Assembly: GCA_008632985.1 (NCBI GenBank)
Contig: QPGO01000053.1
Span: forward strand, 248,001 to 312,000
Length of the DNA: 64,000 nucleotides
Source of the DNA: Psammoneis japonica
Lineage: Eukaryota
Reading direction: 5' to 3'
Shown: positions 1 through 64,000 of the stretch, one piece after another
Numbering within the stretch: the first letter of the stretch is position 1
Layout: each line of letters begins with the position of its first letter
Position numbers and translations under genes: made by a program
Notes under the pieces: model-generated
Told to the model about the DNA's origin: nothing
Databases searched by the model: none
Seen by the model: the letters and a program-made list of their open reading frames with translations, nothing else

Positions 1-770
1 ATCCGTTCTCGTTCGTATGCTCGAATCGTTTCCGCCAATACATTCACCACTTCATCCTTGCTCACATGCCGATCCAACGCGGCCACTGCTGACTTGAGCA
101 GCGTAAACGCATTACCCATACTAACAGAATGAGGACGACAGTGTTGTGCCCAAAAGTTAAAGCTTGGCTTGAGTACGGTCGTATCCAAATCTTGACGAAC
201 ATCCTTGCAGTCCGGCGGTGGTTCGTAGTCTTGCAAGACGGCTTCAAAGGCAGAGAGCATGGCCCGACAACGTTCATTGCCACCCCGAATCGTGCCCTTG
301 GCATACAACAAGCCAACCTGCAAGACTGCGGGGTGGAGTGTCTTGTGGTGATGGCTACTCGTGGTAGTCTCGACGCCAAGCGTCACACCTCGTGATGGGA
401 AACGATCCAATCCATAGTATGGAGGTAAATGAGAAAAGAGTGAGACGGTCTTATCGTCCTCTTTATTTTTTGAAGTATCCGATTCAGAAGTTTTCGTCTG
501 TTGTTTTGTATCAGTCTTTTTACTTGGAGATTTTCCTTGTTGTTGCTGCTGTTGCGGTTGCTTTTTGCTTTGATTGGGTTTGCCTCCACCACCCTTTTCT
601 GCTTTTGCTTTTCGTTGTGCTTCCTGCAAGGCTCTTCGTTCTGCTTTGCTAAGTTTGGGCTTCTTGGGCGGAATCACCAGGTCCTTTGGCTTTTCCTTTT
701 TCTTTTTCCCTTGTGCGGGAGCAGCTGCAGGAGCCGGTGCAGGAGCAGAAGCGGCCGCTTCCTCCGTCAT
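1..770 (-). CDS. EIF2B4: Translation initiation factor eIF2B delta subunit, N-terminal part (runs off window start)
   Basis: Manual translation from ATG at 770 (not in the ORF track): MTEEAAASAPAP..KPKLSKAERRALQEAQRKAK..VSLFSHLPPY..LHPAVLQVGLLYAKGTIRGGNERCRAML..CRPHSVSMGNA. These motifs are typical of eIF2B delta. Confidence 0.85.
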   Translation of the reverse strand, partial: MTEEAAASAPAPAPAAAPAQGKKKKEKPKDLVIPPKKPKLSKAERRALQEAQRKAKAEKGGGGKPNQSKKQPQQQQQQGKSPSKKTDTKQQTKTSESDTSKNKEDDKTVSLFSHLPPYYGLDRFPSRGVTLGVETTTSSHHHKTLHPAVLQVGLLYAKGTIRGGNERCRAMLSAFEAVLQDYEPPPDCKDVRQDLDTTVLKPSFNFWAQHCRPHSVSMGNAFTLLKSAVAALDRHVSKDEVVNVLAETIRAYERER

Positions 771-2589
771 GGTCAGTTTTTTGCAGGGTTAACTAATTGC
801 AAAGTTTTCTGCAGCTATGGGTGGGGACGCCGTAGAAATCACGTAGGTGCTATTTTTTTAGAAAAATCAACCTCGCTGCCCAAATGGACCATGGCGGTCG
901 TCAACCACCTCACACAAAAAAGTGTCATCATCACGATTCATAAGACTCAACGTGCGGTCACAACGCGCAAGGCCGGGCTTCCAACTCCCGCCACAACGTT
1001 AGCTATGCGACCACCAAGTCAACCTACCGTTTCTCACCAAATCGCTCTCGTACCCTCAGGATCATTATAAAAAGTTGTACTTTCGATACCATCGTGTCCG
1101 CCGTGATTGAATTAGGCGGGGTGCACCGAAGTACAACTTTTGGCGGCAGTTTCATCGAGTAGTTTTGAAATGTCTGCCAATGTCAACATCTCTCGTTTGA
1201 ACAACATATCGTCATCAAAATGGCACGTTCATGAGGCAGAACTGAGCCACCTGATAGTAATAAAGTCAAAAGATGGCCTATCGGTACATACTCAAGTTGG
1301 ACATCTACTCACTGCATTGCAAAAGGGATATTTTGGCAATGTCAGGAAGGGCACGTACGGGACTACGGGATTTCCCGTGTCGGATCTACGAAGCACTCAG
1401 AAAATTGTTTTAAGGTCCATTGTTTCAATCATGGACGCACAGAAGATTGCAAAACGAATCGTTGACAGGAGGAAGTTACTGTCTCAAGAATGCCAAGATA
1501 CGTTACGATCGGGTATGACATGGAGAACGGATGGATAAAACTCTTCAGATTCAAACGAACAACAATTCCAGAATTTCAACAAAGGTGAGACTCCGACAGT
1601 GTAGGCATTCTCTATATGGAGTTGTTTTGAAAATTGAAACGAATATCACCTTTTATCACTAATTTGCCTCACTTTTTTTAAAGTTATATCCGACAGGCGA
1701 ATGCCAGAAACCGATTTTGTCTTGTTATGGTACGGCTTTGTGATCCCAAAAGGTATGGTTGATTTTCTGTGTTTCTCGTGGAGACGTATCGCTTCTGCAA
1801 CGACACTAAAGTAACTAACCCCTTCTTTTCTTTCTTTTCTACTGTAAGCACTTTGACGACAATTACGTCGTGACGCATATCATCCAGATCATTACCGTGG
1901 TAAATGTATCACCGTTGCACGGGACAAGAGTTTGCCGCCAAGGTAATTCCGGTTGCTGGACGAGGAAGATGCGAAGCCGATACCGACATGTTTTCGTTGG
2001 GAGTCATTCGCTACATCTTACTATAAGTGGCATTCCTCCCTTTGCTGGTGACGCCGCAGGAGCCGCCGAACGACAAGTGACGTTTCCGCCAGATGTCTTT
2101 GCCAATGTTATCTCTAGGCGGCCAAATATTTGGTAGTTCGATTGTTGCGGGCAGACCCAAAGGACTGATTGTCGGTACATGAAGCGTATCAGTGCCTTTG
2201 GATCTTGATTGACACGGAGATACGCCTGCCAATCCTTTGGATGATCCCGCGTTGGCCAACTCCCGAGGCAACGACAACGAAATGACTCATGGTTTGCAAA
2301 CACAAGACAAATCAGAGAATGTGGATGTTGACAAACCTTTGGAAGAGGACTCAAGGATGACCGAGCAGAAGGATACGAATGTGAGAACGGAGGAGACAAC
2401 GAGTGAGCGCGACCTTGTGAGAGAGGGGCGAATTGAATTGCTACTCCAAGAGTGACGGGGAATTCTAAACATAGAATAGACACGTAGAAAGAACAAAAAA
2501 GGTAGAGTTCATTATACTTGAAATTGTGACCTTAGAAGTAGTTTCACTGCGAAACAAGCGAGTATTTACTTGGTTAATTTTTAGTTTTT

Positions 2590-2932
2590 TATGCGGTGAA
2601 GTACGGCAAAATCTAGAAAGATACTGCTTCATGTTCTCTGCAACTAGAGAGTCAGGCGACACAGTAGACACATTACTGGAGACTTGAGAGCCTCTACTTT
2701 CGATATTGGCCACCATTGGCATCATAAAGGCTGCCAGAACATTCCAAAAGGTGTGCACTTATTCGGTTGATTTTTACACGGTGAAGTACGGCAAACGCGA
2801 CAAAAGTACCATTTCACGTTCTCTCCAACTACGGAGTCAGGTGACTTGGTAGATACATTTTTAGAGACGTAAGAGCCTCTACTATTGATATTGGCCAGTA
2901 TTGGCATGATAAAAGCTGCAGTAACATTCCAA
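2590..2932. repeat. Imperfect tandem direct repeat, two units with ~185 bp period
   Basis: CGGTGAAGTACGGCAAA...GAGTCAGG...GAGCCTCTACT..GATATTGGCCA..ATTGGCAT.ATAAA.GCTGC..AACATTCCAAAA occurs at ~2594-2750 and ~2779-2932. Confidence 0.8.
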
Positions 2933-3175
2933 AACTACAAACGAGTAATGGTAGGATTTTCGAAAAATCGAAATATTTTCAGTCGTGATTACACGGCAAA
3001 GTACGGGAAAATGACGGTCACTTCATCGCCATCAATATCGACAAATACAAGGCCAATGAAAAAGTTACCCCCCATTCTAAGCACCTCTGAACACCCTCTA
3101 TCGACTAAGGTAACTCTCGTTTCGATCCAAGAAAATTCGTCTCTACGTGATTTATACGGCGTCCCCACCCACAGC

Positions 3176-3494
3176 AGCAATCAGATTGCAATCAGTCGAT
3201 TGCATCGCACTGTGGAACAGCAATTAGTTAATTGCAATCGCGCAGCGATTGTGCGGTCTGACGGCGCTCTCTGCGCAAGAGCGCACTCCGCGCAGGAGAA
3301 AAGCCCGCCGCAGGCGAAGAAATCGAGCTATTTCACTTATTTTAGCTATAAAAAGAGCTCGAATTTCGATTGCAATCGATTGCAACAGTCGATTGTGAAT
3401 GCGACCTCGGCTCTTTCCCGACAATCAGGTCATTGCAATCGAGATTGCAATGGCGATTGCAATCAAAGTGAGGCTGATTGCAATCGATCCTAGC
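3176..3494. repeat. Cluster of palindromic (G)ATTGCAAT(C) motifs, MITE-like or regulatory
   Basis: Several GATTGCAATC or variant motifs; 11-bp hairpin GATTGCAATCA-n9-TGATTGCAATC followed by GATCCTAG near 3490. Confidence 0.55.
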
Positions 3495-3660
3495 AATTAG
3501 TTAACACTGGTTTTTTGTGTTGCGATTTCTCTGTGCGGGCTCCGTGCGTCTGACGTCTCGCGCGAATAGTGGCGCGAAAACCGCACGACGGACAGGAACA
3601 CACAATTTTCTGCCGCCACACTTTTTGCTTCCAAAACAACGACGGCAACAAGGATTGACA

Positions 3661-5696
3661 ATGGCAGCGGGACCGGGATCACGACCCATGTCGGGGCCAC
3701 CCGGTATGGGACCAGTCATGGTATTGAGTAAGTTGAGAGTGTATTGTTTGCAGGTTGACCGTAAAGAGAAAAAAGAGGCACGCGTCAATGTACTCGTGTT
3801 GGAAGCAAAGCATTGGATCTTTGTGTAGATTTCTACGTGATCTTGTACCACGCTTTCTCACAGTTTTTAAATTCCCCCCACACACATTCAGATGCCAAGA
3901 CACAGCGTCAGACGGGACGACAAGCTCAATTGGGAAACATTCAAGCTGCCCGTGCCGTGGCGGACATTATCCGTACAACCTTGGGACCTAGATCTATGCT
4001 CAAGGTGAGTGAGTTCTTCGTAAATACTGTTTGTTCACTAAGATTCTTTTTTCTCACGTAGTAGCTCATGCTTTATCTAAAACTGAACTCACATTTTTCT
4101 ACTCACTTTTTCACCTTAGATGCTGTTGGACCCCATGGGCGGCATTGTCATTACAAACGACGGCAATTGCATTCTTCGAGAAATCGACGTGTCTCATCCG
4201 ACTGCAAAGTCCATGATTGAGTTGAGTCGAGCTCAAGACGAAGAAGTGGGAGACGGGACCACGTCGGTCATTATTTTGGCAGGCGAAGTCCTCGTCATGG
4301 CGGAACCCTTTTTGAAAAACAACAACAGCATGCATCCCACCGTGATTGTGCAGGGTTACAACAAGGCATTGCAAGCGGCCTTGGAGATTTGTGAACGACA
4401 CGCTCTCCAAGTCGATGTACATGATACAGAGACAATGTCAAAGCTGGTCAAGAGTTGTATCGGAACAAAGTTTAGTTCTCGGTGGAACGACAAAATGGTA
4501 GAACTGGCGCTTCAAGCCGTTTTGACTGTGGCTAGACCGTCTTCTACCAACTCGGTTGCCACAGAAGTGGATATCAAGCGCTATGCCAAGGTGGAAAAGA
4601 TTCCTGGCGGAGAAATTGACGACTGTACCGTCCTCAAGGGAGTCATGTTCAACAAGGACGTGACACATTCCAAAATGAGACGCCGAATCGAAAAACCGCG
4701 TATTCTCCTATTGGATTCACCCCTCGAGTACAAAAAGGGGGAATCACAAACCAATGTCGAAATCACCGACGAGGAAGACTGGAACACCATGCTGCGCATG
4801 GAAGAGGAGTATGTGGAAAACATGTGCATGGAAATCATTGCCTTCAAGCCAGACATTGTCATTACCGAAAAGGGAGTTTCGGATTTGGCCCAACACTATT
4901 TTGCCAAGGCCAATATTACTGCCTTTCGCCGGCTTCGCAAGACGGACAACAACCGTATTGCCAGGGCGACCGGGGCCACTATTGTCTCTAGGACGGATGA
5001 GATTTCTGAATCCGACATTGGAACCAAGTGCGGCTTGTTTGAAATGCGCAAGATTGGAGAAGAGTGGTTTTGCTTTCTGGACGAGTGTGAGGACCCCAAG
5101 GCTTGCACCATTGTGATGCGGGGTGGGTCCAAGGATGTGCTCAATGAAGTCGAACGAAACCTTCAGGATGCAATGCAAGTTGTGCGAAACGTTGTCTATA
5201 ACCCGAAACTACTTCCCGGAGGCGGCGCCACGGAAATGGCTGTGGCCGTAGGCTTACGTCGCGAGGGACAACGCGTTCAGGGTATTCAGCAAGGACCCTT
5301 CATGGCGGTCGGAGAAGCCATGGAGGTGATCCCGAGGACGTTGGCTCAGAACTGCGGTGTCAGTGTCATTCGGACCGTGACGCAACTCCGTGCCAAACAC
5401 GCCACAGCCTATGATGCTCATAAGGACGACGATGACAAGGACTTTGTTCCTTGCAATTGGGGTATCAATGGGACCACGGGAGAATTGGTGGATATGAAAG
5501 AACTGGGCATTTGGGAACCGTTCAATGTCAAGGTTCAAACTATCAAGACGGCAATCGAAAGTGCTTGCATGATTCTGTAAGTATTTCCCTGTTGTGGTGG
5601 TGACTTAGCGTATGACACTGTGCTCACGTCTGTTTTCATTATCTTGTTGCTCTTAGTCGAATCGATGATATCGTTTCGGGATCCAAACGCAAGTAA
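3661..5696 (+). CDS. CCT3: T-complex protein 1 subunit gamma (CCT3), 4 exons
   Basis: Exons ~3661-3727, 3892-4004, 4120-5576 and 5657-5696 with GT-AG introns. Motifs IRTTLGPRSMLK, TNDGNCILREI, EVGDGTTSV, DIKRYAKVEKIPGG, LEYKKGESQT and LRIDDIVSG. Confidence 0.97.
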
Positions 5697-5942
5697 CTGA
5701 TTAAGCAAGTTGCAAACTCTTACGGAGAGCGTCTATCAGCTGGTATTTGGATAATACCCGAATTTTGGCGTTATCTTCCCTTTCGCGCCCCACGGATGAC
5801 TGCGTTGGAGTTTGAACCGGTAGCTGAGAGGAAATACTACTGAGCCGTCACTTTGGCTAGCATATGATAGTTACCTTTACCATGAAACAGCACGCGACTA
5901 TATCACATTACCGTATCACTACTTTGCACTGTGTGTGCAACT

Positions 5943-7469
5943 TCAATTTTTAGTCTTGTTCTTTTTATTCTTTGGTGTCTGAGCTCTAGCGTCTCGCATC
6001 TCTTTCGCGGCTACTGCGGCGGCGTTGTTCTTTGGAGAAGGCCTTTTTGTCTTTTTAGACATCGCTTTGGCTTTCGCAACAGCAGCCGCATCCGTCACGG
6101 CTGCTGCGTCTCCCTGGTCCTTTGTGTTGGCTGTTGTGTTTGCAGCTGGTGGCTTCGTATTGTTTTTCTTCCTACGATTTCTCCTCTTTCTCGGGTTAGC
6201 ACCGGTACCCGTCGTTTTTCCTTTCGGGGGCCCATTCGTCGAGTCGGTGTTGTCAGGATTCCCAGGCTCAGCAGCATCAGTTTGTTTGCCAGCATCCGGC
6301 TGTTTCTCTGTCTGGTCCTTTTTAACCTCCGGAGCGACTTGAGGATTGCTTTTAGCAACTGCATCAGTTTCTTTGTTTGACTCGACGTCCACCCAAGACT
6401 CGTTTAGTGCCTTTTTTGTCTGTTTTCCCTTGCCCTTGTTAGCTTTCGCAACGGCTCCCGAATCCGTCGCTGGAGCTGCACCTTCTTCAGCCTTTGCTAC
6501 AGCTGGTCCCTTCGCTGGCTTCTTTTTTCGGTTTCGCCTCTTCCTCGGAGATGCGCGTGGACCACCACCTGCAGCCTTGGCTTCCGTGCCAACAACCTTT
6601 TCACTATTGGTATCTCCAACTTTATCCCCCTTTGCAGTCTCGGATACGCCTTTTTTCTTTCCATCGACCTTCGTCCCAGTCTCAGAAGCTTTTTGATTCA
6701 CAACGCCTGCAGCCTTGGCTTCTGTGCCAACAACCTTTTCTCTATTGGTATCTTCAACTTTATCCCCCTTTGAAGCCTCGGATACGCCTTTTTTCTTTCC
6801 ATCGACCTTCGTCCCAGTCTCAGAAGCTTTTTGATTCACAACCTTTTTGGTCTCGGCGACAACATTGGAACTCTTTGTTGCGCCTTCATCCGTTCCTTTG
6901 GATTTGTCAACGTCCACCCACGAATCGCTCAAAACGACAAACTCTTTGTTTGGTTCAGAAGTTTTCGGCTCCTCGTCTACAACATCATGAGTTGGAATAG
7001 ACCGAGTTTTTGACGATGCCGCATCCTCCACTACCAGTTTCTGCTCTTTAGGTTTTTCTGGCTCCCCGCCTACAACACTAGGAGCTGGAATAGATATAGC
7101 TTCCGTTGAACGTTCATTCTCCACAGCTGGCGTCTGCTCTGTGGTCGCGGGCTGTGCTTTGACTGTATCTTCCGGAATTGGAATAGACCGAGTTTCCGAT
7201 GAAGCTTCATTCTCGATTACTGGCGTCTTCTCTTTGGATGCTTTTGGTTCCTCGTCTGCAACATCAGGAATCGAAATCGATCGAGCTTTCGGTGGCTTTT
7301 CCTCTACGGTGTCAGGCTTTCCTTCGATTGCAGCACGATCTTGTGGTTCACCCTGCGTTTCTTCGGTCGCTGCAGGATCTTTGTCCCTTGATGCTTTCGA
7401 CAACAACGCAACGGCAAGGGCGGCTGCTATTGTCGTTGCGATTGCTACACCCACAATTTTCTGTGACAT
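5943..7469 (-). CDS. Low-complexity Lys/Glu/Ala-rich protein with N-terminal membrane anchor and internal repeats
   Basis: Long ORF; likely start MSQKIVGVAIATTIAAALAVALLS (hydrophobic). Duplicated VVNQKASETGTKVDGKKKGVSE block, two PRKRRNRxKK motifs and two SWVDV motifs. Confidence 0.75.
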   Translation of the reverse strand: MSQKIVGVAIATTIAAALAVALLSKASRDKDPAATEETQGEPQDRAAIEGKPDTVEEKPPKARSISIPDVADEEPKASKEKTPVIENEASSETRSIPIPEDTVKAQPATTEQTPAVENERSTEAISIPAPSVVGGEPEKPKEQKLVVEDAASSKTRSIPTHDVVDEEPKTSEPNKEFVVLSDSWVDVDKSKGTDEGATKSSNVVAETKKVVNQKASETGTKVDGKKKGVSEASKGDKVEDTNREKVVGTEAKAAGVVNQKASETGTKVDGKKKGVSETAKGDKVGDTNSEKVVGTEAKAAGGGPRASPRKRRNRKKKPAKGPAVAKAEEGAAPATDSGAVAKANKGKGKQTKKALNESWVDVESNKETDAVAKSNPQVAPEVKKDQTEKQPDAGKQTDAAEPGNPDNTDSTNGPPKGKTTGTGANPRKRRNRRKKNNTKPPAANTTANTKDQGDAAAVTDAAAVAKAKAMSKKTKRPSPKNNAAAVAAKEMRDARAQTPKNKKNKTKN

Positions 7470-8086
7470 TTTGACAGCGTGTGGTCGATTGAAAGAACAG
7501 CAGGCGTGTTGAGTGTTGTCCTCTGCACTCGAACGGTTTTGATGAACGACAATGAATGAGATGCTGACGATGCACAATGGCCGACGAAAGATCTCAAAAC
7601 TCAAAATCATTATGCCACATGCCACATGCCACGCGGACGGACGCGAGCAGTGTTTTAGTCTTGCCTCACGTTTTTTTTCGTAGAAATAATAGTACTGGGG
7701 GTGGCGTTTGATTGGTCGTGGATTCGCAGCTACGTCAGTCCCGCTTTGTGAACGAAACGAAGCGAATGAAAGTACTGTAAATGGTACTAAATGTATCAGA
7801 GAGGCAAGCTGGCTTTTCTCGGTCAAAGTCCAGGCTGCATGCAGAGGTCACATTTCAGCCAACAAGCAATGCGGGACAAGGTGTGGGTGTGGAACAGGTC
7901 AGATTTGGAGAGCGCTCCTTTATGAAGCAAGTCCAAGTAGCGTATAGAATTAGATAATTACTCTGCACCAGACCTTTCGACGACCAGGCTATGATTCGAA
8001 CAAAAATCTGAGTGATGGATACGTGTTCTAGCTAGTTGGCTCTATCACGGAGAAACGCAAAATTACGATACTTCGCCGTCCTCCCG

Positions 8087-9670
8087 TCACCTTCTTATCT
8101 TTCGGTGGTACTTGATATCAAGTGTCGTGCCACCAAATGGATAGCCATCTGTACGCGAGAGTTCGAAAATCTTGCCATGATCTTGAAATGCCACTTTGAA
8201 ACGAGAAAAAAACACAAAAAAAGGATGAAGAAAACACTTTACAGATCAAACTGGTGGCGCGGCCTCGTAAGAACGTACCATACATCCTCGTGTTGTCAGG
8301 AGAGACTGCGATTCCAGTTGTTTCTCCATTTAAACCAACTCTATTCATACGAGAAATAAAAATGTGAAATGCAGTAGAAAATACAGAGTCCACGGTGCGA
8401 CCGAGTGGGAAACGTGTCATAGAACAGAGGCCAATACTTACCCTCCTTCCATAATCGTATAGTACTTCCCAGTGGAATCTCGACCGTGAATACCACAAGC
8501 ATTGTTTGAACCATCCTCGCAGAAGTAAAGGATATCTTGGTCGGTTCCTAATACCAGCATGATCTGGTCAGGTTCTTCTTGAAACGCACCATTTTCTGTA
8601 GACTCATATCTGTACTCCAGCGTGTCCAGATTCAAGATAACGAGCTCTTGATAGTACTTACAAGTGACGTACATCATCCCTTCGTGGATATCAAGGCCCT
8701 CACAATTGGGATAAATGTAGTACGCACTCTCCTCAGCAGCGCTTTGGTTGCTGGTCCAATAGAAGTTGCCGCCGCCGTTGCTGTAAGGCCCTAACACTAA
8801 GTAGTCAATCTTGGCCTGACCTCCAGTGTTGCTGTGGAGTAACTGGCTGTAGTTACCAGACGATCGAGCAATCGTTAGCTCTTCCGGGTCGGGGCTAAAC
8901 CGACGAATAGCACCATACTCATCATCAACCGTGAGATAAAACTTGGGGTCCGAAGGGTTTCGGTTGTCGTACGCAAAGCTCTCAAAGTAGTCGCCGCTTT
9001 CGCCAATGATCGTTTTACGTCCATTGTTACGATCACCCCAGGGGTCCACTTCGTAAGCTTGACCTTCAGAATGCTCTTCACAGCTGATCCAAGTGTTCCA
9101 CCAGGTTTTCCCGCCGGCGCAATTGGCTGTTGTGCCATTCAACAAGCCCCACTTGTAATCCGTGACTTTGCCATCTTTGTTGAAGTAAATAGCACCTACG
9201 CCTCCTTCATTCCAATCGAAGTCTTCAGAGTTCGATACGTAGGCATAGTCGCCATTATCACCTTCAAAAATGGCGGCGCCGTCAGGCCTATAATGAAACC
9301 GATCTTCAGAGTATCCTCCGTTTGCTAGAGGGACCAGGTTGTCGTATTCAGCAATGAGACGGGCGGAGAGTCCTTTCGACAGCCAAAGACCGTTCGCTCC
9401 GTCCCATTCCAAGTCACCCGGTGAATAAGTGATCGCTGGATCAACCGCAGGAGGAGCTGGTGGAGGCGTAGGACGAGGTCCGCCAAGGGTAAGGAGAGGT
9501 TCGCGACGAGATCCGCGACGCGGTTGAGTTCGAGATCTCCGATCTCTGATCTCCGATAACCTGTCATTTTCAACGTGAGCTGCTTGCGACTCCTCTGATG
9601 CGATCGAAATGCCTGCAACTAGAGAAACGAACGAGCTATACAAGGCGAAGCGTGCAAGCTTCCTCATCAT
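8087..9670 (-). CDS. Secreted PhoX/DUF839-like alkaline phosphatase family protein, 3 exons
   Basis: Signal peptide; motifs PDGAAIF, YVSNSE, GGVGAIYF, NCAGGKTWWNTWISCEE, NCEGL and LYFCEDG. Downstream exons give GETTGIAVSPDNTRMY and VAFQDHGKIFELSRTDGYPFGGTTLDIKYH. Confidence 0.85.
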
Positions 9671-10012
9671 TTTTTTTCACTTGTCATGAGTTCATGAGCC
9701 ATGAGCTGTTGTGTGTTGTGTTTTTTTTTTCCATTTTTTGTGTTGGTTTGTGGTTGGAGTGTGTTTGATCGTGTTGTTGACATTCATATTAATAACTGTT
9801 TTATACAGCGCCGAATGTCTTGGATAAAATTTTTAAAATTGAAAAATCTTAGAGTATGTTGATATACCGTCGCGAAGATAATGTGGATTCGGGATGCCGA
9901 GGCCGGAATGGCCGCCCAATTATCAGTTCGCCGGGGAGGTCATGACATGTGCAGAAAAATGTGGCCCAGGTAGAAGGGGAGCTGTGAGAAGTATCATTGT
10001 CCAAAGAAAGGA

Positions 10013-10050
10013 ACGTCAGACAGCTTCGTGACGTCAGACAGCTTCGTGAC
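10013..10050. repeat. 18-bp tandem repeat x2 (ACGTCAGACAGCTTCGTG)
   Basis: Directly visible. Confidence 0.85.
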
Positions 10051-10060
10051 ATATGGGGAG

Positions 10061-10275
10061 TGACAGAATTCTAAGAAGAATTAAAGGTGTATGTCACTCT
10101 CTGGCTGAAACATGTGTGACTATGTACAAAAAGCCTGTCAGTTTGAAGAAAGCGGTAAATGGTTTAGTCGGTAACCGGTTATAAGAGGACCTAGGTTCGA
10201 TTCCTGGGTATCGCAATTTTTCAGGTTGATGGGTCGGATTTAATCGAGTTGGTCAATCTTGTTTAAATCCTGTCA
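10061..10275 (+). mobile_element. Isolated LTR-like element (CoDi-type), 215 bp
   Basis: Preceded by PPT-like ATGGGGAG; starts TGACAGAATT and ends AAATCCTGTCA (inverted termini). Same GGGGAG|TGACAG junction as the 3' LTR at 19847. No matching TSD. Confidence 0.55.
10152..10215 (+). pseudogene. tRNA-like sequence lacking a complete anticodon arm
   Basis: Acceptor GCGGTA/TATCGC, D-arm GGTT-TAGTCGGT-AACC and T-arm CTAGG-TTCGATT-CCTGG (B box GGTTCGATTCC), followed by ATTTTT. Only ~9 nt lie where the anticodon arm should be. Confidence 0.55.
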
Positions 10276-13016
10276 GGGGCACTCTGTGTGAAGTGGGGCA
10301 ATGAACGCATTTTGTGTTTGATGTCCACCCAAATGAAGAAAAGTTTGCAGCTCAATCACACCTCCCAACAACACTTGAAGCTTTAAAAAAATTGCCTGCC
10401 CCACACAACTCTGCAGACACATTGAAAAACTCTTGCTTCGTGTGAAACAATGATGTCAAAAGTTCCTGTTGAATGCATGACTGCAAATGACACAAAGCGC
10501 CACTGAAGTCACACAGAAATGTGCTCACACAACACATGACACATGACGAGACAGCATCAATGTCACAGTCCAGCAGTGCAAGGCCCCCTGCCTGGAGCTG
10601 GAGCATCAGATGAAGACTTCTGTGTGTGGCACCTTTTTGCTGCTGAAGAGTGTCTCTCTCTTGCATTGTTCACTGAGTTTTGCTGGAGAGTGTTTGCTCA
10701 CATTTTGATGTGATCACTCCTGGCTGACTGGCAAGAATGTTTGCATTCTCTGGAGCTTGAAGCATGCAGCCACAGCTGTGGATGGTGTTGGCTGCCACAC
10801 AGTCTCACTCCAACAATGTCCAGGAGCATTTTCATTGTTCTTGCCATGTGGTGCCCACTTTCATTGCCAACAAATTGACGGCACTGCTTGCAGCAATGCA
10901 TTTGTTCTCATTGCTGCTGAGAACATGGCATTGTCAAACTTTGCACACCAAGAAGGCAACCATGTCAGAGCACAGCGTGCAACAATGTGCTGCAACACTG
11001 AAGCTTGTTTTCAATTTTTGCAAAAACAATGGCACCATTTTTTTTTGTTTCAAAGTGTCATTGAAATGTGCTGCTCACATTTCAGCCATGCTTGCTGTGA
11101 TGCCATGTGTGCCTCTCATTTTTTGGATGGTCAAGCACACAGCCAACATTGACTTTGGCACGCAAGTGAAGTGCAGCTTTGCCAATTTCATTGCACAACT
11201 GCATGTGAGACAGAACTTGTTCATGCCTGCACTCAGCAACAATGTTCAAACAACCCTTTCTCCCCCACGTGCACACCAAGGGACAAGAAGCCATGTGTGT
11301 TTCCACACAAGCTGTCTCCAGAAGCTGCAAAGAAACCATGCATGTTTCCACTCATGCTCCACCCACCCTGCCACTTTGCTCTCTTCACCAACTCTCTTTT
11401 TGCAGAATTGTGTGCCACTTGATGCTGCATGTTCATTTTTTACATTTTTGCTGCTGCTGCTGCTGCTTGTGCGCAAAACTCCACACAACTTGCAGCAGCA
11501 CACTCCCCCCTCCCTCTCCCTTGTCAAGAGAGCATGCCACATGCACAGTGATGGCAACCTCTGTCCAGTGCAAGCAAGCAACTGTTGCAGGGTCCTCTGC
11601 CCACCATCTTTGTGGCACATGAATTTTCTTCTTGTCGTGCAATGCCCAGCCAACAAACAACAGCATCAACAACCAACCAGTGTCAGCAAACAATTTGCTT
11701 CTCTTCTTTTTTGCTGTGCCAGCAGTTTGACAACACAATGTGAGTGTGCAAGGTTTGCATTGTCAGCTGCTGGCAAAGGACACACTGCACTCTCTCACTG
11801 GTTTTTTGTCAGAGAATGTGTGTGGCTGAAAGTGTGGTGTTGCCTCTTTGTGGCCTGGCACACCTCATTGACCAGTGGTGTTTTGAGAGCCAGAACATTG
11901 GTGGTGCATGACTGCTTTTTGATGAGTGGCATCAATGGCACAGTGTGGCCAAGGAGTGGTGCCTTGAAAACAAGAGGATCCCCAAACCAAAGTGCCTCTG
12001 TCTTGAAAACAACCAAGGGCAATGCTTGCAAAGCTTTTTTCTCTGCAATCTCTTGCTGCTCTGGCATTTTTTAGTTTGGCAATGTGAGCAATGGACCGTG
12101 CTGTTGTGGGTCAATGACCACACCAACAGGAAAAGTGGTTTTGGGCACGCCACTCTCCAACAACATCCAAGACCTGCACACGCATGGCAAGCTCTGTTGC
12201 ACGACACACTGTCCTCCCATTTCAACATCAAGACAAAGCAAAACCTCCAAAGAAGAAGGCCTGGACTCCACAATGCTCAGCCAAAAAGGGGAGGCACAGC
12301 TGCACTGAAACACATGGGACCAAGTGCCTGGCACACTCAACCTCTCAAGAGAGAGGTCAAAGACTTTGTGATGGGCAGCCAAAACAAGAGCCATTTCTGG
12401 GTTCAAAATTTCTCTCACAAAACCTGACCTTTCAAGTGGGGTGGTGGCAGAAAAAGGTGCAGCACATGGTGGCTGATGTGAAAAAAACAGCAGGTGCCAA
12501 GCTGTTTTGACAAGCAAGATTGGGCAGGAACACAGGAAGACTGGGCAAAAACACTGTGGCTGGTTTGTCATTTTGGCTAAAAAAGGAAAACTGTTTTCAT
12601 GCTGACAACTGCAAAGAATGTGATGAGTGGCAAGCGTGTGTGCTGCCTCATCATTTAAAACAATTTTTGGGTGAGTTGCAGCTCACACTGCAGCCCTGTC
12701 TGTGGAGATGGAACCACAAAACAAGCAGAAATGAAAACAGCCCCAAAAGAAGAGCAAGCCAGGAGAAATCATGATCAGCGGAGACCACTGTCAGATGGAA
12801 GTGAGCTGGCAAGGTGCTGGCCCCTCCAAGAGCATCGAAGCCTGGAAAAAGAAGACAGCAAAACACAGAAGCAACAAGACAGCTGAGCTGGCAGCAGCAC
12901 AAGTGACAAACCTCTGAGCCTGGTGATTGTGAGGGAGAGGAGAGGGGGGCAAAAAAGCCACACAGCATGATGTGTCTGTTTCAGCTGCAAAACAAGGAGG
13001 GGGGCAGCAAAACAAA
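10276..13016. mobile_element. Degenerate repeat/TE block, TpA- and CpG-depleted (host of the young Copia; continues after 20123)
   Basis: Almost no TA or CG dinucleotides and a strong TG/CA excess. Family not recognisable. Confidence 0.6.
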
Positions 13017-13292
13017 TGACAGGATTTGAACAGGATTTGGATGCGCGCGAAGCATCGCGCGCTGTTTAGTTTACCGCGCACAGTTTTGTGTGCTTTAGTT
13101 CCGCGCGTTCACGCGCGATGTAGTTTGCTTTCGAGCCACAAGGCTCACAAGAACAATGACAGTAGCCCGATTGTGCCGACTTGCACGTCTTTCGGCTCCT
13201 GCAACGGTCTCTGAGCGGAGACTCATCTGCCATTTAGACAGCAGTAAGGAGTTATTGTTTGAATTCTTGCCATTTGCCTTCAGTTTCTATCA
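13017..13292 (+). repeat. 5' LTR of the young Copia
   Basis: Matches 19847-20122 with 7 substitutions. Confidence 0.97.
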
Positions 13293-14231
13293 GATTAACA
13301 GTCTTGCTCATTGTCAACCCATTGAGCAACCGCCATCGTCGTCGTTGATTTACCAACGACGCCATTTCAATTCTACGTGGACCTCCGTATATATTCTACA
13401 TACATCGGCAAGTCTACGCGCATTCAATACCAGGGCATCGGCAGGAAGTTAACGTCACCGTCAAGTCTCCTTACCGCTGGATATCTGGATTGATTATACT
13501 ACCTTTGATCGCTGAAGACATACATTCAACGGTCATATCCAAGTCTATCCTTGATCCTCATCCCTTGATATACCTGTTCATCGGTTAACGGTCAAGAACC
13601 CTACATATTCAAGGATCTTCGTCGCTGAAGACATGTGTATATATACATGTCTTCACGGCCAAGAACCTGTACCCACTCTTCGGACTGCGGTTTTGCTGCC
13701 ACTCTACAAGCACACCGAGTCCATTGTACCTGATCTACCCCGGACTACTGGTGCTCTACAGTTCTACTAGGTCCACGAGGACGACTGTGAGAGCAAGCAG
13801 CCGTGATTGCAGCCTGCGTTGGGGCGAGGGTGCTTTCCCGCGTTTGTTCGTTCGTCCACAGCGCCCAACGCCTACGTCAACTGGCCAGCCTGATCGGGAA
13901 ATCCAACCGACATAAAATAAGAACGGTTCGGGGGTCTTGTCCACCTCTAGTCAGCTTGCCTGCAGGGGTTTACAACCCGCCACTCCGCTCGCAAGCAACC
14001 CAAAGCGCCACTGGCTGCGGGTTCGGACGTGCCGGCACAACTCTACGGTCCGGATGGGAAGTTTAGCACTTGACAACGAACGGGATGACAAAGCCCGGCG
14101 ACTTCTGATTTTAAGATAGTTCAAGATTTCAAGTCAAGTCCACTTCAAGTCAAGTCCATTCTCACCCAAGTTTCGAGTCTACCTTCGCTTCCCAACCAGA
14201 GTTGATTGTCCTGACACCACTTTTGTCTGCC

Positions 14232-17200
14232 ATGGTTCTCACTCGTCAGCAACAAACCGATGGTTTTGAGCACGTTGTTGGAGCCGTGCTTGCCCAAGGT
14301 GCTGGGAGTCCTCTTCGTTTGGCTTTGGCCCAAGACGGCACGGACTCGCATCAGGAACTGTTCACGTTCACACCGTCCCAAATCGACTCGCTTGAGTGCG
14401 ACAACGGCACTGATGTAATCCCTTTGCCCCGTGGTTACAAGAACATGTTAGCAGCACTGGTCAGCCTGTACATTGTCAAAGCACACAAAGGTCTTGACGT
14501 TGCCAACGACTCCTCTTTGTTCACGCATGACGAGTTCCTTGCCTGCCGCCTCAGCCCGGACTGCATGTCCTCTCTGTCCATCGGCAGCTCACCCCTTGCA
14601 CCTCCACATGTCACCAACCCGACCAAGGCATGCGACCCGGTGCGAGACTTCAAGCAAGGCATCAAGCGTGATCCCACCGCTTTCACAGCTCTCAAATCCG
14701 ACAAGCAGTGGCACACTTGGCACACCTCACTTGTGGCACAAGCCCGTGCCCAAGACGTCAAGTGCATTCTAGACTCGTCGTACAAACCGACCAGCCCCGA
14801 AGACAAACTGCTCTTTGCTGAACAGCAAAAGTGCATGTTCGCCGTCTTTGAATGCATCCTTCTCACCGACAAGGGCAAGGCTCTCATTCGCGAAAATGTG
14901 GGGTCCTCTGACGCACAGACCGTCTGCCGCTCCTTGTCTGAGTGCGCGCTTGCCTCCACCCATGCATCTGTCGAGTCCTCCACCCTGCTCACGCACCTCA
15001 CCACCGCACGTCTTGGTGATGGCACTTGGAAAGGTCCGACCCACGGGTTCATCCTTCATTGGCAAGATCAGTTGCGCAAGTGCGAGGCACTCATCCCCGC
15101 CAGCGACCACTTCTCTGAAGGACAGAAGCGCGTCATGCTCGAGAATGCCGTGCACCCTGTCGAGGAACTCCGTGCTGTCAAGAACCAAGCTGATCAGCAT
15201 CGACGCAGAGTGGCAAGAGCCTCACATCGATCAATGCTGTGGCTTGCTCCTCTCCGCGGCAGCTCAGTACGACAGCACGTTTCAACCCAAGACGACACCT
15301 CGAGCTCCCCGACGCGCCACACACGCACACGACGTCTGCTCCGAGGAACCGTCCGACGATGTGTTCTACGACATTGACAGCGACGTTGACGTCCTTCAAG
15401 CCAATGCTGCCTGCGCCCGTGGTCCCAGCCTCACCGGTGTCCAATGGAGACGTCTCCCTCCCGACCACCAACGGCTCTGGGATTCGTTGCCCGATTCCTC
15501 CAAGGCGATCATCCTTGAGCACTCTCGTCCGCCTCCCCGCAACCCGCGAGCCAGTGACTGCCATGAGTCTGTTACGGCCAACCTTCACGACCAACACCTT
15601 GGGAGTGACGGTGATGTCAACTTGTCCAACACGACTCCTGCTGACTGTGGTGACTCCGCTGCACATGTGGACGCCATTTCGGATGATCCCATCCTGGCGC
15701 ACCTCACCAAGCGCAAGCCACTGCCACCCGGTGATCTGCAACGTCTGTTGTCTCCTAACCAAGCCCCCAATGCCAGTCGACCTTGGCCATCCGCCGCTTC
15801 CTCTACCCCGCCAGCTTCTGCAGATGACATGGAACTTAACGGCCGCACTTGCCGCCGCGTTGACAACCACAATGTCATTTGCTCTGCCTCTGCTCATCGC
15901 TCCACACGCACTGGCGCTCTAGTCGATCGTGGGGCCAACGGCGGCATTGCTGGTGACGACGTCCGCGTCATCGCACGCACCTCTCGCCAAGTCGACGTTC
16001 AGGGCATTGACGATCATCAATTGGTGGACATCCCCATTGTCACCGCTGGTGCCGTCATTGAGACCCAGCGTGGTCCCGTCATCGCCATCCTCCATCAGCA
16101 CGCATGCACGGGAAAGGGCAAGACCATCCATTCCTGCGGCCAGCTCGAATGGTGCAAACAGGATGTCAACGATCGCTCTGTCAAGGTGCCCAACGGCTTG
16201 CATCGCATTGCCACTCCTGATGGCTATGTCATCCCCATTGACATCAAGGCTGGCCTGCCTTGTGTTGCCATGCGACCTTACACTGACGCCGAATGGGACA
16301 CCCTGCCCCACGTCATCCTCACCGGTGATGACACATGGGACCCTTCCGTCCTCGATCACTCTGTCACTGACAATGACCAGTGGTACGACGCGATCTCTGA
16401 CCTGCAGGACGATCCCACTGCCAACCCATTTGACGAATGCGGCAACTGCCGTCACCGTGTCGTTGTCAACGAGACCATCTTGTCCGCTTCCTTGTCTGCC
16501 GATCACGCGTCCGCCCTCGATGATCACCTCATTCCGAACGACGACGTGTTCTACGAGTGTCATCTGCATGCGATTGACCCCAAGGGCGATGACGTTCCAC
16601 CTCCGGAGCGCACTGTACAGCCCAAGGACCCCCCCTTCGAGTCTCTTCGGCCTTGCTTTGGCTTCCTGCCTGCCGATGCGGTCCGTCGTACTTTTGACTG
16701 CACCACGCAGTGCGCCCGCATGCCCGCCGGCACACACCTTCGCAAGGCCTTCAAATCACCCAACCCCGCCCTTAATGTGCACCGTCGCAACGAGCCTGTC
16801 GCCACTGACACCGTTTGTGCCGACACCCCGGCCGTCGACTCTGGTTGCACCAGCGCCCAACTGTTTGTTGGCACCGAGTCTACCGTCACTGACGTCTACG
16901 GCACTGAGACGGACAAAGAGTTTGTCAACACACTCGAGGATCAGATCCGTGAACGTGGTGCCCCATCCAAACTCATTAGCGACCGTGCTCAAGTTGAGAT
17001 CAGCAACAAAGTGCTCGGGATCCTACGCGCCCTCTTCATCTCCAGCTGGCAAAGTGAGCCTCACCAGCAACACCAAAACTTTGCCGAGCGTCGACACCAG
17101 ACTGTGAAGCGCATGGCGAACACTGTCATGGACCGTTTTGGTTCGCCCGCCCACACATGGCTGCTGGCGCTCATGTGCGTGTGCTTCACACTCAACCATG

Positions 17201-19899
17201 CAGCGTCCCCACGTCTCCACTGGCGCACGCCCCTCGAGACTCTCACTGGATCCACCCCGGACATCAGCCCATTGCTTCGCTTTCACTGGTGGGAACCAGT
17301 GCACTTCCACCTCGATGACTCCAATTGGCCGTCCGAATCTCGTGAGTTGCGTGGACGCTTCGTTGGCATTGCTGAGCACGTCGGCCACCAGATGACCTTC
17401 AAGATTCTATCTGACGAGACTCAGAAGATCCTCTGCCGGTCCAACGTTCGCTCCGCCACCCCCGATCCTGCCGTTCGAAACCTGCGTCTTGATCCTCCTG
17501 ATGGGGAGCCACCTGAACCCATCATCAAATCTCGCCATGACGACAACCCCGTCGATTCTCCTGATGGGGAGATCAGGACACCCAAGATGCCAGTTTTCGA
17601 TCCGCAAGACATCATTGGACGTACCTTCCTCATGCAGCCACAAGAGGACGGACAACGCCACAGAGCTCGCATCGTCAAGGCCGTCGAAGACCACGAATGG
17701 AAAGTGAACGGCAATCCCGAGCTCACTAAGTTCGTCTGCTCTGTCAACAATGACGAATACGAGGAAGTCCTTGCCTGCAATGACATCATGAATCACATTG
17801 AGCAAGAAGACGAAGACACCACTGTTTGGAAATTTCGACGCATCGTGTCACACGAAGGCCCTCTGAAGCCTCACGACCCAACCTGGAAAGGCTCAAGCTA
17901 CAACATCATGCTTGAATGGGAAAGTGGGGAGATCACGTCCGAGCCTCTTGCCATCATCGCCAAGGACGACCCCGTCACCTGTGCCATCTATGCACGAGAG
18001 AACGGACTCCTCGACACGGATGGATGGAAGCGGTTCCGCACCATCGCGAGGCGCCAAAAGAAGCCATTTCGCATGGCCAACCAAGCCAAGCTTCGCTCCT
18101 TCCGCACTGCACCTCGCTACAAGCACGGATGCGAAGTTCCCCGGAACTACAAACACGCCATGTCACTGGACGAACGCAACGGCAACCGCAAGTGGGGAGA
18201 CGCAACTAATCTCGAGATGGACCAACTCGACGAATACGAAGTCTTCCATGACTGCGGGCCCTTCAAGTCTTCCACTCCTCCTGCGGGACACAAGAAGATC
18301 CGAGTGCACCTGGTGTACGACGTGAAACACGACGGTCGCCACAAGGCACGACTCGTAGCCGACGGGCACCTCACGGACGTACCTGTCGACAGTGTCTGCT
18401 CCGGAGTAGTCTCCCTTCGTGGCCTTCGGCTGATGATTTTCCTGGCCGAACTCAACGAGCTGGAGACATGGGCCACCGACATTGGCAATGCCCACCTTGA
18501 AGCCACCACCAAGGAGAAGCTTTACATTGTAGCTGGACCCGAATTTGGCAAACTCGAAGGACACATCCTTGTCATCCACAAGGCACTGTATGGACTCCGC
18601 AGCTCCGGTCTCCGCTGGCACGAGCGCTTCGCCGACTGCCTGCGAGCTGAAGGCTTCTTCCCCTGCCGCGCCGAACCCGACATTTGGATGCGCAGGAACG
18701 GCGACCACTGTGAATGCATTGCCGTTTATGTGGATGACCTCGCCATTGCCATGAAGGACCCTCAATCTTTCGTCGACACTCTCACGGAAAAGTGCAAGTT
18801 CAAGCTCAAGGGTGCGGGACCCATTGAGTTCCATCTGGGTTGCGACTTTTCCCGGGACCCCGACGGAACCTTGTGCCTGTCTCCGCGCAAGTACATCGAG
18901 CGCATGGTCGACAGCTGCGCCCGACTGTTTGGGGAGAAACCTGCCACCAACGCCCTGTCACCTCTAGAGAAGGGTGACCACCCCGAACTGGACACTTCCG
19001 AACTGCTGGGACCCGATGGCATTCACAAGTTCCAGTCTCTTGTTGGTTCACTCCAATGGGCAGTGTCCCTTGGTCGAATTGACATTACCACGGCCGTCAT
19101 GTCACTCTCTAGCTTCCGAGCTGCGCCCCGTCAAGGCCACTTGGATCGTGCCAAACGCGTCTGTGGGTGCCTCTCCAAGATGCGACACGGTGCTCTCCGC
19201 GTTCGCACGGAAGAGCCCGACCATTCGGATCTCCCTGCTCCGGCCTACGAATGGATGCATTCCGTGTACGGTGAAGCAGAAGAGATGATCCCGAAGGACG
19301 CTCCACCGCCCCTTGGCAAGTTCGTCACTGCCACCCACTACGTCGATGCAAACTTGTGCCATTGCATGCTCACCGGGCGCTCTGTCATGGGAATGCTCCA
19401 CTTCCTCAACAAATTCCCGGCTGATTGGTTCTCCAAGAAACAAGCCACCGTGGAGACTGCAACCTGCGGATCTGAATTTGTTGCCGCAAGGAATTGTGTT
19501 GAGCAGATTATCGACCTGCGCATCACCCTGCGCTGCCTTGGCGTCCCGATCCGTAATGTCAGTTACATGTTCGGTGACAACAAGTCGGTTGTAGACAGTG
19601 CCACCATCCCGCACTCCAAGTTACACAAGCGACACACCGCACTGTCGTTCCACCGTGTGCGTGAGGCAATTGCCTCTGGTTGCCTTGAGTTCCACTTCAT
19701 CGAAGGCTCCCGCAACCCTGCTGACATTCTCAGCAAGCATTGGGGTTACTCCCAAATCTGGGACCTTCTCCGACCCCTCATGTTCTGGAACTTCATTCCA
19801 TCCGAAGTCGAATCTGTTTCTGTGGCTCCTCAAGCAAACTGGGGAGTGACAGGATTTGAACAGGATTTGGATGCGCGCGAAGCATCGCGCGCTGTTTAG
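14232..19899 (+). pseudogene. Copia gag-pol polyprotein, frameshifted near 15200-15230 and hypermutated (Tyr->Cys/His)
   Basis: Gag DFKQGIKRDP; protease LVDRGANGG; integrase VATDTV..LISDRA..QNFAERR; RT KARLVADG, KALYGL, YVDD; RNase H HYVDA, GSEF, FGDN, NPADILSK. Confidence 0.93.
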
Positions 19900-20122
19900 T
19901 TTACCGCGCACAGTTTTGTGTGCTTTAGTTCCGCACGTTCACGCGCGATGTAGTTTGCTTTCGAGCCACAAGGCTCACAAGAATAACAACAGTAGCCCGA
20001 TTGTACCGACTTGCACGTCTTTCGGCTCCTGCAACGGTCTCTGAGCGGAGACTCATCTGCCATTTAGACAGCAGCAAGGAGTTGTTGTTTGAATTCTTGC
20101 CATTTGCCTTCAGTTTCTATCA
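19847..20122 (+). repeat. 3' LTR of the young Copia
   Basis: Follows the PPT; paired with 13017-13292. Confidence 0.97.
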
Positions 20123-20127
20123 ACAAA

Positions 20128-20151
20128 GAAGAAGAAGAAGAAGAAGAAGAA
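20128..20151 (+). repeat. (GAA)n microsatellite next to the insertion site
   Basis: About 8 GAA units directly after the TSD. Confidence 0.9.
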
Positions 20152-20949
20152 TGAGAGACCAGCTTCTGGCGGCAGTCTTGACAAAGTGAATTTTGCAGCA
20201 GCATGACAACACTGTGTGCCAGTGCAGCCGGCAAGCAGCACCAAGAGCTTGAGAGCACAGCTGCATTTGTTGTTGCAAGTTGCAGGCAGCTCCTTTTCAC
20301 GACACTCCTCAGCAGACATCAGCTGTAAAACATGCATGAAAACAGTGTCACACTGAGTTGGAAATGATTTTGAAAGCAACAAAACATCAAAATTCTAGCC
20401 AAAAAGTGCTGTTGTCCAAGCTTGCAGTGGCTTCTGAGGCAGGTGTTGGAAAAAGGTGGCTTTTGGTGCATCGGAGCAACAAGTTTTGAAGGGGCAAAAG
20501 AGGGGTGGGCAGCAGGAATCCTCACTGCAAAAAGAGCCAGTTTTCTAAAATGGTTGACTTGGGGTCATGTTTTGCACATCTGGCAAGATGGTGCAGCTTG
20601 AAAAGCTGCTCTTGGAGCACACAACAACATGCTGGGGGGCCATTCTTCTTCCAAGCAAAGACGTGATGTGTTTTGTGCAGGGGAAGAGCTGGTGTGGGCA
20701 CAAGTGAAAACAAACAGAAACTGACAGTGAGACAAAGGAGCACATGTGCAAAATGGAAAGAATGACTCTACACTGCATTGTGCTGCTGCTGTGCAAAAGG
20801 AACATCACACAGTTTTGTGGAACAATCAGAGGGTCCTCCATGGTGTTGGAAAGGGTTGATCTGGAGAAACATGTGGCGGGATTGTCGCGCGGAGTGCGCT
20901 TGGAGATGGAGAGAAAAAGGGCAGGCCAAAAGTGCAGACAGATGGTTGA

Positions 20950-21600
20950 GAGGAGGAGTTGGTGACAGTGGGATGGTGAAGAAGAAGAGCTTGGCATGTG
21001 GAAAGATGGTTGGAGAGAGCAAAGCCGAAGTTGAGGCTGAGGATTTGAGAGGCCCAGTCAGAGTTGAGGAGTTGCAGTGTGATGGGAGGAGCCAAAGCGG
21101 TCCAGTGAAAGTTGTTTCCAGGCCGCATTGGAGCAGGTGAGGAGGTCAGAAGGTGTGAGCAGTGAGTTGGTGAAAGTGGACAAGGGTGCTTGGCAGTTGG
21201 AAAGGGAGGGCGGGCTTGTCCAGGGCGGTTTTGGAGGAAGGGGGGTGGGATGGTGGAGGAGGATGTGGTGGAGATGCCGAAGAAAAAGAGACGTGGAAAT
21301 GACATCCGATTCTGCCAAGGCAGTCAAATGTAAAAGGAAGGAGAAAGAGCCCAGCTTGATTGACAGCGTCAATGATGTCGGGGCCATGGGTGGGTGGTGT
21401 GGAGCGTCCGAGAAGCTTGTCCCCCCATGTGCACACTGCTGAGGTGAGCCTTGTTTTTATGGGTTTTCAGGGACAGGCAAACCAGGTGCAGGAGGCGGCG
21501 GAGCTGGCGGTACAGTGACATCGATGACCAAGAATTGGTGGGTGGATGGGGCGTTTGGTGGTGTAGAACCAGGGATGAGTTGAACGGTGGGCTGGTCAGG
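20950..21600 (-). mobile_element. 3' fragment of a non-LTR retrotransposon with a restriction-like endonuclease (CRE/Ambal-like), degenerate
   Basis: Minus-strand fragments FLVIDVTVPP...KLLGRS..DIIDAVNQAGLFLLPFTFDCLGRIG...WASQILSLNFGFALSNHL resemble the PD-(D/E)xK RLE C-terminus. Frameshifted. Confidence 0.5.
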
Positions 21601-22035
21601 TCGGATGGAGTCGTCACGACAGAATGGTTGAAGCAATCGTGTTTTCTCGGATCATGTTAGTCCCGTTAAATCTGTTAAATATAAAGAACAATTATATAGA
21701 TAGCTTCTGTTCTTGATGACATGTGCCAGCTATTTAAAAATTCATTGAGATAGATTATATTATGAAACCTCTTTTTATGTCCAGTTCTGAAAGCATAAGT
21801 AGCCGTAGTCATTTCTGCTGAAGAGATCTTAACAATCGTCGGAAAAGCGACGCGGACTTCGATTTATGGCGGGAAGAAATGAAACATTTAACAAATGGTC
21901 ATTTTTCAAATGTCTGTTGCGAATGCCTTGGGTCCGAAGCACTCTAGTCTATCCCCGCCTCACCTTTTCGCCGTTGCCGTTCACAAAAAAAGAATGTCAA
22001 GAAAAGAATTAAAACATCGACTATCGAAAGAAACG

Positions 22036-25000
22036 ATGAAAATGGTTTGTAAGGGAGTTCCTCTCTTTCTTACCTTTGTTCTTTGCGAGGCAACAGGTAT
22101 GCATCGTTAGGCTGAGAATGTTCCTGACGCCATCGAGTTATTGCGACGAGACATGAACGACTAACGGATTTACATCTATCCTGGATGTTTCTCAGATTAT
22201 AAGACTGAGTTGGGACTGAATGACCCGATCTCTTCACAAGTAAGCAACGTGCAGAAGCATTTCGGAATCACATTGGCCATTCTCTCTTCTTGATCCTCTT
22301 TGTGACTGACTCTCTCTCTGCCTTCAACTTGCTCTCAAAGGGTGTGTTAAACGCAGCAATCGACGACGCTGAAGTGAAGTCCCAGACAAGAGTTCTGGCC
22401 CCTGTAAGTTGTTTCAAATAATTCATGAATGATAGTTCGACCCATTGCAATATCTAACAACCACAGCGCAAATGCGTTTCAGCGGGGAGCGTGTTGTCAA
22501 GCTTATGCAAATCCACCGATTTGCAGAGTTATTCAAGAAGGCAATTGCGAGTATCGAGGCGGCTACTACGTTGGAGATGGAACAAGATGCCGAGCCAACA
22601 ACTGCCCAGAGGCGTTTGGGGGCTGGTGCGACCCCGATCCAGACGGACAGTGCTTCCTCACGAGGAAGCCATACTGTGACTCGAGGAACGGTGCGTCCGT
22701 GTGGAGAAATAAAAAAAAGGTACAATTCCGTTCCAGTATCAATCTCTTGCCTCACACGCATCTTCTTTTTCTCATTTTTGAATTGCAGGCAACTTTGCTG
22801 GTGTGAGTACCACTTGTGACGCTTGTGGCAATCCATCAACCCCTAGTCCAACTATCAACCCCAATGCCCGTGGGGCATGTTGCTTCGAAGATGAGGGTTC
22901 CTGTCGCATATACAGGAAGAGTGTTTGTGATGCTGAACGCGGTAGCTTTAAGGGAGAGGAAACCTTCTGTATCAAGAGGTTGTGCCCTGCCGCATTCGGC
23001 GCCTGCTGCTTGCCTGGTTCACCGTGTGCTGTGTTGAGGAGAAAGATCTGTGACGACAGAGGCGGTATTTTCATAGGCTCTAAAACCCAATGCGTAAGTG
23101 ATTCATTTGTCGACGAAGATATCTTTCAACGATCTCATCCATCATGTAATCGTACTCTTCTCACCCCGTTTGCGCTAGTTTTCTAATACGTGTGCCCGCG
23201 GTGCGTGTTGTCGTCTAGAGGCCGGAACCTGCAAGGTAGTCAAGCCAAAGTGGTGTACAGGCGACTTCAAAGGATTTGTACGTTGCAATTGTTATGCGGC
23301 ATCTTTCTTGATGCTAGTGTGACTTGGACTTTTTCATTTCAAATTCTGCCGTCTGTATCGATACAATTCCCACAGGGCACAACGTGTGATTCAGAGACCT
23401 GTCCGCTGCTAGGTGCTTGCTGCAGGACTGTGGACGGAAAGAAAAAGTGCACGAGAATCAAGAAAAAGTGGTGCGTCTTAAATGGAGGTGAGTACTGATA
23501 ATGTACAGGCAATGAATCTAGACTTTATGATCTGCGACATGAAGTGTGCTTACAATTTGCGTCTCCGTCTGTTGGACGATTTTTCAGGCGACTACAAGGG
23601 CTTTGGCACCACGTGCGAGCCTGGAATTTGCGACGAGGATACGCCGAGCCCCACGCCGAGTCCAACACCAGTTGCAACTGGAGCATGCTGCTTGAAGTTC
23701 AGGTAGGCCATATCCCATGATTGTAAATCGCCGTTTCTGTGACGCATTGTGCGCTAACTTGCACCGAACTTCATGCAATTTATGCACTTTCCATAAGAAA
23801 ACAATGCTTAGTTGTCACGGAGGAATCGTGCGAAACATTGAAGGGAATTTACAAGGGCGATGACAAGGTAAGAGTTGCATGCCAAGGCATAGTGAGGGTG
23901 CCTGAGTGCCCTTAATGCTAAACACCCGTCGTTCTTGCGCTTTGCTTTTTCAGACCTGCGTCCCCGGCCGCTGTACCGTAAGGGGTGCATGCTGCCTGTC
24001 TTCTGGGATCTGTCTCCTAAATCAGAAAAGAAACAGGTGCCGCAAACAGCTCGATGGCACATTCCAGGGCTTCGGAACAACTTGTGAAGATGACCCATGC
24101 CATTCGGGTCCGACTTCTACTCCCACCACTCTGTCTCCAACGCCATCTCCGACTCCGGACATTAAAGGAGCTTGTTGCCTACCGTTTGGCGATAGCAGAT
24201 GCGAATTACTTTCCACCACAAACTGTACTCTTGAGGGGGGAGCATACCGTGGAGATGATACGATATGCACACAGGCAGGTTGTCCGCTCCGAGGGGCCTG
24301 TTGCCTTGTCAACGGAAATTGTGTACGGACGCTTATGGAGAACTGCGGCGGGGATTTTCAAGGTCGCGGAAGCGAATGTGAAGACGAGAATGGTTTACCC
24401 ATCTGCTTGACGCCGTCTCCTACTCCCTCCCCGACTCCCGTCATTGAAGATGGAGCTTGCTGCCTACCGTTTGGAGATAGGAAATGCGAACGTCTCTCTG
24501 CAGAAAATTGTGCGTCAGAGGGGGGAGCATACCGAGGAGATGACACAACGTGTAACGAAGTGTTTTGTCCAAGGAAAGGAGCCTGCTGCTTTGACGACGG
24601 AACATGCGAAAGAAAGACGCTCGGGAACTGCCCTGATACAATTGGAGTCTTTCTGGGTCGCGGCACCGAATGTAGTGACGACAACGATCTACCAATTTGC
24701 CCGACACCCTCTCCAACTCCGAGCCCAACTGAGAAACCAAAGGGAGCTTGTTGCACCCCTCGAGGAGATTGCTTCGACGATGTTATAGAAGTGTTCTGCG
24801 ACAGTGTGAACGGCTTTATATTCTTTGGTGTTGGCACAAACTGCAGTGATCCTGACGTTCAGTGCCCCACCCCAGAGTCAACACACCCTCCGACTCCTGA
24901 AATCAAAGAGGGAGCATGTTGTTTGCCGTTCGGAAACAACACATGCGAGATTCTTTCCGAGGAGGATTGTACTTCAGAGGCGGGAACCTATCTTGGAGAT

Positions 25001-25899
25001 GATGAGCAGTGCGATGCTCAATGCCCAGATCAAGGAGCCTGTTGTCTTGACAATGGAGCTTGTGAAAAGACGACTTTGGAGAACTGCGACAATAGGGTCT
25101 TTCGGGGTCGCGGAAGCGAATGCATAGACGTAACCGGCAGGCCCGTTTGCCCAACGCCCACTCCAACGGAGTCTCCGACCCCGATCCCAACCGAGAAACC
25201 ACAGGGAGCTTGCTGTACGCCCCGAGGAGAATGCTTTGACGACGTTTTAGAAACGATCTGCGGTGGCGTGATTGGATTTACGTTCTTTGGAGATGGAACA
25301 AGCTGCAATGATCCAGATGTTCAGTGTCCCACCCCAGAGATAACAATCCCTCCACCTCCTGACATCGTAGAGAGAGCTTGTTGCTTGCCTTTCGGGGACA
25401 AAAAATGCGAAGTTCTCTCTGAGCTGCTCTGCGCTTCTGAAGGGGAGAATACAAAGAAGATGACACGACGTGTGCTACTGTAAGTTGTCCAAGGAACGGG
25501 GCCTGCTGTTTTAACGATGGAACTTGTGACCGTAAGACTTTGGGTAACTGCAGGGATGAAAATGGAGTCTTTCAGGGTCGCGGTACAAGTTGCAATGATC
25601 CGGGCTTTTCTTGTCCTATCACGACTCCAACACTCCCTCCTGGAGTGTTGGGCCGTTGCTGTCTTCCCAGCGGTGGATGTGCTGAAATAGATGCTTCATT
25701 CTGTGATGCTCACAATGGCGTATACCAAGGCGATGGTGAAACCTGTGGTGGTATGACAGATCGTTGCCGTGACACAGGAAGCTGCTGCGTGCGCGAAGAT
25801 CCGTATTGCCTTGTTGTTAACATTGCGACTTGCCAGGAGAACGGTGGTGTCTTTGGCAATGTCGCATGTTTATACCGCCATTGTTCTGGTGCGGGTTAG
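22036..25899 (+). CDS. Secreted multi-exon Cys-rich repeat protein (GACC-xn-C-xn-GGxYxGDxTxC repeats with TPSPT linkers)
   Basis: Signal-peptide exon MKMVCKGVPLFLTFVLCEAT; many GT-AG introns; roughly 20 GACC-type repeats. A 1-nt frameshift in a G run near 25445 separates the last repeats. Confidence 0.8.
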
Positions 25900-26581
25900 T
25901 AATCTCGACCTCCAAGATATGAGGACACTTTGATGGAGAATACGGACAGTCGGGACCAACAATGAAGTGTTATGCATGAGCAGGATATACAGCTCAATAC
26001 ATGTTTAGAGAATTCCATAATGATGTGGCTCGAGAAGACTGACGACGGAATAGCAGATCAAGTCAGCAGTCGACACACCGATACATTTTTAGTCTTCGAA
26101 GATGCGGTCGATGGGGTTGGATTCGATAACAAATAAGTTTCCATGTTTTGTGTACTGATTGGCGTACATTGATGGGATTAGCCATTGTGCCTTCTTGATG
26201 CTGTGTCCACATGCCTCCCGGACATAAACGTTTTAGGAAGTTCCCTTGTATCGATGGGGAGGCGTCGCTTATCATTTGTCGCAACTGTAAGGAAGAGGAT
26301 CACGAGGTTACCACAGTTGGTAGCGGGACGGCATTCTTCGTTTTCAATCTCGTAGTCTTTGATCCTCTCGACTCAAGGCAACTCTGGATGCCATCAATAC
26401 CCTCACTAACTTCGCCCCGGTTTGAAGAAGGCAGCAAACGTCAGTCTAAAAGCGTCCTCGCAAATTGAATTCTCTTGGGATGTGACATGGCCTGCGAATA
26501 GTTTCATTTGGAAGTGGTGTCTCTAGCTTACGAAGACAAGTACGTACAATTGTTAAGATCGTTCAATCACACAGAGAAGGT

Positions 26582-27088
26582 TCACGACAATTCCTCAATC
26601 AAAACTTTTCTCTTTTTGCTGGGAGAATTGGACTCTTTATTGCTTTCCAAGAGATTCGTGACTAGCTCTGTTCGACTTGTAGCATCCGCTTCTGGTTTCC
26701 TTTCATCGCTAGACGTTTCATTGTCGTTTTCACTTTCATCATTTGCTAGCATGGAAATGATAGGATTGTCTTTCATTGGTCCAAGAGCAACCTTTAGCTC
26801 AATTGTGGGCGTTTTTGTGTCACCGTCCTCATCAGCATCCGTATCTGACGAACTGCTACTACTAGAAATAGAATCATCACCGCTGTCACTACTGCTCTCT
26901 CTGTCGTCATCTTTGACTAGAGTTGCATCTAAGCATACGGATTCTGAAGGTTTTTCCTGAATTTCTTGGTTTGCGGCTTTTATTTCCGGCAAGAATGCTT
27001 CAACTCGTTTCAACAGATTGCTGCTGCTCGCGCCGACCCCAACAGTGGGGCTAGTACCCAACGACTTTGGTGGCGCAGGAAATTCCAT
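26582..27088 (-). CDS. NOPCHAP1/C12orf45 (DUF4598)-like protein
   Basis: LLKRVEAFLPEIKAANQEI...IELKVALG with acidic Ser-rich linkers resembles DUF4598. Confidence 0.6.
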   Translation of the reverse strand: MEFPAPPKSLGTSPTVGVGASSSNLLKRVEAFLPEIKAANQEIQEKPSESVCLDATLVKDDDRESSSDSGDDSISSSSSSSDTDADEDGDTKTPTIELKVALGPMKDNPIISMLANDESENDNETSSDERKPEADATSRTELVTNLLESNKESNSPSKKRKVLIEELS

Positions 27089-27408
27089 ATTATTTTTTAC
27101 TCTTGTGATAAATTACTCGTCGCCACAGAACTTTGGGGAGAATGCAATTTAAATCCAGTGCAATATAGGGACGATCTCGGTTCACAACAGTAATAACGAG
27201 GTATGATTTCCCATGAGCATGATGATGTGCGGCGGTCGTTTCTGCGTTGTGGTTGAGATTGATTCGCTCATGGCGCATGGCGGACCCCAGGGCGGATGGA
27301 CGGACCGACATCGGTAATGTGGTCTGGCCTGCTTCCGCTTGGATGGAGTTTTCGAGTTTCAAAAAATCTTCACCCTTCAAACTTCGCCGCCGCAACGCAT
27401 TCGTAACA

Positions 27409-28209
27409 ATGGGATTTATTTCTGATACTGTACACAAGGGCGGAACCTTTGCAGCATGCGTGGTGCTTCTTGGAAGTATGATTGAGCTCATTCAACCGCC
27501 AAGCATCGATTTGGAAGAAATGTCGGCCTTTTACCGTTGGGTCCCACTTCCCGATGCCATCGTCGGAGACATGTTGGAGGCGAGAGCGGTTGCCGTGGGA
27601 CTCTTTGAGTTGGTCACTGCAATTTCGGTATTGCTGCCGACGTTACTGGGAAAATCTCGCAAGTTGGGGTTGACAATCATGAGTGTCATGTTTTTGGGAG
27701 ACGTGATTGGTCACAATCAAGTGCAGGATCGGATGCTGCCTCTAGCCTTGGGACTATTTATCATGTCCTTTACGGCGTTGCTTCTCGAATTTGGCATAGC
27801 CATAGTCAACGCTACCAAGCGAGCAGGGACCATTGCCGCGTGTTTTGCAGTGTTTGCGGCTTATGTTGGGATTACTCAGCCACCGCATATGCTTGACTTG
27901 GAGGAACTTGGGCCGTTCTATTCATGGTACTTTCCCGACTCGATAACATCTGATGTAGAAACGAGAGCTAAAATGGTTGGCGTGTTGGAACTAGGAGCAG
28001 CTCTAATGGTGTTGGTCCCAACTGTTGCAAAAGGCTCACGAGTGCTTGGGTTATTCGTGCTGAGTTGCTTTTTCTTTTACTCCGTCCAAGGGCATCGAGT
28101 CGTCCAAGACCGATACCAACCGATTGCCGTATTTGCTTGCGCGGCTTCATCTCTAGCACTAGTCATGGAGCTCGCAGGTGTAACAGATACCAAGCGAAAG
28201 AGACAATAG
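27409..28209 (+). CDS. Multi-pass membrane protein with two tandem DoxX-like halves
   Basis: Internal duplication (KGGTFAAC/RAGTIAAC, DLEEM/DLEEL, VGLFEL/VGVLEL, GHNQVQDR/GHRVVQDR); ~8 hydrophobic segments. Confidence 0.7.
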   Translation: MGFISDTVHKGGTFAACVVLLGSMIELIQPPSIDLEEMSAFYRWVPLPDAIVGDMLEARAVAVGLFELVTAISVLLPTLLGKSRKLGLTIMSVMFLGDVIGHNQVQDRMLPLALGLFIMSFTALLLEFGIAIVNATKRAGTIAACFAVFAAYVGITQPPHMLDLEELGPFYSWYFPDSITSDVETRAKMVGVLELGAALMVLVPTVAKGSRVLGLFVLSCFFFYSVQGHRVVQDRYQPIAVFACAASSLALVMELAGVTDTKRKRQ

Positions 28210-28359
28210 ATTTCGTATAGGGAAGAACTGCTACGGTGCGTCGTAAAGTGTGCTTTCGTTGCCAACCGGGAAGACTTGCTAGTTGAAGTGAACATGTTGT
28301 ACATAGTTAATATTGTATTACATATACTTCCCCTCACTTCGTGAGAGTATCTGTTAGTT

Positions 28360-29658
28360 TTAACGACGAGTGCCTTGAGCTTTGCACTCTGTCTTGTGTC
28401 CGTTCTGCCAGTCAAACTTTTGGCAAGCCGGGGAACAGTACGCGACAGCCTTGCATCGACTGCAACACATGAGCTTTGTTTCGCAGTTTGCAGCCGGCAT
28501 GCGGCAATTGTTGCACTCGTCATGCTTCTTGCCCTGTGACGTGGTCTTCTTCACACCAAAGAATCCCTCCATTTGAAGCTTTGTCTTCTCCCTGTTTTCG
28601 GGAGTAATCATGTCGCAGTGGCGGGAGTGAATGTTGGAAAACTCGTCACTGTACTCCTTGCACGAAAAAGAACAATAGTGAAAGTAATAACACTTTTTGC
28701 AACGTAGCTTGTGGGGATTTTTCTTGGTCTCAATGTTTGCACACTCGAATGCACTACACTTGGGAAAGTATTCAAATCGCTGAGGAGCCCTTTCACCTAA
28801 TGTTCCCAATCCACGAAGGTGTGGAAATCCCGTGTCTCTGGCGTACATTCCTTGACAAGTGATCGAGTTACGAGCATTCCTCCACATCAAAGTTATTTTG
28901 TTGAGCTCATTGTCAATTCTAGATCGAGAGACACGACGAGACATAAATATCGTCCTTTTGAGATGAGCAAGTACTTCGTCCCATTCTCCAAAACTATTCC
29001 AGTGAGGGTCTACAATGTCTCTCATCGCAAGACGACGAAGGAGAGGAATAAAGACGTTTGGATCAATGCATCTGACCTTGCTCTCGCCCAATGTTTCCCA
29101 CATTTTCAGACAGCATCCGCCAAGAAACTCCTTTGAGCGGAAGTGAGTAGCTGTCTGGCAAACATCATCCATGCCGTGATGACACTCGGCGTCATAAGCG
29201 TCCGCCAATTCCTGCAAAAAGTCATAGACGCACTTCTTCACAATGACTGGCTTTGCACTTTCCCATGCATTCGACTTTAGAATCGGAATAATGACGTGAT
29301 GGGCAATAAAGCTAATCATGTTTTCAGATAAGCTTGCTCGGCTGCCGATACTCGATTGCATGTCGCCATCTTCATCTTCCGAATCTTCCGATTTGAAGGC
29401 TGCAATAATAAAATTAATCATCTTCGACACTATATACTTCATGAATAGCGACAAGTCTGTGGCAAGTTCTTCACCTTTGCTGGTATCGGTTGTTTTCAGG
29501 AATTTTTTAACATACAAAACGGGAGGAGCGTCTGTGTTGGCACCGCAATTCTCATGGTGATGCAACAAATCAATCCACGGCGTTCCATCGTCGTCGCACT
29601 CATTTTCCAATTCGTCTAGCCATGAAATGAACTCGGTTATCTCTCCACCACCTGACAT
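28360..29658 (-). CDS. MYND zinc-finger protein (two MYND-like fingers)
   Basis: CSAFEC..RCKKCYYFHYCSFSC and CNNC..CSRCKAVAYCSPACQKFDWQNGHKTEC. Confidence 0.85.
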   Translation of the reverse strand: MSGGGEITEFISWLDELENECDDDGTPWIDLLHHHENCGANTDAPPVLYVKKFLKTTDTSKGEELATDLSLFMKYIVSKMINFIIAAFKSEDSEDEDGDMQSSIGSRASLSENMISFIAHHVIIPILKSNAWESAKPVIVKKCVYDFLQELADAYDAECHHGMDDVCQTATHFRSKEFLGGCCLKMWETLGESKVRCIDPNVFIPLLRRLAMRDIVDPHWNSFGEWDEVLAHLKRTIFMSRRVSRSRIDNELNKITLMWRNARNSITCQGMYARDTGFPHLRGLGTLGERAPQRFEYFPKCSAFECANIETKKNPHKLRCKKCYYFHYCSFSCKEYSDEFSNIHSRHCDMITPENREKTKLQMEGFFGVKKTTSQGKKHDECNNCRMPAANCETKLMCCSRCKAVAYCSPACQKFDWQNGHKTECKAQGTRR

Positions 29659-29980
29659 ACTTGTATGATTCGTTGAGATTCAACTCCAGCAGCGCAACCA
29701 AAGCAGGGAACGGTCAGCGTCGTCATCTCGCCGCCGGCGGCCGCCGGAAGAACCGGCCAGATTTCGCGCAAATGAAAAGCGCGGGTGTTTCATTCGTGTT
29801 TCAATCTTGTTTCAGCCATCCGCCATCACATCATGCCAGACGTGCGTCAAACCATAAACGCACCGGTACTGTAGGTATGATGCCTTTCCTTTCGAACCCG
29901 CACACCTTCAAACGAAGGAGACCGCAACGCAAATCACTGTCTCACACATACCTTAAGCTGAGGCTGTAAACCGAGAAACC

Positions 29981-30988
29981 ATGGAAGTGATCCACCAAGA
30001 TCAGTATCGCATGAGGGTTCTCAAAGCGAGCAAAGGATTTAAGGAGTGGAATGATAGCGCGGGAGATCAGCATTACTTTGTGCCTACAAGTGATGATCAA
30101 GTTCGAGAGCTTCAAGGCTTTCTGAAGTCCCTACCAGATGGATCATACCTTCCTGTTCGTGGACGTGATTTCGTTTCTTTGCTGGGCAATGCTACAACCG
30201 AGTGGGACTATGGTGTTGCTGTCAAGAACGGAAATCGCTTGTTCTTTGTCTACCAGACGGGAGAAACCGAGAGCTTTCCAATCCACAATATCAATTTTCA
30301 AACTCTTGTTCATTTTGGTCTCGAAACTACCAATAACATTTTTGACACAGTCCGAGTAACGCCGTCACGAAATAATGATGTTTGTCCAGCCAATCGCGTG
30401 GTCATGATCAACCACGGATGGAGCAATGTTGTTGGCCCAGACTATCCACTCATCCGTGCCCTCGAAACCGTGGCTCTGCGAAAGGGATGGAAAACGATTG
30501 TACCCGACTTTAGGCCTTCCTACAAATTCAGTGAGCCCCGCGCCAGGAGTGAGCGAGTCCGTATCATTTACGAAGAATAACTGTGTTTGCCCAAGCAACC
30601 AACAACGGTCGTACTGGCAGGACACTCTCAGGGTGGGGCTTGTTCCGCCCTCGCCTGTACCGATCGCATTGTTTCGAATATGAATATTCAAGGCTTGATG
30701 ATGCTGGGATCAGAGAGTCCTTTGAGTCTAGATGGCATGGACTGGACTCCAAAGGTCGCGAACTGCATGCTGGTGCACTCCAGAAAAGACAATGTGATCA
30801 GCATATCCGAGATACGCAAAGTAGCGAAAACGTGGAAGCTACCGTTGCAGGAATTAGATTCCACAGTCAAAAGGGGGACGCGCGATTGTTGGGGTGCTGA
30901 CATTCACCACGATTTCCTTGCCAAGGATTTAATGATGAAGTGCCTTTCCTTGTTCGAGGAGTTCCTTGATCGGTGCAGTCAATCCTGA
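29981..30988 (+). pseudogene. Alpha/beta hydrolase with one in-frame TAA at 30578-30580 (pseudogene or sequence error)
   Basis: Two same-frame ORFs joined across the stop; motifs INHGW, VPDF, LAGHSQGG nucleophile elbow, VHSRKDNVI and HHDF. Confidence 0.75.
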
Positions 30989-31476
30989 TTGACTCTGTGG
31001 TGCATTAGAAACCATAAAAATAGACCTTTGCTTTCCTAATCTTTGTACCTTTTCCAAAAATTGCAGCAACAAGTCGTTGGTTGGGATGAAGGCGATTCAT
31101 CAAGAGTCCTCCCTGGAGCACAGACATAAAGCAGTATACAAGCATGTACCGGTAGCGTTTTCGGTGACAGCGTTTTTGCTCACGCCCTACACAGCTTCGT
31201 GCATGTACTAAAATATTAAGTCAGAAAAAGACTGTTTGAGAGTCAATGTCTTTTTTGCAGGAAACTCGAACAGATGAGCTAGTTTGCAGAGAAACTAAAT
31301 GCGCTGTCGCTTCTCTAGCTCTCTAGAGTGGGCCGTAACCCCATTGACAAATTAACCTCCGTCATAAAAAAGGGCATGTCAAAAGCAAGACAATGAATTA
31401 CAGTAAATTAGAATGGCCGAAGCAGCTTCCAGTTGTTTCTGCAGGTTATGGTGTTGGCTCTCCGCCTGAGTTCTAT

Positions 31477-31980
31477 TCAGAAGTCCTTTTCCCACCATAG
31501 CAGCAGCTCCTTGTTTCGACACTGATACCAGCTTCCCCAAATGCCAAACGCGATGACAAAGACGACTACAATCGCGGAAAATGCGTCGGTAGGTGGAGTT
31601 TTGACACCTCCAGTGTCAAATGTGTACCGAGACCAAATGAAAATGGACGGCCAATAAAGAGACAAAGCGAAGGCCATCCATGAACAAATAACCCCGTAAA
31701 ATTCGCCATGTAGCAAGCCGTATGCAGCCATCAAGTGAAGAGGAATGAGAATACACGTATCTGCGATTGCAATTGCCCGCTCGTACTGAATTACGGCATT
31801 CTCAGTGTCTTCCGCGTGTATCTGAAGTCCCCATGAGGCTACAAGTTCGTGTTGCCAAATGGAGAGCGTCTGACCAACAAGCCATGCTATGGCACTAATA
31901 ATGTGAAAGCCAATGATGATACGGAGGCCTCGGGAGAGTGGTTTGTTGGCTGCGTCCTTTGCACTTGTCATGGTAATCAT
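31477..31980 (-). CDS. Hypothetical 4-TM membrane protein
   Basis: 167-aa ORF with four hydrophobic segments. Confidence 0.7.
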   Translation of the reverse strand: MITMTSAKDAANKPLSRGLRIIIGFHIISAIAWLVGQTLSIWQHELVASWGLQIHAEDTENAVIQYERAIAIADTCILIPLHLMAAYGLLHGEFYGVICSWMAFALSLYWPSIFIWSRYTFDTGGVKTPPTDAFSAIVVVFVIAFGIWGSWYQCRNKELLLWWEKDF

Positions 31981-32213
31981 ATGTTTTGAGATGTGCCATC
32001 ATGATGGATGCGAACGCCGAACGCGCACATCATGTCTGTGGTCTGCGGGATGAGAACTCTTCGGTTCTGAGAGCTCGAACCTCGAAGAGATTCCCTCCCG
32101 TCCGTCGTCCACCATACCGTACAGTAGCTGTTTGGCTATCCATCAATGTACCTGGGCTACAATGTCATTAGCAATTCAGGCGCCCTACCATGATGAAGCA
32201 GTAGGGAAGCCCT

Positions 32214-33734
32214 TCAGCCCTGTCTTGGTAGAAACAGAATTGCAGAGTGAACAGGGCGTGAGAGTTCCGGAGTCGTCGTTTGCTCCTCCCCTTCTCCTTT
32301 AATTTCGGTTGTTGACAGGTCCACGACTTTATCCTTGATTACCATTCTTTTGCTGCTACCTCCATCAAGATTCATTGCACGTGTGCATCCCAAAGCAGAA
32401 AGAAGGTCGGCGGTCCCTCGTAATGTCAGTCCAAGTGCTTTATCAAGGTTGCGCCCGTCAACTGCGGTCAGTATCAGGTCGCCTTTTTCAGTCAGACCAG
32501 CACCCATTCGGGGCAACAGATTTCGATCAAAGGTCTCGTCCTGAGAGAAAGTTACGGGTGGAGCGGATCCACAAAAGTCTTCACTGACAAGATCAATATC
32601 ACCAGCACCACCGATGAGGATTGGACCCCCAGCCATGGCAGCCTGGAAGTTTTCTTGCAGTCGATATGATACGAGATCACCCTCTTGGATTTCATGAGCC
32701 GCGGGTGTCACCAAGACAAAGCCAGCAAGAGGGACAGCAATTGGTCGATCATTACCAGTTGATCTCAAAACTTGCACAACTCGGTTTCCCACGACAGAAA
32801 TTCCAACTTCATCTTTTTTCAGTGAGACTGCCTCGTCGCGTCCACGATGAATACATCGAACGCCGTTCGACCCAACAACAAAACACTGAGATTCAGCATC
32901 TCCGATCATCACTCTCACGCCATCCATGCCCAACTTTTCAATGGTAATATCGCCTGATTCTGACTGTAACAACGCGGCTCTCTTGAATACAGGCGGTCCG
33001 ACGACATGGCCGTCCGTCACCATGAGTCCTACCGGGTCCTTTCTTTTCGACGGAGGAGAAATGTCGGGCTCACTGTACAAGAAGAATCCTCCAGACACTG
33101 CTGCGGATGCACCATATTTCTCTGCAAGTATTGCTAGATCGGTTGATCCAGCGGTTCTCGCATCTACAGTTCTCATCGTTGTGGCCCCCTTTTTAATCTT
33201 GAGCACATTAATGTGAACAGGACCTCCACACGTATCGCCCTCAATCGTTCCATGAAGAAAGCCCGGGGCAAACTCATCATACACAAGGTCCTTGACTAGA
33301 TCCTGCAGTTTCGGCAAACTCGAATCATTTCTGCCCAGAACCAGTGCCTGACTCCAAATAAAATCCACAAGTGCTCGGATGCGGAGCGCACGGGGCGGTG
33401 GGTCAACCGAAAGAATCTGATGAGCTCGACGATACAAACCCAGCCTTAGCAGAGAAGACGTGGGAGTTGCTTGGGACACAAGGAGTTCGGAAACAGAAAC
33501 GAAGCGTCTGGCAAACATTTGTGCTTGATCGGCATCGACTTCGGTGGAAAGCGATTCTGAGATTGCAGTAGGAAGATCCTGTGCGGTTTCTTGCGGATCG
33601 AGCGACGCCGGCCCGGGAGCTCTGTCATGTCCAAAGGCCTGATGCACATTGAGTAGCTCTGGATCAAGTTGTAGGCGGGTTATTTCGGCCTCGGCCAGTG
33701 TCAGCCACGTCGTTTGAGAGTCGCCGTTCGCCAT
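32214..33734 (-). CDS. Phosphodiester glycosidase (NAGPA-like) family protein
   Basis: AAVSGGFF, PVGLMVTDG, AMAGGP, PRMGAG, AVDGR and AMNLDGGSS; likely start MANGDSQ at 33734. Confidence 0.8.
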   Translation of the reverse strand: MANGDSQTTWLTLAEAEITRLQLDPELLNVHQAFGHDRAPGPASLDPQETAQDLPTAISESLSTEVDADQAQMFARRFVSVSELLVSQATPTSSLLRLGLYRRAHQILSVDPPPRALRIRALVDFIWSQALVLGRNDSSLPKLQDLVKDLVYDEFAPGFLHGTIEGDTCGGPVHINVLKIKKGATTMRTVDARTAGSTDLAILAEKYGASAAVSGGFFLYSEPDISPPSKRKDPVGLMVTDGHVVGPPVFKRAALLQSESGDITIEKLGMDGVRVMIGDAESQCFVVGSNGVRCIHRGRDEAVSLKKDEVGISVVGNRVVQVLRSTGNDRPIAVPLAGFVLVTPAAHEIQEGDLVSYRLQENFQAAMAGGPILIGGAGDIDLVSEDFCGSAPPVTFSQDETFDRNLLPRMGAGLTEKGDLILTAVDGRNLDKALGLTLRGTADLLSALGCTRAMNLDGGSSKRMVIKDKVVDLSTTEIKGEGEEQTTTPELSRPVHSAILFLPRQG

Positions 33735-34130
33735 GGTGCTTCGAGTGTTGCAGAGCGAGAGTTTTTGGTTTTTGCCCCCAACGCCTGGCCGACGCCAGCG
33801 CGAGGTAACCACTGACGTCATTTCAGTTTTGAAGAAAACATGTTTTGACGAAAAACACACGAAATTCGATAGATCCATCATGTCGATCTTACTCCTGCTG
33901 CTCCATCTACTATTGGCGTTTATCTGACAGTTTAGGCTTGATGAAAGTACCGTAGTGCCCATTGAGAATAAAAAAGTGAACATTGAATATACTGTCCCTC
34001 GTGGGATGATCGTTGATGAAAATGAAAGATAAAACCAGCGAGCGATGGCGTATCGAGGAGAAAAGCGACGGGTCATGCAACCATTGGTGAGACAAGAAAG
34101 CGATGACAACGTTCCATTCTTGTTTGGCTT

Positions 34131-34977
34131 TTATAACTCGGGGGCTTCTCCAGCATCACCGCCAGCCATTTTCGCAATCTCGTTTTCAAGGAGCGACTCG
34201 ACTTGTGCATCGAACTCGTCTAAATATCCAAGTCCCAGCCTGGCGTCTGCTTTGAAGAGAATCTCGTAAATCGCAATCAGCTGTTGAAGGAAAAATGTTT
34301 GGTACAGATTGATATCATAAAACTGCTCCAAGGCAATGTGTCCGACGACAATTTGCAGAAAGCTGCAAAACAGATACAGACTAAGCGCCACGGTAGACGC
34401 TCGCATCTTGTTGCCAAAAAACTTTTCCACCAGTCTCCCAAAGCGACCAATGCATGCGTAGCGCCAAATGAGGTAGAGGGAAGCAAAGGTACCGGCGAAC
34501 GGATCGATTTCCATGTAGTAAACAACGAAAAAGATCAAGTAGAGGCCGGCAAGATTCAACGTAAAGTACTTGCTGATGCTGGCCGGAAGCACAATCAGTG
34601 GCGGTGTGTAATCAAGGAGAACCAATTCCGTAAGAAAGATAACCGGATTTGTTACCATGTGGATCATCTACAATAAAAATTAAGAAACGCGGAGTTTTCG
34701 GGTGAAACGAGTGACTCGAGTGTAAAGCTATCGGTTGAGAACACCAACTTACCTTGTTCAGAGACGATGTGTGGCGTACTCGGCTAAAGGCCAGTTCTTG
34801 TGCCATGTCGACTTCTGCATACAGCTGACGCACCCCGAGGGAATCGAGAAAATCGTTTGAGGCACCAACGCGCATCAACATGTACGGAACTACCGCCAGC
34901 GCGATACCAATCAGAACCGTGTAATGATACAATTCGTCGTGCGGTCCTTTGACCGGATCCTTCTTTGGTGGAGTCAT
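34131..34977 (-). CDS. Mpo1/DUF962-like membrane protein, 2 exons
   Basis: ELAFSRVRHTSSLNK|intron|MIHMVTNP...LQIVVGHIALE matches the Mpo1-like H..N..IH...Q..GH..E pattern. Intron ~34670-34752. Confidence 0.6.
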
Positions 34978-35371
34978 GGTAATAGCAACCTTTCGAGAAT
35001 GAACTGGCTCAGGCAACAGCTGAGAGTGATAAGGAATGTAAAAACGAGGTTGAGTAAGGCCGCTGTCAATCGCATAAGGGTGTCACGTTTTTGACGTGCT
35101 GGGTGCTGAGGTGTGTTGAAGCAAGATTTGCCTTCGAAAAGCTGGAAGCGGGAACAGAAGATAGAAGATATCATGCTAGAGCGTATCATATTCAAGTTTG
35201 TATACTTTGATTATTTACGTCATCTGAGCGCCTCTCGCGCACGGTCATTCACGAACGGTCATTCCCGCGAAGGCGACACAGCACATAGAACAGCACGCAT
35301 CGCTTTTGTGAACACCTCACTCTGTCCATCAGTCACGGTTTTTCCACACCGACCATGGCGTGATAGCCGTC

Positions 35372-36772
35372 ATGAAGAATGTCATGGATGCTTCAGCCAT
35401 GATTGCATTTACAACAAGTCGTATAGCTCTTCTTTTTGTCATTCTGATGCTTTCAGTGTTTTCAATACGAACGGATATCACTTCTTATCGTGTGAACGAA
35501 GACGGGTCATTGACAACTGAGAAAGAGCAAACACACGTACAAAGCGATGTTTTCATCGAACGACCCGACAGTCATGATTTGAAATACTTGAATTTCGGAA
35601 CTTCTGTCTCATGGGGTGCAGGATTAAAGGACCGATACGATGCATATCCGTTTTTGTTGAGCCCAAACGTGACAAACTTGGCGATTCGGGCGCAAGGACC
35701 GTGTTTTCCGTCCGTCTGTACACAAACCATGGTGGGACACGAGGCAGTGTATGACGTGATCACGCTAGAATTCTTTACACGATCTAGTCAGGGACTGGTT
35801 CTTTTAGCAAAACGACTACGGACACGGTTTCCGAAGGCTGTCATTGTAGTCATTCGTCGTTGGAATCCATTGGTGTATCAGCACGTTCCGACAAGTGAGA
35901 ACTTTGCGGACTGGATGCAGCAACATGGTTACAAAACGAGTGATAAGGTCTTTGATATTTATAATCCCAAGCTGTATCAAGAGCTGTACTCAACAACGTC
36001 TCCAGAGGATTGGGCTTTTCATGTAGATCAAGAGGAAATGGATGCTCAGCAGGATGCAGTCGAAGCTGTTGGTGCTGTTTTATTGGATTTGCCACGTCCG
36101 TCTGACTTTCGACTAGCAATTGCGGAGACTTCCAATTGGTTCGCGCCTGATATGAATCACTTGTCGGAGGAGGGACACTTGTTTCTGGCCACGAAGCTTC
36201 AAAAAATAATTTCTCAATCAAGTCTCAATGAGATTAGCGGTAGAGTCAAATTGGGTCCGTGGGACGCTGACGATCACTGTCAATCATGGTTTCTCACTGG
36301 CGAATCTGAGTTGGAGCGGGATTTTGACACTGTGAAAATGGTGGAATTCGATCCATTGAATCACAAGTGGGCCTTGGAAATCTCACCGCGAGGTGGGTCG
36401 ATCACGGTGATGAATCCATTTCACAGGACTCAGTCCCTGTTTCTAACTTACATGGTCACTGGACCTCCACCTAGCATCTATCCCCAAGTATTCGTTCATA
36501 TCGGTAGTGACGATGACCCTGAGATGCCTGTTTTGATAGATCCCCAAGTTGATCACCCGGGACCACAGGAACACGTTGGCAAGACTACATTTGTGGGCAT
36601 GATTCCTCCAGGCGAAACAACGTTGAGGTTTCAGTATTGGCATGAGAAGGAGCTGCCTTCGAAGGAGAGGAAGGCATTTAGGCTGACTGGCTATGCGATC
36701 GTAGGATTGGACCAGGATGACTTTGGTTTCAACTATCATGATCAATACAAACGATACAGACGCAGACAATAG
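35372..36772 (+). CDS. Type II membrane protein with an SGNH/GDSL-like domain
   Basis: N-terminal TM, FGTSVSWG, AIRAQG and DMNHLSEEGH (DxxH) motifs. Confidence 0.7.
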   Translation: MKNVMDASAMIAFTTSRIALLFVILMLSVFSIRTDITSYRVNEDGSLTTEKEQTHVQSDVFIERPDSHDLKYLNFGTSVSWGAGLKDRYDAYPFLLSPNVTNLAIRAQGPCFPSVCTQTMVGHEAVYDVITLEFFTRSSQGLVLLAKRLRTRFPKAVIVVIRRWNPLVYQHVPTSENFADWMQQHGYKTSDKVFDIYNPKLYQELYSTTSPEDWAFHVDQEEMDAQQDAVEAVGAVLLDLPRPSDFRLAIAETSNWFAPDMNHLSEEGHLFLATKLQKIISQSSLNEISGRVKLGPWDADDHCQSWFLTGESELERDFDTVKMVEFDPLNHKWALEISPRGGSITVMNPFHRTQSLFLTYMVTGPPPSIYPQVFVHIGSDDDPEMPVLIDPQVDHPGPQEHVGKTTFVGMIPPGETTLRFQYWHEKELPSKERKAFRLTGYAIVGLDQDDFGFNYHDQYKRYRRRQ

Positions 36773-37329
36773 ACAAACCTTGCGAATCTTTTGCTAGCGA
36801 TGCAGTTCGGAGGCCGGCGCGGGCATGCATTACACTCACGGTATAGACATTGCAACGAGGACAAGACTTCTTTGTTTCGGTCATTTGCAGTGCGGACTCT
36901 GGTAGGATGAAGATGGGCTTGGAATTTGTTGCAACACTGCAGGGTTAACAACGAATTAACGAAGTAGTCCCAAAGTAAGATTGTTTCGGATTACTTCTCA
37001 GGAGTTTTCATTGCCAATCTAAATTCGTGAATCTACAGATTAGTTTCTCTGGGGCATCTGAGAAAAAAAGCACAAAACTCCACCAATCCTTGCTCTGTCT
37101 GCATCCACAAGGCGGACAGTCTGGTACCACAGAGACTCCCCATTCATCGGGGTGGTGGAAATTGAGGAAGAGGGCGCTGCGGTGAGTTCACATCTTCTTG
37201 TCATTATCGAAAGTGGGGGAAGCGCAACTCGCTATGCGAAGTATATTTCTTTCACTAAGCGTTAGGGAAAAACGGAATTGCAATACTGTCGGTATCATTT
37301 TAACGTAACCTGGTTTGACTCTTGACCGA

Positions 37330-39579
37330 TCAGACCAACGCGCCCAGTCCGCCCAAGAAGAAGAAGAAGAACACAAGAGCATAGTACAGAGGCTTAGCCC
37401 CAAAAGCGAAACAGCCACTGTCCTGTTCGCCGGGACCTTCATTTGTTTCCCCGCAAACACGAGGGTTGGTCGCTCCGACGCAACGATAACAGCGGAACAT
37501 GTTGTCTGGGTCAACCTCCTTTTTAATGTCTTCCAGCTCAGCCAAAAGTTTTGTCCCCCACACGGTCTCTTCCACACTGACGCAGTCTTCTTCCTTTTCT
37601 TCAATTGTATAATTAGCAGGACAAGGTGTCGTAAAGTCTGCTTTCAACGGTCCAAACCAGATATTGTCAATGTGGTTGTACTCGCTGCCGCCATAAAAGT
37701 CTCCTTCATCCAGACCCGGCGGATGAAAGAGCTTCCACGCTTTCCAGGCAGCTTCTTCGGTGGCGGCACCCACCAAATCGGTGCAGAGAAAGCCTTGAAA
37801 TCCCGCCCGACGTTCTGCGTCTGGCACTGCTGTCATTGTGTCGCTTGAAATGGCCGCATTTCCACCAATGACATGAGCTGGAATGATCGCCGACAAGAGA
37901 CTGAGCGCATCAGGTGATTTGAGCAAGAAGAAATCGGTCGGCACAAGGATTGCCCAACAATTTTCCGTAATGTAGTTGGTGGCCGGCGGATGCTCGTCAA
38001 TGATGCGCCCCAAGGGAACCCGACTCCCGTCGTGTGACGATCCAGCCAAAGCGTACGAACCAACATTCGTAACGGAGAAGATTCCTCGACCAAGAGTTGC
38101 CAGCTCGGCACCGAGAGACTGAAAGGCGGATGAATTCGACAAGTAGGCTTGCCATGCAGCCACGACAGGCTCGGGATTGCGGCAAAAGAGCTGACTATTG
38201 ACACCTCGCAACGCCCAGGAAATGTCAAATGCCAAGGAAGGTGAGCCACAGCTGTTGCTTGTTTCGACATCGAGTCCAATAACTTCGGGATCGTAGAGCA
38301 AATTGATGAAAAATATAGACAAAACGGGTGAGACCGTCTCGATGCAGCCAGGCGTTTGTGCGCATGCTCCTAGAAAGGCGGGGCCAGCTGCTAAATCGGG
38401 AAAGACTCGATAGAGCGGTTTGTAGGGGTGGAGCTGATAATACGCCGAGGTTACAATTCCATACGTCCCTCCGCCTCCACCACGGACGGCCTTCCAGAGT
38501 TTGTCAAAGGGGATGTCCATGGGACAATCCTTCCAGTCCCATTCCAACTCGTCCTCGGTCACATTCCAGTTGCAAAAGCCTTCTACTTTGGTTGTCAATG
38601 GATACAAGGACGAATTTGTGGCGTCTCGTTCCCAATCCGTCGGTCCAAATTTCACGTGCATGCCATTTGCCAGCACCATTTGCAATTCCATGACTTGATC
38701 CACTCCGAACCCATACATTCTTTCGTCGCCAATGGAAAGCCCGCCGCCCTGCATCCATCCACCAATGGAGGAAACCGAACCAGCGCCGCCTCCCACAATA
38801 TCGTACTTGTCTGCGTCGTCAGTTTGATCCTCATTCCATGCCAAGACGGCACGGTACACATAGTCCCAAACTTCGCCTCCACCGACCCGTACTACGGCTG
38901 TGTTGCCATTGGCGGTGGCTCGACGACATGCTTGACTGGCGGGATGGGCTGTTTCGTTACTTATACTGGAACACTGCACAATACCAGTGGACGTCATATT
39001 ACTTGTAGTAGCAGTAGTAGTGGAAGAATTGGCATATCCTTGAAGGTAGCGCAAATTCAATTGCAACGAATCTTTCATGGTGCTGGCGCCGTGATGGGAA
39101 TGGCCACCATTCTTGATGGAAATGGTCCAGCAATTCTCCTTGGCGATCTCTACCAAATCCACAACGTCCTTGGCATTTTCAGGAAATGCAATATGAGCTG
39201 GCAAGTTCAATGGGGGCAGGTCCGCTGAGGTCTCCAAAAAGTTGCTGGATGACGCGACTTGACTCGCATCTGTACTGTTCAGAACCGCAATTCCTTTCGG
39301 CGGCAAAACACAGCGTTCAAAAGCACAGGCCAGGAAGTCCGCACAGAGACCGGCTGGTTGGTCAATCAAGAAATAGTTACTGGACGGGATGAATTGCGTC
39401 TCGGCAAAGTTCGCCTCTTGAAAGGGCGGCACACATTGGTTGAGCCAATCATATGGATCCACCACTTCAAACAACGAGGCGGCGGCTGCTGTAGATGATG
39501 CAATAAAGGCAAAGACACAGCAAATCACAAGCTGAAAGGAAGACTTGTTCAACATCATGTACGGAAGGCCAATGAGCAC
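37330..39579 (-). CDS. Secreted FAD-linked oxidoreductase (FAD_binding_4/berberine-bridge-like) with C-terminal anchor
   Basis: Signal peptide, ISIKNGGHS, SVSSIGGWMQGGG, WKAVRGGGGGTYGIVT, WG..LEDIKKEVDPDNMF and a hydrophobic tail. Confidence 0.88.
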   Translation of the reverse strand: MLIGLPYMMLNKSSFQLVICCVFAFIASSTAAAASLFEVVDPYDWLNQCVPPFQEANFAETQFIPSSNYFLIDQPAGLCADFLACAFERCVLPPKGIAVLNSTDASQVASSSNFLETSADLPPLNLPAHIAFPENAKDVVDLVEIAKENCWTISIKNGGHSHHGASTMKDSLQLNLRYLQGYANSSTTTATTSNMTSTGIVQCSSISNETAHPASQACRRATANGNTAVVRVGGGEVWDYVYRAVLAWNEDQTDDADKYDIVGGGAGSVSSIGGWMQGGGLSIGDERMYGFGVDQVMELQMVLANGMHVKFGPTDWERDATNSSLYPLTTKVEGFCNWNVTEDELEWDWKDCPMDIPFDKLWKAVRGGGGGTYGIVTSAYYQLHPYKPLYRVFPDLAAGPAFLGACAQTPGCIETVSPVLSIFFINLLYDPEVIGLDVETSNSCGSPSLAFDISWALRGVNSQLFCRNPEPVVAAWQAYLSNSSAFQSLGAELATLGRGIFSVTNVGSYALAGSSHDGSRVPLGRIIDEHPPATNYITENCWAILVPTDFFLLKSPDALSLLSAIIPAHVIGGNAAISSDTMTAVPDAERRAGFQGFLCTDLVGAATEEAAWKAWKLFHPPGLDEGDFYGGSEYNHIDNIWFGPLKADFTTPCPANYTIEEKEEDCVSVEETVWGTKLLAELEDIKKEVDPDNMFRCYRCVGATNPRVCGETNEGPGEQDSGCFAFGAKPLYYALVFFFFFLGGLGALV

Positions 39580-39789
39580 ATACCAGTACGAGTAGGTCTA
39601 GAAAACCACATCGGCATGCAATCTCAATCGGCATCATCGGCGGGCGGGCTGGAGGTGGTAGGGACGGACGGAAGTACAAAAATTGCGTAGAAAACCCTGT
39701 ACTGTACAGTACGTACAGACAGACCGCCACTCCGATTCTACCGTATTCTCGCGACATGGCAAAGAATTTGTTGCGCAGCAAGTCCCATG

Positions 39790-42700
39790 AGTTTTGCCAG
39801 CTGCATCAAAAGTGAGAAAAACAGAAAATGGTGAAATGCTTCAGCCAGATGACAAGGAGTTGACCAGCTGCTCTGCACCTGTGACTGACTTGGTGCCGCG
39901 CTGCAGAGGTGCCACACCCAGAGGAAAAAGCCAGGAGGAGGGCAGGGCAGCAGCGCTCAGTTTGTGTCGTGCTGTTGTCTCTGCTGCCATCACCAGTGTC
40001 AAGTGGTTGCTTCTGCTGATGCATGTGTTTTGTCTGAACACCATGAAAAACTTGGCTCCATCTCTGTGGCAAATGTTTGCAGGGGGGGGGGGCAAAAAAT
40101 GTGCACCAGGTTGCATTTTTTCAGTGGCGGTGTGCAGAAGACAAAGAGCCACAGGTGCTGCTGTGATGCATGTTTGAAGAGTGGGCTGCAAGAAGACTTT
40201 GGACTCGTCACATCACCTCCCAGAAGTCAATGGTGCAAGAAACATGCTGTTTCTTCCAGTCACTGTGAGAGGCTGGAAAAGGCTTTTTAATCACAGCACA
40301 GCACAAATCTGCTTTCTTTGCAAATTTGACCCATGCAGGAATGGGGCCCAAGTGCTTGAGCACAGAGCTCTGGTGTTGCACAAAATTGTGAGACTGTTTT
40401 GTGCAGAGCACATGTGCACATGATGGCAAGACATGCAGAGCCTGAGTTCTTGCTCAGAGCCAATCACACTTGGTGCTGCTGCACAGATCATCCCATGTGC
40501 AGTCTCTTCTCATGCAATGCGCGACACTTGCGAAATGGCCAGTCATGCCACAACTTGATTGCATGGAACTCCAGCAGCCTGTCACAGGTCTTGCACTGGG
40601 AGCTGCATTTTCCAACATGTGCTTCTGTGGGTCAGCATTGTGCTGCAGACAGCCCGCAGATGCAGGAAAGCAGCATCATTTGCAACTGCAGCATGGATGC
40701 CTGCTGCACTTGCTTGCCCCCATGACAAGGTTGGCCAAGTTGCAGACCCATTGCTGTGACCCATGCAGGAACAGGGTCTGAAAGCTTTAGCAGAGATTTC
40801 TGGTGTTGTGCAAAATCATGAGATGATTTTACACTGAGCACATGCACCCACGACAGCAAGACATGTGGAGCCTCCTGAGCCCTTGTGACGCGTTCCAGAC
40901 GCAGGTGGGAATCCGTGTGACATTGGGTCCGTAGAATTCTGCATGCGAGCTCCACAGTAAAATTGTCAGGTGATGAGAACATCAATGATCGCCAACAGAA
41001 AATGAGGCAATTTTGCGAACGGACAAACTCATCAAAACCCCTCATGATGCCCTCCTGACTGCCCCACACACTGTTGTTTGCTTTTGTGGAACACAAGGCT
41101 GCACCAGCGCTGGAACTGCAGCCTCAAATGGGCACCCAGCTTGCATCTCATGTGTTTCAAGAGACACCCACAATTTTGGTTGCCTGGCTTTTCAACTCTG
41201 TGTGTCATTCAATCATGGGCACTGCATTGCACCCACTTGCACTCCACCCAGATGAACATGCAACCATGATGTTGAGTGTGCTTGTTGTTGTTGGAGCATC
41301 TGGCTTGAGGGGCACTGCGTGTGATGTGGAAATAAAGTCATGTCTTTTGAGTCCCAATGTGGTGAGTTGATGACTGTTCTTTGGAGAGGATCTTCTCCAT
41401 CATCGATTGCAATCTCACCAACTTTTTTCATGCTTGCTCCATGGAGTGAATCATCCTTTTCATCAGGAGCAAAAAGTGGCATCTGTCAACACACAATGAT
41501 CTGTTTTTGGTGTGCACACAACATTTGACATTGAGGAAAACCACAGCCAACACAGCAACAGAGGGGGCAAGTGCGCTGAGCAGCACAGGAAGCCTGGCGG
41601 GATTCCCTTTTGGTGACATTGACTTGCCGGCTCAACACTCACTCCAAAGAGCCATTTGCACTTGTTGAGTGCATGCCAACTCATCAGAAGATCACAAGAT
41701 CATCAACACCTGTGCTGTGAGTGGCAGAGCACACAGAAGGCAACAAGCAAAAGACCATGACCAGCATGAGGGCCATGGTGGAAGAGGCAACAAGAAGCAT
41801 GCCAAGAACAAGAAGTCCTTCTCCAACATGAGATGAAGTTTCACCCTTCATCCCTGAATGACAACACGCACAATGCAACACACAAAGTCATCAAGAGGAA
41901 GATCTGCAGACACATGCAGAAGGAATTTGAACAGAGCAAACAAATGACAAGGTCCCTGGAAAACATGAAGAAGTGCCTTGACTTTGAGGCCAAGAAGCCT
42001 GTGCCGAGGCTGCAAAAAGCAGCTGCACCCATGGAGGGGTCAACCCCCACACAATTCTGACATGACAAGCAGTTGGAATGTGAGTGCCATGCCAAATGCA
42101 AGGAGAGCTGCCATGCAAACTGAAGCTGTTTGATGAGAATGAATCAAAGGCATTCACTGTGGTTGTGGATGACCACTGTGTGAACCATGTGAGGAACAGG
42201 GTCCCAGGCAACCCAAGCCATGACAGCATTGGGGATGATCCAATCAAGTTGTTGAGACTTGTCCATTCCCTCACATTCAACTCAATCAGAGGTTGATGTT
42301 TGTTCCGTGTGCATGCATTGACAAAGTCCCTGAAGAACACACCATGTGCAAACAAGAGATGGTGTCAAAGACCACTCTTTTGTGGACAGCAATGTGAGCA
42401 TCAACACCACCAGATCAACAAGATCAACCTGTTCAACCTGGAGGAGGGGAGCTGTGTGGCATGGGTTGCAACTGGTCAATGAATGACCAGAGACAAGCAT
42501 GAGCCAGACCAACATGAGCATTGAGACTGATGAAATCATTTTCAACAATGGCTCTGCCCTTGGTGTGGCAGCAAGCTGGAGGTTGGTGTGCAATGCAGAA
42601 CGGGCAAAGATTGACTTGCACATGAACACAAGAGTGGACACCCTGGACAAGGATTGTGCCATGCCAGGATTGGGTGACATGAACTTGGGATCAAAACATG

Positions 42701-45700
42701 CAACAGCAAATGTCCCAAGCCTGAAGGATGCAAAGGCCAAGCATCATGTGATGCACAACAACCAAGTGGTGGATGAGTTCTGACTGTTGGACAAGAAGAG
42801 TGGTGAGGAAGTTGCAGCATTTAAAGACAATGACATTGGACTGTGCACATTTGCACCAAACCAGAAGTTCTTTGATCATGTTGAGGGTCTGCAAAGAGCA
42901 GAGTCATGAGTTGGCATGCTGCCCAAGAAGAATGCCAAGAAAACAAACAACAAGCAAAGGAGGGCATTGGGAGCTGTTGCCCTGACCATGAGGCACAATG
43001 CCATGGGCCACTCCAAAAGGGAGACAGCAAACACTGAGCTGGCACTTGGACTGCATTGCAAGGCTGGAACACCCAGTGTCAGAGATTTCAAGTGATTCCC
43101 GCATTCCATTCAGGTGGTGAAGAATCTGTTCATCATGCCAGAGAATGTGGGCAGGATGGTGGACATTTGGGGGGCACCTGTTTGCACACTGAAAGACGAG
43201 ACCAAAAGTGCCCACCATCCTCATGCAAGGAATGACAAGATTGTGATGCCACCTGAGATCTGTGACAAACAAAGGAAAGGCATTGCCCTGTGCATCAACA
43301 TTGTAGAAGTGTGCAGTGTTGAGCCTCTGCGTGCTGTTGAAAAGACAATCAAGTGTTGATTGAGCATGAAGCTGAAATCCTAGTGTGGATGTGCACAAGT
43401 CATTGGACATGGGGCACTGCGGCAACACAACAAGGTCATGTTCAAAATTCACTTCATTGGAGGCAACCCTGAGTTTGAGGCCATGCTTGCTGACAAAGTG
43501 ACCAGTGGCACAATGAACCTCAAACTGTTGCCAGTGAACACTGGCAATCACATGCCAGAGGTTGAGTGCAGTGTCAAAGCCATCAAAGAAAGGACTCAGG
43601 CTGCTGTGCATCACCTGCCTTTCAAGGCCACACCCAGACTTGTGTGTGAGCACACAGCTGCCAAGAACACAGCCATGGTGAATGCACATCCACAGAAGGA
43701 ATGCATCTCCAACACCTGCAGCCCACACACCATCATGCAACACCAAGTTTCTGACTGTGCCAGACACTTTGAATTTGCTTTTGGGGAATTTGTTTTCTCA
43801 AGTTGAGAACAACCCTGCCAACACAATGGAAATGTGTGGGGCATTGACACTGCACATCTGCACCCACATTTTGACTCTCTAAAGGGAGGAAACCATGCCA
43901 TGAACCTGCACACTGGGAAACTCCTCAACCTTTGCAAATGCACCTCCACACCCCCAACTGACATGCACATCAAAGAAGTCAAAAAGATGGCACAGGCCTG
44001 GGGTGTCAAAGATTTTAAATTCACAGGAAAATGTGGAGGCAATCTTTGCAACATCTGACTGGACTGCAGGAGTGGAACATGACGACAATGACTGCAACAA
44101 CTGTGACAAAAATGATGACAAAGAAAGCAAAGATGGCATTGATGAAGACTGCAATGAGATGGACTCAGAGGGGAACACAAAGAAGCCAATGACACCCCAG
44201 CTGGCAAGAGGTCCAGTCCCAACTGGCATGATGAAGTGACAGAGTCTGACAATGAGAATCCTGACTGTCACAAAGAAGATGATCATGAGGACATTGATGA
44301 CACACAAGACAACAATGGGTCCAGCAAAGACAACAAGGGAGCCAAAGAAAGAACAGAGGAAGAAGCCAGAGCTGCAACTGGCAGGACCACAAGGTCCAGG
44401 AAGTCCTTTGCACAAAGGCATGAGAAGCATGAGAAAATGGTGCAGTTCACAGGAGTGACCAGCTCTAAAGAAGAGCAGGAAGAGATTGCCAAACTCAAAC
44501 ACTGCCATCACTTGTGAACAAACATGAGTCCAAACCCAGAGGATGACATTGAATGCAACTCCAAATTGGCAATGGCATTGGCACAGTTCATGTGCAAAAC
44601 AAATTGCAGACTCCATTTTGCCAGAAAGGGTTTTTCGTTTGCCCAACAGTGCCCACTGCACAAAGGCCCAAAAGCATTTGGACAGAAGGGGCATGATGCC
44701 TCCAAGAAGGAGACAGGACAACTCCATGACAGAGTGTGCTTTGCACTGACATCTTTCAAAGACATGACTCTCAGTGAGAGGGCCAACCTTGTGGAGAAAC
44801 CAGATGGTTGGATTGAAGGATGAATGGTCTGCAATGGGAAATGACCAACCAGAGATTGGCAAGACAAAGACAAGTCAGCAACCCAACAGCATTGCCAGAA
44901 GGAATGTCCATGACTGCCATTGTTGATGCTGATGAAGGATGTGACATCATGTGTGCTGATGTTCCCAACACATTCATTCAAGAAACTCAGGTTCCAAAAG
45001 TTGAAGAGAAAGAAAGGATCAGCTCATGATGAAGATTGCAGGATTGCCAGTCAACATGCTCGTCAGCATCAATCCTGACCATCATGGACTGCATGTGGTC
45101 CTGGAAAAGGGCAAGAGAGTCCTTTGCGCACAAGTGATTAGAGCAGCACATGGCATGTTGTTGGTTGCAGTGCAGCTGTGGCACAAGAAGTTCCTCAAGG
45201 ACTTGGAAATGACTGGGGTTGTGTCCAACACATGTGACCCATGCACTGCCATTTGCACCATCAATGGCAAACAGCGTGCAGCAAGATTTCACATGGACAA
45301 CCTGTTGTTGAGCCACTGGAACCTAAAAGTGAACAAGAAATTTTTAAGATGGCTCAACAGAATGCATGGGAGCCATGGAAAGGACATTGCAACTCAAGGC
45401 AAGAAGCATGACTGTCTGGGAATGATTCTGGACTTCAGCAAGAGGGGCAAGGTGTTGGCAGACATGACCAAGTTCACCGGCAAGATGGTTGATGATTTTC
45501 CCAAGGCTGTTGAGAGCATGGATGCTGCCATGGCACCAGATGGAGAAAACAGCACATTGATGATGTGCACGCCACGATTGCTGCGCTGTGCACAAGAGTC
45601 AGAGAACCTGCCAACAAGGACCAAGGGAAGCTGATCCATTGTTTGAGACACATGGGCCAGACTGAACACAAGATGAAGTCACAACATTGAGCACAAAAGA

Positions 45701-48700
45701 CCTCCAATTTGTCAAACAGCATGTGGATGCATCTGAGAGCCATGCAAGATCAGCAATGTGATGGAGCAATCCAAAAAATGTCAAAGCAACACAAGCTGGA
45801 CACCCAAAGCAGCACAAAAGCTGAGCCAGCAGGAGTTGATGATGCAATGACCATGACATCATGGACCAAGCTCTTCATGGAGCACCAAGGCCATCCAATC
45901 AACAAGAACATCCTGTGTCAAGACAACAAGAGTGCCATCTTGCTCAAGACCAATGAACACAGAAGCATGGGGAAGCACTCCAGAGCTCTCAACATTTGGT
46001 GCTTCTTCTTCATGTCCAATCAGATTGAGAAGGGTGAGCTGAGGCTGCAATGCTGAACTGCCAATGACATGTTGAGAGCCTTCATGACCAAGCTGTTGCA
46101 AGACAAGAAGTTTTGAAAATTCAAACAAGCCATCACAGGATGTCAATGGTGAGCATGACAGGCTGAGTTCCTGTCCGGTGATGTCAGATGAGAATTCTGA
46201 TGTGCACGGGTGAAAGATCCCTGATGCACGTGGGTGAGAGATCCCCATGAGACCAAGACCTTTAAGGAGCCAAGAGACAAATGGCTCACAGCACTTCAAT
46301 GGGATGTTGAAAGTTCACAACATTTGTTGAGAACAAGCCAGGATGAGCAATGGAGCAATTGTGTGTGATGCAAAGACACAGCACTGGCCAAAAGATCATT
46401 GTTGGATGGACACCAAAGCAATCATCATGTGGCCATTGAACAGCATCAGGCCAATGAGATGTCCTTGCTCAGAAAGGATGGAAAAATGGGCCAGTCAGAA
46501 AGCAGATCTCATTGAACAATTGGCCAGGAAAGCACTGGCAAAAGCCTCAGATGTGGGTCATTCTGCAGAGATCAATTGCTGGAAATGGAGAAGGCAGCAG
46601 ATGCAAGAGATGCCCTGGACTGCATCCATCTGGTGGTCAAAGAAACAGAAGACAAGAATGCAGTCATTCATCTGATGTGGGAAGAATTAAAGAATGCACT
46701 GCAACAACCAAAATGGGTTGAACTGTGCAAGAGAAGAACTGAGTTCATGGAGAACCCACACACACACACATGAAGTTGCAGGTTGGTCTCCCAAGATTGA
46801 TGAACACATGTCCACTGCCACACCAATGATTTCCACACATGATGACTTTGAAGATCTTGAAGAAGACATCAAGGGAAAAGTTGGGGCCTTGCACCTGACT
46901 GAGGAACACTGGAAGATTGTCAGAGGCAATGCCTGCAGGCAACAAGTCCCATTCTGTGCCAGATGGGGAGTGATGTGCAATTTTAATGAGGCATTTGACC
47001 AAATGACAGTGGCAGGCTCAGAGGGTGACAACTTGCAGTTGTCCCCAAGTGGGTGAGATGTGGGCTGTCTGCAAGAACAGTTGAGCATGAGTTGTCCTGA
47101 AAAATTGAAGTCCCTTGATGAAGAGAATCACAAATGAAGCTGACAGGACCCAAGGCTGCTGCTGACTGGTGAGGGATCCAACTGGAGTGATTTTTGATGT
47201 CAAAAAATTGGTGCTGTTTTTCCACCATGACGTTGAGGTTGTGAAGCTGGGTTTGATGTGGACATGCCACAGAATGGAGTTCTTAGAATTGCACCCAGAG
47301 AGATGAGACAACTGCTTGCTTGTCTGTCAGACAACATTGTGAAAGAGATTGTTTGTTGTGCCCACATTGGGTGTTTCTCATGGAAGCCATGGAAAAGGAC
47401 AACCCACAAGTTTCATCACATGGTGAATTTCTCAGACAAAGGACATCATGCCTCTCTGCAACATGGCAACCAAGATGTCAAAAATGTTGATGAGAAAAAT
47501 GGTGTCCCAGGAGAGGAAATTGTCAAGCACCTTGTCCCGAATTCTTGGAACACCGGTGAGAGCAGCAGGAGTGTGTTGGAGCATCTGGCTTGAGGGGCAC
47601 CACATGTGACCCAGAAATGAAGTTGCATCTTTTGAGTCCTGATGTGGTGAGTTGATGACTGTTCTTCAGAGGATCTTCTCCATCATCAATTGCAATCATC
47701 TCACCAACTTTTTATGCTCACTCTTTGGAGTGAATCACACGGTTCATCAAGAATGACAAGTGGCATCTGACAACACCCAACAATTTGTTTGGTGTGCACA
47801 TCATGACATTTGACATTGAGGCAAGCCACAGCTGACACAGCAACCAGGGCAAGTGTGACAAGCAGCACAAGAAGCCTGGTGGGATTCCCTTTTGGTGACA
47901 TTGACTTGCTGGTTCAACAGTTGTGCAATTTGCACATTGTGCAGTCACACCAGACCAGCACCACAGTGAAAACAGTTGGGTGTTTTTGTTCAAGCAGGAG
48001 CTGCAGCAGCAGGAGTGGCAGGGTGGGTGATGGCAATTTGCTCCCACGCTGGAAGCAAGCAGGAGGAGCTCCCCAGATTGCAGGCAAGAAGCATGGCAGC
48101 AACAACTGCAGCAGGCAGCCACTGTGTCAGACATGGCACAACCACAACACCATCTTGAGCTGAGAGAAATCACATGATGTGATGTGCCACACACTGCAAA
48201 GCAAACACACAAAAGCTGCACCATGTGGTGTGTGTCAGGGACTGTGAAAAAACCACAAAAAAACAATGCAGCTGCACACTGCACACCACTTCTTCTTCTT
48301 GTGTTGAACTCTTTGTCTCAAAGTGCTTTGCAGCAACACATGGAGTTGCCAGATGGGGCCCAAATGCTGGCACAACTCTTGAGAGTGAGCAGCACCAGCA
48401 CAGCAACTCTGTCTCATGAAAGATTTAACAAAGATGAACAAACCAGCAGAGGTGATCCAGTGATGTGGAAACTTCAACAGGAGGGCAATGCATGCAAAGC
48501 CAATGTGTGCAATTTTCAGCATCCTTCTGCCTTTTGCAAGGGAGAAAATGCAACAGGAGCATGTGCCACATCTGATGGAAACACTTGACACATGCATGCA
48601 TCATGATGATTTTTGGCATCACCTGTCCTTGCTGCATGTGCTCAACACATCTGTTGTGCAGTTGGGCAGCATGGATGAACTTGGCATCATCTTGATTGTG

Positions 48701-50490
48701 GGCTGCTGTGCTGTTTCCAGGCACCTTTGTCTGTCTGTGTTGCCATTTTGATGTGAGCACAGCTCCAGTTGGAGTGGTGGGTGAGCTGTCGCTTGTTGTG
48801 GATTTGGTTTTCATGCTTTTGTTGGGTGCTGAGCTTTTAGATGCACAGCTGGCCAGCTGCTGCTCCACCATGTGCTGCACTGCAGCCAAAGCCTTGTGGT
48901 TTTTGAGTGCAGAACAAACAACACACACAAGGGGCAAATTTCCTTTTTTGTGCACCCCTTGTGCTGCTAAAACCCACATGCTTTTTGTGTGTGCAGCAAA
49001 CAGTGCAATTGTTGCAAACTCTGACAACCTTCTTTGACCAAAAAAAGGTTGTTGTTTTGTTTTTAAAAATCACACCTGTGTGCTCACCCCAAAGTGTTGG
49101 GCAATTATTCTCAACAATGGGGCAGTGGGGGGATGCAGAGCACAGCTCAAGAATGTGATCCAGCACAAAAAAGCCAACCTCCGCCAGTGCTCTGGATGAT
49201 TTGGTCAGCCAGATGGTGTCCCTGGGAGCATCCACACCATCTCATCCCAACTGGCAATGGTGTTGGAGCCCAGCCACCAGCCACTTGTGCCTGTCAGCTG
49301 AGTTTCAAAAAATGTTTGAAGTGCCAGCCCATTTTTTGTGGCAAGAAGCAGCAACACCCAATGTGCACTCAACAAATCCAGCAAATTCCACACATCTTTG
49401 CCAGCCATCAATGCTGTCAATGCACCAACTGTGTTGAAGTTCATGTGGACTGTGCCAGAGTCACAAAAGCTGCTGAGTCTGCATGCAAGGCTTGGAGAGA
49501 GTTCATTTTTGGCATGCAAGCACAAACCCATGTGGGGCTCAGCATGCTCCTCAGCTCCATGCAGAACAGTGGCACAAGGATCAGAAAGATCCATCACTGT
49601 TTCAACCAACCTGGAGAACATGGAGACATGAAACAACATGACAGTGGTGCAAGAGCACTCCTCCAGCCACAGGTTGCAGCACGAACCAGCTTTTCCATTT
49701 TGTTTTGAAAGAAGACTCTTGCACAGCATGCACAGCCAGGAGGATCAACACAAAAAAAGCACAACACACACAAGTGACAGCTGGCTTCCAGTGAGCACAA
49801 GTGCACTTGTGCAATTCGTTGCTGTTGTTGTTTGCAGTCAATGACGACTTTGTCATTTGCAATCCAGAGAACTCCACAATCAAGAGCTCTCAGCAGCAAA
49901 AGTGAGCCAAGGCAAACGCTCTGGAGTGACAGCAGCACATTGCAGCAGCAGCACTTTTGACAAGTTGAGATCTTTTAACTGTGCCCAGTTGGATCTGTGC
50001 TGAGCAATGTTTCTGAAAAGCAACGCAGGAATCACAAGTGCGAATGTTCCAACACAACATTCTTCCTCTTTTTAATCTCCCAGAAATTCGTGAGCACATT
50101 GAAGCCCATCTGCCCCCAGTGAGAGACACATGCACCAATTGAGTGTTTCTTGCAGCATTGGAGAAAAGACAACTGGTGAAACCACAGTGTGCCAAGGACA
50201 GTGAGTGCCTCACCGAACCAAACTTTGCAGCTGCTGTGTCTTGTGCGCATGTCGTGGGGGGTGGGTGGGTGGGGGGGTTCATTTTTGCTGCTGACAATTC
50301 CATTCTTTGTTTAGGCCTGTTCAGTCTCCGAGCATGTGAGCTCGTCAAATGATTCGCGGGAGATAGATGCCCCTGCTTGTGCTGATAAATGAGTTTTGCA
50401 TGGTTGGTCCCATGTGCCGGTATGATGGGAAACAGCATCACACATGAAAATTGTTTCCGTTGACAGCACAAGCAAGAGACACGCCTGCCA
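39790..50490. mobile_element. Degenerate TE block, TpA/CpG-depleted, containing the nested old Copia
   Basis: Abrupt loss of TA and CG with TG/CA excess; ~120-bp internal direct repeat at ~40328-40447 and ~40759-40880. Confidence 0.65.
41289..47919 (+). mobile_element. Full-length but heavily decayed Ty1/Copia LTR retrotransposon (CoDi-II-like)
   Basis: LTRs 41289-41637 and 47574-47919 (TGTTG...CAACA); TSD GTTGT at 41284-41288 and 47920-47924; AGCAGGAGTG before the 3' LTR. Remnants: DPIKLLRLVHSL (gag), HMPEVECSVKAIKER (IN), ADVPNTFIQ and LWHKKF (RT), SSTKAE and ILCQDNKSAI (RNase H). Confidence 0.9.
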
Positions 50491-50985
50491 GGCAAAATAC
50501 CGGTAGAAAAATGTCAAAACCAACCATTATAATGTACATAAAATTCGAATTTCGATTAACATCTATGCGCACTAAGGGTAGGATGATGAAACTGACTATG
50601 TAGAAGTTTTCGCACGAATGAGTCATGATACACACAGCACATCACTATTACCTTTATATCATAATTTTGAGTTTACAGGACGTATGCAAAATACATAAAA
50701 TGATGTTCGTGAACAAACTTTATATATGTTGTTTTGATCGTGTGGTTGCCTCACAGAATTTTTTAACAACATTCAGATTTGAAAAAAATTGGTTGATGGC
50801 GTGGCCACACCGCAACTTGAAACTGCACAAGAAGAAACGCCATGTCGTTAGCCCTACTGTAGGGTTGCACTCTACAATACTGCTACACCTCATCTGTGGG
50901 ACGGTCCGGTATCAGTTATACTACTCTGCTCATCGTATCTAATTAGAAAATACACGTTTCCCTTTTCTCTGTAAAGCTCTTCATT

Positions 50986-52315
50986 ATGTCAAAGTTGTAC
51001 CAGGATCCGTTTGGCCCACCGTGGCGATTGAACTGGCTTCGCATGATTCTTACGTGGGAAGCGAGCATCTTTCAGTTTTTCTGGGTCGAGTGGTTCCTCG
51101 CGCTCGTTGTCTGTACTATAGTTATTTTGACAATTTACTATGCTCGAGAAGACACCAACCAAGATGAACTAGACACAGATTTTCTGTCGCTCGTGGATAC
51201 TGTCAGTTTCATCAACACACGCTTTCAAGCTGCTGTTGGTTTGATGCTCGGTTTTTACACTTCCACTATTTACGGGCGATGGTGGAGCGTTCGCTCTACA
51301 GAAGGAAGCTGTATGGGCGGAGTCTACACCCTCTCTGTGAAGGTTGCAACGTTGATTCGAGATAGCGAGACATCGCAGCAGATCCTTGGTCAAAACAGAG
51401 TAGACGGAGACGATTCCACAACTGAGTATAGTTCCGACGCCGAAGAGATCGTACCCGCTGTGCAAGATGTACGCATGCAGCTCGTTCGTTGGGTTAACTT
51501 GGCACATGCCTTACGCGTGGGAGAAGTGTTTGAGAAGGTGCCAAACGAGTTCTCTTCGTTGGAAGCGCTGATGGACTGCGGACTCTGCACAAAATCCGAG
51601 TATGAGTATTTGAATGAGACTAGCCGCTCGCGCTTTGTTGTTCCTCTATTGTGGTTCCAAGATCTTGTGATGCAGCTCACCGAGAAGGAGCTTTTCGGTT
51701 GCAATGAGTCGAGGATCAGACTCTTTATTGAGCCAATCTGCGCAATGCGTGGGTCGTTGGGCGGACTCGGAACTCCAAAAAGTGTGCCGGTACCTCTCTC
51801 TTATCGCCAGTTGGTGAATGTGACGGTGCGCTCTTACATGGCCATTTCCCTCATCGCTTCAGCCCTCATAGATATCCGCAAAGAAGAGAATTTAGGAGGG
51901 TTGACTAAAGGAGGTACGTTTCCTCATGGCGAGATCCCCTCCAGTGCTGTTTGTGTATCACACCGACTAAAATACGCTCTTCCCTTGTACAGCGTTTTGG
52001 TCAATTCTCTCCTTTGCCTTTGAGTATTTTTTGTTCGTTGGATGGTTGACAAGCGCGGATGCCTTGGCCAATCCCTACAGGTACTGGGCGGACGCATTTG
52101 AATGGGAGTCCTATGTCAGTTCGACTCTTCTAAACACGATGGACATATCAACTGGATATAGAAATGGTTCCAGTTCCCTCTCCGTGGTTAACGCAAGCTG
52201 TAAAGCTGTGCGCACAAAAATGATGAAACGATCTTACTCATCATTGGATACTGCGCTGAAGCATAAGAAGCATACAAGAAAATCTATGATTGTTGGCCAC
52301 TATGCTAATGAGTGA
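50986..52315 (+). CDS. Bestrophin-like channel, copy 1 (intron 51914-51992)
   Basis: LTWEASIF, LGFYTSTIYGRWW, LVRWVNL, VPVPLSYRQLV and FVGWL..ADALANP. Confidence 0.82.
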
Positions 52316-52499
52316 CTTGGCTGCAACAGACAAGAGAAATCAGCTGGGAACATATCATAAGGGTATGGTGTACCGTAGATATCTTTTAATTTAGAACAGT
52401 TGCAACATCTCACGCATGCATAATAGTGTCTATTACAAGCTACATTTCTTATCATCTTAAAGCGGCACTCGTGACCAAGGACTGAACAAGACCGCCCAT

Positions 52500-55400
52500 T
52501 TGATGATGCAAGTGAAAGTGTCATTCGTGCAGCACCTTGGTGCAATGATGTGGTGCACTTGCAGGCAGCGCTTGTTCTTGGCCTCATGGCAGCTTTGGCA
52601 GATTGCAGCCAGATGGTGTTGTCCTCAAATTGTTTCATGTAACAAGCCACCAGTGCATTCTGAGAGCCAGCTTTCAAAATCTTGGAGTGCACAATGTGTT
52701 TCAATGTTTGTGTGCAAGCCCACTGTGTTGAATGCAAAGGCAGTTGTGCCTCAGGCAGCAGCCATGTCACAGCTTGCAGGTTGGCAAGGGACTTGGCATG
52801 AATCTCTGTCTGTGATGAACAAGTGGGAGAGCACAAGCAGCTTTTTTTATTTGCTTGTCTTGCCAGATCAAGAACATTCTGCTGAGACTGCCAATGCAGC
52901 TGATGGGGAATCTTGTTCTTCAGGGGCAGCAATGAACTTTTGTGGTGATGCAGAGTTCTTGGATGTGGCAGGACAGGATGAAATCTTCTGTCACAAGGCA
53001 GGTGTGTGTGTGCTCTGCAGCAGCCAAGAAATCTTCTGCTTCCTTCAATGCTTTCACAAGCTGTCTTTTTGTGTCCTTAGCAAGGAGTTGGTCTGTTGCC
53101 AGTTGTGGAGTCTTCAGGTGTTGGCAGTTCTGCTCATTTAACAGGCAGCCTCTGTCAAGGCCAGAGTCTGCTTTTTTGAGGCTTGTGGGAAGTGGTGCTG
53201 TGCTGGCACAAGAGTTTCCAGCATCTTGAGCCAGCCACTGCTTGGCAGCTCACTTGTTCAATGCAATTTGCAAAGTCCACCATTTGTTGTTGCCACAGGA
53301 CCAACCAAATGCCTGGCTGCAAGCAAGCTCTTGGAGGGTGGTGCCTTGACAAAGCTCAACAGCAGCAAGGTGACAGAAATGAGCCAAAACTGTGAAGAGG
53401 GCATGGTGGCTTTGGTGAGCCAGTGTCTTCCCACAGAGGGCAGAACCACTTTAGAAACATTGCTTGAGGTGATGCTTTGTGAGAAAGCCACCCAGCAGCA
53501 TTGAAGCTCATGAGCATGTGGCACACATTGTCAAGCTTGGCAAAGCCATGCCATTTGAGCCTCTTTCCCTCCAGAGGTGGGGATGGTGAAGATGAGCTGA
53601 TTGTCCCTCCAGAAGATGGCAAACTGGTTGACCTGCTTGAGTGGCACACAGCACCAAATGCTCAGCAATGGCACATGGTCCTTCAGGACTTCAATCTGCC
53701 AGCTGGCCAGATCCAAAATTTTCACATCATCACCTCAAAGGAGCACACATCCTCATTGAACAGCAAGTCAATGCAAGCTGCTGGTGCTGGCACCTTTTTG
53801 AAAGGGTCACCAGCAAGAAAACCAGCAAGAAAAGATGCCACAAGAAAAACGCGAATTCCTGAGGTTTGGCCCAAAACCAGGACAAAGATCCTGTGTGTTC
53901 CATGGTTTTCATTGCTGCAATGTGACCAAGGAATGTCATGCACCAAAGCACCAATGACCAACAACTCAAAAATTTGCATGACCCAGCAAAGTGATTTCAG
54001 CTGTCTGCTGAAAATTGTGTGGTGCACACCCAAAAAATCCAACATTTGCTTCACAAGTTTTTTTCACCATTTTGCTCAGAATCTTGGACAACAATGAGAA
54101 AATTGCAGAGGTTTCCATGCATTTTTGGTGCAAAGAAAAAGTCAGTTTTGGCAACATGCTGACTGACCACCAACCAAAACAACTTCCGACCTCCCTCCTG
54201 GGGGGCTGTGCATGTTGCATTCAAGCCTTTGTGAGTGGTTCCAACTCAAGAGAACCTGGCTGTGCTGTTGCATGAAGCAGTGCAATGTTGACAGAAAAAA
54301 TGATCATCACATTGGTTGCCATGATTTTGGTGTTGTCAGAGCTGACCGTGAAAGTCCACACAGCACGCAGCAGGGTGCAATCACACAAGTCCACTTGGAC
54401 AACTTATTTAGAAGGAATGCTCATCAATCATCTCATTGCCAGTGTTGGGCTTTTGCAAACAGGCCTCTTGTCCAGTTTCTGTCAGCACTGACAAGCCCAA
54501 TTTGTGAAACTGGTGTCTGGAGTTGATCTTGTTCTTGAATCGCAAGTGAACACACAGCCCAAGACTCAGCCAATGTGAGCAACTCATCAGAGTGTCTGAT
54601 GAACAAATCTTCATTGAAAATCAACTAATGCAAGATCATCCATGTGCAAGACTTTCTCAACATGATGGCACCCCAGGTTAAAACAAAGATCCCATCCTTG
54701 GAGTCTTCAGCTCCTGGAGCCACAAAATCCTGGCCTCAGCGATTGTTGGCTTCAGCAACAAGCACTCAGGTGCAAAACTTGCTGCAATGTGGCCTGCCAT
54801 GACTTTGACTCTGTTGCCCCATTTGCAATCTTCCAGTGCTTCAAACAAATTGGCTTTTGTGTTGATCACTGTGATGCACACCTGAGTCATCATGTCCCCT
54901 GGCCCAGTCAACCCAAACTCTGTTGGCCGAGTGCCCTTTCTTGTTCCAGCCCTTGCCCAGCCACCAGAGCTGCTGGACTTGGCTGCAGGTCACCCAATGC
55001 TAAAACACAACCTTTTGAATTCCCAGAGCCTTGGCTTGTTTGCACCCAAAATCACCTGGTGTTGGGCGGCCATCTCATGAGCCAGAGTTTTGACAACAAA
55101 ATGAGCTGCACGTGGTCAGCGGGGTGGGAGAGGCACTGCAAAACCAACACCCATGCTGGAGCCTGATGGGGAGCAAATGGCTGGTTTCACTCCAACTGGA
55201 TGATCTGATGAACCCAGCAATGACCCACCTGACTTGCCCTGGGGCCCCGCACGCAACATCCAGGCACACAACAGCAAAGAGGGGCGGGGTCTGTGGGGCA
55301 AGGCCAGCGCTGAAGAACATCCCTCTTGAGCCTGACTTCTTCCTTTTCAGGCACACAAGAACATGATTTGTGCCCTGGCAACAGAGGAAGCACATGTGTG

Positions 55401-55590
55401 ATCCAACAAGAGCCAACAAAGAATGAGATGATGGCAGTTGAGCCTTGCATCACATTGCACTGCAAGAGAGCCGCACGTGGTTGCAGGCTTTTTGAACCCC
55501 ACACTGGACCTCAGACAGTCTTCTGGTGGGCGATCACACTTCTCTTCCAAAGATCAGAAATCACACCTGCGGTCAGGCTGTAAACAAACC
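52500..55590. mobile_element. Unclassified TpA/CpG-depleted insertion between the two bestrophin duplicates
   Basis: Same compositional signature as the other TE blocks; sits at the duplication junction; no recognisable domains. Confidence 0.55.
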
Positions 55591-55871
55591 ATAAGGATTG
55601 CCAACAACAGCAAAGACAGATGCAACAGAAAACGAGCTGGGCGGGTGGGTAGGGTGCGGCAGTGACATTTTTTATTTTTTGGGCATGTTCGCGTTTGCGT
55701 TGCATCTCACGCGCGCATTTTCAACGGATGATGGTGCGATGACGATGACGAGACGACGAACGACGATGCACATTGAACATGCACAAGAAGACGAAGCATG
55801 AAAAGGCCACTTCATTGTTTCCAACTAGAAGAACACACTGTTTCCCTTACTCCACAAGGTAGCTCTTCATC

Positions 55872-57200
55872 ATGTCAAAATTGTACCAGGATCCATTTGG
55901 CCCACCGTGGCGATTGAACTGGCTTCGCATGATTCTTACGTGGGAAGCGAGCATCTTTCAGTTTTTCTGGGTCGAATGGTTACTCGCCGTCGTTGTCTGC
56001 ACTATAGTTATTTTGACTATTTACTATGTTCGAGAAGGCACCAACCAAGATGAATTGAACGAAGAATTTCTGGCACTTGTGGATACCGTGACGTTCATTA
56101 ACACACGCTTTCAAGCTGCTGTTGGTTTGATGCTTGGTTTTTACACTTCCACCATTTACGGGCGCTGGTGGAGCGTTCGGTCGACGGAAGGAAGCTGTAT
56201 GGGTGGAGTCTACACCCTCTCTGTGAAGGTTGCAACGTTGATTCGAGATAGCGGGACATCGCAAGAGGCCCTTGGGCAAAACGGAGTAGATGGAGACGAT
56301 TCCACCACTGAAGACAGTTCGAAGCCGAAGAGAACGTACCCAAAGTGCAAGATGTACGCATGCAGCTCGTTCGGTGGCTTAACTTGGCACATGCTATACG
56401 CGTGGGAGAAGTGTTTGAGAAGGTGCCAAACGAATTCTCTTCGTTGGAAGCGCTGATGGACTGCGGACTCTGCACACAATCCGAGTATGAGTATTTGAAT
56501 AAGACGAGCCGCTCGCGCTTTGTGGTTCCTCTAATGTGGTTCCAAGATCTTGTGATGCAGCTCACCGAGAAGGAGCTTTTCGGTTGCAACGAGTCGAGGA
56601 TCAGACTTTTTCTTGAGCCAATCTGCGCAATGCGTGGGTCGTTGGGCGGACTCGGAACTCCCAAGAGTGTGCCGGTACCTCTCTCTTATCGCCAGTTGGT
56701 GAATGTGACGGTGCGCTCGTACATGGCCATTTCCCTCCTCCAATCGGCCCTCGTAGATATGCGCAAAGAAGAGAATTTAGGAGGGTTGACTAAAGGAGGT
56801 ACGTTTTCTCATGGCGAGATCCCCTCCAGTGCTGTTAGCGTGTCACACCGACTATCTAACTCTGTTCCGTTACACAGCGTTTTGGTCAATTCTCTCCTTT
56901 GCCTTTGAGTATTTTTTGTTTGTTGGATGGTTGACAAGCGCGGATGCATTGTCGAATCCCTATAGGTACTGGGCGGACGCATTTGAATGGGAGTCCTATG
57001 TCAGTTCCACTCTTCTAAACACGATGGACATCTCAACGGGCTATAGAAATGGTTCGAGTTCCCTCTCCGTGGTTAACGCAAGCTGCGAGGCGGTGCGAGC
57101 GAAAATAACGCAAAGGTCTTACTCATCGTTGGATTCCGCACTGAAGAAACAAAAGCATACCAGAAAATCTATTGTTGTTGGCCACTACAGTAATGAGTAA
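55872..57200 (+). pseudogene. Bestrophin-like channel, copy 2, frameshift near 56320
   Basis: Near-identical to copy 1, but the frame shifts between ORFs 55872-56456 and 56345-56908. Confidence 0.78.
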
Positions 57201-57387
57201 CATGGCTGACAACAGACAAACGAGTTTGCTGAGTCTCTACCAAAGGGTTTGGTGTACCGTAGAGATCCTTTAATTTAGAATAGTACTTGCGACGCCTTCC
57301 GCGTTTAAAAATGTGTCTACGGCAAGATCTATTTCTTTTCAACTGTACTATAAAGTGGCATTATATAGCTTGTAACAGATGCAGAAG

Positions 57388-58471
57388 TTAGTCGTCTGCC
57401 TTTAGGACAAAGACGGCGCCCATGGCCAAGGACAGAACAAGACTGCCCATTTGGTGGTAAAAGGCTTGCTTCTTCCAATGTCGTCTGCGCTTCTGCAGCG
57501 GAAATGTCGAGTCGACAATGAGCAATGCATTGGCACAACTAGCATATCCGACAGCCTTGAGAGGCTTGACTCCAAACGCAATGCACCTCGGAGCACCGCA
57601 CTCACAAGCTTCATTTGACCAGAATGACGGTAAGAGCCTTGGCAACAGCTAGAATAGCGTGAGGGAAAAGAATGAATGTCAACAAGACCACTACGATATC
57701 CCAGTGCTTTTTTCTTCTTTTCATCCACTTACGTTTTTCACTGAGATCTGTTCCCATCATTTTCTTGGCCGCACCGACGGGATCGATGTACTTCGCACCT
57801 CCTTGAATAGCCGGCATGACGGCAAGGATTTCAATAACAGGTCCCAAATGCAAGTTATCGGTTAAGATGGCTGTTGTACAAGTTGCTGCGGCCAACGTCA
57901 TTACACTCATTAAATTCTGAACGCCAAACTCTGCGAATTTGCCGTTGACCAGGTTCTTAGCGAGAAAAAAGAGATCCGGCAGAGTACCATATGCAATAGC
58001 CGTCTCGGGATCTACTATACCAGTCGCAGCAAGGTATCCTGTAACTCCATATTCCAGCGCAAACGCTCCAATGGCTTCTTCGGCATAGGCAGCATCAGGG
58101 TCATCTGCTCCAGACGTGCCGAGTAGTTTGGTTCCGACACTGGGCAACGCTGCCAAGATGATGCCGTGAAACGCATTAACTCCTCCAAATACGTTGAGCA
58201 AAATGGAAGTTACATCCAAACACGGAACAGAGTCCGATTCAGCTGCCAAAGACGCGGGGATCTCAACACCGGGACTCAAAGTCGGAGCAGCAGTCTCGGT
58301 GCCACCACGAGGCACAAGGGTGCATTCGCTTCTAGTAGGATGATGGGACGGGTTATTCTTCAAAGTTGGTGGCAGCCTGAACGGAGAAACCGCCCATCCG
58401 CTACGACGGCATGTCACGACGTTGGGGTAGAGCAAGAGAGCGACAGATAAAATAACAGATCGAAGCGTCAT
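57388..58471 (-). CDS. Hypothetical membrane protein with signal peptide; second exon appears frameshifted
   Basis: 286-aa ORF to a probable intron at ~57650-57730; continuation AFGVKPLKAVGYA..LVLSLAMGAVFVLKADD lies in another frame. Confidence 0.6.
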
Positions 58472-59252
58472 GGTGAGATTGATGTTGATGTTGTGGTGTC
58501 AACATCATCCACACCACGCGGCGCGGGCGGGTCGTTCGGAAATCCTGTGCTCGCTCAAAGATCGAGGCAATGACGTCATCCGAATCCCCGACTGAAACAG
58601 CACGAGCATCCACCATGCCAATCGCTTGTGCGTCGTAGAATTGCAGCTCTCTCAAGCACTTGTCTCAAAGCACCAAAGAGCTTCAAATATGAAATGGTCC
58701 TGGGGTTTAGTGTCTTTACATTGCGGGGGAAATCGTCTTTGACCGCCATTTTCTTGCCAGCTGGTGCACGGAAGAAGGTAGGATGGGCCTTCATCCGCAC
58801 ACGAACGCTACACAGACCTTGGAGGGAGTTTTACGAGCGAGGAACAGACCTTGGAGGGAGATTCCAAATCACCGTGCAGTCAAAAGATCTCGATCTTGGA
58901 ATCTGAGATCTTGCGAAATTTCAAGGTTCACCAAACGACGGGACACAAGAGCTGCCGCGGCTTCGCAGACCAGTAGCACTAGAACATGAACGCAATTGTT
59001 GTTTAGTATTGAACATGTTTCGTCTTTGTTGTGGAGGCAGCGAAGAGTTTGATAGGACGAAGGCGGCCCTGGTAAGTTTTTGAAAATGTTGTTTGTCTGA
59101 AATCTCACCGTCTCTACTAGCTAGAAGGTGGAGGGCACCTGTACGACAGATGGTGTCACTACCCACGATGTGGTCATGGACATAAGTCACTTAAAAGTAG
59201 AAATCAATATGCTCTGTTCATGGTTGACCATTTTTTGTTTTCCTTTTTACAG

Positions 59253-61514
59253 GATGATGGCGCCGATGAAGATGAGGAACATGACGCATCGATAAGAGAA
59301 TCTCAGCTCAATCTCCATGCCAAACAGCGTCGGTTCCGAAAAACGATCTTTGCTTGTTCCGTGGAATCAACAGAGGGGTGGGAGCCACCGGTGCATCCCA
59401 AAGACAAGGCAAGTAAAGAGTTTATTGACGAATCACTCGGTGGAAACTTCATCTTTGATACGTTGGAGCCTGTGGAACGGCAACATTTGATTGATGCGAT
59501 GGAACTAGAACAGGTCGAAGAGAGCACACACATTATCAATCAGGGAGATTCCGGTGACTTCTTTTACATTGTACAAGATGGGCAAGTGAACTTTATTGCT
59601 GATGGGCAAAACGTGGGTTCTTGCAAAAAGGGTGGATCGTTTGGTGAACTTGCGTTGTTGTATAATTGTCCACGGGCGGCGACTTGCATTGCTGCGTCGG
59701 ACTGTAAGCTTTGGAAGCTTGATCAGCGCACCTTTCGGACCGTTCTAGTCAACAAGGCTCGGAACGAACAGCAGGATATCGCCGGTATTCTCGACAAGGT
59801 CCCGCTCTTGTCTCAACTGGACACCTCTATGAAACGTCAACTGGCCGACGCTCTAATTGTGACGAAATTTTCAGAGGGTACCAGAATTGTGAACAAGGGC
59901 GACTCAGGAAACATCTTTTATATTGTCAAGGAGGGTACCGTTCGAGTTCATGATATTGGGCTTGGTCACAGTGAGTTTGTCGATCAAATCCTTACATCAG
60001 GGGGTTGGTTTGGAGAGCGGGCGTTATTAACGGGCGAACCACGCGCCGCCAATGTAACCGCAGTCTCGGATGTTGTCGCTTTAGCGTTGACTCGAGAGAA
60101 TTTTCAAACGACCTTTGGATCACTTCAATTTCTCATGGACTTGGAGGCAAAGAAGGAAATTCTTCGGGGTGTGCCCATTTTTGCCAACTCGAGTTTTGAA
60201 AGCCATGAATTCCATCAGTTGGCTGCACTTGCCAACGAAATGTGCTACCGGGCGGGTGACACTCTGGTCAAACGAGGACAAGTCAGCAAGCAAGAACTCT
60301 TTGTCATTGTCAAGGGACGTTTGTTGGTTGCTGATAAGAATGGGAAGCTCATAAAGCTTGCACAAGGGGATTACTACGGCGCTGACTGCGTCAAACTGAA
60401 GCCGGGTACGATTTGCAATGAGGAGGTTACAGTGGACGAGAATACCACATGTTGGGTGCTTACCAAGGACAATATTGTGAGCGTCATCGGTGACATTCGT
60501 CGTCTTGGAGAGCCTATTCCATACATGACTTCGTCGATGAGCTCAAAGATCAAGTTCAAGGATCTTAAGAAGCATCGTGTATTGGGCATGGGAGCCTTTG
60601 GAAAAGTATGGCTGGTTACGTACACAAAAACCAACAAACCCTACGCACTAAAAGCAATGAGCAAAAGACAACTGATAAAGGCGAATCAAGCCAAAGGCGT
60701 GCTCAGGGAGAAAAACGTCATGTCTTCCATCGAGCATCCTTTCATTTTAAATATGGTGTCGTCATTCCAAGATCCAAACTATTTGTACCTTCTGATGGAG
60801 CTCATTCAAGGCGGCGAGCTGTTCGATGTGATTCATTCGAGAAACAAGGAAGGTATCAGCGAGGAGAGTGCGAGATTCTATGGAGCGTGCATTGCCGAGG
60901 CGTTGAGCTACATGCACAAGCGAAGCATTGCTTTTCGAGATTTGAAACCTGAGAATGTCTTAATTGATGAAAAGGGATATTGCGTTGTGGTTGATATGGG
61001 TTTTGCCAAGATTGTCGTTGATAAGACATACACACTTTGTGGCACGCCCGAATATCTAGCTCCTGAAATCATCATGTCCAGAGGCCACGATCACTCTGTT
61101 GATTGGTGGGCGTTTGGAATCCTACTGTACGAAATGCTTGTGGGCAAATCTCCTTTCTTCTTTCATGGAATAGATCAAGTGAGCATGTTTAAGCGTATTG
61201 TGATGGTCAAATACAAGTGCCCGGCTTCCGTCCCATCGGAAGCGCAAGACTTTATTGGGCGTGTTCTCGTACGAAAGACAACCGATCGCATCGGACGGCT
61301 CGCGGGTGGATCTAGCGACATTAAGAACCACCCATTCTTCGCTTCTGTTAACTTTAAGGACTTGGTAAAGAAGAAACAGAAGGCACCGTGGGTTCCATCA
61401 ATCAAGGATCCGTTGGATTCTTCTCATTTTGGAAACTTCAAAGATGCCGAGCGGCCTGAAACGTTCTCGTTCGACTTGAGTCGCGATGAGCAAGCTATCT
61501 TTAAAGACTTTTAG
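59253..61514 (+). CDS. Cyclic-nucleotide-regulated Ser/Thr kinase (three cNMP-binding domains fused to an AGC kinase; PKG-like architecture); first exon(s) upstream not resolved
   Basis: FGELALLYNCPRAAT, FGERALLTGEPRAAN, GMGAFGKV, RDLKPEN, DMGFAK and TLCGTPEYLAPE; splice acceptor TTTTACAG at 59252. Confidence 0.92.
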   Translation, partial: DDGADEDEEHDASIRESQLNLHAKQRRFRKTIFACSVESTEGWEPPVHPKDKASKEFIDESLGGNFIFDTLEPVERQHLIDAMELEQVEESTHIINQGDSGDFFYIVQDGQVNFIADGQNVGSCKKGGSFGELALLYNCPRAATCIAASDCKLWKLDQRTFRTVLVNKARNEQQDIAGILDKVPLLSQLDTSMKRQLADALIVTKFSEGTRIVNKGDSGNIFYIVKEGTVRVHDIGLGHSEFVDQILTSGGWFGERALLTGEPRAANVTAVSDVVALALTRENFQTTFGSLQFLMDLEAKKEILRGVPIFANSSFESHEFHQLAALANEMCYRAGDTLVKRGQVSKQELFVIVKGRLLVADKNGKLIKLAQGDYYGADCVKLKPGTICNEEVTVDENTTCWVLTKDNIVSVIGDIRRLGEPIPYMTSSMSSKIKFKDLKKHRVLGMGAFGKVWLVTYTKTNKPYALKAMSKRQLIKANQAKGVLREKNVMSSIEHPFILNMVSSFQDPNYLYLLMELIQGGELFDVIHSRNKEGISEESARFYGACIAEALSYMHKRSIAFRDLKPENVLIDEKGYCVVVDMGFAKIVVDKTYTLCGTPEYLAPEIIMSRGHDHSVDWWAFGILLYEMLVGKSPFFFHGIDQVSMFKRIVMVKYKCPASVPSEAQDFIGRVLVRKTTDRIGRLAGGSSDIKNHPFFASVNFKDLVKKKQKAPWVPSIKDPLDSSHFGNFKDAERPETFSFDLSRDEQAIFKDF

Positions 61515-61801
61515 TGAGAGTTACAAATAATGTTGGTATAATCACTCAGAGTACTAGCTAGAGAGAATCGGAGCTTCCAAGCTGGTATACCGGTATGTTT
61601 GAATTGAAAGGACTAACTGTCGTTCGCCTTGGGGCAAAAGTCGAACAGTCTTTTCCCCGTTTCGCACGATCTTTGCGAAGCCTTAGGAGACCAAAAGATT
61701 TAGTCTGCTTTATGTCTACTCTAGATATACTCTAGAAATGTATTCATTATTTTTTAATGGTTTTACACAATTGTGCTTTGCTACAAAAGGTTGAAAAATG
61801 T

Positions 61802-62465
61802 CTACAACACCTGGTCACCTCCGTCGCATCCGCCGTCGTATCCACCACCATCGTATCCGCCATCGTCGCCACCACCACTGCTGCTGGTGTCATAGTCACC
61901 ACCAGAGTTCGAATCTGAGAAGAGTTGGCCCGTTTCTTGATAACTTTCGAGATAGCAGCAAAGATAATAGTAGTCGCTATTGTCATAACTGACTGCTGTC
62001 CTCTTTCTTCTCTGGTTGTTCTGAGTCTTGGCTTCACCAGGAGTGTCATAAGCTCCAACCATGTAGTCTGCTGGGGGATCTATTTTTGCTGGCCAATAGC
62101 GAAATGCTCCATCCAAAGAATCATCAATCCTCACATTTCCGCTCATGATTCCCTTGTTGTTGACGCTGGCGGCGTATTCAACCTTGTGTTTGCCGTCGGT
62201 CTGCGCAAATTGGCAAGCGACTCCATGGATATCTGTCATATACGTCCCCTTGAAGATAATGCAGTACCCATTCTTGAAACTTCTGCCGCTGATCTTGCCA
62301 CTACGAAACTCCAAATGAGCTGAAATGTGACCGTAACTCGATGCCTTTGATGTCATTTTGCAATCTCCATTCCAATCACCGGAAGGCAACACAGGGTTCG
62401 TGTCTTTTGGACCCACATGCTCGCAACAGCTTGCAACTGGAGTAAGTGGATTGTCCGCAGCCCAT
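61802..62465 (-). CDS. Small protein with possible N-acylation start (MGCGQS) and Gly/Asp-rich tail; 1-nt frameshift near 62443
   Basis: ATG at 62465 gives MGCGQST; the main ORF 61802-62416 is in another frame; tail DDGGYDGGGYDGGCDGGD. Confidence 0.55.
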
Positions 62466-63258
62466 GATGATTGTGTGGCTTGTGTTCTTTTGTGGCGAAG
62501 TTTTGTGTGAGAGTTTTCTTCGGCGTGGTGGTGAAATTGGGTTTTTGATTCGCGGTTTTACAGTAGTCGCACTTGTGTTATTGGTTACGTGTTTTTGGAT
62601 ATTTTCGATGACTTTGAAACTGTGGAACACTTGGGGGTCGCGATTTGGAGTTTTTGACCCCCAGACCTATTTTAATGCACGCCCACATGTCTGTAGAATG
62701 CATTAAAATACCAACGGTCCAAATCAGGTCGTGTTTAGCATGTCAAAAGTGTTCCACAATTTCGGTTGCTCGCCAATCAAAGAAATGAGGCACAACATTA
62801 ATTATTTTAATAATTATATATATTTCAATGATCACACCCAAAACTCATACCTCATCTTCCGAAAAAACCGCCAGAGCTTACCCCCCCATTCCCCCCCCAC
62901 GGAATGAGCAGACTCAGCTTTCCATCGATGTATCGCATGTGGGGTAACTGTGCGTACAAAATTTCAACTCATCATAAATACTCAAGTGCACGGTAGGGAA
63001 ACTACCCACTTCATCCCTGGAAGCTGCGCCTGCCTGGGCAAAGGGCAAAGTGACCTGGTCAGTCGTGTATGGGTCGTGGCGGATATACTGAAATACCTAC
63101 GTACGTACTGATTTATTTGGATTCCGGATTCCTCTTCATTCATCATCATCGACACGCGGGGGCTGACGGACAAGTGAGGTAGGAGTGAGGAGTCGTCGTC
63201 GAAGTCCGCGATCCGCGAAAAGAAGCGTGAGGCGTGAGGAGTGAGGAGAGAGTCGACC

Positions 63259-63984
63259 ATGGCGAGAACGCACGCAGTTAGTTGTATGGCAAGAGCATTA
63301 TCTCCACATAGATCATGCCAGAATCTACTGCCTTTGTACAGGTCTTTTTTTGCATCGTCCACAGACCACACAACACTCGTTGCGAACGCCGTAGTGCACG
63401 TGCTTCCAAGCGGCGATGACAAGATTCGCCAGTACATGCTGGTGGCCGACAACATGCCGGTAGATGTAGTGGCAAAGGAACCAAAATTGGGTTTGGCTCG
63501 TTTGTTTGTTGAAGGGAATGCCATGTTTGGAGTCAAAGTGATCAATCGCGCCTTGGGAAAACCGGTAGATGTTTGTGGAAAATTGGTGGACGCCGCCATG
63601 TCTGACATTAGCACGGGACAACCGACTGCACTTGCATCGTTGGATGGCCTTTGCAGTTGGGTAGAAAAGGGGATTATTAAAAACGACAGTCCACTCTTGA
63701 AAGAATTGCAAACACACGACAAGGATGCATTTGAGGCTGTAGAAGCGATCGCGACGGGCAAGCCACGACCCGGTCACCAAGTGCTGGGACAAGGCACGTT
63801 TCGAGACGGCCAGGACGGATGGGAGGCTTTGGCAGCCGAATTTGTAGATCAGGGCTTATCGGACGAGTCTGAGCTATATCTGTCCAAGGGTGGCAAGTTG
63901 GCAGCGATTGAATCTCTCGCCGATACATCAAAAGACTACTTGTCAAGTGCAGGCGGTGCCATGGCACGTTTTTCTTTCTCATGA
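63259..63984 (+). CDS. Hypothetical protein with a possible mitochondrial transit peptide
   Basis: 241-aa ORF with an Arg/Ser-rich, acid-free N-terminus. Confidence 0.7.
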   Translation: MARTHAVSCMARALSPHRSCQNLLPLYRSFFASSTDHTTLVANAVVHVLPSGDDKIRQYMLVADNMPVDVVAKEPKLGLARLFVEGNAMFGVKVINRALGKPVDVCGKLVDAAMSDISTGQPTALASLDGLCSWVEKGIIKNDSPLLKELQTHDKDAFEAVEAIATGKPRPGHQVLGQGTFRDGQDGWEALAAEFVDQGLSDESELYLSKGGKLAAIESLADTSKDYLSSAGGAMARFSFS

Positions 63985-64000
63985 GGAATAGTCGTAGTAT

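Follow-up and report, generated by a model that had tools for sequence, protein, structure and literature searches.

The window analysed here, that is, the whole stretch of 64,000 nucleotides from the diatom Psammoneis japonica, holds four sharp-edged blocks, about 18 kb in total, in which dinucleotide counts give an observed/expected ratio (O/E) of 0.03-0.06 for TA and 0.11-0.29 for CG. TG and CA each reach an O/E of about 1.6-2.0 in the same blocks. The features of the region are as follows.

10276-13016, no strand: TA/CG-free block, left part of a relic split by a younger Copia insertion; TA 5 (O/E 0.03), CG 17 (0.11), TG 315 (2.03), CA 338 (1.80) in 2741 nt
13017-20122, plus strand: young LTR retrotransposon of the Copia type that interrupts the relic, with LTRs, an RVT_2 ORF and a target duplication
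20123-21600, no strand: block nearly free of TA, forming the right-hand part of the relic split by the insertion; TA 8, CG 28 in 1478 nt, and TA 5 (O/E 0.06), CG 22 (0.29) in 20123-21450
39790-50490, no strand: the largest of the TA/CG-free blocks, made up of nested relic DNA; TA 31 (O/E 0.04), CG 70 (0.11), TG 1224 (2.02), CA 1322 (1.84) in 10701 nt
40850-41030, no strand: short island inside the preceding block, marked out by the positions of the CG and TA still present
41289-47919, plus strand: old, heavily mutated Copia LTR retrotransposon, with LTRs and a target duplication
42535-46149, plus strand: frameshifted Copia pol remnant (integrase, reverse transcriptase, RNase H), from tblastn and phmmer
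50930-52457, plus strand: bestrophin gene segment, the unmutated control; second copy at 55812-57344
52500-55590, no strand: TA/CG-free block between the two bestrophin segment copies; TA 11 (O/E 0.05), CG 21 (0.11) in 3091 nt

Outside the blocks the O/E values of the window are 0.55 for TA, 0.97 for CG, 1.18 for TG and 1.20 for CA, and the deficit of TA in the blocks relative to the host per-dinucleotide rate has binomial p values of 1e-16 to 2e-138. The edges of the blocks are sharp at the 100-nt scale and the host neighbours are spared. A preliminary description of this DNA had reported blocks poor in TA and rich in TG and CA beside ordinary flanks, which the counts bear out (TA O/E 0.03-0.06 versus 0.55) down to its figure of five TA in the first block, and depletion is not found in the host DNA outside. 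Its account of the second block was right as to the depletion but not as to the right edge, which lies nearer 21600 than 21450, with CG only partly lost toward that end; its report of TA loss holds but under-stated the loss of CG, which is no weaker there than that of TA. Pyrimidine-purine steps make up a share of 0.22-0.247 in the blocks versus 0.240 in host DNA, unchanged as expected from transitions alone, and nearly every such step in the blocks is TG or CA. The GC content of the blocks (0.46-0.49) is not shifted, and AA has an O/E of 1.04-1.29 versus 1.13 outside (a share of 0.085-0.10 versus 0.076). The four blocks together hold 2032 TG and 2132 CA, the order of which along each block is random (runs-test z of -0.5 to -1.6, not significant); strand-processive action is ruled out by these runs tests.

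Two of the blocks flank the young Copia element. Its LTRs (13017-13292 and 19847-20122) are 97% identical, its ORF (14815-19899) matches RVT_2, and the duplicated target ACAAA is found at 13012-13016 and 20123-20127. The CG O/E of this element is about 1, and its intact-looking ORF has a TA O/E of 0.18-0.29 at a GC content of 0.58, which is about five times the TA level of the blocks. The differences between its LTRs number only seven and are unpolarised; all seven are transitions within pyrimidine-purine steps (p 0.01), and at four the change is between TA and either TG or CA. The old Copia element lies within the largest block and has LTRs at 41289-41637 and 47574-47919 with TG..CA ends, as well as a 5-bp target duplication, GTTGT, at 41284-41288 and 47920-47924. 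Its pol remnant is matched by database homologues used as tblastn queries (best E 2e-105), and phmmer with the stretch 45005-45634 returned 1699 matches at E up to 1e-3. Many contigs related to the largest block occur in a sequencing run, X1, in which the bin at 40605-41038, around the small island, has a depth of 53875 versus about 60 elsewhere.

Mobile origin is proven for the 6.6 kb of the old Copia element out of the 18 kb of block DNA. The blocks had been described beforehand as transposons, which is shown for 41289-47919 alone; the rest of the block DNA received no family assignment, as 0 of 21 and then 0 of 108 open frames passed a curated Pfam cut-off. Searches by tblastn with all retrieved Copia proteins gave matches only to the two Copia elements, comparison of purine/pyrimidine 30-mers gave no hidden homology between blocks, and across the window no RNA family of Rfam passed the gathering threshold. 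The bestrophin duplicate, a tandem copy of 1.5 kb at 88% identity, differs by 88 transitions and 91 transversions and has a CG O/E of about 1. The label repeat-restricted, under which the depletion was first described, is not supported, as this duplicate is untouched and repeat status is proven for a minor part of the block DNA.

The direction of change was polarised with 311 columns of the old Copia pol that are conserved among 124 unmutated homologues. None of the 19 conserved Tyr residues is kept; eight have become Cys (TGY), eight His (CAY) and three Phe, so that the Cys and His outcomes are even between strands. Conserved Arg is kept at 7 of 23 positions (six AGR and one CGG), and 12 of the 23 are now Cys, His, Gln, Trp or stop. 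Other conserved residues are largely retained (Gly 20/23, Pro 15/19, Phe 12/15), and A-to-G change at Lys, Asn, Asp, Glu, Thr, Ile and Met is seen in roughly 11 of 113 columns, versus 16 of 19 for Tyr. A single-strand rule acting on TAY was considered and rejected, a purine preceding the codon in six of the eight His and four of the eight Cys outcomes (p 0.6).

Of the differences between the LTRs of the old element, 30 are transitions within pyrimidine-purine steps, 12 are transitions elsewhere and 15 are transversions. The paired states of the steps are CA/CA at 30 sites, TG/TG at 29, CA/TG at 12, CG/TG at three, CA/CG at two and TA/TG at one, and the 12 steps that are CA in one LTR and TG in the other, within one insertion, indicate that the change took place in DNA and after integration. 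Judged from the conserved Tyr codons and the divergence of the LTRs, TpA has evidently been turned into TpG or CpA. The preliminary description had proposed this very change, on both strands, in mobile-element DNA next to spared genes, and had tied it to an excess over other A:T-to-G:C changes; both agree with the Tyr codons and the LTRs. The LTR pairs suggest a rate at least about 20-50 times background, compatible with slow decay or with bursts, and the rate from the old pair is an underestimate because of saturation.

Metagenome relatives, 19 loci in all, allow the losses of TA and CG to be compared. Locus L012 keeps none of nine conserved Tyr residues (six Cys, two His), and Tyr is kept at 4 of 10 positions in L010, 4 of 7 in L018 and 2 of 5 in L019; in L012, L010 and L018, His or Cys has replaced three to eight of 5-10 conserved Tyr. 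CGN-Arg is retained in L010 and L018 despite their loss of Tyr (3/3 and 7/8, respectively), and L001 is low in CG (O/E 0.23-0.71) yet keeps Tyr at 15 of 17 positions. CG was lost first in L001 and L019, and TA was lost first in L010, L018 and the young LTRs; on these comparisons the two losses are separable. TA O/E and CG O/E are nonetheless correlated across the 19 loci (rho 0.63, p 0.004). Of the database homologues, 26 out of 150 contain no more than a single Tyr, a figure biased upward by the use of a query that is itself mutated. For the source of the Tyr-free database proteins, a word-based search with the mutated ORF gave no matches, and a profile search retrieved only unmutated relatives, with 0 of 116 newly retrieved proteins low in Tyr.

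The blocks are probably relics of mobile DNA in the diatom nuclear genome that were altered after integration, on both strands, by two dinucleotide-specific transition processes. One process would convert TpA to TpG or CpA (A:T to G:C), the other would convert CpG to TpG or CpA (C:G to T:A), and both would have run to near saturation, such that almost every pyrimidine-purine step is left as TG or CA. Coding sequence would be destroyed by missense change, with Tyr becoming Cys or His and CGN-encoded Arg becoming Cys, His, Gln, Trp or stop. The sequence comparisons are taken to establish the direction of change, its timing after integration, its occurrence on both strands, its restriction to these blocks and the separability of the two processes. 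The CpG part probably reflects the usual deamination of methyl-CpG in silenced elements. The change at TpA may be the same kind of process as that measured directly in Bigelowiella natans; chemically it would most likely be a deamination of adenine after T in DNA by a putative enzyme of the ADAT2/TadA type, which may be aimed at silenced or foreign DNA.

The preliminary description was not aware of any such pathway having been described, but hypermutation confined to TpA in integrated foreign DNA has been reported from mutation-accumulation lines of B. natans (Mettrop et al., bioRxiv 10.64898/2026.01.13.699255). According to the available text of that preprint, of the 231 mutations found across two viral regions, 230 changed A to G or T to C, all 230 of them at TpA, and the rate of hypermutation was 1000 times background (10.64898/2026.01.13.699255). 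The targets reported there were a single-copy giant-virus insert and a virophage, with 3.3% and 9.2% TpA left, and coding sequences low in TpA were enriched for reverse transcriptase and DDE domains (10.64898/2026.01.13.699255). As far as that text goes, the diatom blocks resemble the B. natans inserts in the change of A:T to G:C at TpA, giving TpG or CpA by strand with both strands hit, in being regionally limited, to DNA of foreign or mobile origin (mobile origin being proven here for 6.6 of 18 kb), and in a long-term signature of low TpA with high CpA plus TpG. They differ in that the host is a diatom rather than a rhizarian and in that LTR-retrotransposon relics are saturated here at 0.3% TpA. 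The LTR pairs suggest at least about 20-50 times background here, a figure lowered by saturation, versus the 1000 times measured there. CpG is also lost here (O/E 0.11-0.29), whereas the available text of the preprint is without any mention of CpG, and the loss of CG in the blocks is best read from the sequence as a second process apart from the B. natans-type signature. The flank rule suggested here, by which YTAR survives, was not found in the main text of the preprint.

A more specific reading, held tentatively and at somewhat less than even chances, is that diatoms possess a dedicated defence pathway, an 'A-type RIP', that edits adenine at TpA of silenced or foreign double-stranded DNA, is kin to the B. 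natans process, reads both the step and its flanks (YTAR surviving, RTAY erased), and is faster than and independent of methyl-CpG decay. If so, the pathway would be old within the SAR supergroup, given its kinship with the B. natans process. We know of no natural defence pathway against mobile or viral DNA, with an identified enzyme, that edits adenine in genomic DNA.

Fungal RIP, which relies on methyltransferases of the RID/DIM-2 type, causes C-to-T change, mainly CpA to TpA, and thereby creates TpA and AT-rich DNA. Like ascomycete RIP, the process at this locus appears to be a DNA-level transition hypermutation that acts after integration, disables mobile elements and marks them with a dinucleotide signature; unlike RIP, it destroys TpA and leaves GC steady at 0.46-0.49. 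RIP is triggered by duplication, and the one duplicate available for comparison here, of 1.5 kb at 88% identity, is untouched. CpG hypermutability has been described for basidiomycete transposons in the part of the source available (PMC3318451), and diatom transposons are CpG-methylated, likewise from partial texts (PMC2806351; PMC12344493). Decay of methylated CpG in silenced elements, as in vertebrates, gives TpG or CpA on both strands, as seen here in the 12 of 23 changed Arg codons and in the CG/TG and CA/CG steps of the LTRs, but it covers only the CG half of the signature and cannot remove TpA.

Alternatively, a single oxidative pathway might account for both halves, with a dioxygenase of the TET/JBP type oxidising the 5-methyl group of 5mC in CpG and of thymine in TpA in silenced DNA. 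The oxidised bases 5fC and 5hmC, and 5hmU and 5fU, would mispair to give C-to-T and T-to-C transitions, respectively. Each of the two targets is a 5-methylpyrimidine within a self-complementary pyrimidine-purine step, the same blocks have lost both, the strands are hit equally, and the correlation of TA and CG depletion across the 19 loci might reflect a shared cause. The two losses are uncoupled in both directions, however (L010, L018 and the young LTRs versus L001 and L019), and the hypermutation in B. natans is TpA-only, with CpG never mentioned in the available text of the preprint, which makes this explanation unlikely.

It is very unlikely that no TA-specific process took place and that elements poor in TA from the start, through GC-rich codon usage, underwent only methyl-CpG decay. 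The young Copia ORF is already low in TA, and conversion of all CG in such an ORF would give TG plus CA of about 1.9 and a GC content of about 0.49, but TA in the blocks is about five times lower still, 16 of the 19 Tyr codons in the old element lie exactly one transition away (TGY or CAY), and L012, L010 and L018 have the same Tyr pattern. Error-prone patch repair of the Pol eta type, recruited to silenced chromatin and changing WA to WG, was a candidate of the preliminary description, beside a deaminase and a modified base, and would fit TA as a WA motif with an A-to-G change; it is disfavoured as highly improbable, since AA is not depleted in the blocks, unlike what WA-to-WG mutagenesis would leave, and conserved Lys and Asn have seldom become Arg or Ser.

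Hyperediting by ADAR in animals acts on retroelement RNA before integration and leaves strand-coherent clusters. An ADAR-like A-to-I hyperediting of retrotransposon RNA before reverse transcription, fixed on integration, would share with the change at this locus A-to-G substitution and a preference for U or T before the edited A, and the one proven element is a retrotransposon. That ADAR-type enzymes prefer U before the edited A is also stated in the available text of the preprint (10.64898/2026.01.13.699255). The change here appears to be post-integrational and strand-symmetric, as LTRs that were identical at integration hold 12 discordant CA/TG steps, TG and CA are equally frequent without strand runs, and block DNA outside the element is also affected, leaving RNA editing with almost no credence.

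Finally, base-calling of modified DNA can shift composition blockwise, and the sequencing data found, listed as three runs, come from a single sample; run X1 is not independent, because it is probably from the same sample as the assembly. An artefact of this kind has a negligible probability, as de Bruijn contigs of that run span the block in pieces with 0-4 differences each, at a word depth of 58-67, versus 59 in the flank, and reproduce its bases. At the protein level, metagenome contigs and database proteins of other data sets carry the same signature, and the changes obey codon logic and LTR logic. Related contigs of the run differ by 194 transitions versus 53 transversions, including adjacent CA/TG swaps.

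A search of literature with openly accessible full text turned up nothing on a loss of TpA from diatom transposons, and direct evidence for a process of this kind is known solely from the one 2026 preprint on the chlorarachniophyte B. natans. The present locus would add a second SAR lineage, and an ecologically dominant one, to the range of the process, and would add LTR retrotransposons to viral inserts as its targets. It also makes the long-term end-state visible in the form of TA/CG-free relics and Tyr-free pseudo-proteins, which offer a simple screen for genomes and metagenomes. The LTR pairs serve as internal clocks and, with the candidate flank rule, place constraints on the enzyme, and diatoms include genetically tractable species suited to knockouts of candidate deaminases or dioxygenases. 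There is also a consequence for annotation, as block DNA is without TAA or TAG stops and therefore gives long false ORFs, and the proteins of such DNA escape domain searches.

Four blocks of the window are nearly devoid of TA and CG. In 1-kb windows the observed/expected ratio (O/E) of TA drops to 0.01-0.10 there, and in the same windows that of CG falls to 0.03-0.27 and that of TG plus CA rises to 1.7-2.1. The deficits relative to the host rate have p values from 1e-12 to 1e-170. Block edges are sharp at 100 nt, and the right end of the second block lies closer to 21600 than to 21450.

TA and CG in the blocks and in the rest of the window
10276-13016: TA 5 (O/E 0.03), CG 17 (O/E 0.11)
20123-21450: TA 5 (O/E 0.06), CG 22 (O/E 0.29)
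39790-50490: TA 31 (O/E 0.04), CG 70 (O/E 0.11)
52500-55590: TA 11 (O/E 0.05), CG 21 (O/E 0.11)
Outside the blocks: TA O/E 0.55, CG O/E 0.97

The TA-poor blocks with excess TG and CA reported in the preliminary description are real and striking (TA O/E 0.03-0.06 versus 0.55 outside), with TG and CA each at O/E 1.6-2.0. Pyrimidine-purine steps make up the same share as in host DNA (0.22-0.247 in the blocks versus 0.240), and 39% of those in host DNA are TA or CG; the GC content of the blocks is constant at 0.46-0.49. Since TA and CG are gone while this share is preserved, the blocks resemble ordinary DNA whose TA and CG steps have all become TG or CA, each through a single transition. DNA free of TA lacks TAA and TAG stops and contains long open frames without a detectable family, such as 10764-12074 (+) with 436 codons, which are a trap for gene callers; the products of the block open frames contain no Tyr and abundant Cys and His. 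A degenerate tRNA-like sequence (10152-10215, +) lies ~60 nt from the first block's left edge; it scores 17.5 bits with the Rfam tRNA model, under the 29-bit cut-off, and is not reported by ARAGORN.

Host genes occur as long uninterrupted frames encoding TCP-1 gamma, a cGMP-dependent kinase, bestrophin and others. TCP-1 shares 83-85% identity with diatom proteins (Attheya, Asterionellopsis, Eucampia, Thalassiosirales), and on the strength of this similarity the window is assigned to a diatom nuclear genome.

The direction of change can be deduced from the older of two Copia elements.

Copia elements of the window
41289-47919: old Copia LTR retrotransposon, TG..CA LTRs of ~350 nt, target duplication GTTGT on both sides
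42535-46149: frameshifted integrase-RT-RNase H remnant of the old Copia
13017-20122: young Copia LTR retrotransposon, LTRs of 276 nt and 97% identical, 1694-codon ORF with RVT_2, target duplication ACAAA

A search with the RT frame of the old element (45005-45634) yielded 1699 database relatives with E of 1e-3 or less (best 2.5e-48), the named ones being diatom Copia proteins (Grammatophora, Cylindrotheca, Epithemia). Among the 150 best homologues, 26 with at most one Tyr were set aside, and the remaining 124 served as outgroups defining 311 conserved columns across the pol remnant.

Fate of conserved residues in the old pol remnant
Tyr: 19 columns, 0 kept; 8 Cys (TGY), 8 His (CAY), 3 Phe
Arg: 23 columns, 7 kept (6 AGR, 1 CGG); 12 changed to Cys, His, Gln, Trp or stop
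Gly: 23 columns, 20 kept
Pro: 19 columns, 15 kept
Phe: 15 columns, 12 kept

The 12 Arg changes agree with the prediction of CGN becoming TGN or CAN. In the alignment, the motifs YG, LWY, NPYDPC and HDYLGM of unmutated proteins have H or C in place of Y in the window and in the Tyr-free proteins, and the choice between the two appears random. Because Tyr is conserved in the outgroups and replaced by TGY or CAY codons in the remnant, the ancestor possessed TA at these sites, and it was lost through single transitions on either strand. The central proposal of the preliminary description, conversion of TpA to TpG or CpA on both strands, is borne out by the loss of all 19 Tyr residues to 8 TGY and 8 CAY codons among others. 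Other A-to-G changes (Lys to Arg or Glu, Asn to Asp, Thr to Ala, Ile to Val, Met to Val) are rare, affecting ~11 of 113 columns compared with 16 of 19 Tyr columns.

At integration, the LTRs of an element have the same sequence. Those of the old Copia, compared over 345 aligned sites, now show 30 transitions within pyrimidine-purine steps and 12 elsewhere, together with 15 transversions and 11 gap columns. Paired steps are CA/CA (30), TG/TG (29), CA/TG (12), CG/TG (3), CA/CG (2) and TA/TG (1). The 12 discordant CA/TG steps imply ~24 fully converted ancestral TA or CG sites, which together with 6 half-converted sites give ~30 of 77 steps, in agreement with the 39% in host DNA. This discordance shows that conversion took place in the genome after integration and independently in each LTR, which rules out editing of the RNA at an earlier stage. 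TG and CA follow one another in random order along the blocks, so long single-strand tracts are not involved.

The young Copia lies within TA- and CG-free DNA, where it separates the first block from the second; the two are therefore one relic. All 7 differences between its LTRs are transitions inside pyrimidine-purine steps (p 0.01, given that such steps cover 52% of bases); 4 toggle TA with TG or CA, 1 toggles CG and CA, and 1 is a TG/CA double change. TA site-copies changed more often (4/22) than CG site-copies (1/42; p 0.04), and these 7 unpolarised changes suggest that the TA process has already started on the young element, ahead of CG loss. Its intact-looking ORF (14815-19899, +) has a TA O/E of 0.18-0.29 in all codon phases, with Tyr low (1.4%) and Cys (3.0%) and His (4.5%) high; TA O/E is 0.5-0.6 in the LTRs and 5' region. 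The low TA of the ORF may be a footprint of partial editing or may merely reflect GC-rich codon usage. The conserved YGL and YVDD motifs are retained. An open frame is no proof of an unedited copy, since conversion of TA to TG or CA cannot create an in-frame stop.

TA and CG losses could represent one process, as TA O/E and CG O/E are correlated over 19 metagenome loci (rho 0.63, p 0.004). The two losses uncouple in both directions, however, and are read as two processes that share targets. Among metagenome contigs encoding relatives, L010 and L018 have lost Tyr and retained CGN-encoded Arg (3/3 and 7/8), with TA 0.21 and CG 0.81 in the first half of L010. In the window itself, positions 20800-21600 are TA-free with about half of the CG remaining. 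Conversely, L019 has CG of 0.10-0.21 with TA of 0.36-0.67, and L001 (5330 nt), a Copia relative, combines CG O/E of 0.23-0.71 along its length with ordinary TA and 15 of 17 conserved Tyr. L001 thus displays CpG decay with TpA intact, and not every element of this sort undergoes the TpA process. CG loss fits deamination of methylated CpG, CpG methylation of diatom transposons having been reported (PMC2806351; PMC12344493). Loss of TA must involve substitution of A or T, which is beyond the reach of cytosine deamination.

The 52 TAs left in the blocks are a non-random set: YTAR (TTAA, CTAA/TTAG, CTAG) accounts for 34 of them versus 295 of 1645 outside (p 2e-13), and RTAY (ATAC/GTAT, GTAC, ATAT) for 1 versus 506 (p 2e-7). 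A single-strand rule preferring the A of T-A-pyrimidine was unconfirmed by the 16 Tyr codons (p 0.6). Pol eta-type WA-to-WG synthesis, a candidate in the preliminary description, is argued against by the lack of AA and TT depletion in the blocks, as is a general AT-to-GC bias by the lack of a rise in GC content. RIP is ruled out, its direction being opposite and GC unchanged, and so is ADAR-type editing, since the process works on DNA that has already integrated and hits both strands.

An assembly or base-calling artefact is disfavoured by run X1, a sequencing run containing the window's DNA and probably the assembly's own sample (three runs, all of one sample, contain this DNA). Its contigs cover the block in pieces of 0.4-2.6 kb, each with 0-4 differences, at word depths of 58-67, equal to the single-copy flank (59). 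In all, 1232 X1 contigs were compared; related ones differ from the window mainly by transitions (A>G 51, G>A 50, C>T 49, T>C 44; 53 transversions in total), with adjacent CA/TG swaps at 43408-9, 43741-2, 44098-9, 44747-8 and 47667-8. Within the third block, 40850-41030 (~180 nt) keeps ~10 CG and 2 TA, and the bin containing it (40605-41038) has a summed word depth of 53875 in X1 versus ~60 elsewhere; this stretch may be a short, younger element of very high copy number whose insertion followed the mutation. Other data sets lend independent support. Tyr share among database homologues is bimodal, and the 26 of 150 with at most one Tyr have raised Cys and His, a fraction inflated by the query itself being mutated. 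Tyr loss is found in 4 of the 19 metagenome contigs: L012 keeps 0/9 conserved Tyr (6 Cys, 2 His), L010 4/10, L018 4/7 and L019 2/5, and the other 15 keep 80-100%.

The preliminary description took the pathway to be undescribed, a view overtaken by a 2026 preprint (Mettrop et al., bioRxiv 10.64898/2026.01.13.699255), the one directly relevant paper found by full-text search, which followed Bigelowiella natans in mutation-accumulation lines. Of 302 nuclear mutations in these lines, 231 were located in two places, an integrated giant-virus region and a virophage region. With one exception these were A->G/T->C, all of those at TpA, at ~1000x the background rate and in some lines only. Reverse transcriptase and DDE domains were over-represented among coding sequences low in TpA, and the authors proposed an ADAT2-like DNA adenine deaminase. 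The window shows a second lineage with this kind of process, differing from B. natans in presenting a saturated long-term end-state, in LTR retrotransposons, on top of methyl-CpG decay. The preprint text makes no mention of CpG, diatoms or stramenopiles; the diatom blocks have lost CpG as well. A full-text literature search, covering few subscription journals, returned no report of a TpA process in diatoms.

Restriction to repeats, also claimed at the outset, is unproven. Transposon status is proven for 6.6 kb out of 18 kb of block DNA, and block DNA outside the old Copia gave no family match by Pfam on open frames, tblastn with Copia proteins or inter-block homology. A bestrophin gene segment is duplicated in tandem (50930-52457 and 55812-57344, 88% identity, spacing ~4885 nt) on either side of block 52500-55590. 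Both copies have normal composition, including CG, and differ by an ordinary spectrum of 88 transitions and 91 transversions; this unmutated 1.5-kb duplicate indicates that duplication alone is not the trigger. Two further long host open frames, neither with a Pfam family, bear tandem units: 138-nt units of 95% identity at 6563-6838 within 5943-7826 (-), and diverged ~460-nt units of 68-72% identity at 24133-25586 in the frame 23906-25483 (+).

Follow-up and report, generated by a model that had tools for sequence, protein, structure and literature searches.

LTR differences in a copia-type retrotransposon of the diatom Psammoneis japonica point to TpA-directed mutation of integrated element DNA

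The window analyzed here, a 64-kb stretch of Psammoneis japonica DNA, contains at 13017-20122 a retrotransposon whose two LTRs are not identical. Did the differences between them arise in RNA before reverse transcription, or in the DNA of the integrated element? Paired LTRs, a TSD, and a pol ORF with an RVT_2 domain identify the element as a Ty1/copia-type LTR retrotransposon. The pol ORF, P0001, matches RVT_2 (PF07727) with E = 3e-28 and a score of 99.5 bits (cut-off 31.6). The element consists of the following parts.

13012-13016 and 20123-20127, no strand: left and right copies of the 5-bp TSD ACAAA, flanking both LTR ends
13017-13292, plus strand: 5′ LTR, 276 bp, TG..CA, TpA O/E 0.53, CpG O/E 1.24
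14115-15374, plus strand: upstream open frame, possible gag without a Pfam match, 420 aa stop to stop; overlaps the pol frame
14815-19899, plus strand: open pol frame, 1694 aa, RVT_2 at residues 1155-1367, TpA O/E 0.22, CpG O/E 0.95
19847-20122, plus strand: 3′ LTR, 276 bp, TG..CA, 97-97.5% identical to the 5′ LTR

The purine run GGGGAG (19841-19846) directly adjoins the 3′ LTR. Short-read contigs of other copies carry one additional base near 15202 or 15227, in the region of the upstream frame. A profile search for rve (integrase) gave no match at E ≤ 5 in pol residues ~596-895 or in the relative P0003; a D..D..E-like stretch 5′ of RVT_2 in pol was judged by eye only. The protein relatives include no close copies: the nearest is 62.6% identical to pol overall and 75% identical across the RT region. 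P0002 and P0004, on megabase contigs, represent other families at 46-56% identity, and a metagenome scan for the DNA of relatives returned one locus at 49% identity, too distant to polarize sites. Elsewhere in the 64-kb window we found no further copies of the element or its LTR, and the window yielded no tRNA genes or Rfam families.

Between the LTRs beginning at 13017 and 19847 there are seven differences, all transitions without indels and all inside YpR dinucleotides (TA, TG, CA, or CG). Every position and letter given for them in a first-pass annotation of this DNA was reproduced.

13105 G / 19935 A: LTR difference, CG/CA
13154 C / 19984 T: LTR difference, CA/TA
13157-8 TG / 19987-8 CA: LTR difference, adjacent double
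13175 G / 20005 A: LTR difference, TG/TA
13245 T / 20075 C: LTR difference, TA/CA
13254 A / 20084 G: LTR difference, TA/TG

YpR dinucleotides cover 144 of the 276 LTR positions (52%). The probability that all seven differences fall within them is 0.0105, or 0.020 if the adjacent double counts as one event, for a class that was picked post hoc. Likewise, 7 of 144 YpR positions differ vs 0 of 132 others (Fisher p = 0.015), again with the class defined after the data were seen. The YpR enrichment is real and moderately significant, but modest, and weak taken alone. On the sense strand the differences split into three T/C and four A/G, and they cluster at 13154, 13157, 13158, and 13175, then at 13245 and 13254. 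Each LTR holds nine TpA, of which seven are common to both and two are private to each, bearing out the annotation's statement that each LTR keeps TAs that the other does not; that these were lost, rather than gained, is our inference for the four TA/CA and TA/TG differences. TpA sites in the LTRs differ about eightfold more often than CpG sites (4/11 vs 1/21, Fisher p = 0.037). The change at 13105/19935 is of the CpG type, and the TG/CA double at 13157-8 could stem from CpG instead of TpA. Because the two LTRs of a single insertion differ, editing of an RNA template cannot be the source of the differences; they must date from after integration or from its last stage.

The direction of change can be read from conserved codons in pol. 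We used the 35 Tyr columns that 80% or more of 39 relatives share. At 19 of these 35 codons the element now has TGY (13 Cys) or CAY (6 His), vs 8 of 1426 in the relatives themselves. In the reverse direction, none of 34 conserved Cys or His columns has become Tyr; the conserved Cys columns are all unchanged (0/6), and a single conserved His column of 28 has changed, to Asp. Relative to 83 full-length relatives, pol is low in Tyr (1.36% vs 3.1-4.5%) and high in Cys (3.0% vs 0.5-1.4%). A TpA to TpG/CpA direction is thus supported for this element lineage. One conserved Tyr codon, 18124-6, reads CAC here, whereas in other copies from the same sample T accounts for 78% and G for 56% of the summed depth; this site is a CA/TG split derived from TpA, polarized by the protein outgroup.

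These codons bear on whether ordinary substitutions after integration, namely decay of CpG together with frequent C→T transitions giving rise to TpA, could account for the LTR differences, with the restriction to YpR owing partly to chance. The post hoc p values of only 0.01-0.02 leave room for this, as do the one classic CpG change and a double that could reflect CpG decay on both strands. A GC→AT bias is also usual in most genomes. A Bigelowiella natans preprint gives 2.65 for it outside hypermutable regions (Mettrop et al., bioRxiv 10.64898/2026.01.13.699255). However, the elements of the window are losing TpA and not gaining it, LTR TpA sites differ far more often than CpG sites, and the young LTRs have neither transversions nor changes outside YpR. 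A non-TE direct duplicate pair in the same window (1.5 kb, 88% identity) is unaffected, with 88 transitions and 91 transversions. We regard ordinary substitution as very improbable.

The window contains a second, older LTR pair, and blocks of strongly altered composition, as follows.

10301-13016, no strand: block A, left part, into which the young element is inserted; TpA O/E 0.03 and CpG O/E 0.11 over 10301-13000
20123-21300, no strand: block A, right part; CpG is back from ~21300 and TpA is still scarce to ~21650
39775-50300, no strand: block B; over 41001-50300, TpA O/E 0.04, CpG 0.09, CpA 1.84, TpG 2.04
41289-41637, plus strand: 5′ LTR of the older element (41289-47919), TG..CA, with TSD GTTGT at 41284-41288
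47574-47919, plus strand: 3′ LTR of the older element, with the right TSD copy GTTGT at 47920-47924
52470-55570, no strand: block C; over 52501-55600, TpA O/E 0.06 and CpG O/E 0.11

Across 342 aligned columns, the older LTR pair has 55 differences (41 transitions and 14 transversions), including 12 CA↔TG doubles. In 20,000 simulations the expected number of such doubles was 1.06 on average and 6 at most, which shows the same dinucleotides resolved independently in the two LTRs. All 12 doubles could be CpG-derived, like those of ordinary methylated repeats.

Together the converted blocks (17,521 bp) hold only 46 TpA (O/E 0.04) and 119 CpG (0.12), with CpA at 1.83 and TpG at 1.95, vs 0.57, 0.97, 1.19, and 1.15 for TpA, CpG, CpA, and TpG in host sequence (38,906 bp). 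Since CpA and TpG are about equally raised, both strands have been affected. Block boundaries are generally sharp, within tens of bases, and within ~20 bp at the left edge of block B. Within the 64-kb window, TpA depletion is confined to the blocks and host composition is normal. TpA is not the only dinucleotide affected: the old blocks have lost CpG too (O/E 0.06-0.19 across them), perhaps through a distinct process driven by methylation. We rejected RNA-level selection against UpA and CpG as a cause of the composition: conserved Tyr codons are destroyed, and an O/E of ~0.04 is too extreme. As for what the blocks encode, none of 21 block ORFs has a Pfam match above the curated cut-off (one Myb match is sub-threshold), and a relaxed Pfam scan of four block ORFs gave a sub-threshold RNase_T match only. 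An HMM built from the 39 copia relatives has no match with E < 0.4 in the window outside the young element, and a by-eye reading of 45005-45631 as reverse transcriptase was dropped on that result.

We consider it probable that these observations reflect a TE-restricted, strand-symmetric hypermutation at the DNA level, turning TpA into CpA or TpG alongside a slower CpG decay, with the seven LTR differences as an early snapshot. Such a process would act on integrated TE DNA, on both strands and within the elements, converting TpA by A:T to G:C transitions, while CpG would change to TpG or CpA in parallel and more slowly. Over time a copy would be left nearly without the two self-complementary YpR dinucleotides, with neighboring host genes untouched. 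Targeting may be guided by sequence or chromatin.

Other copies of the young element were examined in Logan contigs of run X1. Four sequencing runs were listed with the element, all from one sample and one study, with no RNA run among them; figures on single places come from the 40 of 232 places listed. Variable places in run X1 comprise 201 transitions and 28 transversions, and 25 of the 32 in-element transitions among the places listed lie in YpR (p = 0.0012). None of the seven LTR sites is among the 40 of 232 places listed, and no listed place has CA/TG here and TA in at least 90% of other copies. At 13874, 15269, and 18317 the element has TA and 85-100% of other copies have TG, pointing to subfamily structure or reverse changes. 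Both flank differences between the assembly and the short-read contigs are TG against TA.

Depth and variation of this kind raise the possibility that the LTR differences were imported from other copies of an abundant family varying mainly at YpR, either by ectopic gene conversion or through assembly or polishing errors. Summed contig depth is 55,557-199,102 in the element vs 64-105 in the flanks (a depth that is not a copy number), variation between copies is itself mostly YpR transitions, and no contig joins flank to LTR by at least 31 letters. The clustering of the LTR differences also fits, but a processive mutator would cluster changes too. Moreover, the flank contigs that stop at the insertion junctions, 25 and 29 letters into the LTRs, show 2 and 0 differences, and the older LTR pair, with its 55 differences, follows the same logic as the young one. 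Import or error seems to us an improbable source, and hypermutation of integrated DNA the better account.

How much of the TpA loss in the young element took place in this copy is a further matter. TpA O/E is 0.22 in the ORF, 0.60 in the leader, and 0.53 in the LTRs, and CpG O/E stands at 0.94-0.95 despite the strong TpA depletion. The loss at conserved Tyr codons (19/35, 54%) exceeds an LTR-based estimate of ~5/23 TpA copies (~22%; Fisher p = 0.016). Mutation in place thus falls short of explaining the whole loss in this copy; part or much of the depletion was inherited from a source copy and predates insertion, or targeting was uneven, and RNA- or cDNA-stage editing is possible for the excess share of the ORF. 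A stronger form of this would place most TpA loss before integration, through ADAR-like A-to-I RNA editing, cDNA editing, or a mutated source copy mobilized in trans, with the LTR differences as a small tail. Besides the unequal losses, the TG common to 93% of other copies at 15269, a conserved Tyr codon, suggests that mutated states were inherited via amplification. The excess of Y→C (13) over Y→H (6) and of TpG (O/E 1.49) over CpA (1.24) in the pol ORF hints at a sense-strand bias, but this is not significant (binomial p = 0.17). Against a mainly pre-integration origin, RNA editing is unable to make the LTRs of one insertion differ, and T→C and A→G both occur on the sense strand, in the six Y→H codons as in the three T/C and four A/G LTR differences. 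The old blocks are strand-symmetric (CpA 1.83, TpG 1.95), and the B. natans signature arose in chromosomal DNA (10.64898/2026.01.13.699255). We think it unlikely that most of the loss came before integration. The annotation's case for chromosomal mutation over RNA editing before reverse transcription accordingly holds for the LTR differences, and gains from the window-wide signature and the second LTR pair, but does not extend to all of the pol ORF, where TpA loss exceeds the LTR share.

The CpG component has a familiar counterpart. In methylated repeats, deamination of 5-methylcytosine leads to CpG decay, and methylation is known from diatom transposable elements. The likeness extends to CpG→TpG/CpA changes, to CA/TG doubles between paralogous copies, and to the CpG O/E of 0.06-0.19 in the old blocks. 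However, CpG decay explains neither the loss of TpA nor the conversion of conserved Tyr codons to Cys or His, and the young element combines strong TpA depletion with a CpG O/E that remains at 0.94-0.95. CpG methylation decay alone was rejected on these grounds, with ORF TpA at 0.22 and CpG at 0.95.

RIP of fungi turns CpA into TpA and so enriches TpA in repeats. Like RIP, for which descriptions include PMC2621366, the process proposed for the window is a DNA-level, dinucleotide-specific transition hypermutation that wrecks TEs and leaves sharply bounded blocks of odd composition. In contrast, TpA is erased here and CpA/TpG are enriched. Fungal RIP was therefore rejected, the direction being opposite (TpA down to 0.04, CpA/TpG up to 1.8-2.0) and the host a diatom. 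A further difference is that the 1.5-kb direct duplicate at 88% identity is spared, so duplication itself is seemingly not the trigger.

APOBEC3 causes C-to-U hypermutation of retroelement cDNA in TC/CC contexts, giving G→A. ADAR preferentially edits an A that has a U on its 5′ side, as quoted in the preprint (10.64898/2026.01.13.699255). Both resemble the present case as deaminase-driven transition hypermutation of retroelements, and the 5′ U preference of ADAR matches TpA. However, both act before integration and on a single strand, and neither yields differing LTRs or a symmetric CpA/TpG excess; the TC/CC contexts of APOBEC (G→A) do not fit either.

The closest likeness in kind is to B. natans, the subject of the only report of TpA hypermutation in the literature searched, which held none for diatoms. 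In that preprint, 230 of 231 mutations in mutation-accumulation lines were TpA→TpG/CpA in two integrated viral regions, and TpA-depleted CDS were enriched in reverse-transcriptase and DDE Pfam families (10.64898/2026.01.13.699255). As here, TpA→TpG/CpA transitions strike both strands there and are limited to foreign or integrated DNA, host sequence being normal, and over the long term they leave clusters of low TpA with high CpA+TpG; TpA frequency is 0.0018 in their low-TpA CDS vs 0.0026 in our blocks (10.64898/2026.01.13.699255). The two cases differ in host (a chlorarachniophyte vs a diatom), in target (integrated viral DNA vs LTR retrotransposons and unidentifiable old repeats), and in approach (mutation-accumulation lines vs LTR pairs and protein outgroups). 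In the window, the best named relatives of CCT-gamma come from diatoms; B. natans itself was rejected as the host because the closest named relatives are diatoms and the window carries long genes free of introns. CpG is lost with TpA in the old blocks here, whereas "CpG" occurs 0 times in the preprint (10.64898/2026.01.13.699255).

The TpA chemistry could be what has been proposed for B. natans, enzymatic deamination of adenine in DNA, and the CpG part could be 5-methylcytosine deamination in methylated elements. It is also conceivable, though we hold it doubtful, that diatoms possess a dedicated TE-defense mutator, RIP-like in function, that recognizes TEs with precision and erases both self-complementary YpR dinucleotides from them. 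A single enzyme system might then serve TpA and CpG alike, perhaps a DNA deaminase whose targets are A in TpA and C in CpG, or alternatively a 5-methylpyrimidine oxidase attacking T in TpA and 5mC in CpG. If so, a signature shared by stramenopiles and Rhizaria (B. natans) would mark an old or repeatedly acquired eukaryotic defense, and LTR dating and homology-based TE annotation would be systematically misled in such genomes.

The reading we favor, hypermutation of integrated TE DNA, has consequences of its own. LTR divergence overstates the age of this insertion, as the annotation had anticipated, since the seven differences all belong to the hypermutable class, with 0 of 132 non-YpR positions differing vs 7 of 144 in YpR; under this reading, ages of diatom retrotransposons derived from LTR divergence would come out too high. 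Old elements would escape homology searches, as with the 0 of 21 block ORFs above the Pfam cut-off. With TAA and TAG vanishing, long spurious ORFs arise in elements and are open to mis-annotation as genes. The joint loss of CpG and TpA offers an entry to the mechanism, one enzyme or two processes, and LTR pairs allow other protists to be screened cheaply for this process from assemblies alone. If this reading is correct, diatoms, a major and well-studied group of algae, have a hypermutation of mobile DNA that is directed at TpA.

The 13017-20122 insertion is a complete LTR retrotransposon of the Ty1/copia type, referred to here as the young element, with the following parts.

13017-13292 and 19847-20122: direct-repeat LTRs, 276 bp each, 97% identity, starting TG and ending CA
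13012-13016 and 20123-20127: ACAAA target-site duplication, on both sides
14815-19899, + strand: pol ORF, 1694 codons, open

Residues 1155-1367 of the ORF match Pfam RVT_2 (E = 3e-28), the reverse transcriptase family of copia elements; Pfam gave no integrase match in this ORF, nor in one relative. Relatives are plentiful in public metagenomes (1844 proteins at E <= 0.001 among 8000 candidates), and the nearest shares 62.6% identity overall and 75% over the reverse transcriptase region. A (GAA)n microsatellite at 20128-20152 lies immediately 3' of the right target-site duplication.

The first-pass annotation described seven differences between the young LTRs as assembled, all in pyrimidine-purine (YpR) dinucleotides; their positions, types and contexts match in 7/7 cases, and all are transitions. 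Each LTR has nine TpA, seven of them common to both; the two kept by one LTR only face CpA or TpG in the partner, as had been claimed. YpR makes up 52% of LTR positions, and restriction of all seven differences to it has p = 0.0105, or p = 0.020 if the adjacent pair is counted as one event. Differences fall at 7/144 YpR versus 0/132 other positions (Fisher p = 0.015), and at 4/11 TpA-involving sites versus 1/21 CpG sites (p = 0.037). Taken alone, these sites are weak evidence for hypermutation, suggestive but not compelling; it is the surroundings that carry the case. Because no non-YpR position differs, LTR-divergence dating of this insertion would be inflated, as the annotation had warned.

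Over the whole window, observed/expected (O/E) is 0.40 for TpA and 1.38 for CpA/TpG. The signal is highly patchy, and is concentrated in three converted blocks, 17,521 bp in total.

10.3-13.0 plus 20.1-21.3 kb: converted block A
39.8-50.3 kb: converted block B
52.5-55.6 kb: converted block C

O/E in the blocks is 0.04 for TpA (46 occurrences), 0.12 for CpG (119), 1.83 for CpA and 1.95 for TpG, compared with 0.57, 0.97, 1.19 and 1.15, respectively, in the gene-rich rest of the window (38,906 bp). Boundaries are sharp; at 39,775 TpA and CpG fall from about 1 per 10 bases to nearly zero. The blocks are complex sequence without repetitiveness, and no protein families are recognisable in them. The young element sits within one of them. 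At the right edge of that block the two depletions end at different places, CpG density being normal again from ~21300 and TpA nearly absent up to ~21650. Just outside its left boundary, 10150-10240 looks tRNA-like by eye and has a GGTTCGATTCC T-loop motif; ARAGORN and Rfam reported nothing there. The host is probably a diatom, judging from the CCT-gamma gene listed below and from the Atlas cluster nearest to the cGMP-dependent kinase of the window, most of which is Bacillariophyta. Host features outside the blocks are as follows.

4120-5577: CCT-gamma gene, best named relatives all diatoms, 75-84% identity
6568-6842: 137-bp tandem duplication inside host ORF 5946-7847, 96% identity
23906-25480: Cys-rich host repeat protein with Pro/Thr linkers, internal units of ~230 bp, 68-73% identity

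Block B contains a second LTR pair, and a duplicate outside transposable elements (TEs) serves as control.

41289-41637 and 47574-47919: direct repeats, TG..CA, GTTGT flanking both sides
50930-52457 and 55812-57344: direct non-TE duplicate, 1.5 kb, 88% identity
50947-52020: ORF in the first duplicate copy, 358 aa

The first pair, identified by structure only, bounds an older LTR element. Its 342 aligned columns have 41 transitions and 14 transversions, and 24 of the transitions are taken up by 12 CA/TG double differences; random placement of equal substitution numbers gives a mean of 1.06 doubles and a maximum of 6 (20,000 trials). The other YpR columns are CA/CA (30), TG/TG (29), CG/TG (3), CA/CG (2) and TA/TG (1). 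Such a residue is expected if ancestral TpA or CpG sites were converted almost completely, and independently, in each LTR, although the doubles by themselves fit both ancestries alike. The older pair shows post-integration DNA change far more strongly than the seven young sites do. ADAR or APOBEC editing before integration does not account for the window pattern. In the 1.5-kb duplicate, which is itself not hypermutated, transitions (88) and transversions (91) are about equal in number, CA/TG doubles number only ~3, and TpA and CpG are normal; its copies bracket converted block C exactly. Duplication alone therefore does not seem to be a trigger.

To polarise the changes, the young ORF was aligned as protein with 39 full-length relatives, a column being taken as conserved when at least 80% of them have Tyr. 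Of 35 such columns, 12 still have Tyr in the window copy; 13 have changed to Cys, 6 to His and 4 to some other residue. All Cys and His codons there (19/19) are TGY or CAY, a single transition from TAY. The equivalent test on the relatives gives Tyr to Cys/His in 8/1426 column-sequences. Conserved Cys columns are changed in 0/6 cases and conserved His columns in 1/28, none to Tyr. These comparisons establish TpA to TpG/CpA as the direction in the young element's lineage. Fungal RIP, in which the direction is opposite, is rejected. Over the whole ORF, Tyr makes up 1.36% and Cys 3.0% of residues; the ranges in 83 relatives are 3.1-4.5% and 0.5-1.4%, respectively. The excess of Tyr to Cys over Tyr to His (13 vs 6) is not significant (p = 0.17). 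Since conserved residues are struck, these changes represent damage and not adaptation; since they never make stop codons, the pol frame remains open. The protein is probably dead despite its open frame.

Loss of TpA per site per young LTR is estimated at ~0.22 (7 shared, 4 single-sided, 1 ambiguous double), and is exceeded by the 54% loss at conserved Tyr codons (19/35; Fisher p = 0.016 vs 5/23, 0.012 vs 4/22). TpA O/E is likewise lower in the ORF (0.22) than in the leader (0.60) or the LTRs (0.53). This copy was either made from a source that was already heavily mutated, or it is struck harder in the ORF than at the ends. The earlier proposal of chromosomal mutation, as opposed to editing of RNA before reverse transcription, thus holds insofar as both LTR pairs record change after integration, but part of the TpA depletion is older than the insertion, or targeting is uneven.

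Other family copies were compared in one sample with four runs, from one study. In run X1, 13,709 contig pieces matched at 88% likeness or more (20115-20160 was left out as repeat), and summed depth, which is not a copy number, was 55,557-199,102 over the young element versus 64-105 in the flanks. Where 10% or more of the depth departs from the window copy, the change is a transition at 201 places (A>G 60, T>C 56, C>T 43, G>A 42) and a transversion at 28. Among the 40 of 232 places listed, 25/32 in-element transitions are in YpR (expected share 0.50, p = 0.0012). The picture is not simple: none of the listed places has CA or TG in the window copy where TA is kept by 90% or more of the rest. 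At 13874, 15269 and 18317, the window copy has TA and 85-100% of other copies TG; either some mutated states are shared through descent, or some changes go in the opposite direction. The conserved Tyr codon at 18124-6 is CAC in the window, and other copies have T in 78% and G in 56% of depth; this CA/TG split demonstrably derives from TpA. Other copies also have an extra base behind 15202, 15203 or 15227, where the pol frame overlaps the frame upstream of it (14115-15374), and the gag/pol frame relation of the window copy may therefore differ. The left flank lies in an old converted block, and assembly and short-read contig differ there only at 12368 and 12669; in each case the contig has TA and the assembly TG. 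Allelic variation, or TpA loss that is still going on, could explain both.

CpG is 0.94-0.95 in the young element while TpA is already low, and both are nearly gone in the old blocks. CpG decay alone does not account for the window pattern. Diatom elements carry CpG methylation, and the simplest reading would be a fast TpA process plus a slower CpG decay through 5-methylcytosine deamination; alternatively, one system may act on both. Overall, the best explanation is a loss of TpA (and CpG) that occurs in DNA after integration and is restricted to TEs; in our judgement it is fairly likely.

The sole description of TpA-specific hypermutation that we found is a 2026 Bigelowiella natans preprint (10.64898/2026.01.13.699255). 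In its mutation-accumulation lines, two integrated viral regions acquired 231 single-nucleotide mutations, 230 of which are A to G or T to C and always at TpA, with a rate of ~6e-7 per site per generation; the genome has 124 window clusters poor in TpA and rich in CpA+TpG, TpA-depleted CDS are enriched in transposon-type domains, and an ADAT2-like adenosine deaminase is the proposed candidate enzyme. The TpA signature in our window is the same. Unlike B. natans, the window comes from another supergroup, has LTR retrotransposons as targets, and adds the evidence of LTR pairs and protein outgroups. CpG is co-depleted in the window, whereas a literature listing counts the word CpG 0 times in the preprint.

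The converted blocks have 1.6 TAA and 0.66 TAG per kb, compared with 8.7 and 8.3 in host sequence. Because these stops are nearly gone, long spurious ORFs abound; block B (10.5 kb) has 55 stop-to-stop frames of at least 90 aa. The young element carries 17 ORFs of at least 100 aa over both strands in 7.1 kb (six frames). Loss of TAA and TAG thus gives converted DNA a gene-rich appearance to ORF finders.

Follow-up and report, generated by a model that had tools for sequence, protein, structure and literature searches.

Conserved tyrosine codons of a Ty1/Copia element in a diatom-like genome changed to cysteine and histidine codons at TpA

Why does the polyprotein of an otherwise recognizable retrotransposon carry cysteine or histidine at so many positions at which its relatives carry tyrosine? 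The question was raised by a sequence-only reading of a 64-kb stretch of DNA, referred to here as the window, and all 16 peptide strings quoted in that reading were recovered in the translation of positions 14773-19896, with the codons claimed for them (TGC/TGT and CAC/CAT). They belong to a Ty1/Copia LTR retrotransposon of 7.1 kb on the forward strand, bounded by direct-repeat LTRs in the same orientation that are identical at 269 of 276 bases (5' LTR, 276 nt with a TG start and a CA end, 13017..13292; 3' LTR, 19847..20122). Outside each LTR lie the same five bases, ACAAA, of a target-site duplication (13012..13016 and 20123..20127). A leader of about 940 nt (13293..14231) connects the 5' LTR to a gag-like polyprotein part in its own frame (14232..15221; blastx against P0001, P0002, P0005, P0006 and P0010), which is followed by a frameshift zone (15222..15228) and the pol part including the stop codon (15229..19899), with protease, integrase, reverse transcriptase and RNase H apparently in that order. 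In homologues gag-pol is a single continuous frame. An extra base behind 15227 is present in about 45% of the depth of X1 and in contigs of X2-X4, the four public sequencing runs used here, which stem from one sample and are possibly the assembly's own data.

The open reading frame starting at 14773 contains the RVT_2 reverse-transcriptase domain (PF07727, E 3.1e-28; residues 1169-1381, positions 18277..18915), which is present in all listed homologues, while a Pfam search of this frame at E 0.01 gave no match for integrase or protease. The integrase-before-reverse transcriptase order was read from conserved motifs in the alignment consensus, judged against the usual motif definitions. The first approximately 150 residues of this frame are out of frame, and gag was read from 14232-15221 in a different one. 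The element is a member of a highly abundant family of Ty1/Copia LTR retrotransposons, and the genome that carries it is diatom-like as judged by homologues: one host gene has named homologues that are all diatoms, and the nearest atlas cluster of another consists mostly of Bacillariophyta.

When the element was aligned in the correct frames with 84 homologues, 743 columns were conserved (at least 80% the same residue), 76 of which are changed in the element. In the 38 conserved tyrosine columns it has Tyr 14 times, Cys 14 times, His 7 times and another residue 3 times, so that 24 of 38 tyrosine columns are changed against 52 of 705 other columns (Fisher p 1.5e-16); at a conservation of at least 90% the corresponding counts are 20 of 29 and 19 of 534. 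Nineteen of the 21 Tyr-to-Cys/His codons lie in the pol part. By comparison, the homologues themselves show 9 Cys and 30 His among 3223 Tyr cells, and 79 metagenome loci show 5 Cys and 28 His among 2267, with one of the columns biased towards Tyr because it served to fish the loci. A cluster was present in a single homologue of the 84, P0109, with 7 Cys and 4 His among 39 cells. The protein as a whole contains 1.38% Tyr, 2.92% Cys and 4.51% His, compared to homologue means of 3.81, 0.92 and 3.51%.

At the level of codons, an A at position 2 that follows T was replaced by G in 14 of 38 columns, compared to 3 of 58 for a preceding A, 0 of 51 for a preceding C and 2 of 88 for a preceding G; a T at position 1 was replaced by C in 7 of the 38 columns with A as the next base, and in none of the 30 with T or the 30 with G in that place. 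Reverse changes were not seen in the element against the conserved columns of the 84 homologues. The A:T to G:C transitions are thus confined to TpA and run in both orientations, which bears out the direction, the dinucleotide limit and the involvement of both strands proposed in the sequence-only reading. Its wording, A to G on both strands, may equally be read as T to C on both strands, since TpA is its own complement and the two are indistinguishable. The assumption that the flagged Cys and His codons replace Tyr holds for 15 of the 18 positions, at which Tyr is the commonest residue in relatives (34 to 84 of 84); other residues lead at 16105 (Leu 38, Tyr 21), 18130 (Phe 57, Tyr 24) and 19357 (Met 46, Tyr 24). 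Of two further strings said to follow the rule, KLKGAG does so (Thr in 75 of 84 homologues, ACG to GCG after T), and KKPFRM is compatible with it in a mixed column (Phe 39, Leu 36). The expected dominance of Leu to Ser/Pro, Ile to Met/Thr and Val to Ala did not materialize, the 76 changes including one Leu to Ser, one Val to Ala and no Ile to Met/Thr.

The depletion of TpA involves all codon phases. In the coding sequence of the element the observed/expected ratio (o/e) of TpA is 0.22, compared to a median of 0.71 and a minimum of 0.45 in the 79 relatives, and about 128 TpA are gone from about 183 expected. Phases 1-2, 2-3 and 3-1 have ratios of 0.28, 0.24 and 0.17, against 0.70, 0.76 and 0.80 in relatives (pooled, 77 long matches). 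The GC content of 0.575 lies outside the range of the 79 relatives (median 0.482), and CpG is unchanged (o/e 0.95). Along the element, neither the leader (0.80) nor the LTRs (0.53) are depleted; a sharp drop begins near the gag start codon, with 0.15 in gag and 0.23 in pol. A 5'-to-3' gradient, as expected for editing of single-stranded cDNA, was not seen along the element.

The two LTRs differ at 7 positions in 6 sites (CA/TA, a TG/CA doublet, TG/TA, TA/CA, TA/TG and CG/CA), none of them a transversion, and five of the six sites are of the TpA to TpG/CpA type (P = 1.9e-4 for at least 4 of the 5 single differences falling on TpA bases). Expressed as events, this amounts to 6 in 24 site-copies for TpA and 1 in 42 for CpG, with none in the 420 base-copies of other kinds. 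In a control pair of host paralogues, 179 differences included 91 transversions and 2 doublets. Because the LTR pair differs at TpA sites, the process has probably also acted on integrated DNA, and the differences point to change after integration, as would be expected of action on chromosomal DNA of the type described for Bigelowiella natans. For TG/CA doublets in general, an ancestral CpG is a possible source besides TpA. Dating by LTR divergence would be badly inflated in such elements, since each of the 7 LTR differences falls within a dinucleotide related to TpA or CpG, and ordinary sites show no difference.

The surroundings of the element show a more extreme composition. The element is inserted within an older block almost without TpA and CpG, the left half of which (10307..13016) has a single-copy depth of about 67; over 10307-13048 the o/e ratios are 0.03 for TpA (5 sites), 0.12 for CpG, 2.03 for TpG and 1.80 for CpA, and a contig of X1 agrees with 10400-13041 at all but 4 of 2642 bases, at even word depth. 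The right half (20171..21226) has ratios of 0.06 for TpA and 0.22 for CpG. A 10-kb block at 39775..50024 (TpA 0.04, CpG 0.10, TpG 2.03, CpA 1.85) contains two copies of an old repeat (41289-41637 and 47574-47919) with 12 TG/CA doublets among their 56 differing positions, and a 3-kb block at 52471..55472, likewise almost free of TpA and CpG, is flanked by two bestrophin paralogues. A reading of 50930-52457 and 55812-57344 as LTRs was rejected, the pair being these paralogues. Long open reading frames of the blocks gave no Pfam match. Together the blocks account for 17 kb within the window, with 45 TpA, and lie with sharp borders between host genes with TpA o/e of 0.45-0.8 and CpG near 1; within the 64 kb, depletion is therefore restricted to DNA that is foreign or repeated, and the host DNA next to it is normal. 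Among the TpA that are left, a following T is scarce in the element (0.07 versus 0.29 in relatives; 56 sites) and a following A is frequent in the blocks (0.60; 45 sites), which hints that TAY is struck more than TAR. A TAC-specific motif, as in the tRNA anticodon loop, is not supported by this following-base pattern.

These observations are probably best explained by a TpA-directed A:T to G:C transition process that hit this copy, works on the chromosome and is limited to foreign or repeated DNA. Such a process would convert TpA to TpG or CpA on either strand at a rate far above that of ordinary mutation, and about tenfold above CpG decay within the same element. Its effect would become visible as Cys (TGY) or His (CAY) in place of Tyr because only tyrosine codons (TAY) always contain TpA, and the reading frame would stay open because the rule creates no stop codon. 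Given more time and methyl-CpG decay, the later fate of such DNA would be blocks free of both TpA and CpG, as found next to the element and also farther away within the window. The spared LTRs and leader and the sharp start at gag speak against a DNA-level process of uniform action; their sparing would call for an added assumption, such as selection on cis-acting sequences in the transposing lineage, recombination or regional targeting.

A possible but clearly less favoured explanation is that an active lineage functions in the TpA-poor Cys/His state, which it reached by gradual loss during continued transposition, under the same pressure but filtered by selection, and which this copy mostly inherited. 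The abundance of the family fits this notion: 15,035 contigs of X1 were placed on the element region, and depth summed over the element reaches 55,000-200,000 compared to about 67 on the single-copy flank, although depth sums are not copy numbers and the activity of the lineage is putative. The longest pieces from X2-X4 diverge from the element by about 1.5-1.9% and show 21-25 G to A and 29-33 C to T places against it, below the approximately 128 lost TpA, and the losses therefore look mostly inherited rather than made in place. Even a tyrosine codon kept in this copy (15268-15270) reads TGC in 93% of the family depth, and many copies hold the base missing at the frameshift. Since the family is very abundant and most losses seem to be shared with its common copies, amplification either went on despite the Cys/His load or was sustained by complementation in trans. 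The claim that the element is disabled by missense load rather than by stop codons is thus not supported as worded, given also the frameshift near 15222-15228, and the finding touches the condition under which the sequence-only reading would have been given up, namely that active relatives carry the same Cys and His residues. The copies nevertheless vary: 403 of 468 places varying between copies in X1 are transitions, TG faces CA between copies and element, in one direction or the other, at 13866/7, 14371/2, 15322/3, 15555/6 and 15684/5 among the places listed, and the leader sites listed between 13363 and 13874 differ between copies in having TpA, TpG or CpA.

Selection on an active lineage would also be in line with the spared LTR and leader and with the slightly better retention of TpA in the tyrosine phase (0.40 versus 0.25 in the other phases, Fisher p 0.043). 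This gap is small, however, and the tyrosines lost in columns of at least 90% conservation are no fewer than in less conserved ones. Among the sequencing runs listed, no RNA run holding the family was found, and a short-fragment search of the protein database did not find a near-identical copy from the same genome (best identity 80%). Moreover, an active lineage still requires TpA-directed mutation as its source and thus competes over when the changes arose and what they led to, while the mechanism is the same. Under TpA-directed mutation of chromosomal DNA, the coding-region loss would stem largely from the source lineage, and about a further quarter of the TpA would have been lost after insertion.

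RNA editing before reverse transcription, with ADAR-like or ADAT-like A-to-I changes in the transcript subsequently copied to DNA, is very unlikely. The preference of adenosine deaminases for a 5' U, discussed in the available text of a 2026 preprint (10.64898/2026.01.13.699255), would fit TpA, the depletion follows the coding part, and Tyr to Cys exceeds Tyr to His by 14 to 7. However, the 7 Tyr-to-His changes and the CpA products are sense-strand T to C changes, which cannot arise from edited genomic RNA. ADARs are not known outside animals, and the present host appears to be a diatom. LTRs are identical at integration yet differ here at TpA, and single-copy old blocks are TpA-free as well; changes on one strand only and identical in both LTRs, as retrotransposition would fix them after ADAR or APOBEC action, were not observed.

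Selection against UpA/TpA in coding sequence, through codon usage, RNA stability or nuclease avoidance instead of mutation, appears highly improbable: the depletion does run from the start codon to near the stop, and host coding regions have TpA ratios of 0.45-0.65, but near-invariant tyrosines would not be replaced under such selection, so that the tyrosine columns already contradict it, the between-codon phase would not be the most depleted, and the non-coding blocks and the TpA differences between LTRs would be left unexplained. A base-calling or assembly artefact, in which for example a modified A of TpA is called as G and the 5mC of CpG as T, is hardly credible, for although both dinucleotides are self-complementary, as is usual for methylation targets, and the effect is limited to repeats, the element is reproduced in contigs of the four runs (not fully independent of the assembly), its states are partial and copy-specific, and P0109, a protein-level relative from another source, bears the same signature.

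By analogy, the TpA-directed process may represent a host-directed defence akin to the TpA hypermutation of B. natans, and its enzyme may be an adenine deaminase, for which a TadA/ADAT2-type protein is the candidate put forward in the available text of the preprint (10.64898/2026.01.13.699255). A mispairing modified thymine would leave the same footprint. More speculatively, and rather doubtfully at present, diatoms may possess a TpA-directed DNA hypermutation defence under which this Copia family multiplies by shedding coding TpA, keeping the indispensable tyrosines, with LTR and leader protected by selection; this would amount to an arms race between family and host at the level of dinucleotides. 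In a bolder form, a single deaminase acting on A and C in DNA would drive both TpA and CpG to TpG/CpA. As far as the accessible text of that preprint goes, TpA-only hypermutation of foreign DNA rests on one organism, with no enzyme proven (10.64898/2026.01.13.699255), and our literature search found no report of TpA hypermutation in diatoms. What is new here is the TpA-only signature in a diatom-like host with an abundant LTR family as target, the kind itself having been described recently. If the explanation is true, a further algal lineage, unrelated to the first and ecologically dominant, carries the footprint, which would show the system to be widespread, here directed at retrotransposons instead of viruses and near completion over a quarter of the window; it would provide many natural targets for locating the enzyme and its guide, and would explain why old repeats evade homology-based annotation in such genomes.

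Several known systems share part of this footprint. Methyl-CpG decay of silenced transposons turns the CpG of old insertions into TpG/CpA, a loss that the blocks described here share, but leaves TpA alone, whereas the young Copia copy has retained CpG while its TpA is already depleted. ADAR hyper-editing of double-stranded RNA derived from repeats likewise produces A to G changes with a 5' U preference, but it concerns RNA in animals, has a looser neighbour preference and does not account for sense-strand T to C changes, LTR differences or single-copy blocks. Fungal RIP resembles the present case in that dinucleotide-specific transitions ruin repeats in place and leave sharply bounded, skewed blocks. 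RIP proceeds by C to T, mostly CpA to TpA, and thereby generates TpA and stop codons and shifts the composition towards A+T. The element shows the opposite direction, with TpA lost, G+C increased and no stop codons formed. The TpA excess and A+T enrichment on which RIP indices draw (available text of PMC7884421) are accordingly absent, with the direction fixed by the conserved tyrosines. APOBEC3 action (e.g. the available part of PMC4866542) is similar as a deaminase-type hypermutation recorded in integrated retroelement copies, but consists of C to U on minus-strand cDNA, seen as G to A on one strand and before integration, in contrast to A:T to G:C on both strands, apparently also after integration.

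The likeness to B. natans, as far as the available text of the preprint describes it (10.64898/2026.01.13.699255), extends to the exclusive A:T to G:C change at TpA giving TpG/CpA, to the restriction to foreign DNA with normal neighbours, and to the long-term footprint of TpA-poor clusters rich in TpG and CpA. In that organism two integrated viral regions had 231 new mutations, of which 230 were A to G or T to C, all at TpA, and 124 clusters were TpA-poor and rich in CpA and TpG, with reverse-transcriptase domains enriched among TpA-poor genes; CpG, LTR, Copia and tyrosine go unmentioned in that text. New mutations were measured there, in a chlorarachniophyte whose giant-virus and virophage insertions are single-copy, whereas the present data are footprints left in an LTR retrotransposon with many copies in a diatom-like host; the old blocks found here have lost CpG too and reach TpA ratios of 0.03-0.06, compared to 0.45 in the B. 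natans giant-virus region.

The Tyr-to-Cys/His signature in the window lies within a complete Ty1/Copia LTR retrotransposon, whose direct repeats of 276 nt each (13017-13292 and 19847-20122) start with TG, end with CA and are flanked on both outer sides by the same five bases, ACAAA. A leader of 940 nt separates the 5' LTR from a gag-like frame (14232-15221), which is followed by a frameshift zone (about 15222-15228) and a long frame running from 15229 to a stop at 19899. RVT_2, the Copia-type reverse transcriptase, was the only Pfam match in the element (E 3.1e-28). More than a thousand database proteins matched at E ≤0.001, and the best 120 of these were 60-72% identical over residues 640-1708, most of them being 1800-1900 residues long with gag-pol as a single continuous frame. 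The first ~150 residues of the long ORF in the sequence-only reading are therefore out of frame, and all counts were redone with the gag-like and long frames as separate alignment rows. A GAA microsatellite (20127-20150) lies directly 3' of the right target-site duplication, and contigs appear to break there.

The 16 peptide strings in which conserved tyrosines had been reported as changed to cysteine or histidine were all found, with the claimed codons; of the 18 flagged positions, 15 have tyrosine as the most frequent residue among relatives, the exceptions being 16105, 18130 and 19357. Among 743 columns with at least 80% agreement across 84 homologues, the window departs from the consensus at 76, of which 24 are tyrosine columns. 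Its 38 tyrosine columns comprise 14 kept, 14 Cys, 7 His, 2 Phe and 1 Trp, compared with 52 of 705 altered columns of other residues (Fisher p 1.5e-16); at 90% conservation, 20 of 29 tyrosine columns were altered versus 19 of 534 others. When each homologue was tested in turn as a control, 9 Cys and 30 His were present in 3223 tyrosine cells, and 79 related metagenome loci gave 5 Cys and 28 His in 2267 cells, one column being biased as part of the fishing pattern. The only outlier among the homologues was P0109 (7 Cys and 4 His at 39 conserved tyrosine columns). This protein of metagenome source, 62% identical, carries a milder version of the signature at the protein level and has the lowest tyrosine content of the 84 (2.86%); at the six sites altered in both P0109 and the window, the outcome was the same at four and different at two.

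The mutation rule proposed together with these changes, A to G after T and T to C before A, was likewise confirmed at the conserved columns. Sorted by the preceding base, A-to-G changes at codon position 2 affected 14 of 38 sites (T), 3 of 58 (A), 0 of 51 (C) and 2 of 88 (G); sorted by the following base, T-to-C changes at codon position 1 affected 7 of 38 sites (A), 0 of 30 (T) and 0 of 30 (G). A search of these columns for changes in the reverse direction found none. The loss of TpA follows a dinucleotide rule and not a codon rule: observed/expected (o/e) TpA in the three codon phases was 0.28, 0.24 and 0.17 in the window and 0.70, 0.76 and 0.80 in relatives (77 long matches, pooled), with CpG unchanged in the same comparison. 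For the coding sequence as a whole, TpA o/e (0.22) and G+C (0.575) both fall beyond the range of the 79 related loci (TpA median 0.71, minimum 0.45; G+C median 0.482), and roughly 128 of the roughly 183 TpA expected are missing. Third codon positions in 14773-19896 are 44% C versus 28% in relatives, which exceeds what TpA loss alone explains, and the GC skew of the element is strongly negative (-0.10 to -0.19). Across the 79 loci TpA o/e correlates with CpG o/e (Spearman 0.42, p 1e-4); the TpA-poorest (L043, L006, L020, L016 and L018; 0.45-0.49) are rich in TpG and CpA, with CpG o/e of 0.21-0.60.

LTRs of one element are identical at the moment of integration. Those of this element now differ at seven positions spread over six sites, without a transversion: CA/TA, a TG/CA doublet, TG/TA, TA/CA, TA/TG and one CG/CA. 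Because these differences fall mainly at TpA, which covers 22 of the 276 LTR bases (P = 1.9e-4 for at least four of five single differences there), the TpA-directed process appears also to act on the element after integration. Per site-copy, 6 events were counted in 24 TpA, 1 in 42 CpG and 0 in 420 other bases. The mutation rate at TpA in this element is thus at least tens of times that of ordinary sites and about tenfold that of CpG, which explains why the copy is depleted of TpA but not of CpG; with such rates, the 2.5% divergence between the LTRs cannot serve as a clock. A host bestrophin paralogue pair, used as a control, showed 91 transversions among 179 differences and two doublets.

The element is inserted in an older block (10307-13016, composition measured to 13048, and 20171-21226) which, together with a second block of ~10 kb (39775-50024) and a third (52471-55472), is nearly free of both TpA (o/e 0.03-0.06; 45 in total in 17,050 of 64,000 bases) and CpG (0.10-0.22), with TpG and CpA at about twice expectation. 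The blocks are single-copy by depth and sharply bounded, and a Pfam search of them gave no match. At two right-hand edges (21226-21510 and 55472-55580) TpA scarcity extends slightly past CpG scarcity. Host genes between the blocks encode a chaperonin subunit, PhoX-like and MYND-finger proteins, an FAD oxidase, two bestrophins and a cGMP-dependent kinase, in DNA with TpA o/e of 0.45-0.8 and CpG near 1. The 10-kb block contains an old direct repeat pair (41289-41637 and 47574-47919), 6.3 kb apart and 82% identical, that may be a pair of LTRs from an old element; 56 of 344 positions differ, 24 of them within 12 TG/CA doublets. Each such doublet would mark one ancestral self-complementary dinucleotide resolved separately in each copy, TpA and CpG being indistinguishable as the ancestor. 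For the missing CpG of these old blocks, ordinary methyl-CpG decay is a likelier cause than an enzyme shared with the TpA loss. Over 10400-13041 the window and a single contig of sequencing run X1 differ only by four transitions (CG/TG, CA/CG and twice TG/TA), which is variation at the same dinucleotides as the block loss. The tandem bestrophins (50930-52457 and 55812-57344) are 88% identical and enclose a TpA/CpG-free block; the second reads in at least two frames, owing to an intron or breakage. Tandem repeats elsewhere comprise ~460-base units, 68-73% identical, in an ORF of 525 residues that has no Pfam match (23906-25586), and a twofold repeat of a 137-base unit (96% identity; 6568-6842).

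The element is unevenly affected: its LTRs (TpA o/e 0.53) and its leader (0.80) show no depletion, which sets in near the start of gag; the LTRs have lost about a quarter of their TpA since insertion, so the process reaches them. A two-phase history is the simplest reading. The coding part would first have lost TpA within a lineage that was still transposing, with selection preserving the cis-acting LTR and leader and better copies perhaps supplying proteins, and general TpA loss would have followed in this copy once inserted. TpA retention of 0.40 in the tyrosine phase and 0.25 in the others (p 0.043) hints weakly at some selection. The spared LTRs and leader might alternatively reflect regional targeting or recombination.

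That this copy was simply wrecked in place is harder to reconcile with the rest of the family, whose variants were collected by mapping contigs of four public runs of one sample (X1-X4) to 10400-21500. Word depth was ~67 in the flank versus a summed 55,000-200,000 in the element (15,035 contigs), and the family is therefore very abundant, although summed depth does not translate into copy number. In X1, 468 places varied at ≥10%, 403 of them by transitions; adjacent-pair variants, with CA in this copy and TG in others or the reverse, occur at 13866/7, 14371/2, 15322/3, 15555/6 and 15684/5, and many copies have TA in the leader where this copy has TG or CA, and vice versa. Against wrecking in place, the G>A and C>T differences of X2-X4 from this copy number only 21-25 and 29-33, respectively, well below the ~128 lost TpA, their longest pieces are ~1.5-1.9% different, and the tyrosine codon at 15268-15270, kept in this copy, is TGC in 93% of the family depth. 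Judged from these variant totals and from a table of 40 of the 471 variable places, most coding-region losses thus seem common to the abundant copies. The base absent at the frameshift of this copy is also present in many of them. Changes of TpA to TpG or CpA (TAY to TGY or CAY, NTA to NTG or NCA, NNT-ANN to NNC-ANN or NNT-GNN) cannot, by the genetic code, create a stop codon, and an open frame under such a load is therefore uninformative on selection. With most losses seemingly shared, the claim that missense load rather than stops disabled the element is not established.

A host-directed, TpA-specific transition process acting on DNA is the probable source of these changes. As TpA is self-complementary, neither the sequence nor the flanking bases can separate deamination of A from a modified, mispairing T. 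The remaining TpA are followed by T at a frequency of 0.07 in the element versus 0.29 in relatives (56 sites), and mostly by A in the blocks (0.60; 45 sites), which, from 56 and 45 sites only, hints that TAY is struck more than TAR. TpA hypermutation was described very recently in Bigelowiella natans, where, according to a 2026 preprint (10.64898/2026.01.13.699255), 230 of the 231 mutations that arose in two integrated viral regions during a mutation-accumulation experiment were A>G or T>C, every one of them at TpA, at a rate about a thousand times background. The preprint also reports 124 TpA-poor, CpA- and TpG-rich clusters and an over-representation of reverse-transcriptase and DDE domains among genes poor in TpA, proposes an ADAT2-like adenine deaminase, and makes no mention in its text of CpG, LTR, Copia or tyrosine (10.64898/2026.01.13.699255). 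By analogy, adenine deamination by a TadA/ADAT-type enzyme would be a reasonable guess here. Fungal RIP changes bases in the opposite direction, and APOBEC and ADAR editing, being one-stranded and preceding integration, does not fit the LTR-pair differences and the changes on both strands. The literature searched, which covered few subscription journals, yielded nothing on TpA hypermutation in diatoms. The footprint in the window obeys the same TpA rule as in B. natans, but the host lineage looks like a diatom instead: the named homologues of the FAD oxidase gene (37330-39597) all come from diatoms (34-37% identity; best matches overall 48-50%), and the atlas cluster closest to the kinase gene (59121-61511) is mostly Bacillariophyta. 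New here, relative to the described case, are thus another host lineage and another class of target, and a loss of TpA that has run nearly to completion and is combined with loss of CpG.

Follow-up and report, generated by a model that had tools for sequence, protein, structure and literature searches.

The window analysed here, a 64,000-nt stretch of DNA from the diatom Psammoneis japonica, contains blocks in which the dinucleotide TpA is nearly absent, and this raises the question of why the few remaining TAs stand in particular contexts and which process removed the others. A sequence-only reading of positions 39790..55590 had proposed that surviving TAs are mostly preceded by T or followed by A. 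This applied to 34 of 37 TAs in the depleted parts of that region and to 41 of 47 over all four depleted blocks, whereas the undepleted parts of the window had a share of 575/1460 (Fisher p = 4e-11) and a first-order Markov model predicts 0.52 (p = 4e-7). TG/CA in the same four blocks had no such bias (1866/4103). All ten motifs cited in that reading were located to within 0–2 nt, but three of them (10381, 12070 and 12577) lie outside the region, in the block 10271..13016, and the region is not depleted throughout, 50310-52494 with a bestrophin gene copy being undepleted (TA observed/expected ratio, o/e, ~0.5–0.6). The features of the window are:

10271..13016, no strand: depleted block left of a young Copia element (5 TA in 10271-13044)
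13017..20122, plus strand: young Copia, partly TA-edited, CpG mostly intact (LTRs, target duplication, RVT_2 open reading frame)
20123..21199, no strand: depleted block right of the young Copia (segmentation 20070-21199, 5 TA)
39776..50309, no strand: TpA- and CpG-depleted block, old repeat/transposon DNA (two-state segmentation and TA o/e)
41289..47919, plus strand: decayed Copia-type LTR retrotransposon (repeat pairs at ~6285 spacing; tblastn)
50947..52023, plus strand: bestrophin gene copy, undepleted internal control (Pfam Bestrophin, E = 5e-29)
52495..55570, no strand: TpA- and CpG-depleted block between two bestrophin gene copies (10 TA and 20 CG in 3076 nt)

The block 39776..50309 has a TA o/e of 0.01–0.08 per kb, with 25 TA and 54 CG in its segments 39776-40887 and 41025-50309 (two-state segmentation). 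The aligned LTR parts of the decayed Copia (41289-41637 and 47574-47919) are 82% alike, its true ends not being fixed, and pol remnants are found at 42853-46140. In a tblastn comparison with a nearly unmutated relative (C160 of genome G000), none of the 28 aligned tyrosines was kept and 20 had become His or Cys; Trp was kept in 8 of 11 and Phe in 28 of 34 positions. The young Copia has LTRs at 13017-13292 and 19847-20122, the target duplication ACAAA and an RVT_2 open reading frame at 14773-19899. A 22-mer of it has 224 exact matches in G000, and its family was used for polarising mutations; the copy in the window has lost 53% of its TA-derived sites and 2.6% of its CpG sites. The Copia elements are depleted and the Pfam-named genes are not, the bestrophin copy having a TA o/e of 0.64 in 51001-52000. 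The depleted blocks are transposon relics stripped of TpA and CpG, two of them only putatively so; block 52495..55570 had no blastn match among the loci searched. Contigs of run X1, which may be the source sample and hence not independent, match eight long block pieces with 0–4 differing letters each, including one extra T at 54403 and TG where the window reads TA at 54626. By this agreement, assembly error was ruled out as the source of the depletion.

The change from TA to TG or CA arises after insertion and on both strands. In 35 LTR pairs, 33 of them with identical 5-nt target duplications, 237 differences of TA versus TG or CA were found, compared to 56 of TG/CA, 44 of CG versus TG or CA and 31 other changes; 26 held-out pairs contained 131 TA-single, 85 TG/CA and 100 CpG differences. 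The rate amounted to 0.276 per TA half-site versus 0.0025 for AA (46/18439 AA to AG), 0.0023 for CA and 0.0029 for GA, which confirms the earlier assertion that AA is not targeted, and CpG changed at 0.018. In the young Copia family, TA to TG/CA is ~110 times as frequent as other A to G changes and ~20 times as frequent as CpG decay. The rate fits omit the protected initial 850 nt of the internal region, and HSPs below 88–95% identity, columns with too few copies and one-copy haplotype groups were left out. Almost all changes at TA-derived sites were transitions (states other than TA, TG or CA, 15/5673), and the selectivity for TA over CA exceeded 100-fold. Among private A to G changes outside TA, CA was not preferred (0.0018, 0.0018 and 0.0019); CA to TA was found at the level of other CH (32/30522), with no C to T excess outside CpG. 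The strand term was near neutral (1.04–1.08) and the nonsynonymous-site term was 1.09; neither transcribed-strand bias (1.07) nor codon selection (1.09) was found in the copies. Some changes were inherited between copies. CpG decay or a base composition artefact was rejected as the source of the TA loss, because TA falls to 1–5 per kb, is lost from young and middle-aged copies whose CpG is intact, and is kept in other hosts that have lost CpG. Protection of the 5′ LTR relative to the 3′ LTR is common to TA editing (33 vs 204 in the pairs, 18 vs 113 in held-out pairs) and CpG decay (8 vs 29 and 28 vs 72, respectively).

On the strand that is edited, conversion is fast at TAY, about three times slower at TAR and slowest at TAAA. 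The half-site weights (C = 1) were 0.35 for A, 0.34 for G and 1.15 for T at +1, 0.43 for A at +2, and 2.0 for A and 0.97 for T at -1. A 5′ T on the TA to TG strand is neutral (95% site bootstrap 0.69–1.46) and a 3′ G protects like a 3′ A (ratio 1.03, 0.65–1.55), so that the VTAB target proposed in the sequence-only reading has the wrong shape. The rule is that YTAR survives. TTA is spared because it is TAA on the opposite strand, where the slow site is merely marked by the 5′ T. Protection by A-tracts, the other proposal, is real as a second-order term (TAAA interaction 0.25, 0.12–0.57; T weighing 0.57 at -3 and 0.68 at -2), but the TTTA interaction (0.75, 0.25–1.38) and wider AT richness (0.94) were not significant. 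The weights were replicated in 40 held-out copies (+1 A 0.33, +1 G 0.40, -1 T 0.94). In a second family, TA to TG was found in 67/275 sites with A, 65/240 with G, 181/298 with C and 142/267 with T at +1, and the direction was as predicted in 244 of 330. The flank model accounts for only part of the site-to-site variation (rho 0.46); a crude stem score revealed no hairpin effect (1.16, 0.92–1.62), and spatial autocorrelation of the residual rates was absent.

Old DNA bears the same imprint. Old depleted sequence was taken from the window and from other contigs, 229.5 kb with 675 TA in total, and the survival of TA in it, relative to background, was not uniform across NTAN contexts, ranging from TTAA (0.48) over CTAA/TTAG (0.26), CTAG (0.09), GTAA/TTAC (0.09), ATAA/TTAT (0.05), CTAC (0.03), ATAG (0.018), GTAC (0.015) and ATAC (0.001) to ATAT (0). 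The view that the survivors carry a mechanistic fingerprint was upheld. TCTAGA, which has neither T before nor A after TA, ranks among the most spared hexamers. The flank fit predicted how well 105 hexamers survive in old blocks (rho -0.82; 31 of 136 dropped as containing CG or two TA or having <100 sites), from 0.31 in the slowest to 0.002 in the fastest class. Newly created TAs are not the main source of the survivors, the ancestral TTTAG still being TA in 57, 48 and 59/61 3′ LTRs; TTTAAA was twice as frequent as the background predicts (50 vs 24), and some creation or background mismatch remains.

Same-strand co-edits reach ~2 nt (TATA, TAA to TGG). TATA became TGTG/CACA 242 times versus 88 times TGCA/CATG, and the odds ratio for same-strand co-edits was >1 in 9 of 9 site pairs. 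No longer strand coordination was found (z ≤ 1.3; z ≤ 1.5 beyond 5 nt), nor were kataegis-like runs. Bystander A to G changes at +1 were enriched on the edited strand (23/539 vs 5/1910; held-out, 30/850 vs 13/1941), as were those at -2/+1/+2 in LTRs only (11/666 vs 4/2682). Strictly post-insertion bystanders in LTR pairs lie 3′ (+1 6/253, +2 5/176, -2 0/237). With private variants only, the excess was smaller (+1 8/1219 vs 2/1627, p = 0.02; -2 10/1568 vs 2/1670, p = 0.02); the -2 effect was weak in held-out copies (p = 0.06) and absent in LTR pairs, and the second family gave p = 0.07. Some same-strand co-edits are located 5′. Transversions or indels were not in excess beside edited sites (25/13125 on the same strand, 25/13125 on the opposite strand, 10/6422 at kept sites).

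The TAY/TAR fingerprint likely points to an adenine-deaminating DNA editor, reported so far from one unrelated alga, and the probable agent, named here as a candidate class rather than a particular enzyme, is an adenine deaminase of the ADAT/TadA type that would act on DNA in silenced repeat chromatin. After insertion of a transposon, TpA is converted to TpG or CpA, whichever strand is edited, with 5′-TAY the fastest and 5′-TARA the slowest site. The TpA palindrome, consisting of two half-sites, survives only if both are slow (YTAR, best TYTARA), which leaves the TTA/TAA contexts over. The modified base is presumably A rather than T, the chemistry would be deamination to hypoxanthine read as G, and the enzyme may work where duplex DNA is opened over a short stretch, with silencing marks recruiting it. 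TAY is preferred over TAR here as by TadA-derived base editors, reported to edit best at TAY (PMC10879117), and amphioxus ADAT2 is reported to deaminate A in DNA (PMC10354150). An ADAT2-like gene in G000 (C26) has Asn at the matching place and is a candidate only, as this Asn is reportedly common among eukaryotes, where DNA editing is sporadic (PMC10354150); a TadA-like gene retains the RNA-type Asp. Two A_deamin loci (C40, C79) were found in G000, and deaminase searches of this genome yielded only a housekeeping-like set without expansion. Further points against a deaminase are the selectivity for TA over CA, since laboratory TadA edits CA too, the missing hairpin effect and long strand coordination, the smaller bystander excess with private variants and the opposite +1 preference of fungal Tad2/Tad3. 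We tentatively consider a wider reading possible, a 'reverse RIP', in which diatoms would kill transposons by a deaminase editing duplex-DNA adenines at 5′-TAY in patches of 1–3 nt, guided by silent chromatin, with RATAYC as the best target and TYTARA spared; Bigelowiella would share this defence, which would hence be ancient in SAR.

Other processes could be envisaged. A TpA-specific excision enzyme might nick repeats, and a Y-family polymerase (Pol iota/eta-like) might refill 1–3 nt, placing G opposite T. The 3′ position of post-insertion bystanders is what a patch extending 3′ would yield, there are five genes of the IMS family, of which one has a Pol eta/Rev1 HhH motif, and in somatic hypermutation Pol eta, iota and zeta are reported to cause mutations at A:T as well as tandem changes (PMC6423074). 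The missing excess at AA (WA), the lack of extra transversions or indels near edited sites and the 5′ co-edits nevertheless render it unlikely. We know of no TpA-specific adenine glycosylase. More doubtful still is thymine as the marked base, with 5′-RTA fast and an oxidised or modified T pairing with G or being repaired to C. By sequence, A to G is indistinguishable from T to C on the other strand, and the weights are equally readable as purine-before-T, but several modified Ts would be required for one-strand co-edits at neighbouring non-TA positions, and matches to TET/JBP gave no candidates in G000, an incomplete genome in which absence is not proven.

The covariation of TA and CpG loss across copies (rho 0.57, n = 39) and the sparing of the 5′ LTR by both would suit TA loss as a by-product of methyl-CpG deamination, in which long-patch mismatch repair removes the lesion and Pol eta fills the gap as in antibody genes. 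This is very improbable given the untouched AA, the end of strand coordination at 2 nt and the missing link between local CpG density and TA editing (rho ~-0.02; distance to CpG, weakly positive, rho 0.20, p = 0.02); moreover, metagenome relatives (e.g. L167, L168, L193, L181) have a CpG o/e of 0.16–0.31 with a TA o/e >0.6. An origin prior to integration, by RNA editing (ADAR/ADAT) or errors of the reverse transcriptase and with selection acting on active masters, is hardly credible and already largely refuted, since sister LTRs, identical at integration, differ at TA. The two A_deamin loci and the inherited changes would agree with it; the strand and codon effects are absent, and ADAR is reported to favour G at +1 (PMC11156358), which is slow here. 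The flank patterns of ADAR (+1 G) and Pol eta (WA), with which a comparison had been suggested, both fail to match.

TpA hypermutation as such is already published for Bigelowiella natans. The quantified code combines a preference for a 3′ pyrimidine, indifference to a 5′ T, sparing of AA, co-edits at ≤2 nt and equal treatment of both strands, and it eliminates models of the Pol eta, ADAR and RIP type in their known forms. An enzyme put forward as the agent would have to show this code in vitro, and scoring the mutations listed for B. natans against it would tell if both algae share one system. In such genomes, LTR-based dating and transposon homology searches are distorted, and Tyr to His/Cys decay flags affected genes. 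To our knowledge, natural adenine deaminases editing genomic DNA are barely described, and 'reverse RIP', if true, would add one that edits adenines in double strands in nature and follows a defined target code. Of the metagenome relatives, the best 80 of 149 were compared, a set with a bias towards intact genes; one had a TA o/e <0.25 and four <0.35. Surviving TAs leaned towards slow contexts in L172 (p = 0.015) but not clearly so in L186 (p = 0.06), L195 (p = 0.10) or L176 (p = 0.24). In a Phaeodactylum mutation-accumulation study, CG, CC and TG, not TA, are named as mutagenic (PMC6604790). The openly accessible main texts searched contained no diatom report of TpA hypermutation and only the B. 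natans preprint for TpA.

Like RIP (RID/DNMT4) of ascomycetes, the process is a repeat-directed transition hypermutation of both strands that kills transposons, but RIP converts C to T and creates TpA, which is removed here. With Pol eta WA hypermutation of antibody genes it shares the favoured A to G change, the TA hotspot and tandem changes, but neither mutation of AA nor long-patch strand coordination. ADAR editing acts on one strand of RNA with +1 G, unlike the post-insertion editing of both strands with slow +1 G found here. Bystander edits of TadA-derived adenine base editors (ABE) fall in a short window. As expected of TadA/ADAT-type DNA deamination, same-strand bystander edits occur here without other error types, the effect being smaller with private variants only. 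The need for a 5′ T is far stricter than in TadA/ADAT systems, a preference for hairpins or long single strands was not detected, and there is no C to T excess outside CpG. The change is A to G only, as in ABE. Diatoms are reported to encode DNMT4 relatives (PMC9998398). For BjADAT2, natural activity on DNA is reported, with TCG and GAA as its sites, which differ from those here (PMC10354150). Fungal Tad2-Tad3-Ame1 mRNA editing is likewise the work of an ADAT that took on new substrates and has U/T at -1, but its substrate is RNA, preferably in hairpin loops, and its +1 preference, A/G, is the reverse of that found here (PMC11156358). The closest parallel is B. natans, for which TpA-specific A:T to G:C hypermutation of integrated NCLDV/virophage DNA is reported, with a de novo TpA rate ~1000-fold the genome average that varies between lines (Mettrop et al., bioRxiv 10.64898/2026.01.13.699255). 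The words 'context', 'trinucleotide', 'diatom' and 'CpG' are absent from the main text of this preprint, which gives no flank rule or co-edit window, although its Table S2, with 230 de novo TpA changes, could show them. B. natans is a rhizarian and the diatom a stramenopile, whose targets are LTR retrotransposons and repeats, with CpG decay joined in and near-complete erasure. In both algae, TpA is converted to TpG/CpA on both strands of chromosomal DNA, in foreign or mobile DNA only, with long-term TpA loss and CpA/TpG gain, and the preprint proposes ADAT2 as the agent, the same enzyme class as favoured here.

The window belongs to a 91-Mb assembly, and diatoms are the best named relatives of a CCT-gamma protein, which indicates a diatom host. 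Four blocks of the window show depletion of TpA and CpG with sharp borders:

Window 10271-13044: depleted block
Window 20070-21199: depleted block
Window 39776-50309: depleted block, the main one
Window 52495-55570: depleted block

Within them, TpA is present at 0.01-0.1 and CpG at 0.03-0.3 of the expected frequency (o/e), TpG/CpA at about 2, and G+C is unaltered; all Pfam-named host genes of the window lie outside. The main block contains a decayed Copia element with an LTR pair. Compared to a nearly unmutated relative, this element has kept none of 28 aligned tyrosines, 20 of which are now His or Cys, while Trp was kept at 8 of 11 and Phe at 28 of 34 positions. The tyrosine loss is the protein-level trace of TAY changing to CAY or TGY. 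Contigs of sequencing run X1, possibly the source sample, bear out the depletion in the range 39790..55590, and in them the TA at 54626 reads TG. From 42003 to 54627, most of the differences between these contigs and the assembly are C>T changes at CpG, next to a single TA>TG and a single swap of CA and TG; they may be haplotype differences that reveal ongoing decay. A less depleted short repeat in the main block (40886-41021), with many copies elsewhere (X1 depth spike and blastn matches), could be a recent non-autonomous element or a piece of an LTR. Tandem bestrophin gene copies (50947-52400 and 55861-57284; 91-94% alike, spacing approx. 4885) flank the block at 52495-55570. Since neither copy is depleted, duplication alone is not the trigger here.

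The ten motifs cited in the sequence-only reading for 39790..55590 are all present, three of them outside this range. As it had claimed, surviving TAs are mostly preceded by T or followed by A (34 of 37 in the depleted parts of the range and 41 of 47 in the four blocks, versus 575 of 1460 in the DNA around them; p = 4e-11). Old depleted DNA was sampled over 229.5 kb with 675 TA, from tiles picked solely on TA and CG o/e. There, NTAN survival is not uniform but graded from 0.48 for TTAA to 0 for ATAT, and roughly additive across the two strands; CpG survival ranges only from 0.06 to 0.18. The sparing of TTA and TAA is thus real. It does not reflect two preferences, however, but one rule read from both strands, with a purine 3' of the A as determinant, as seen from the edited-strand weights described below and the excess of YTAR, in which the TA of either strand (half-site) is slow, among the survivors (27/37 in the range, 257/1456 in the background). 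The suggested A-tract protection adds to this rule (TAAA, additional factor 0.25; T at -3, 0.57), except that the TTTA interaction was not significant. No significant effect of hairpin potential or wider AT richness on TA>TG was found in the half-site model.

Direction and timing were obtained from the young Copia family (window 13017-20122, plus strand), an internal 22-mer of which has 224 exact matches in the assembly. The window copy and the 38 best-matching copies were analysed, followed by 40 further ones taken from the pattern list with identity not a criterion. Copies 97-98% alike have lost 22-80% of TA-derived sites and 1.4-7.4% of CpG sites. Sister LTRs are identical when an element integrates. 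Across 35 pairs, all but two flanked by identical target duplications, they differed by 237 TA/TG or TA/CA, 56 TG/CA, 44 CpG and 31 other changes, and 26 held-out pairs agreed. TA>TG reached 0.276 per half-site, compared to 0.0025 for AA, 0.0023 for CA, 0.0029 for GA and 0.018 for CpG, approx. 22 times the CpG rate after saturation correction. The 5' LTR carried 33 TA and 8 CpG changes, the 3' LTR 204 and 29. This sparing of the 5' LTR in both classes suggests that TA and CpG loss may both follow silent chromatin. The promoter side is protected against both losses: the 5' LTR and first 400 nt of the leader retain most TA (0.71 versus approx. 0.1-0.5 further in; window 13017-14100, copies L046-L083 and L298-L337). 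At least 13 TA were retained in the 5' LTR by 18 of 35 copies, while copy L057 shows the opposite pattern.

Because the outcome, TG or CA, tells the strand, the neighbours of the edited strand can be read, which survival alone does not allow. A likelihood model with per-copy load, LTR pairs and local haplotype groups absorbing inherited changes was fitted to 168 sites (5850 observations; intervals by site bootstrap). Relative to C = 1, weights at +1 were 0.35 for A (0.22-0.48), 0.34 for G (0.23-0.47) and 1.15 for T; at -1, 2.0 for A, 1.02 for G and 0.97 for T (0.69-1.46); at -2, 1.64 for A and 0.74 for T; and 0.43 for A at +2. The sense-strand and nonsynonymous terms were 1.07 and 1.09. Weights were nearly unchanged in 40 held-out copies, which have sites in common with the first set, and those of the young family forecast old-block survival across 105 hexamers (rho -0.82). 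In a second family, where one nearly unmutated copy was compared with three related, non-independent copies, the TA>TG half-site fraction by +1 base was 0.24 (A), 0.27 (G), 0.61 (C) and 0.53 (T), with the direction as predicted in 244 of 330 cases. Some Copia copies escape TA loss: L230 (contig C160, 165293-170679) has an o/e of 0.57 and a 1140-aa frame, and three relatives 90-93% alike have lost 78-90% of its TA sites.

No correlation in direction was found between sites at least 3 nt apart, so long single-stranded tracts are absent. At 2-nt spacing the correlation was strong, TATA becoming TGTG/CACA 242 times and TGCA/CATG 88 times; the co-edit odds ratio exceeded 1 for every one of 9 site pairs, with 5 of the pairs overlapping in a single TA run. 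Same-strand bystander A>G outside TA was elevated at +1 of an edited A (23/539 versus 5/1910; held-out copies, 30/850 versus 13/1941), at +2 in held-out copies only (31/1257 versus 16/2487), and among strictly post-insertion LTR differences (11/666 versus 4/2682). The signal is partly inherited, the excess being just 3- to 5-fold for private variants (p about 0.02). The effect was inconsistent across data sets at -2 and marginal in the second family (p = 0.07). Transversions and deletions were not increased beside edited sites.

We lean slightly towards a DNA deaminase of the ADAT/TadA type as the agent. In the comparison of contexts that the sequence-only reading had proposed, and as far as the consulted parts of the sources go, TadA-derived editors, with top efficiency at TAY (PMC10879117), fit the data, which show A>G only, TAY as best context and short same-strand co-edits; one natural ADAT2 is able to deaminate A in DNA (PMC10354150). 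The data do not match the contexts that the same parts give for Pol eta, which targets WA (PMC6423074), and for ADAR and fungal Tad2/3, which prefer G and A/G at +1, respectively (PMC11156358). Excision followed by error-prone short refill appears unlikely; five Y-family polymerase genes are encoded in the assembly. Still less probable is thymine as the marked base, although sequence data read A>G the same as T>C on the partner strand; a TET/JBP search of the assembly gave no match. For a deaminase, the assembly offers a TadA-like gene that is extended at its N terminus and has the RNA-type Asp, an ADAT2-like gene carrying the Asn, and two A_deamin loci. Among its deaminase and polymerase candidates, none stands out as the agent. 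PF00145 has 27 matches, and several of the C5-DNA-methyltransferase genes are copies located within TA-depleted DNA (TA o/e 0.07-0.10, CG approx. 0.7; L295-L297, contigs C301 and C297), some containing stops, with intact relatives on C10 and C59. These are possibly mobile or duplicated genes struck by the same process.

Among the best 80 of 149 metagenome relatives, only 1-4 look TA-depleted, which means that hosts of this Copia group do not all share the process. Four metagenome contigs with Copia relatives (L186, L172, L176 and L195; TA o/e 0.13-0.33, CG o/e 0.74-0.80) resemble an early stage of the decay seen here. The published literature searched contains no account of TpA hypermutation in diatoms. 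TpA hypermutation itself was described recently: the same substitution class, TpA-only A:T>G:C, occurs in integrated viral DNA of Bigelowiella natans at approx. 6e-7 per site per generation, with ADAT2 proposed as agent, according to the parts of the preprint consulted (bioRxiv 10.64898/2026.01.13.699255). Neither a flank rule nor a mention of diatoms was found in its main text as far as consulted; contexts may be given in the supplements. The context effect in P. japonica is real, and what it adds to the B. natans case is a replicated, strand-resolved target code and a 2-nt co-editing window, with which the search for the enzyme becomes testable.
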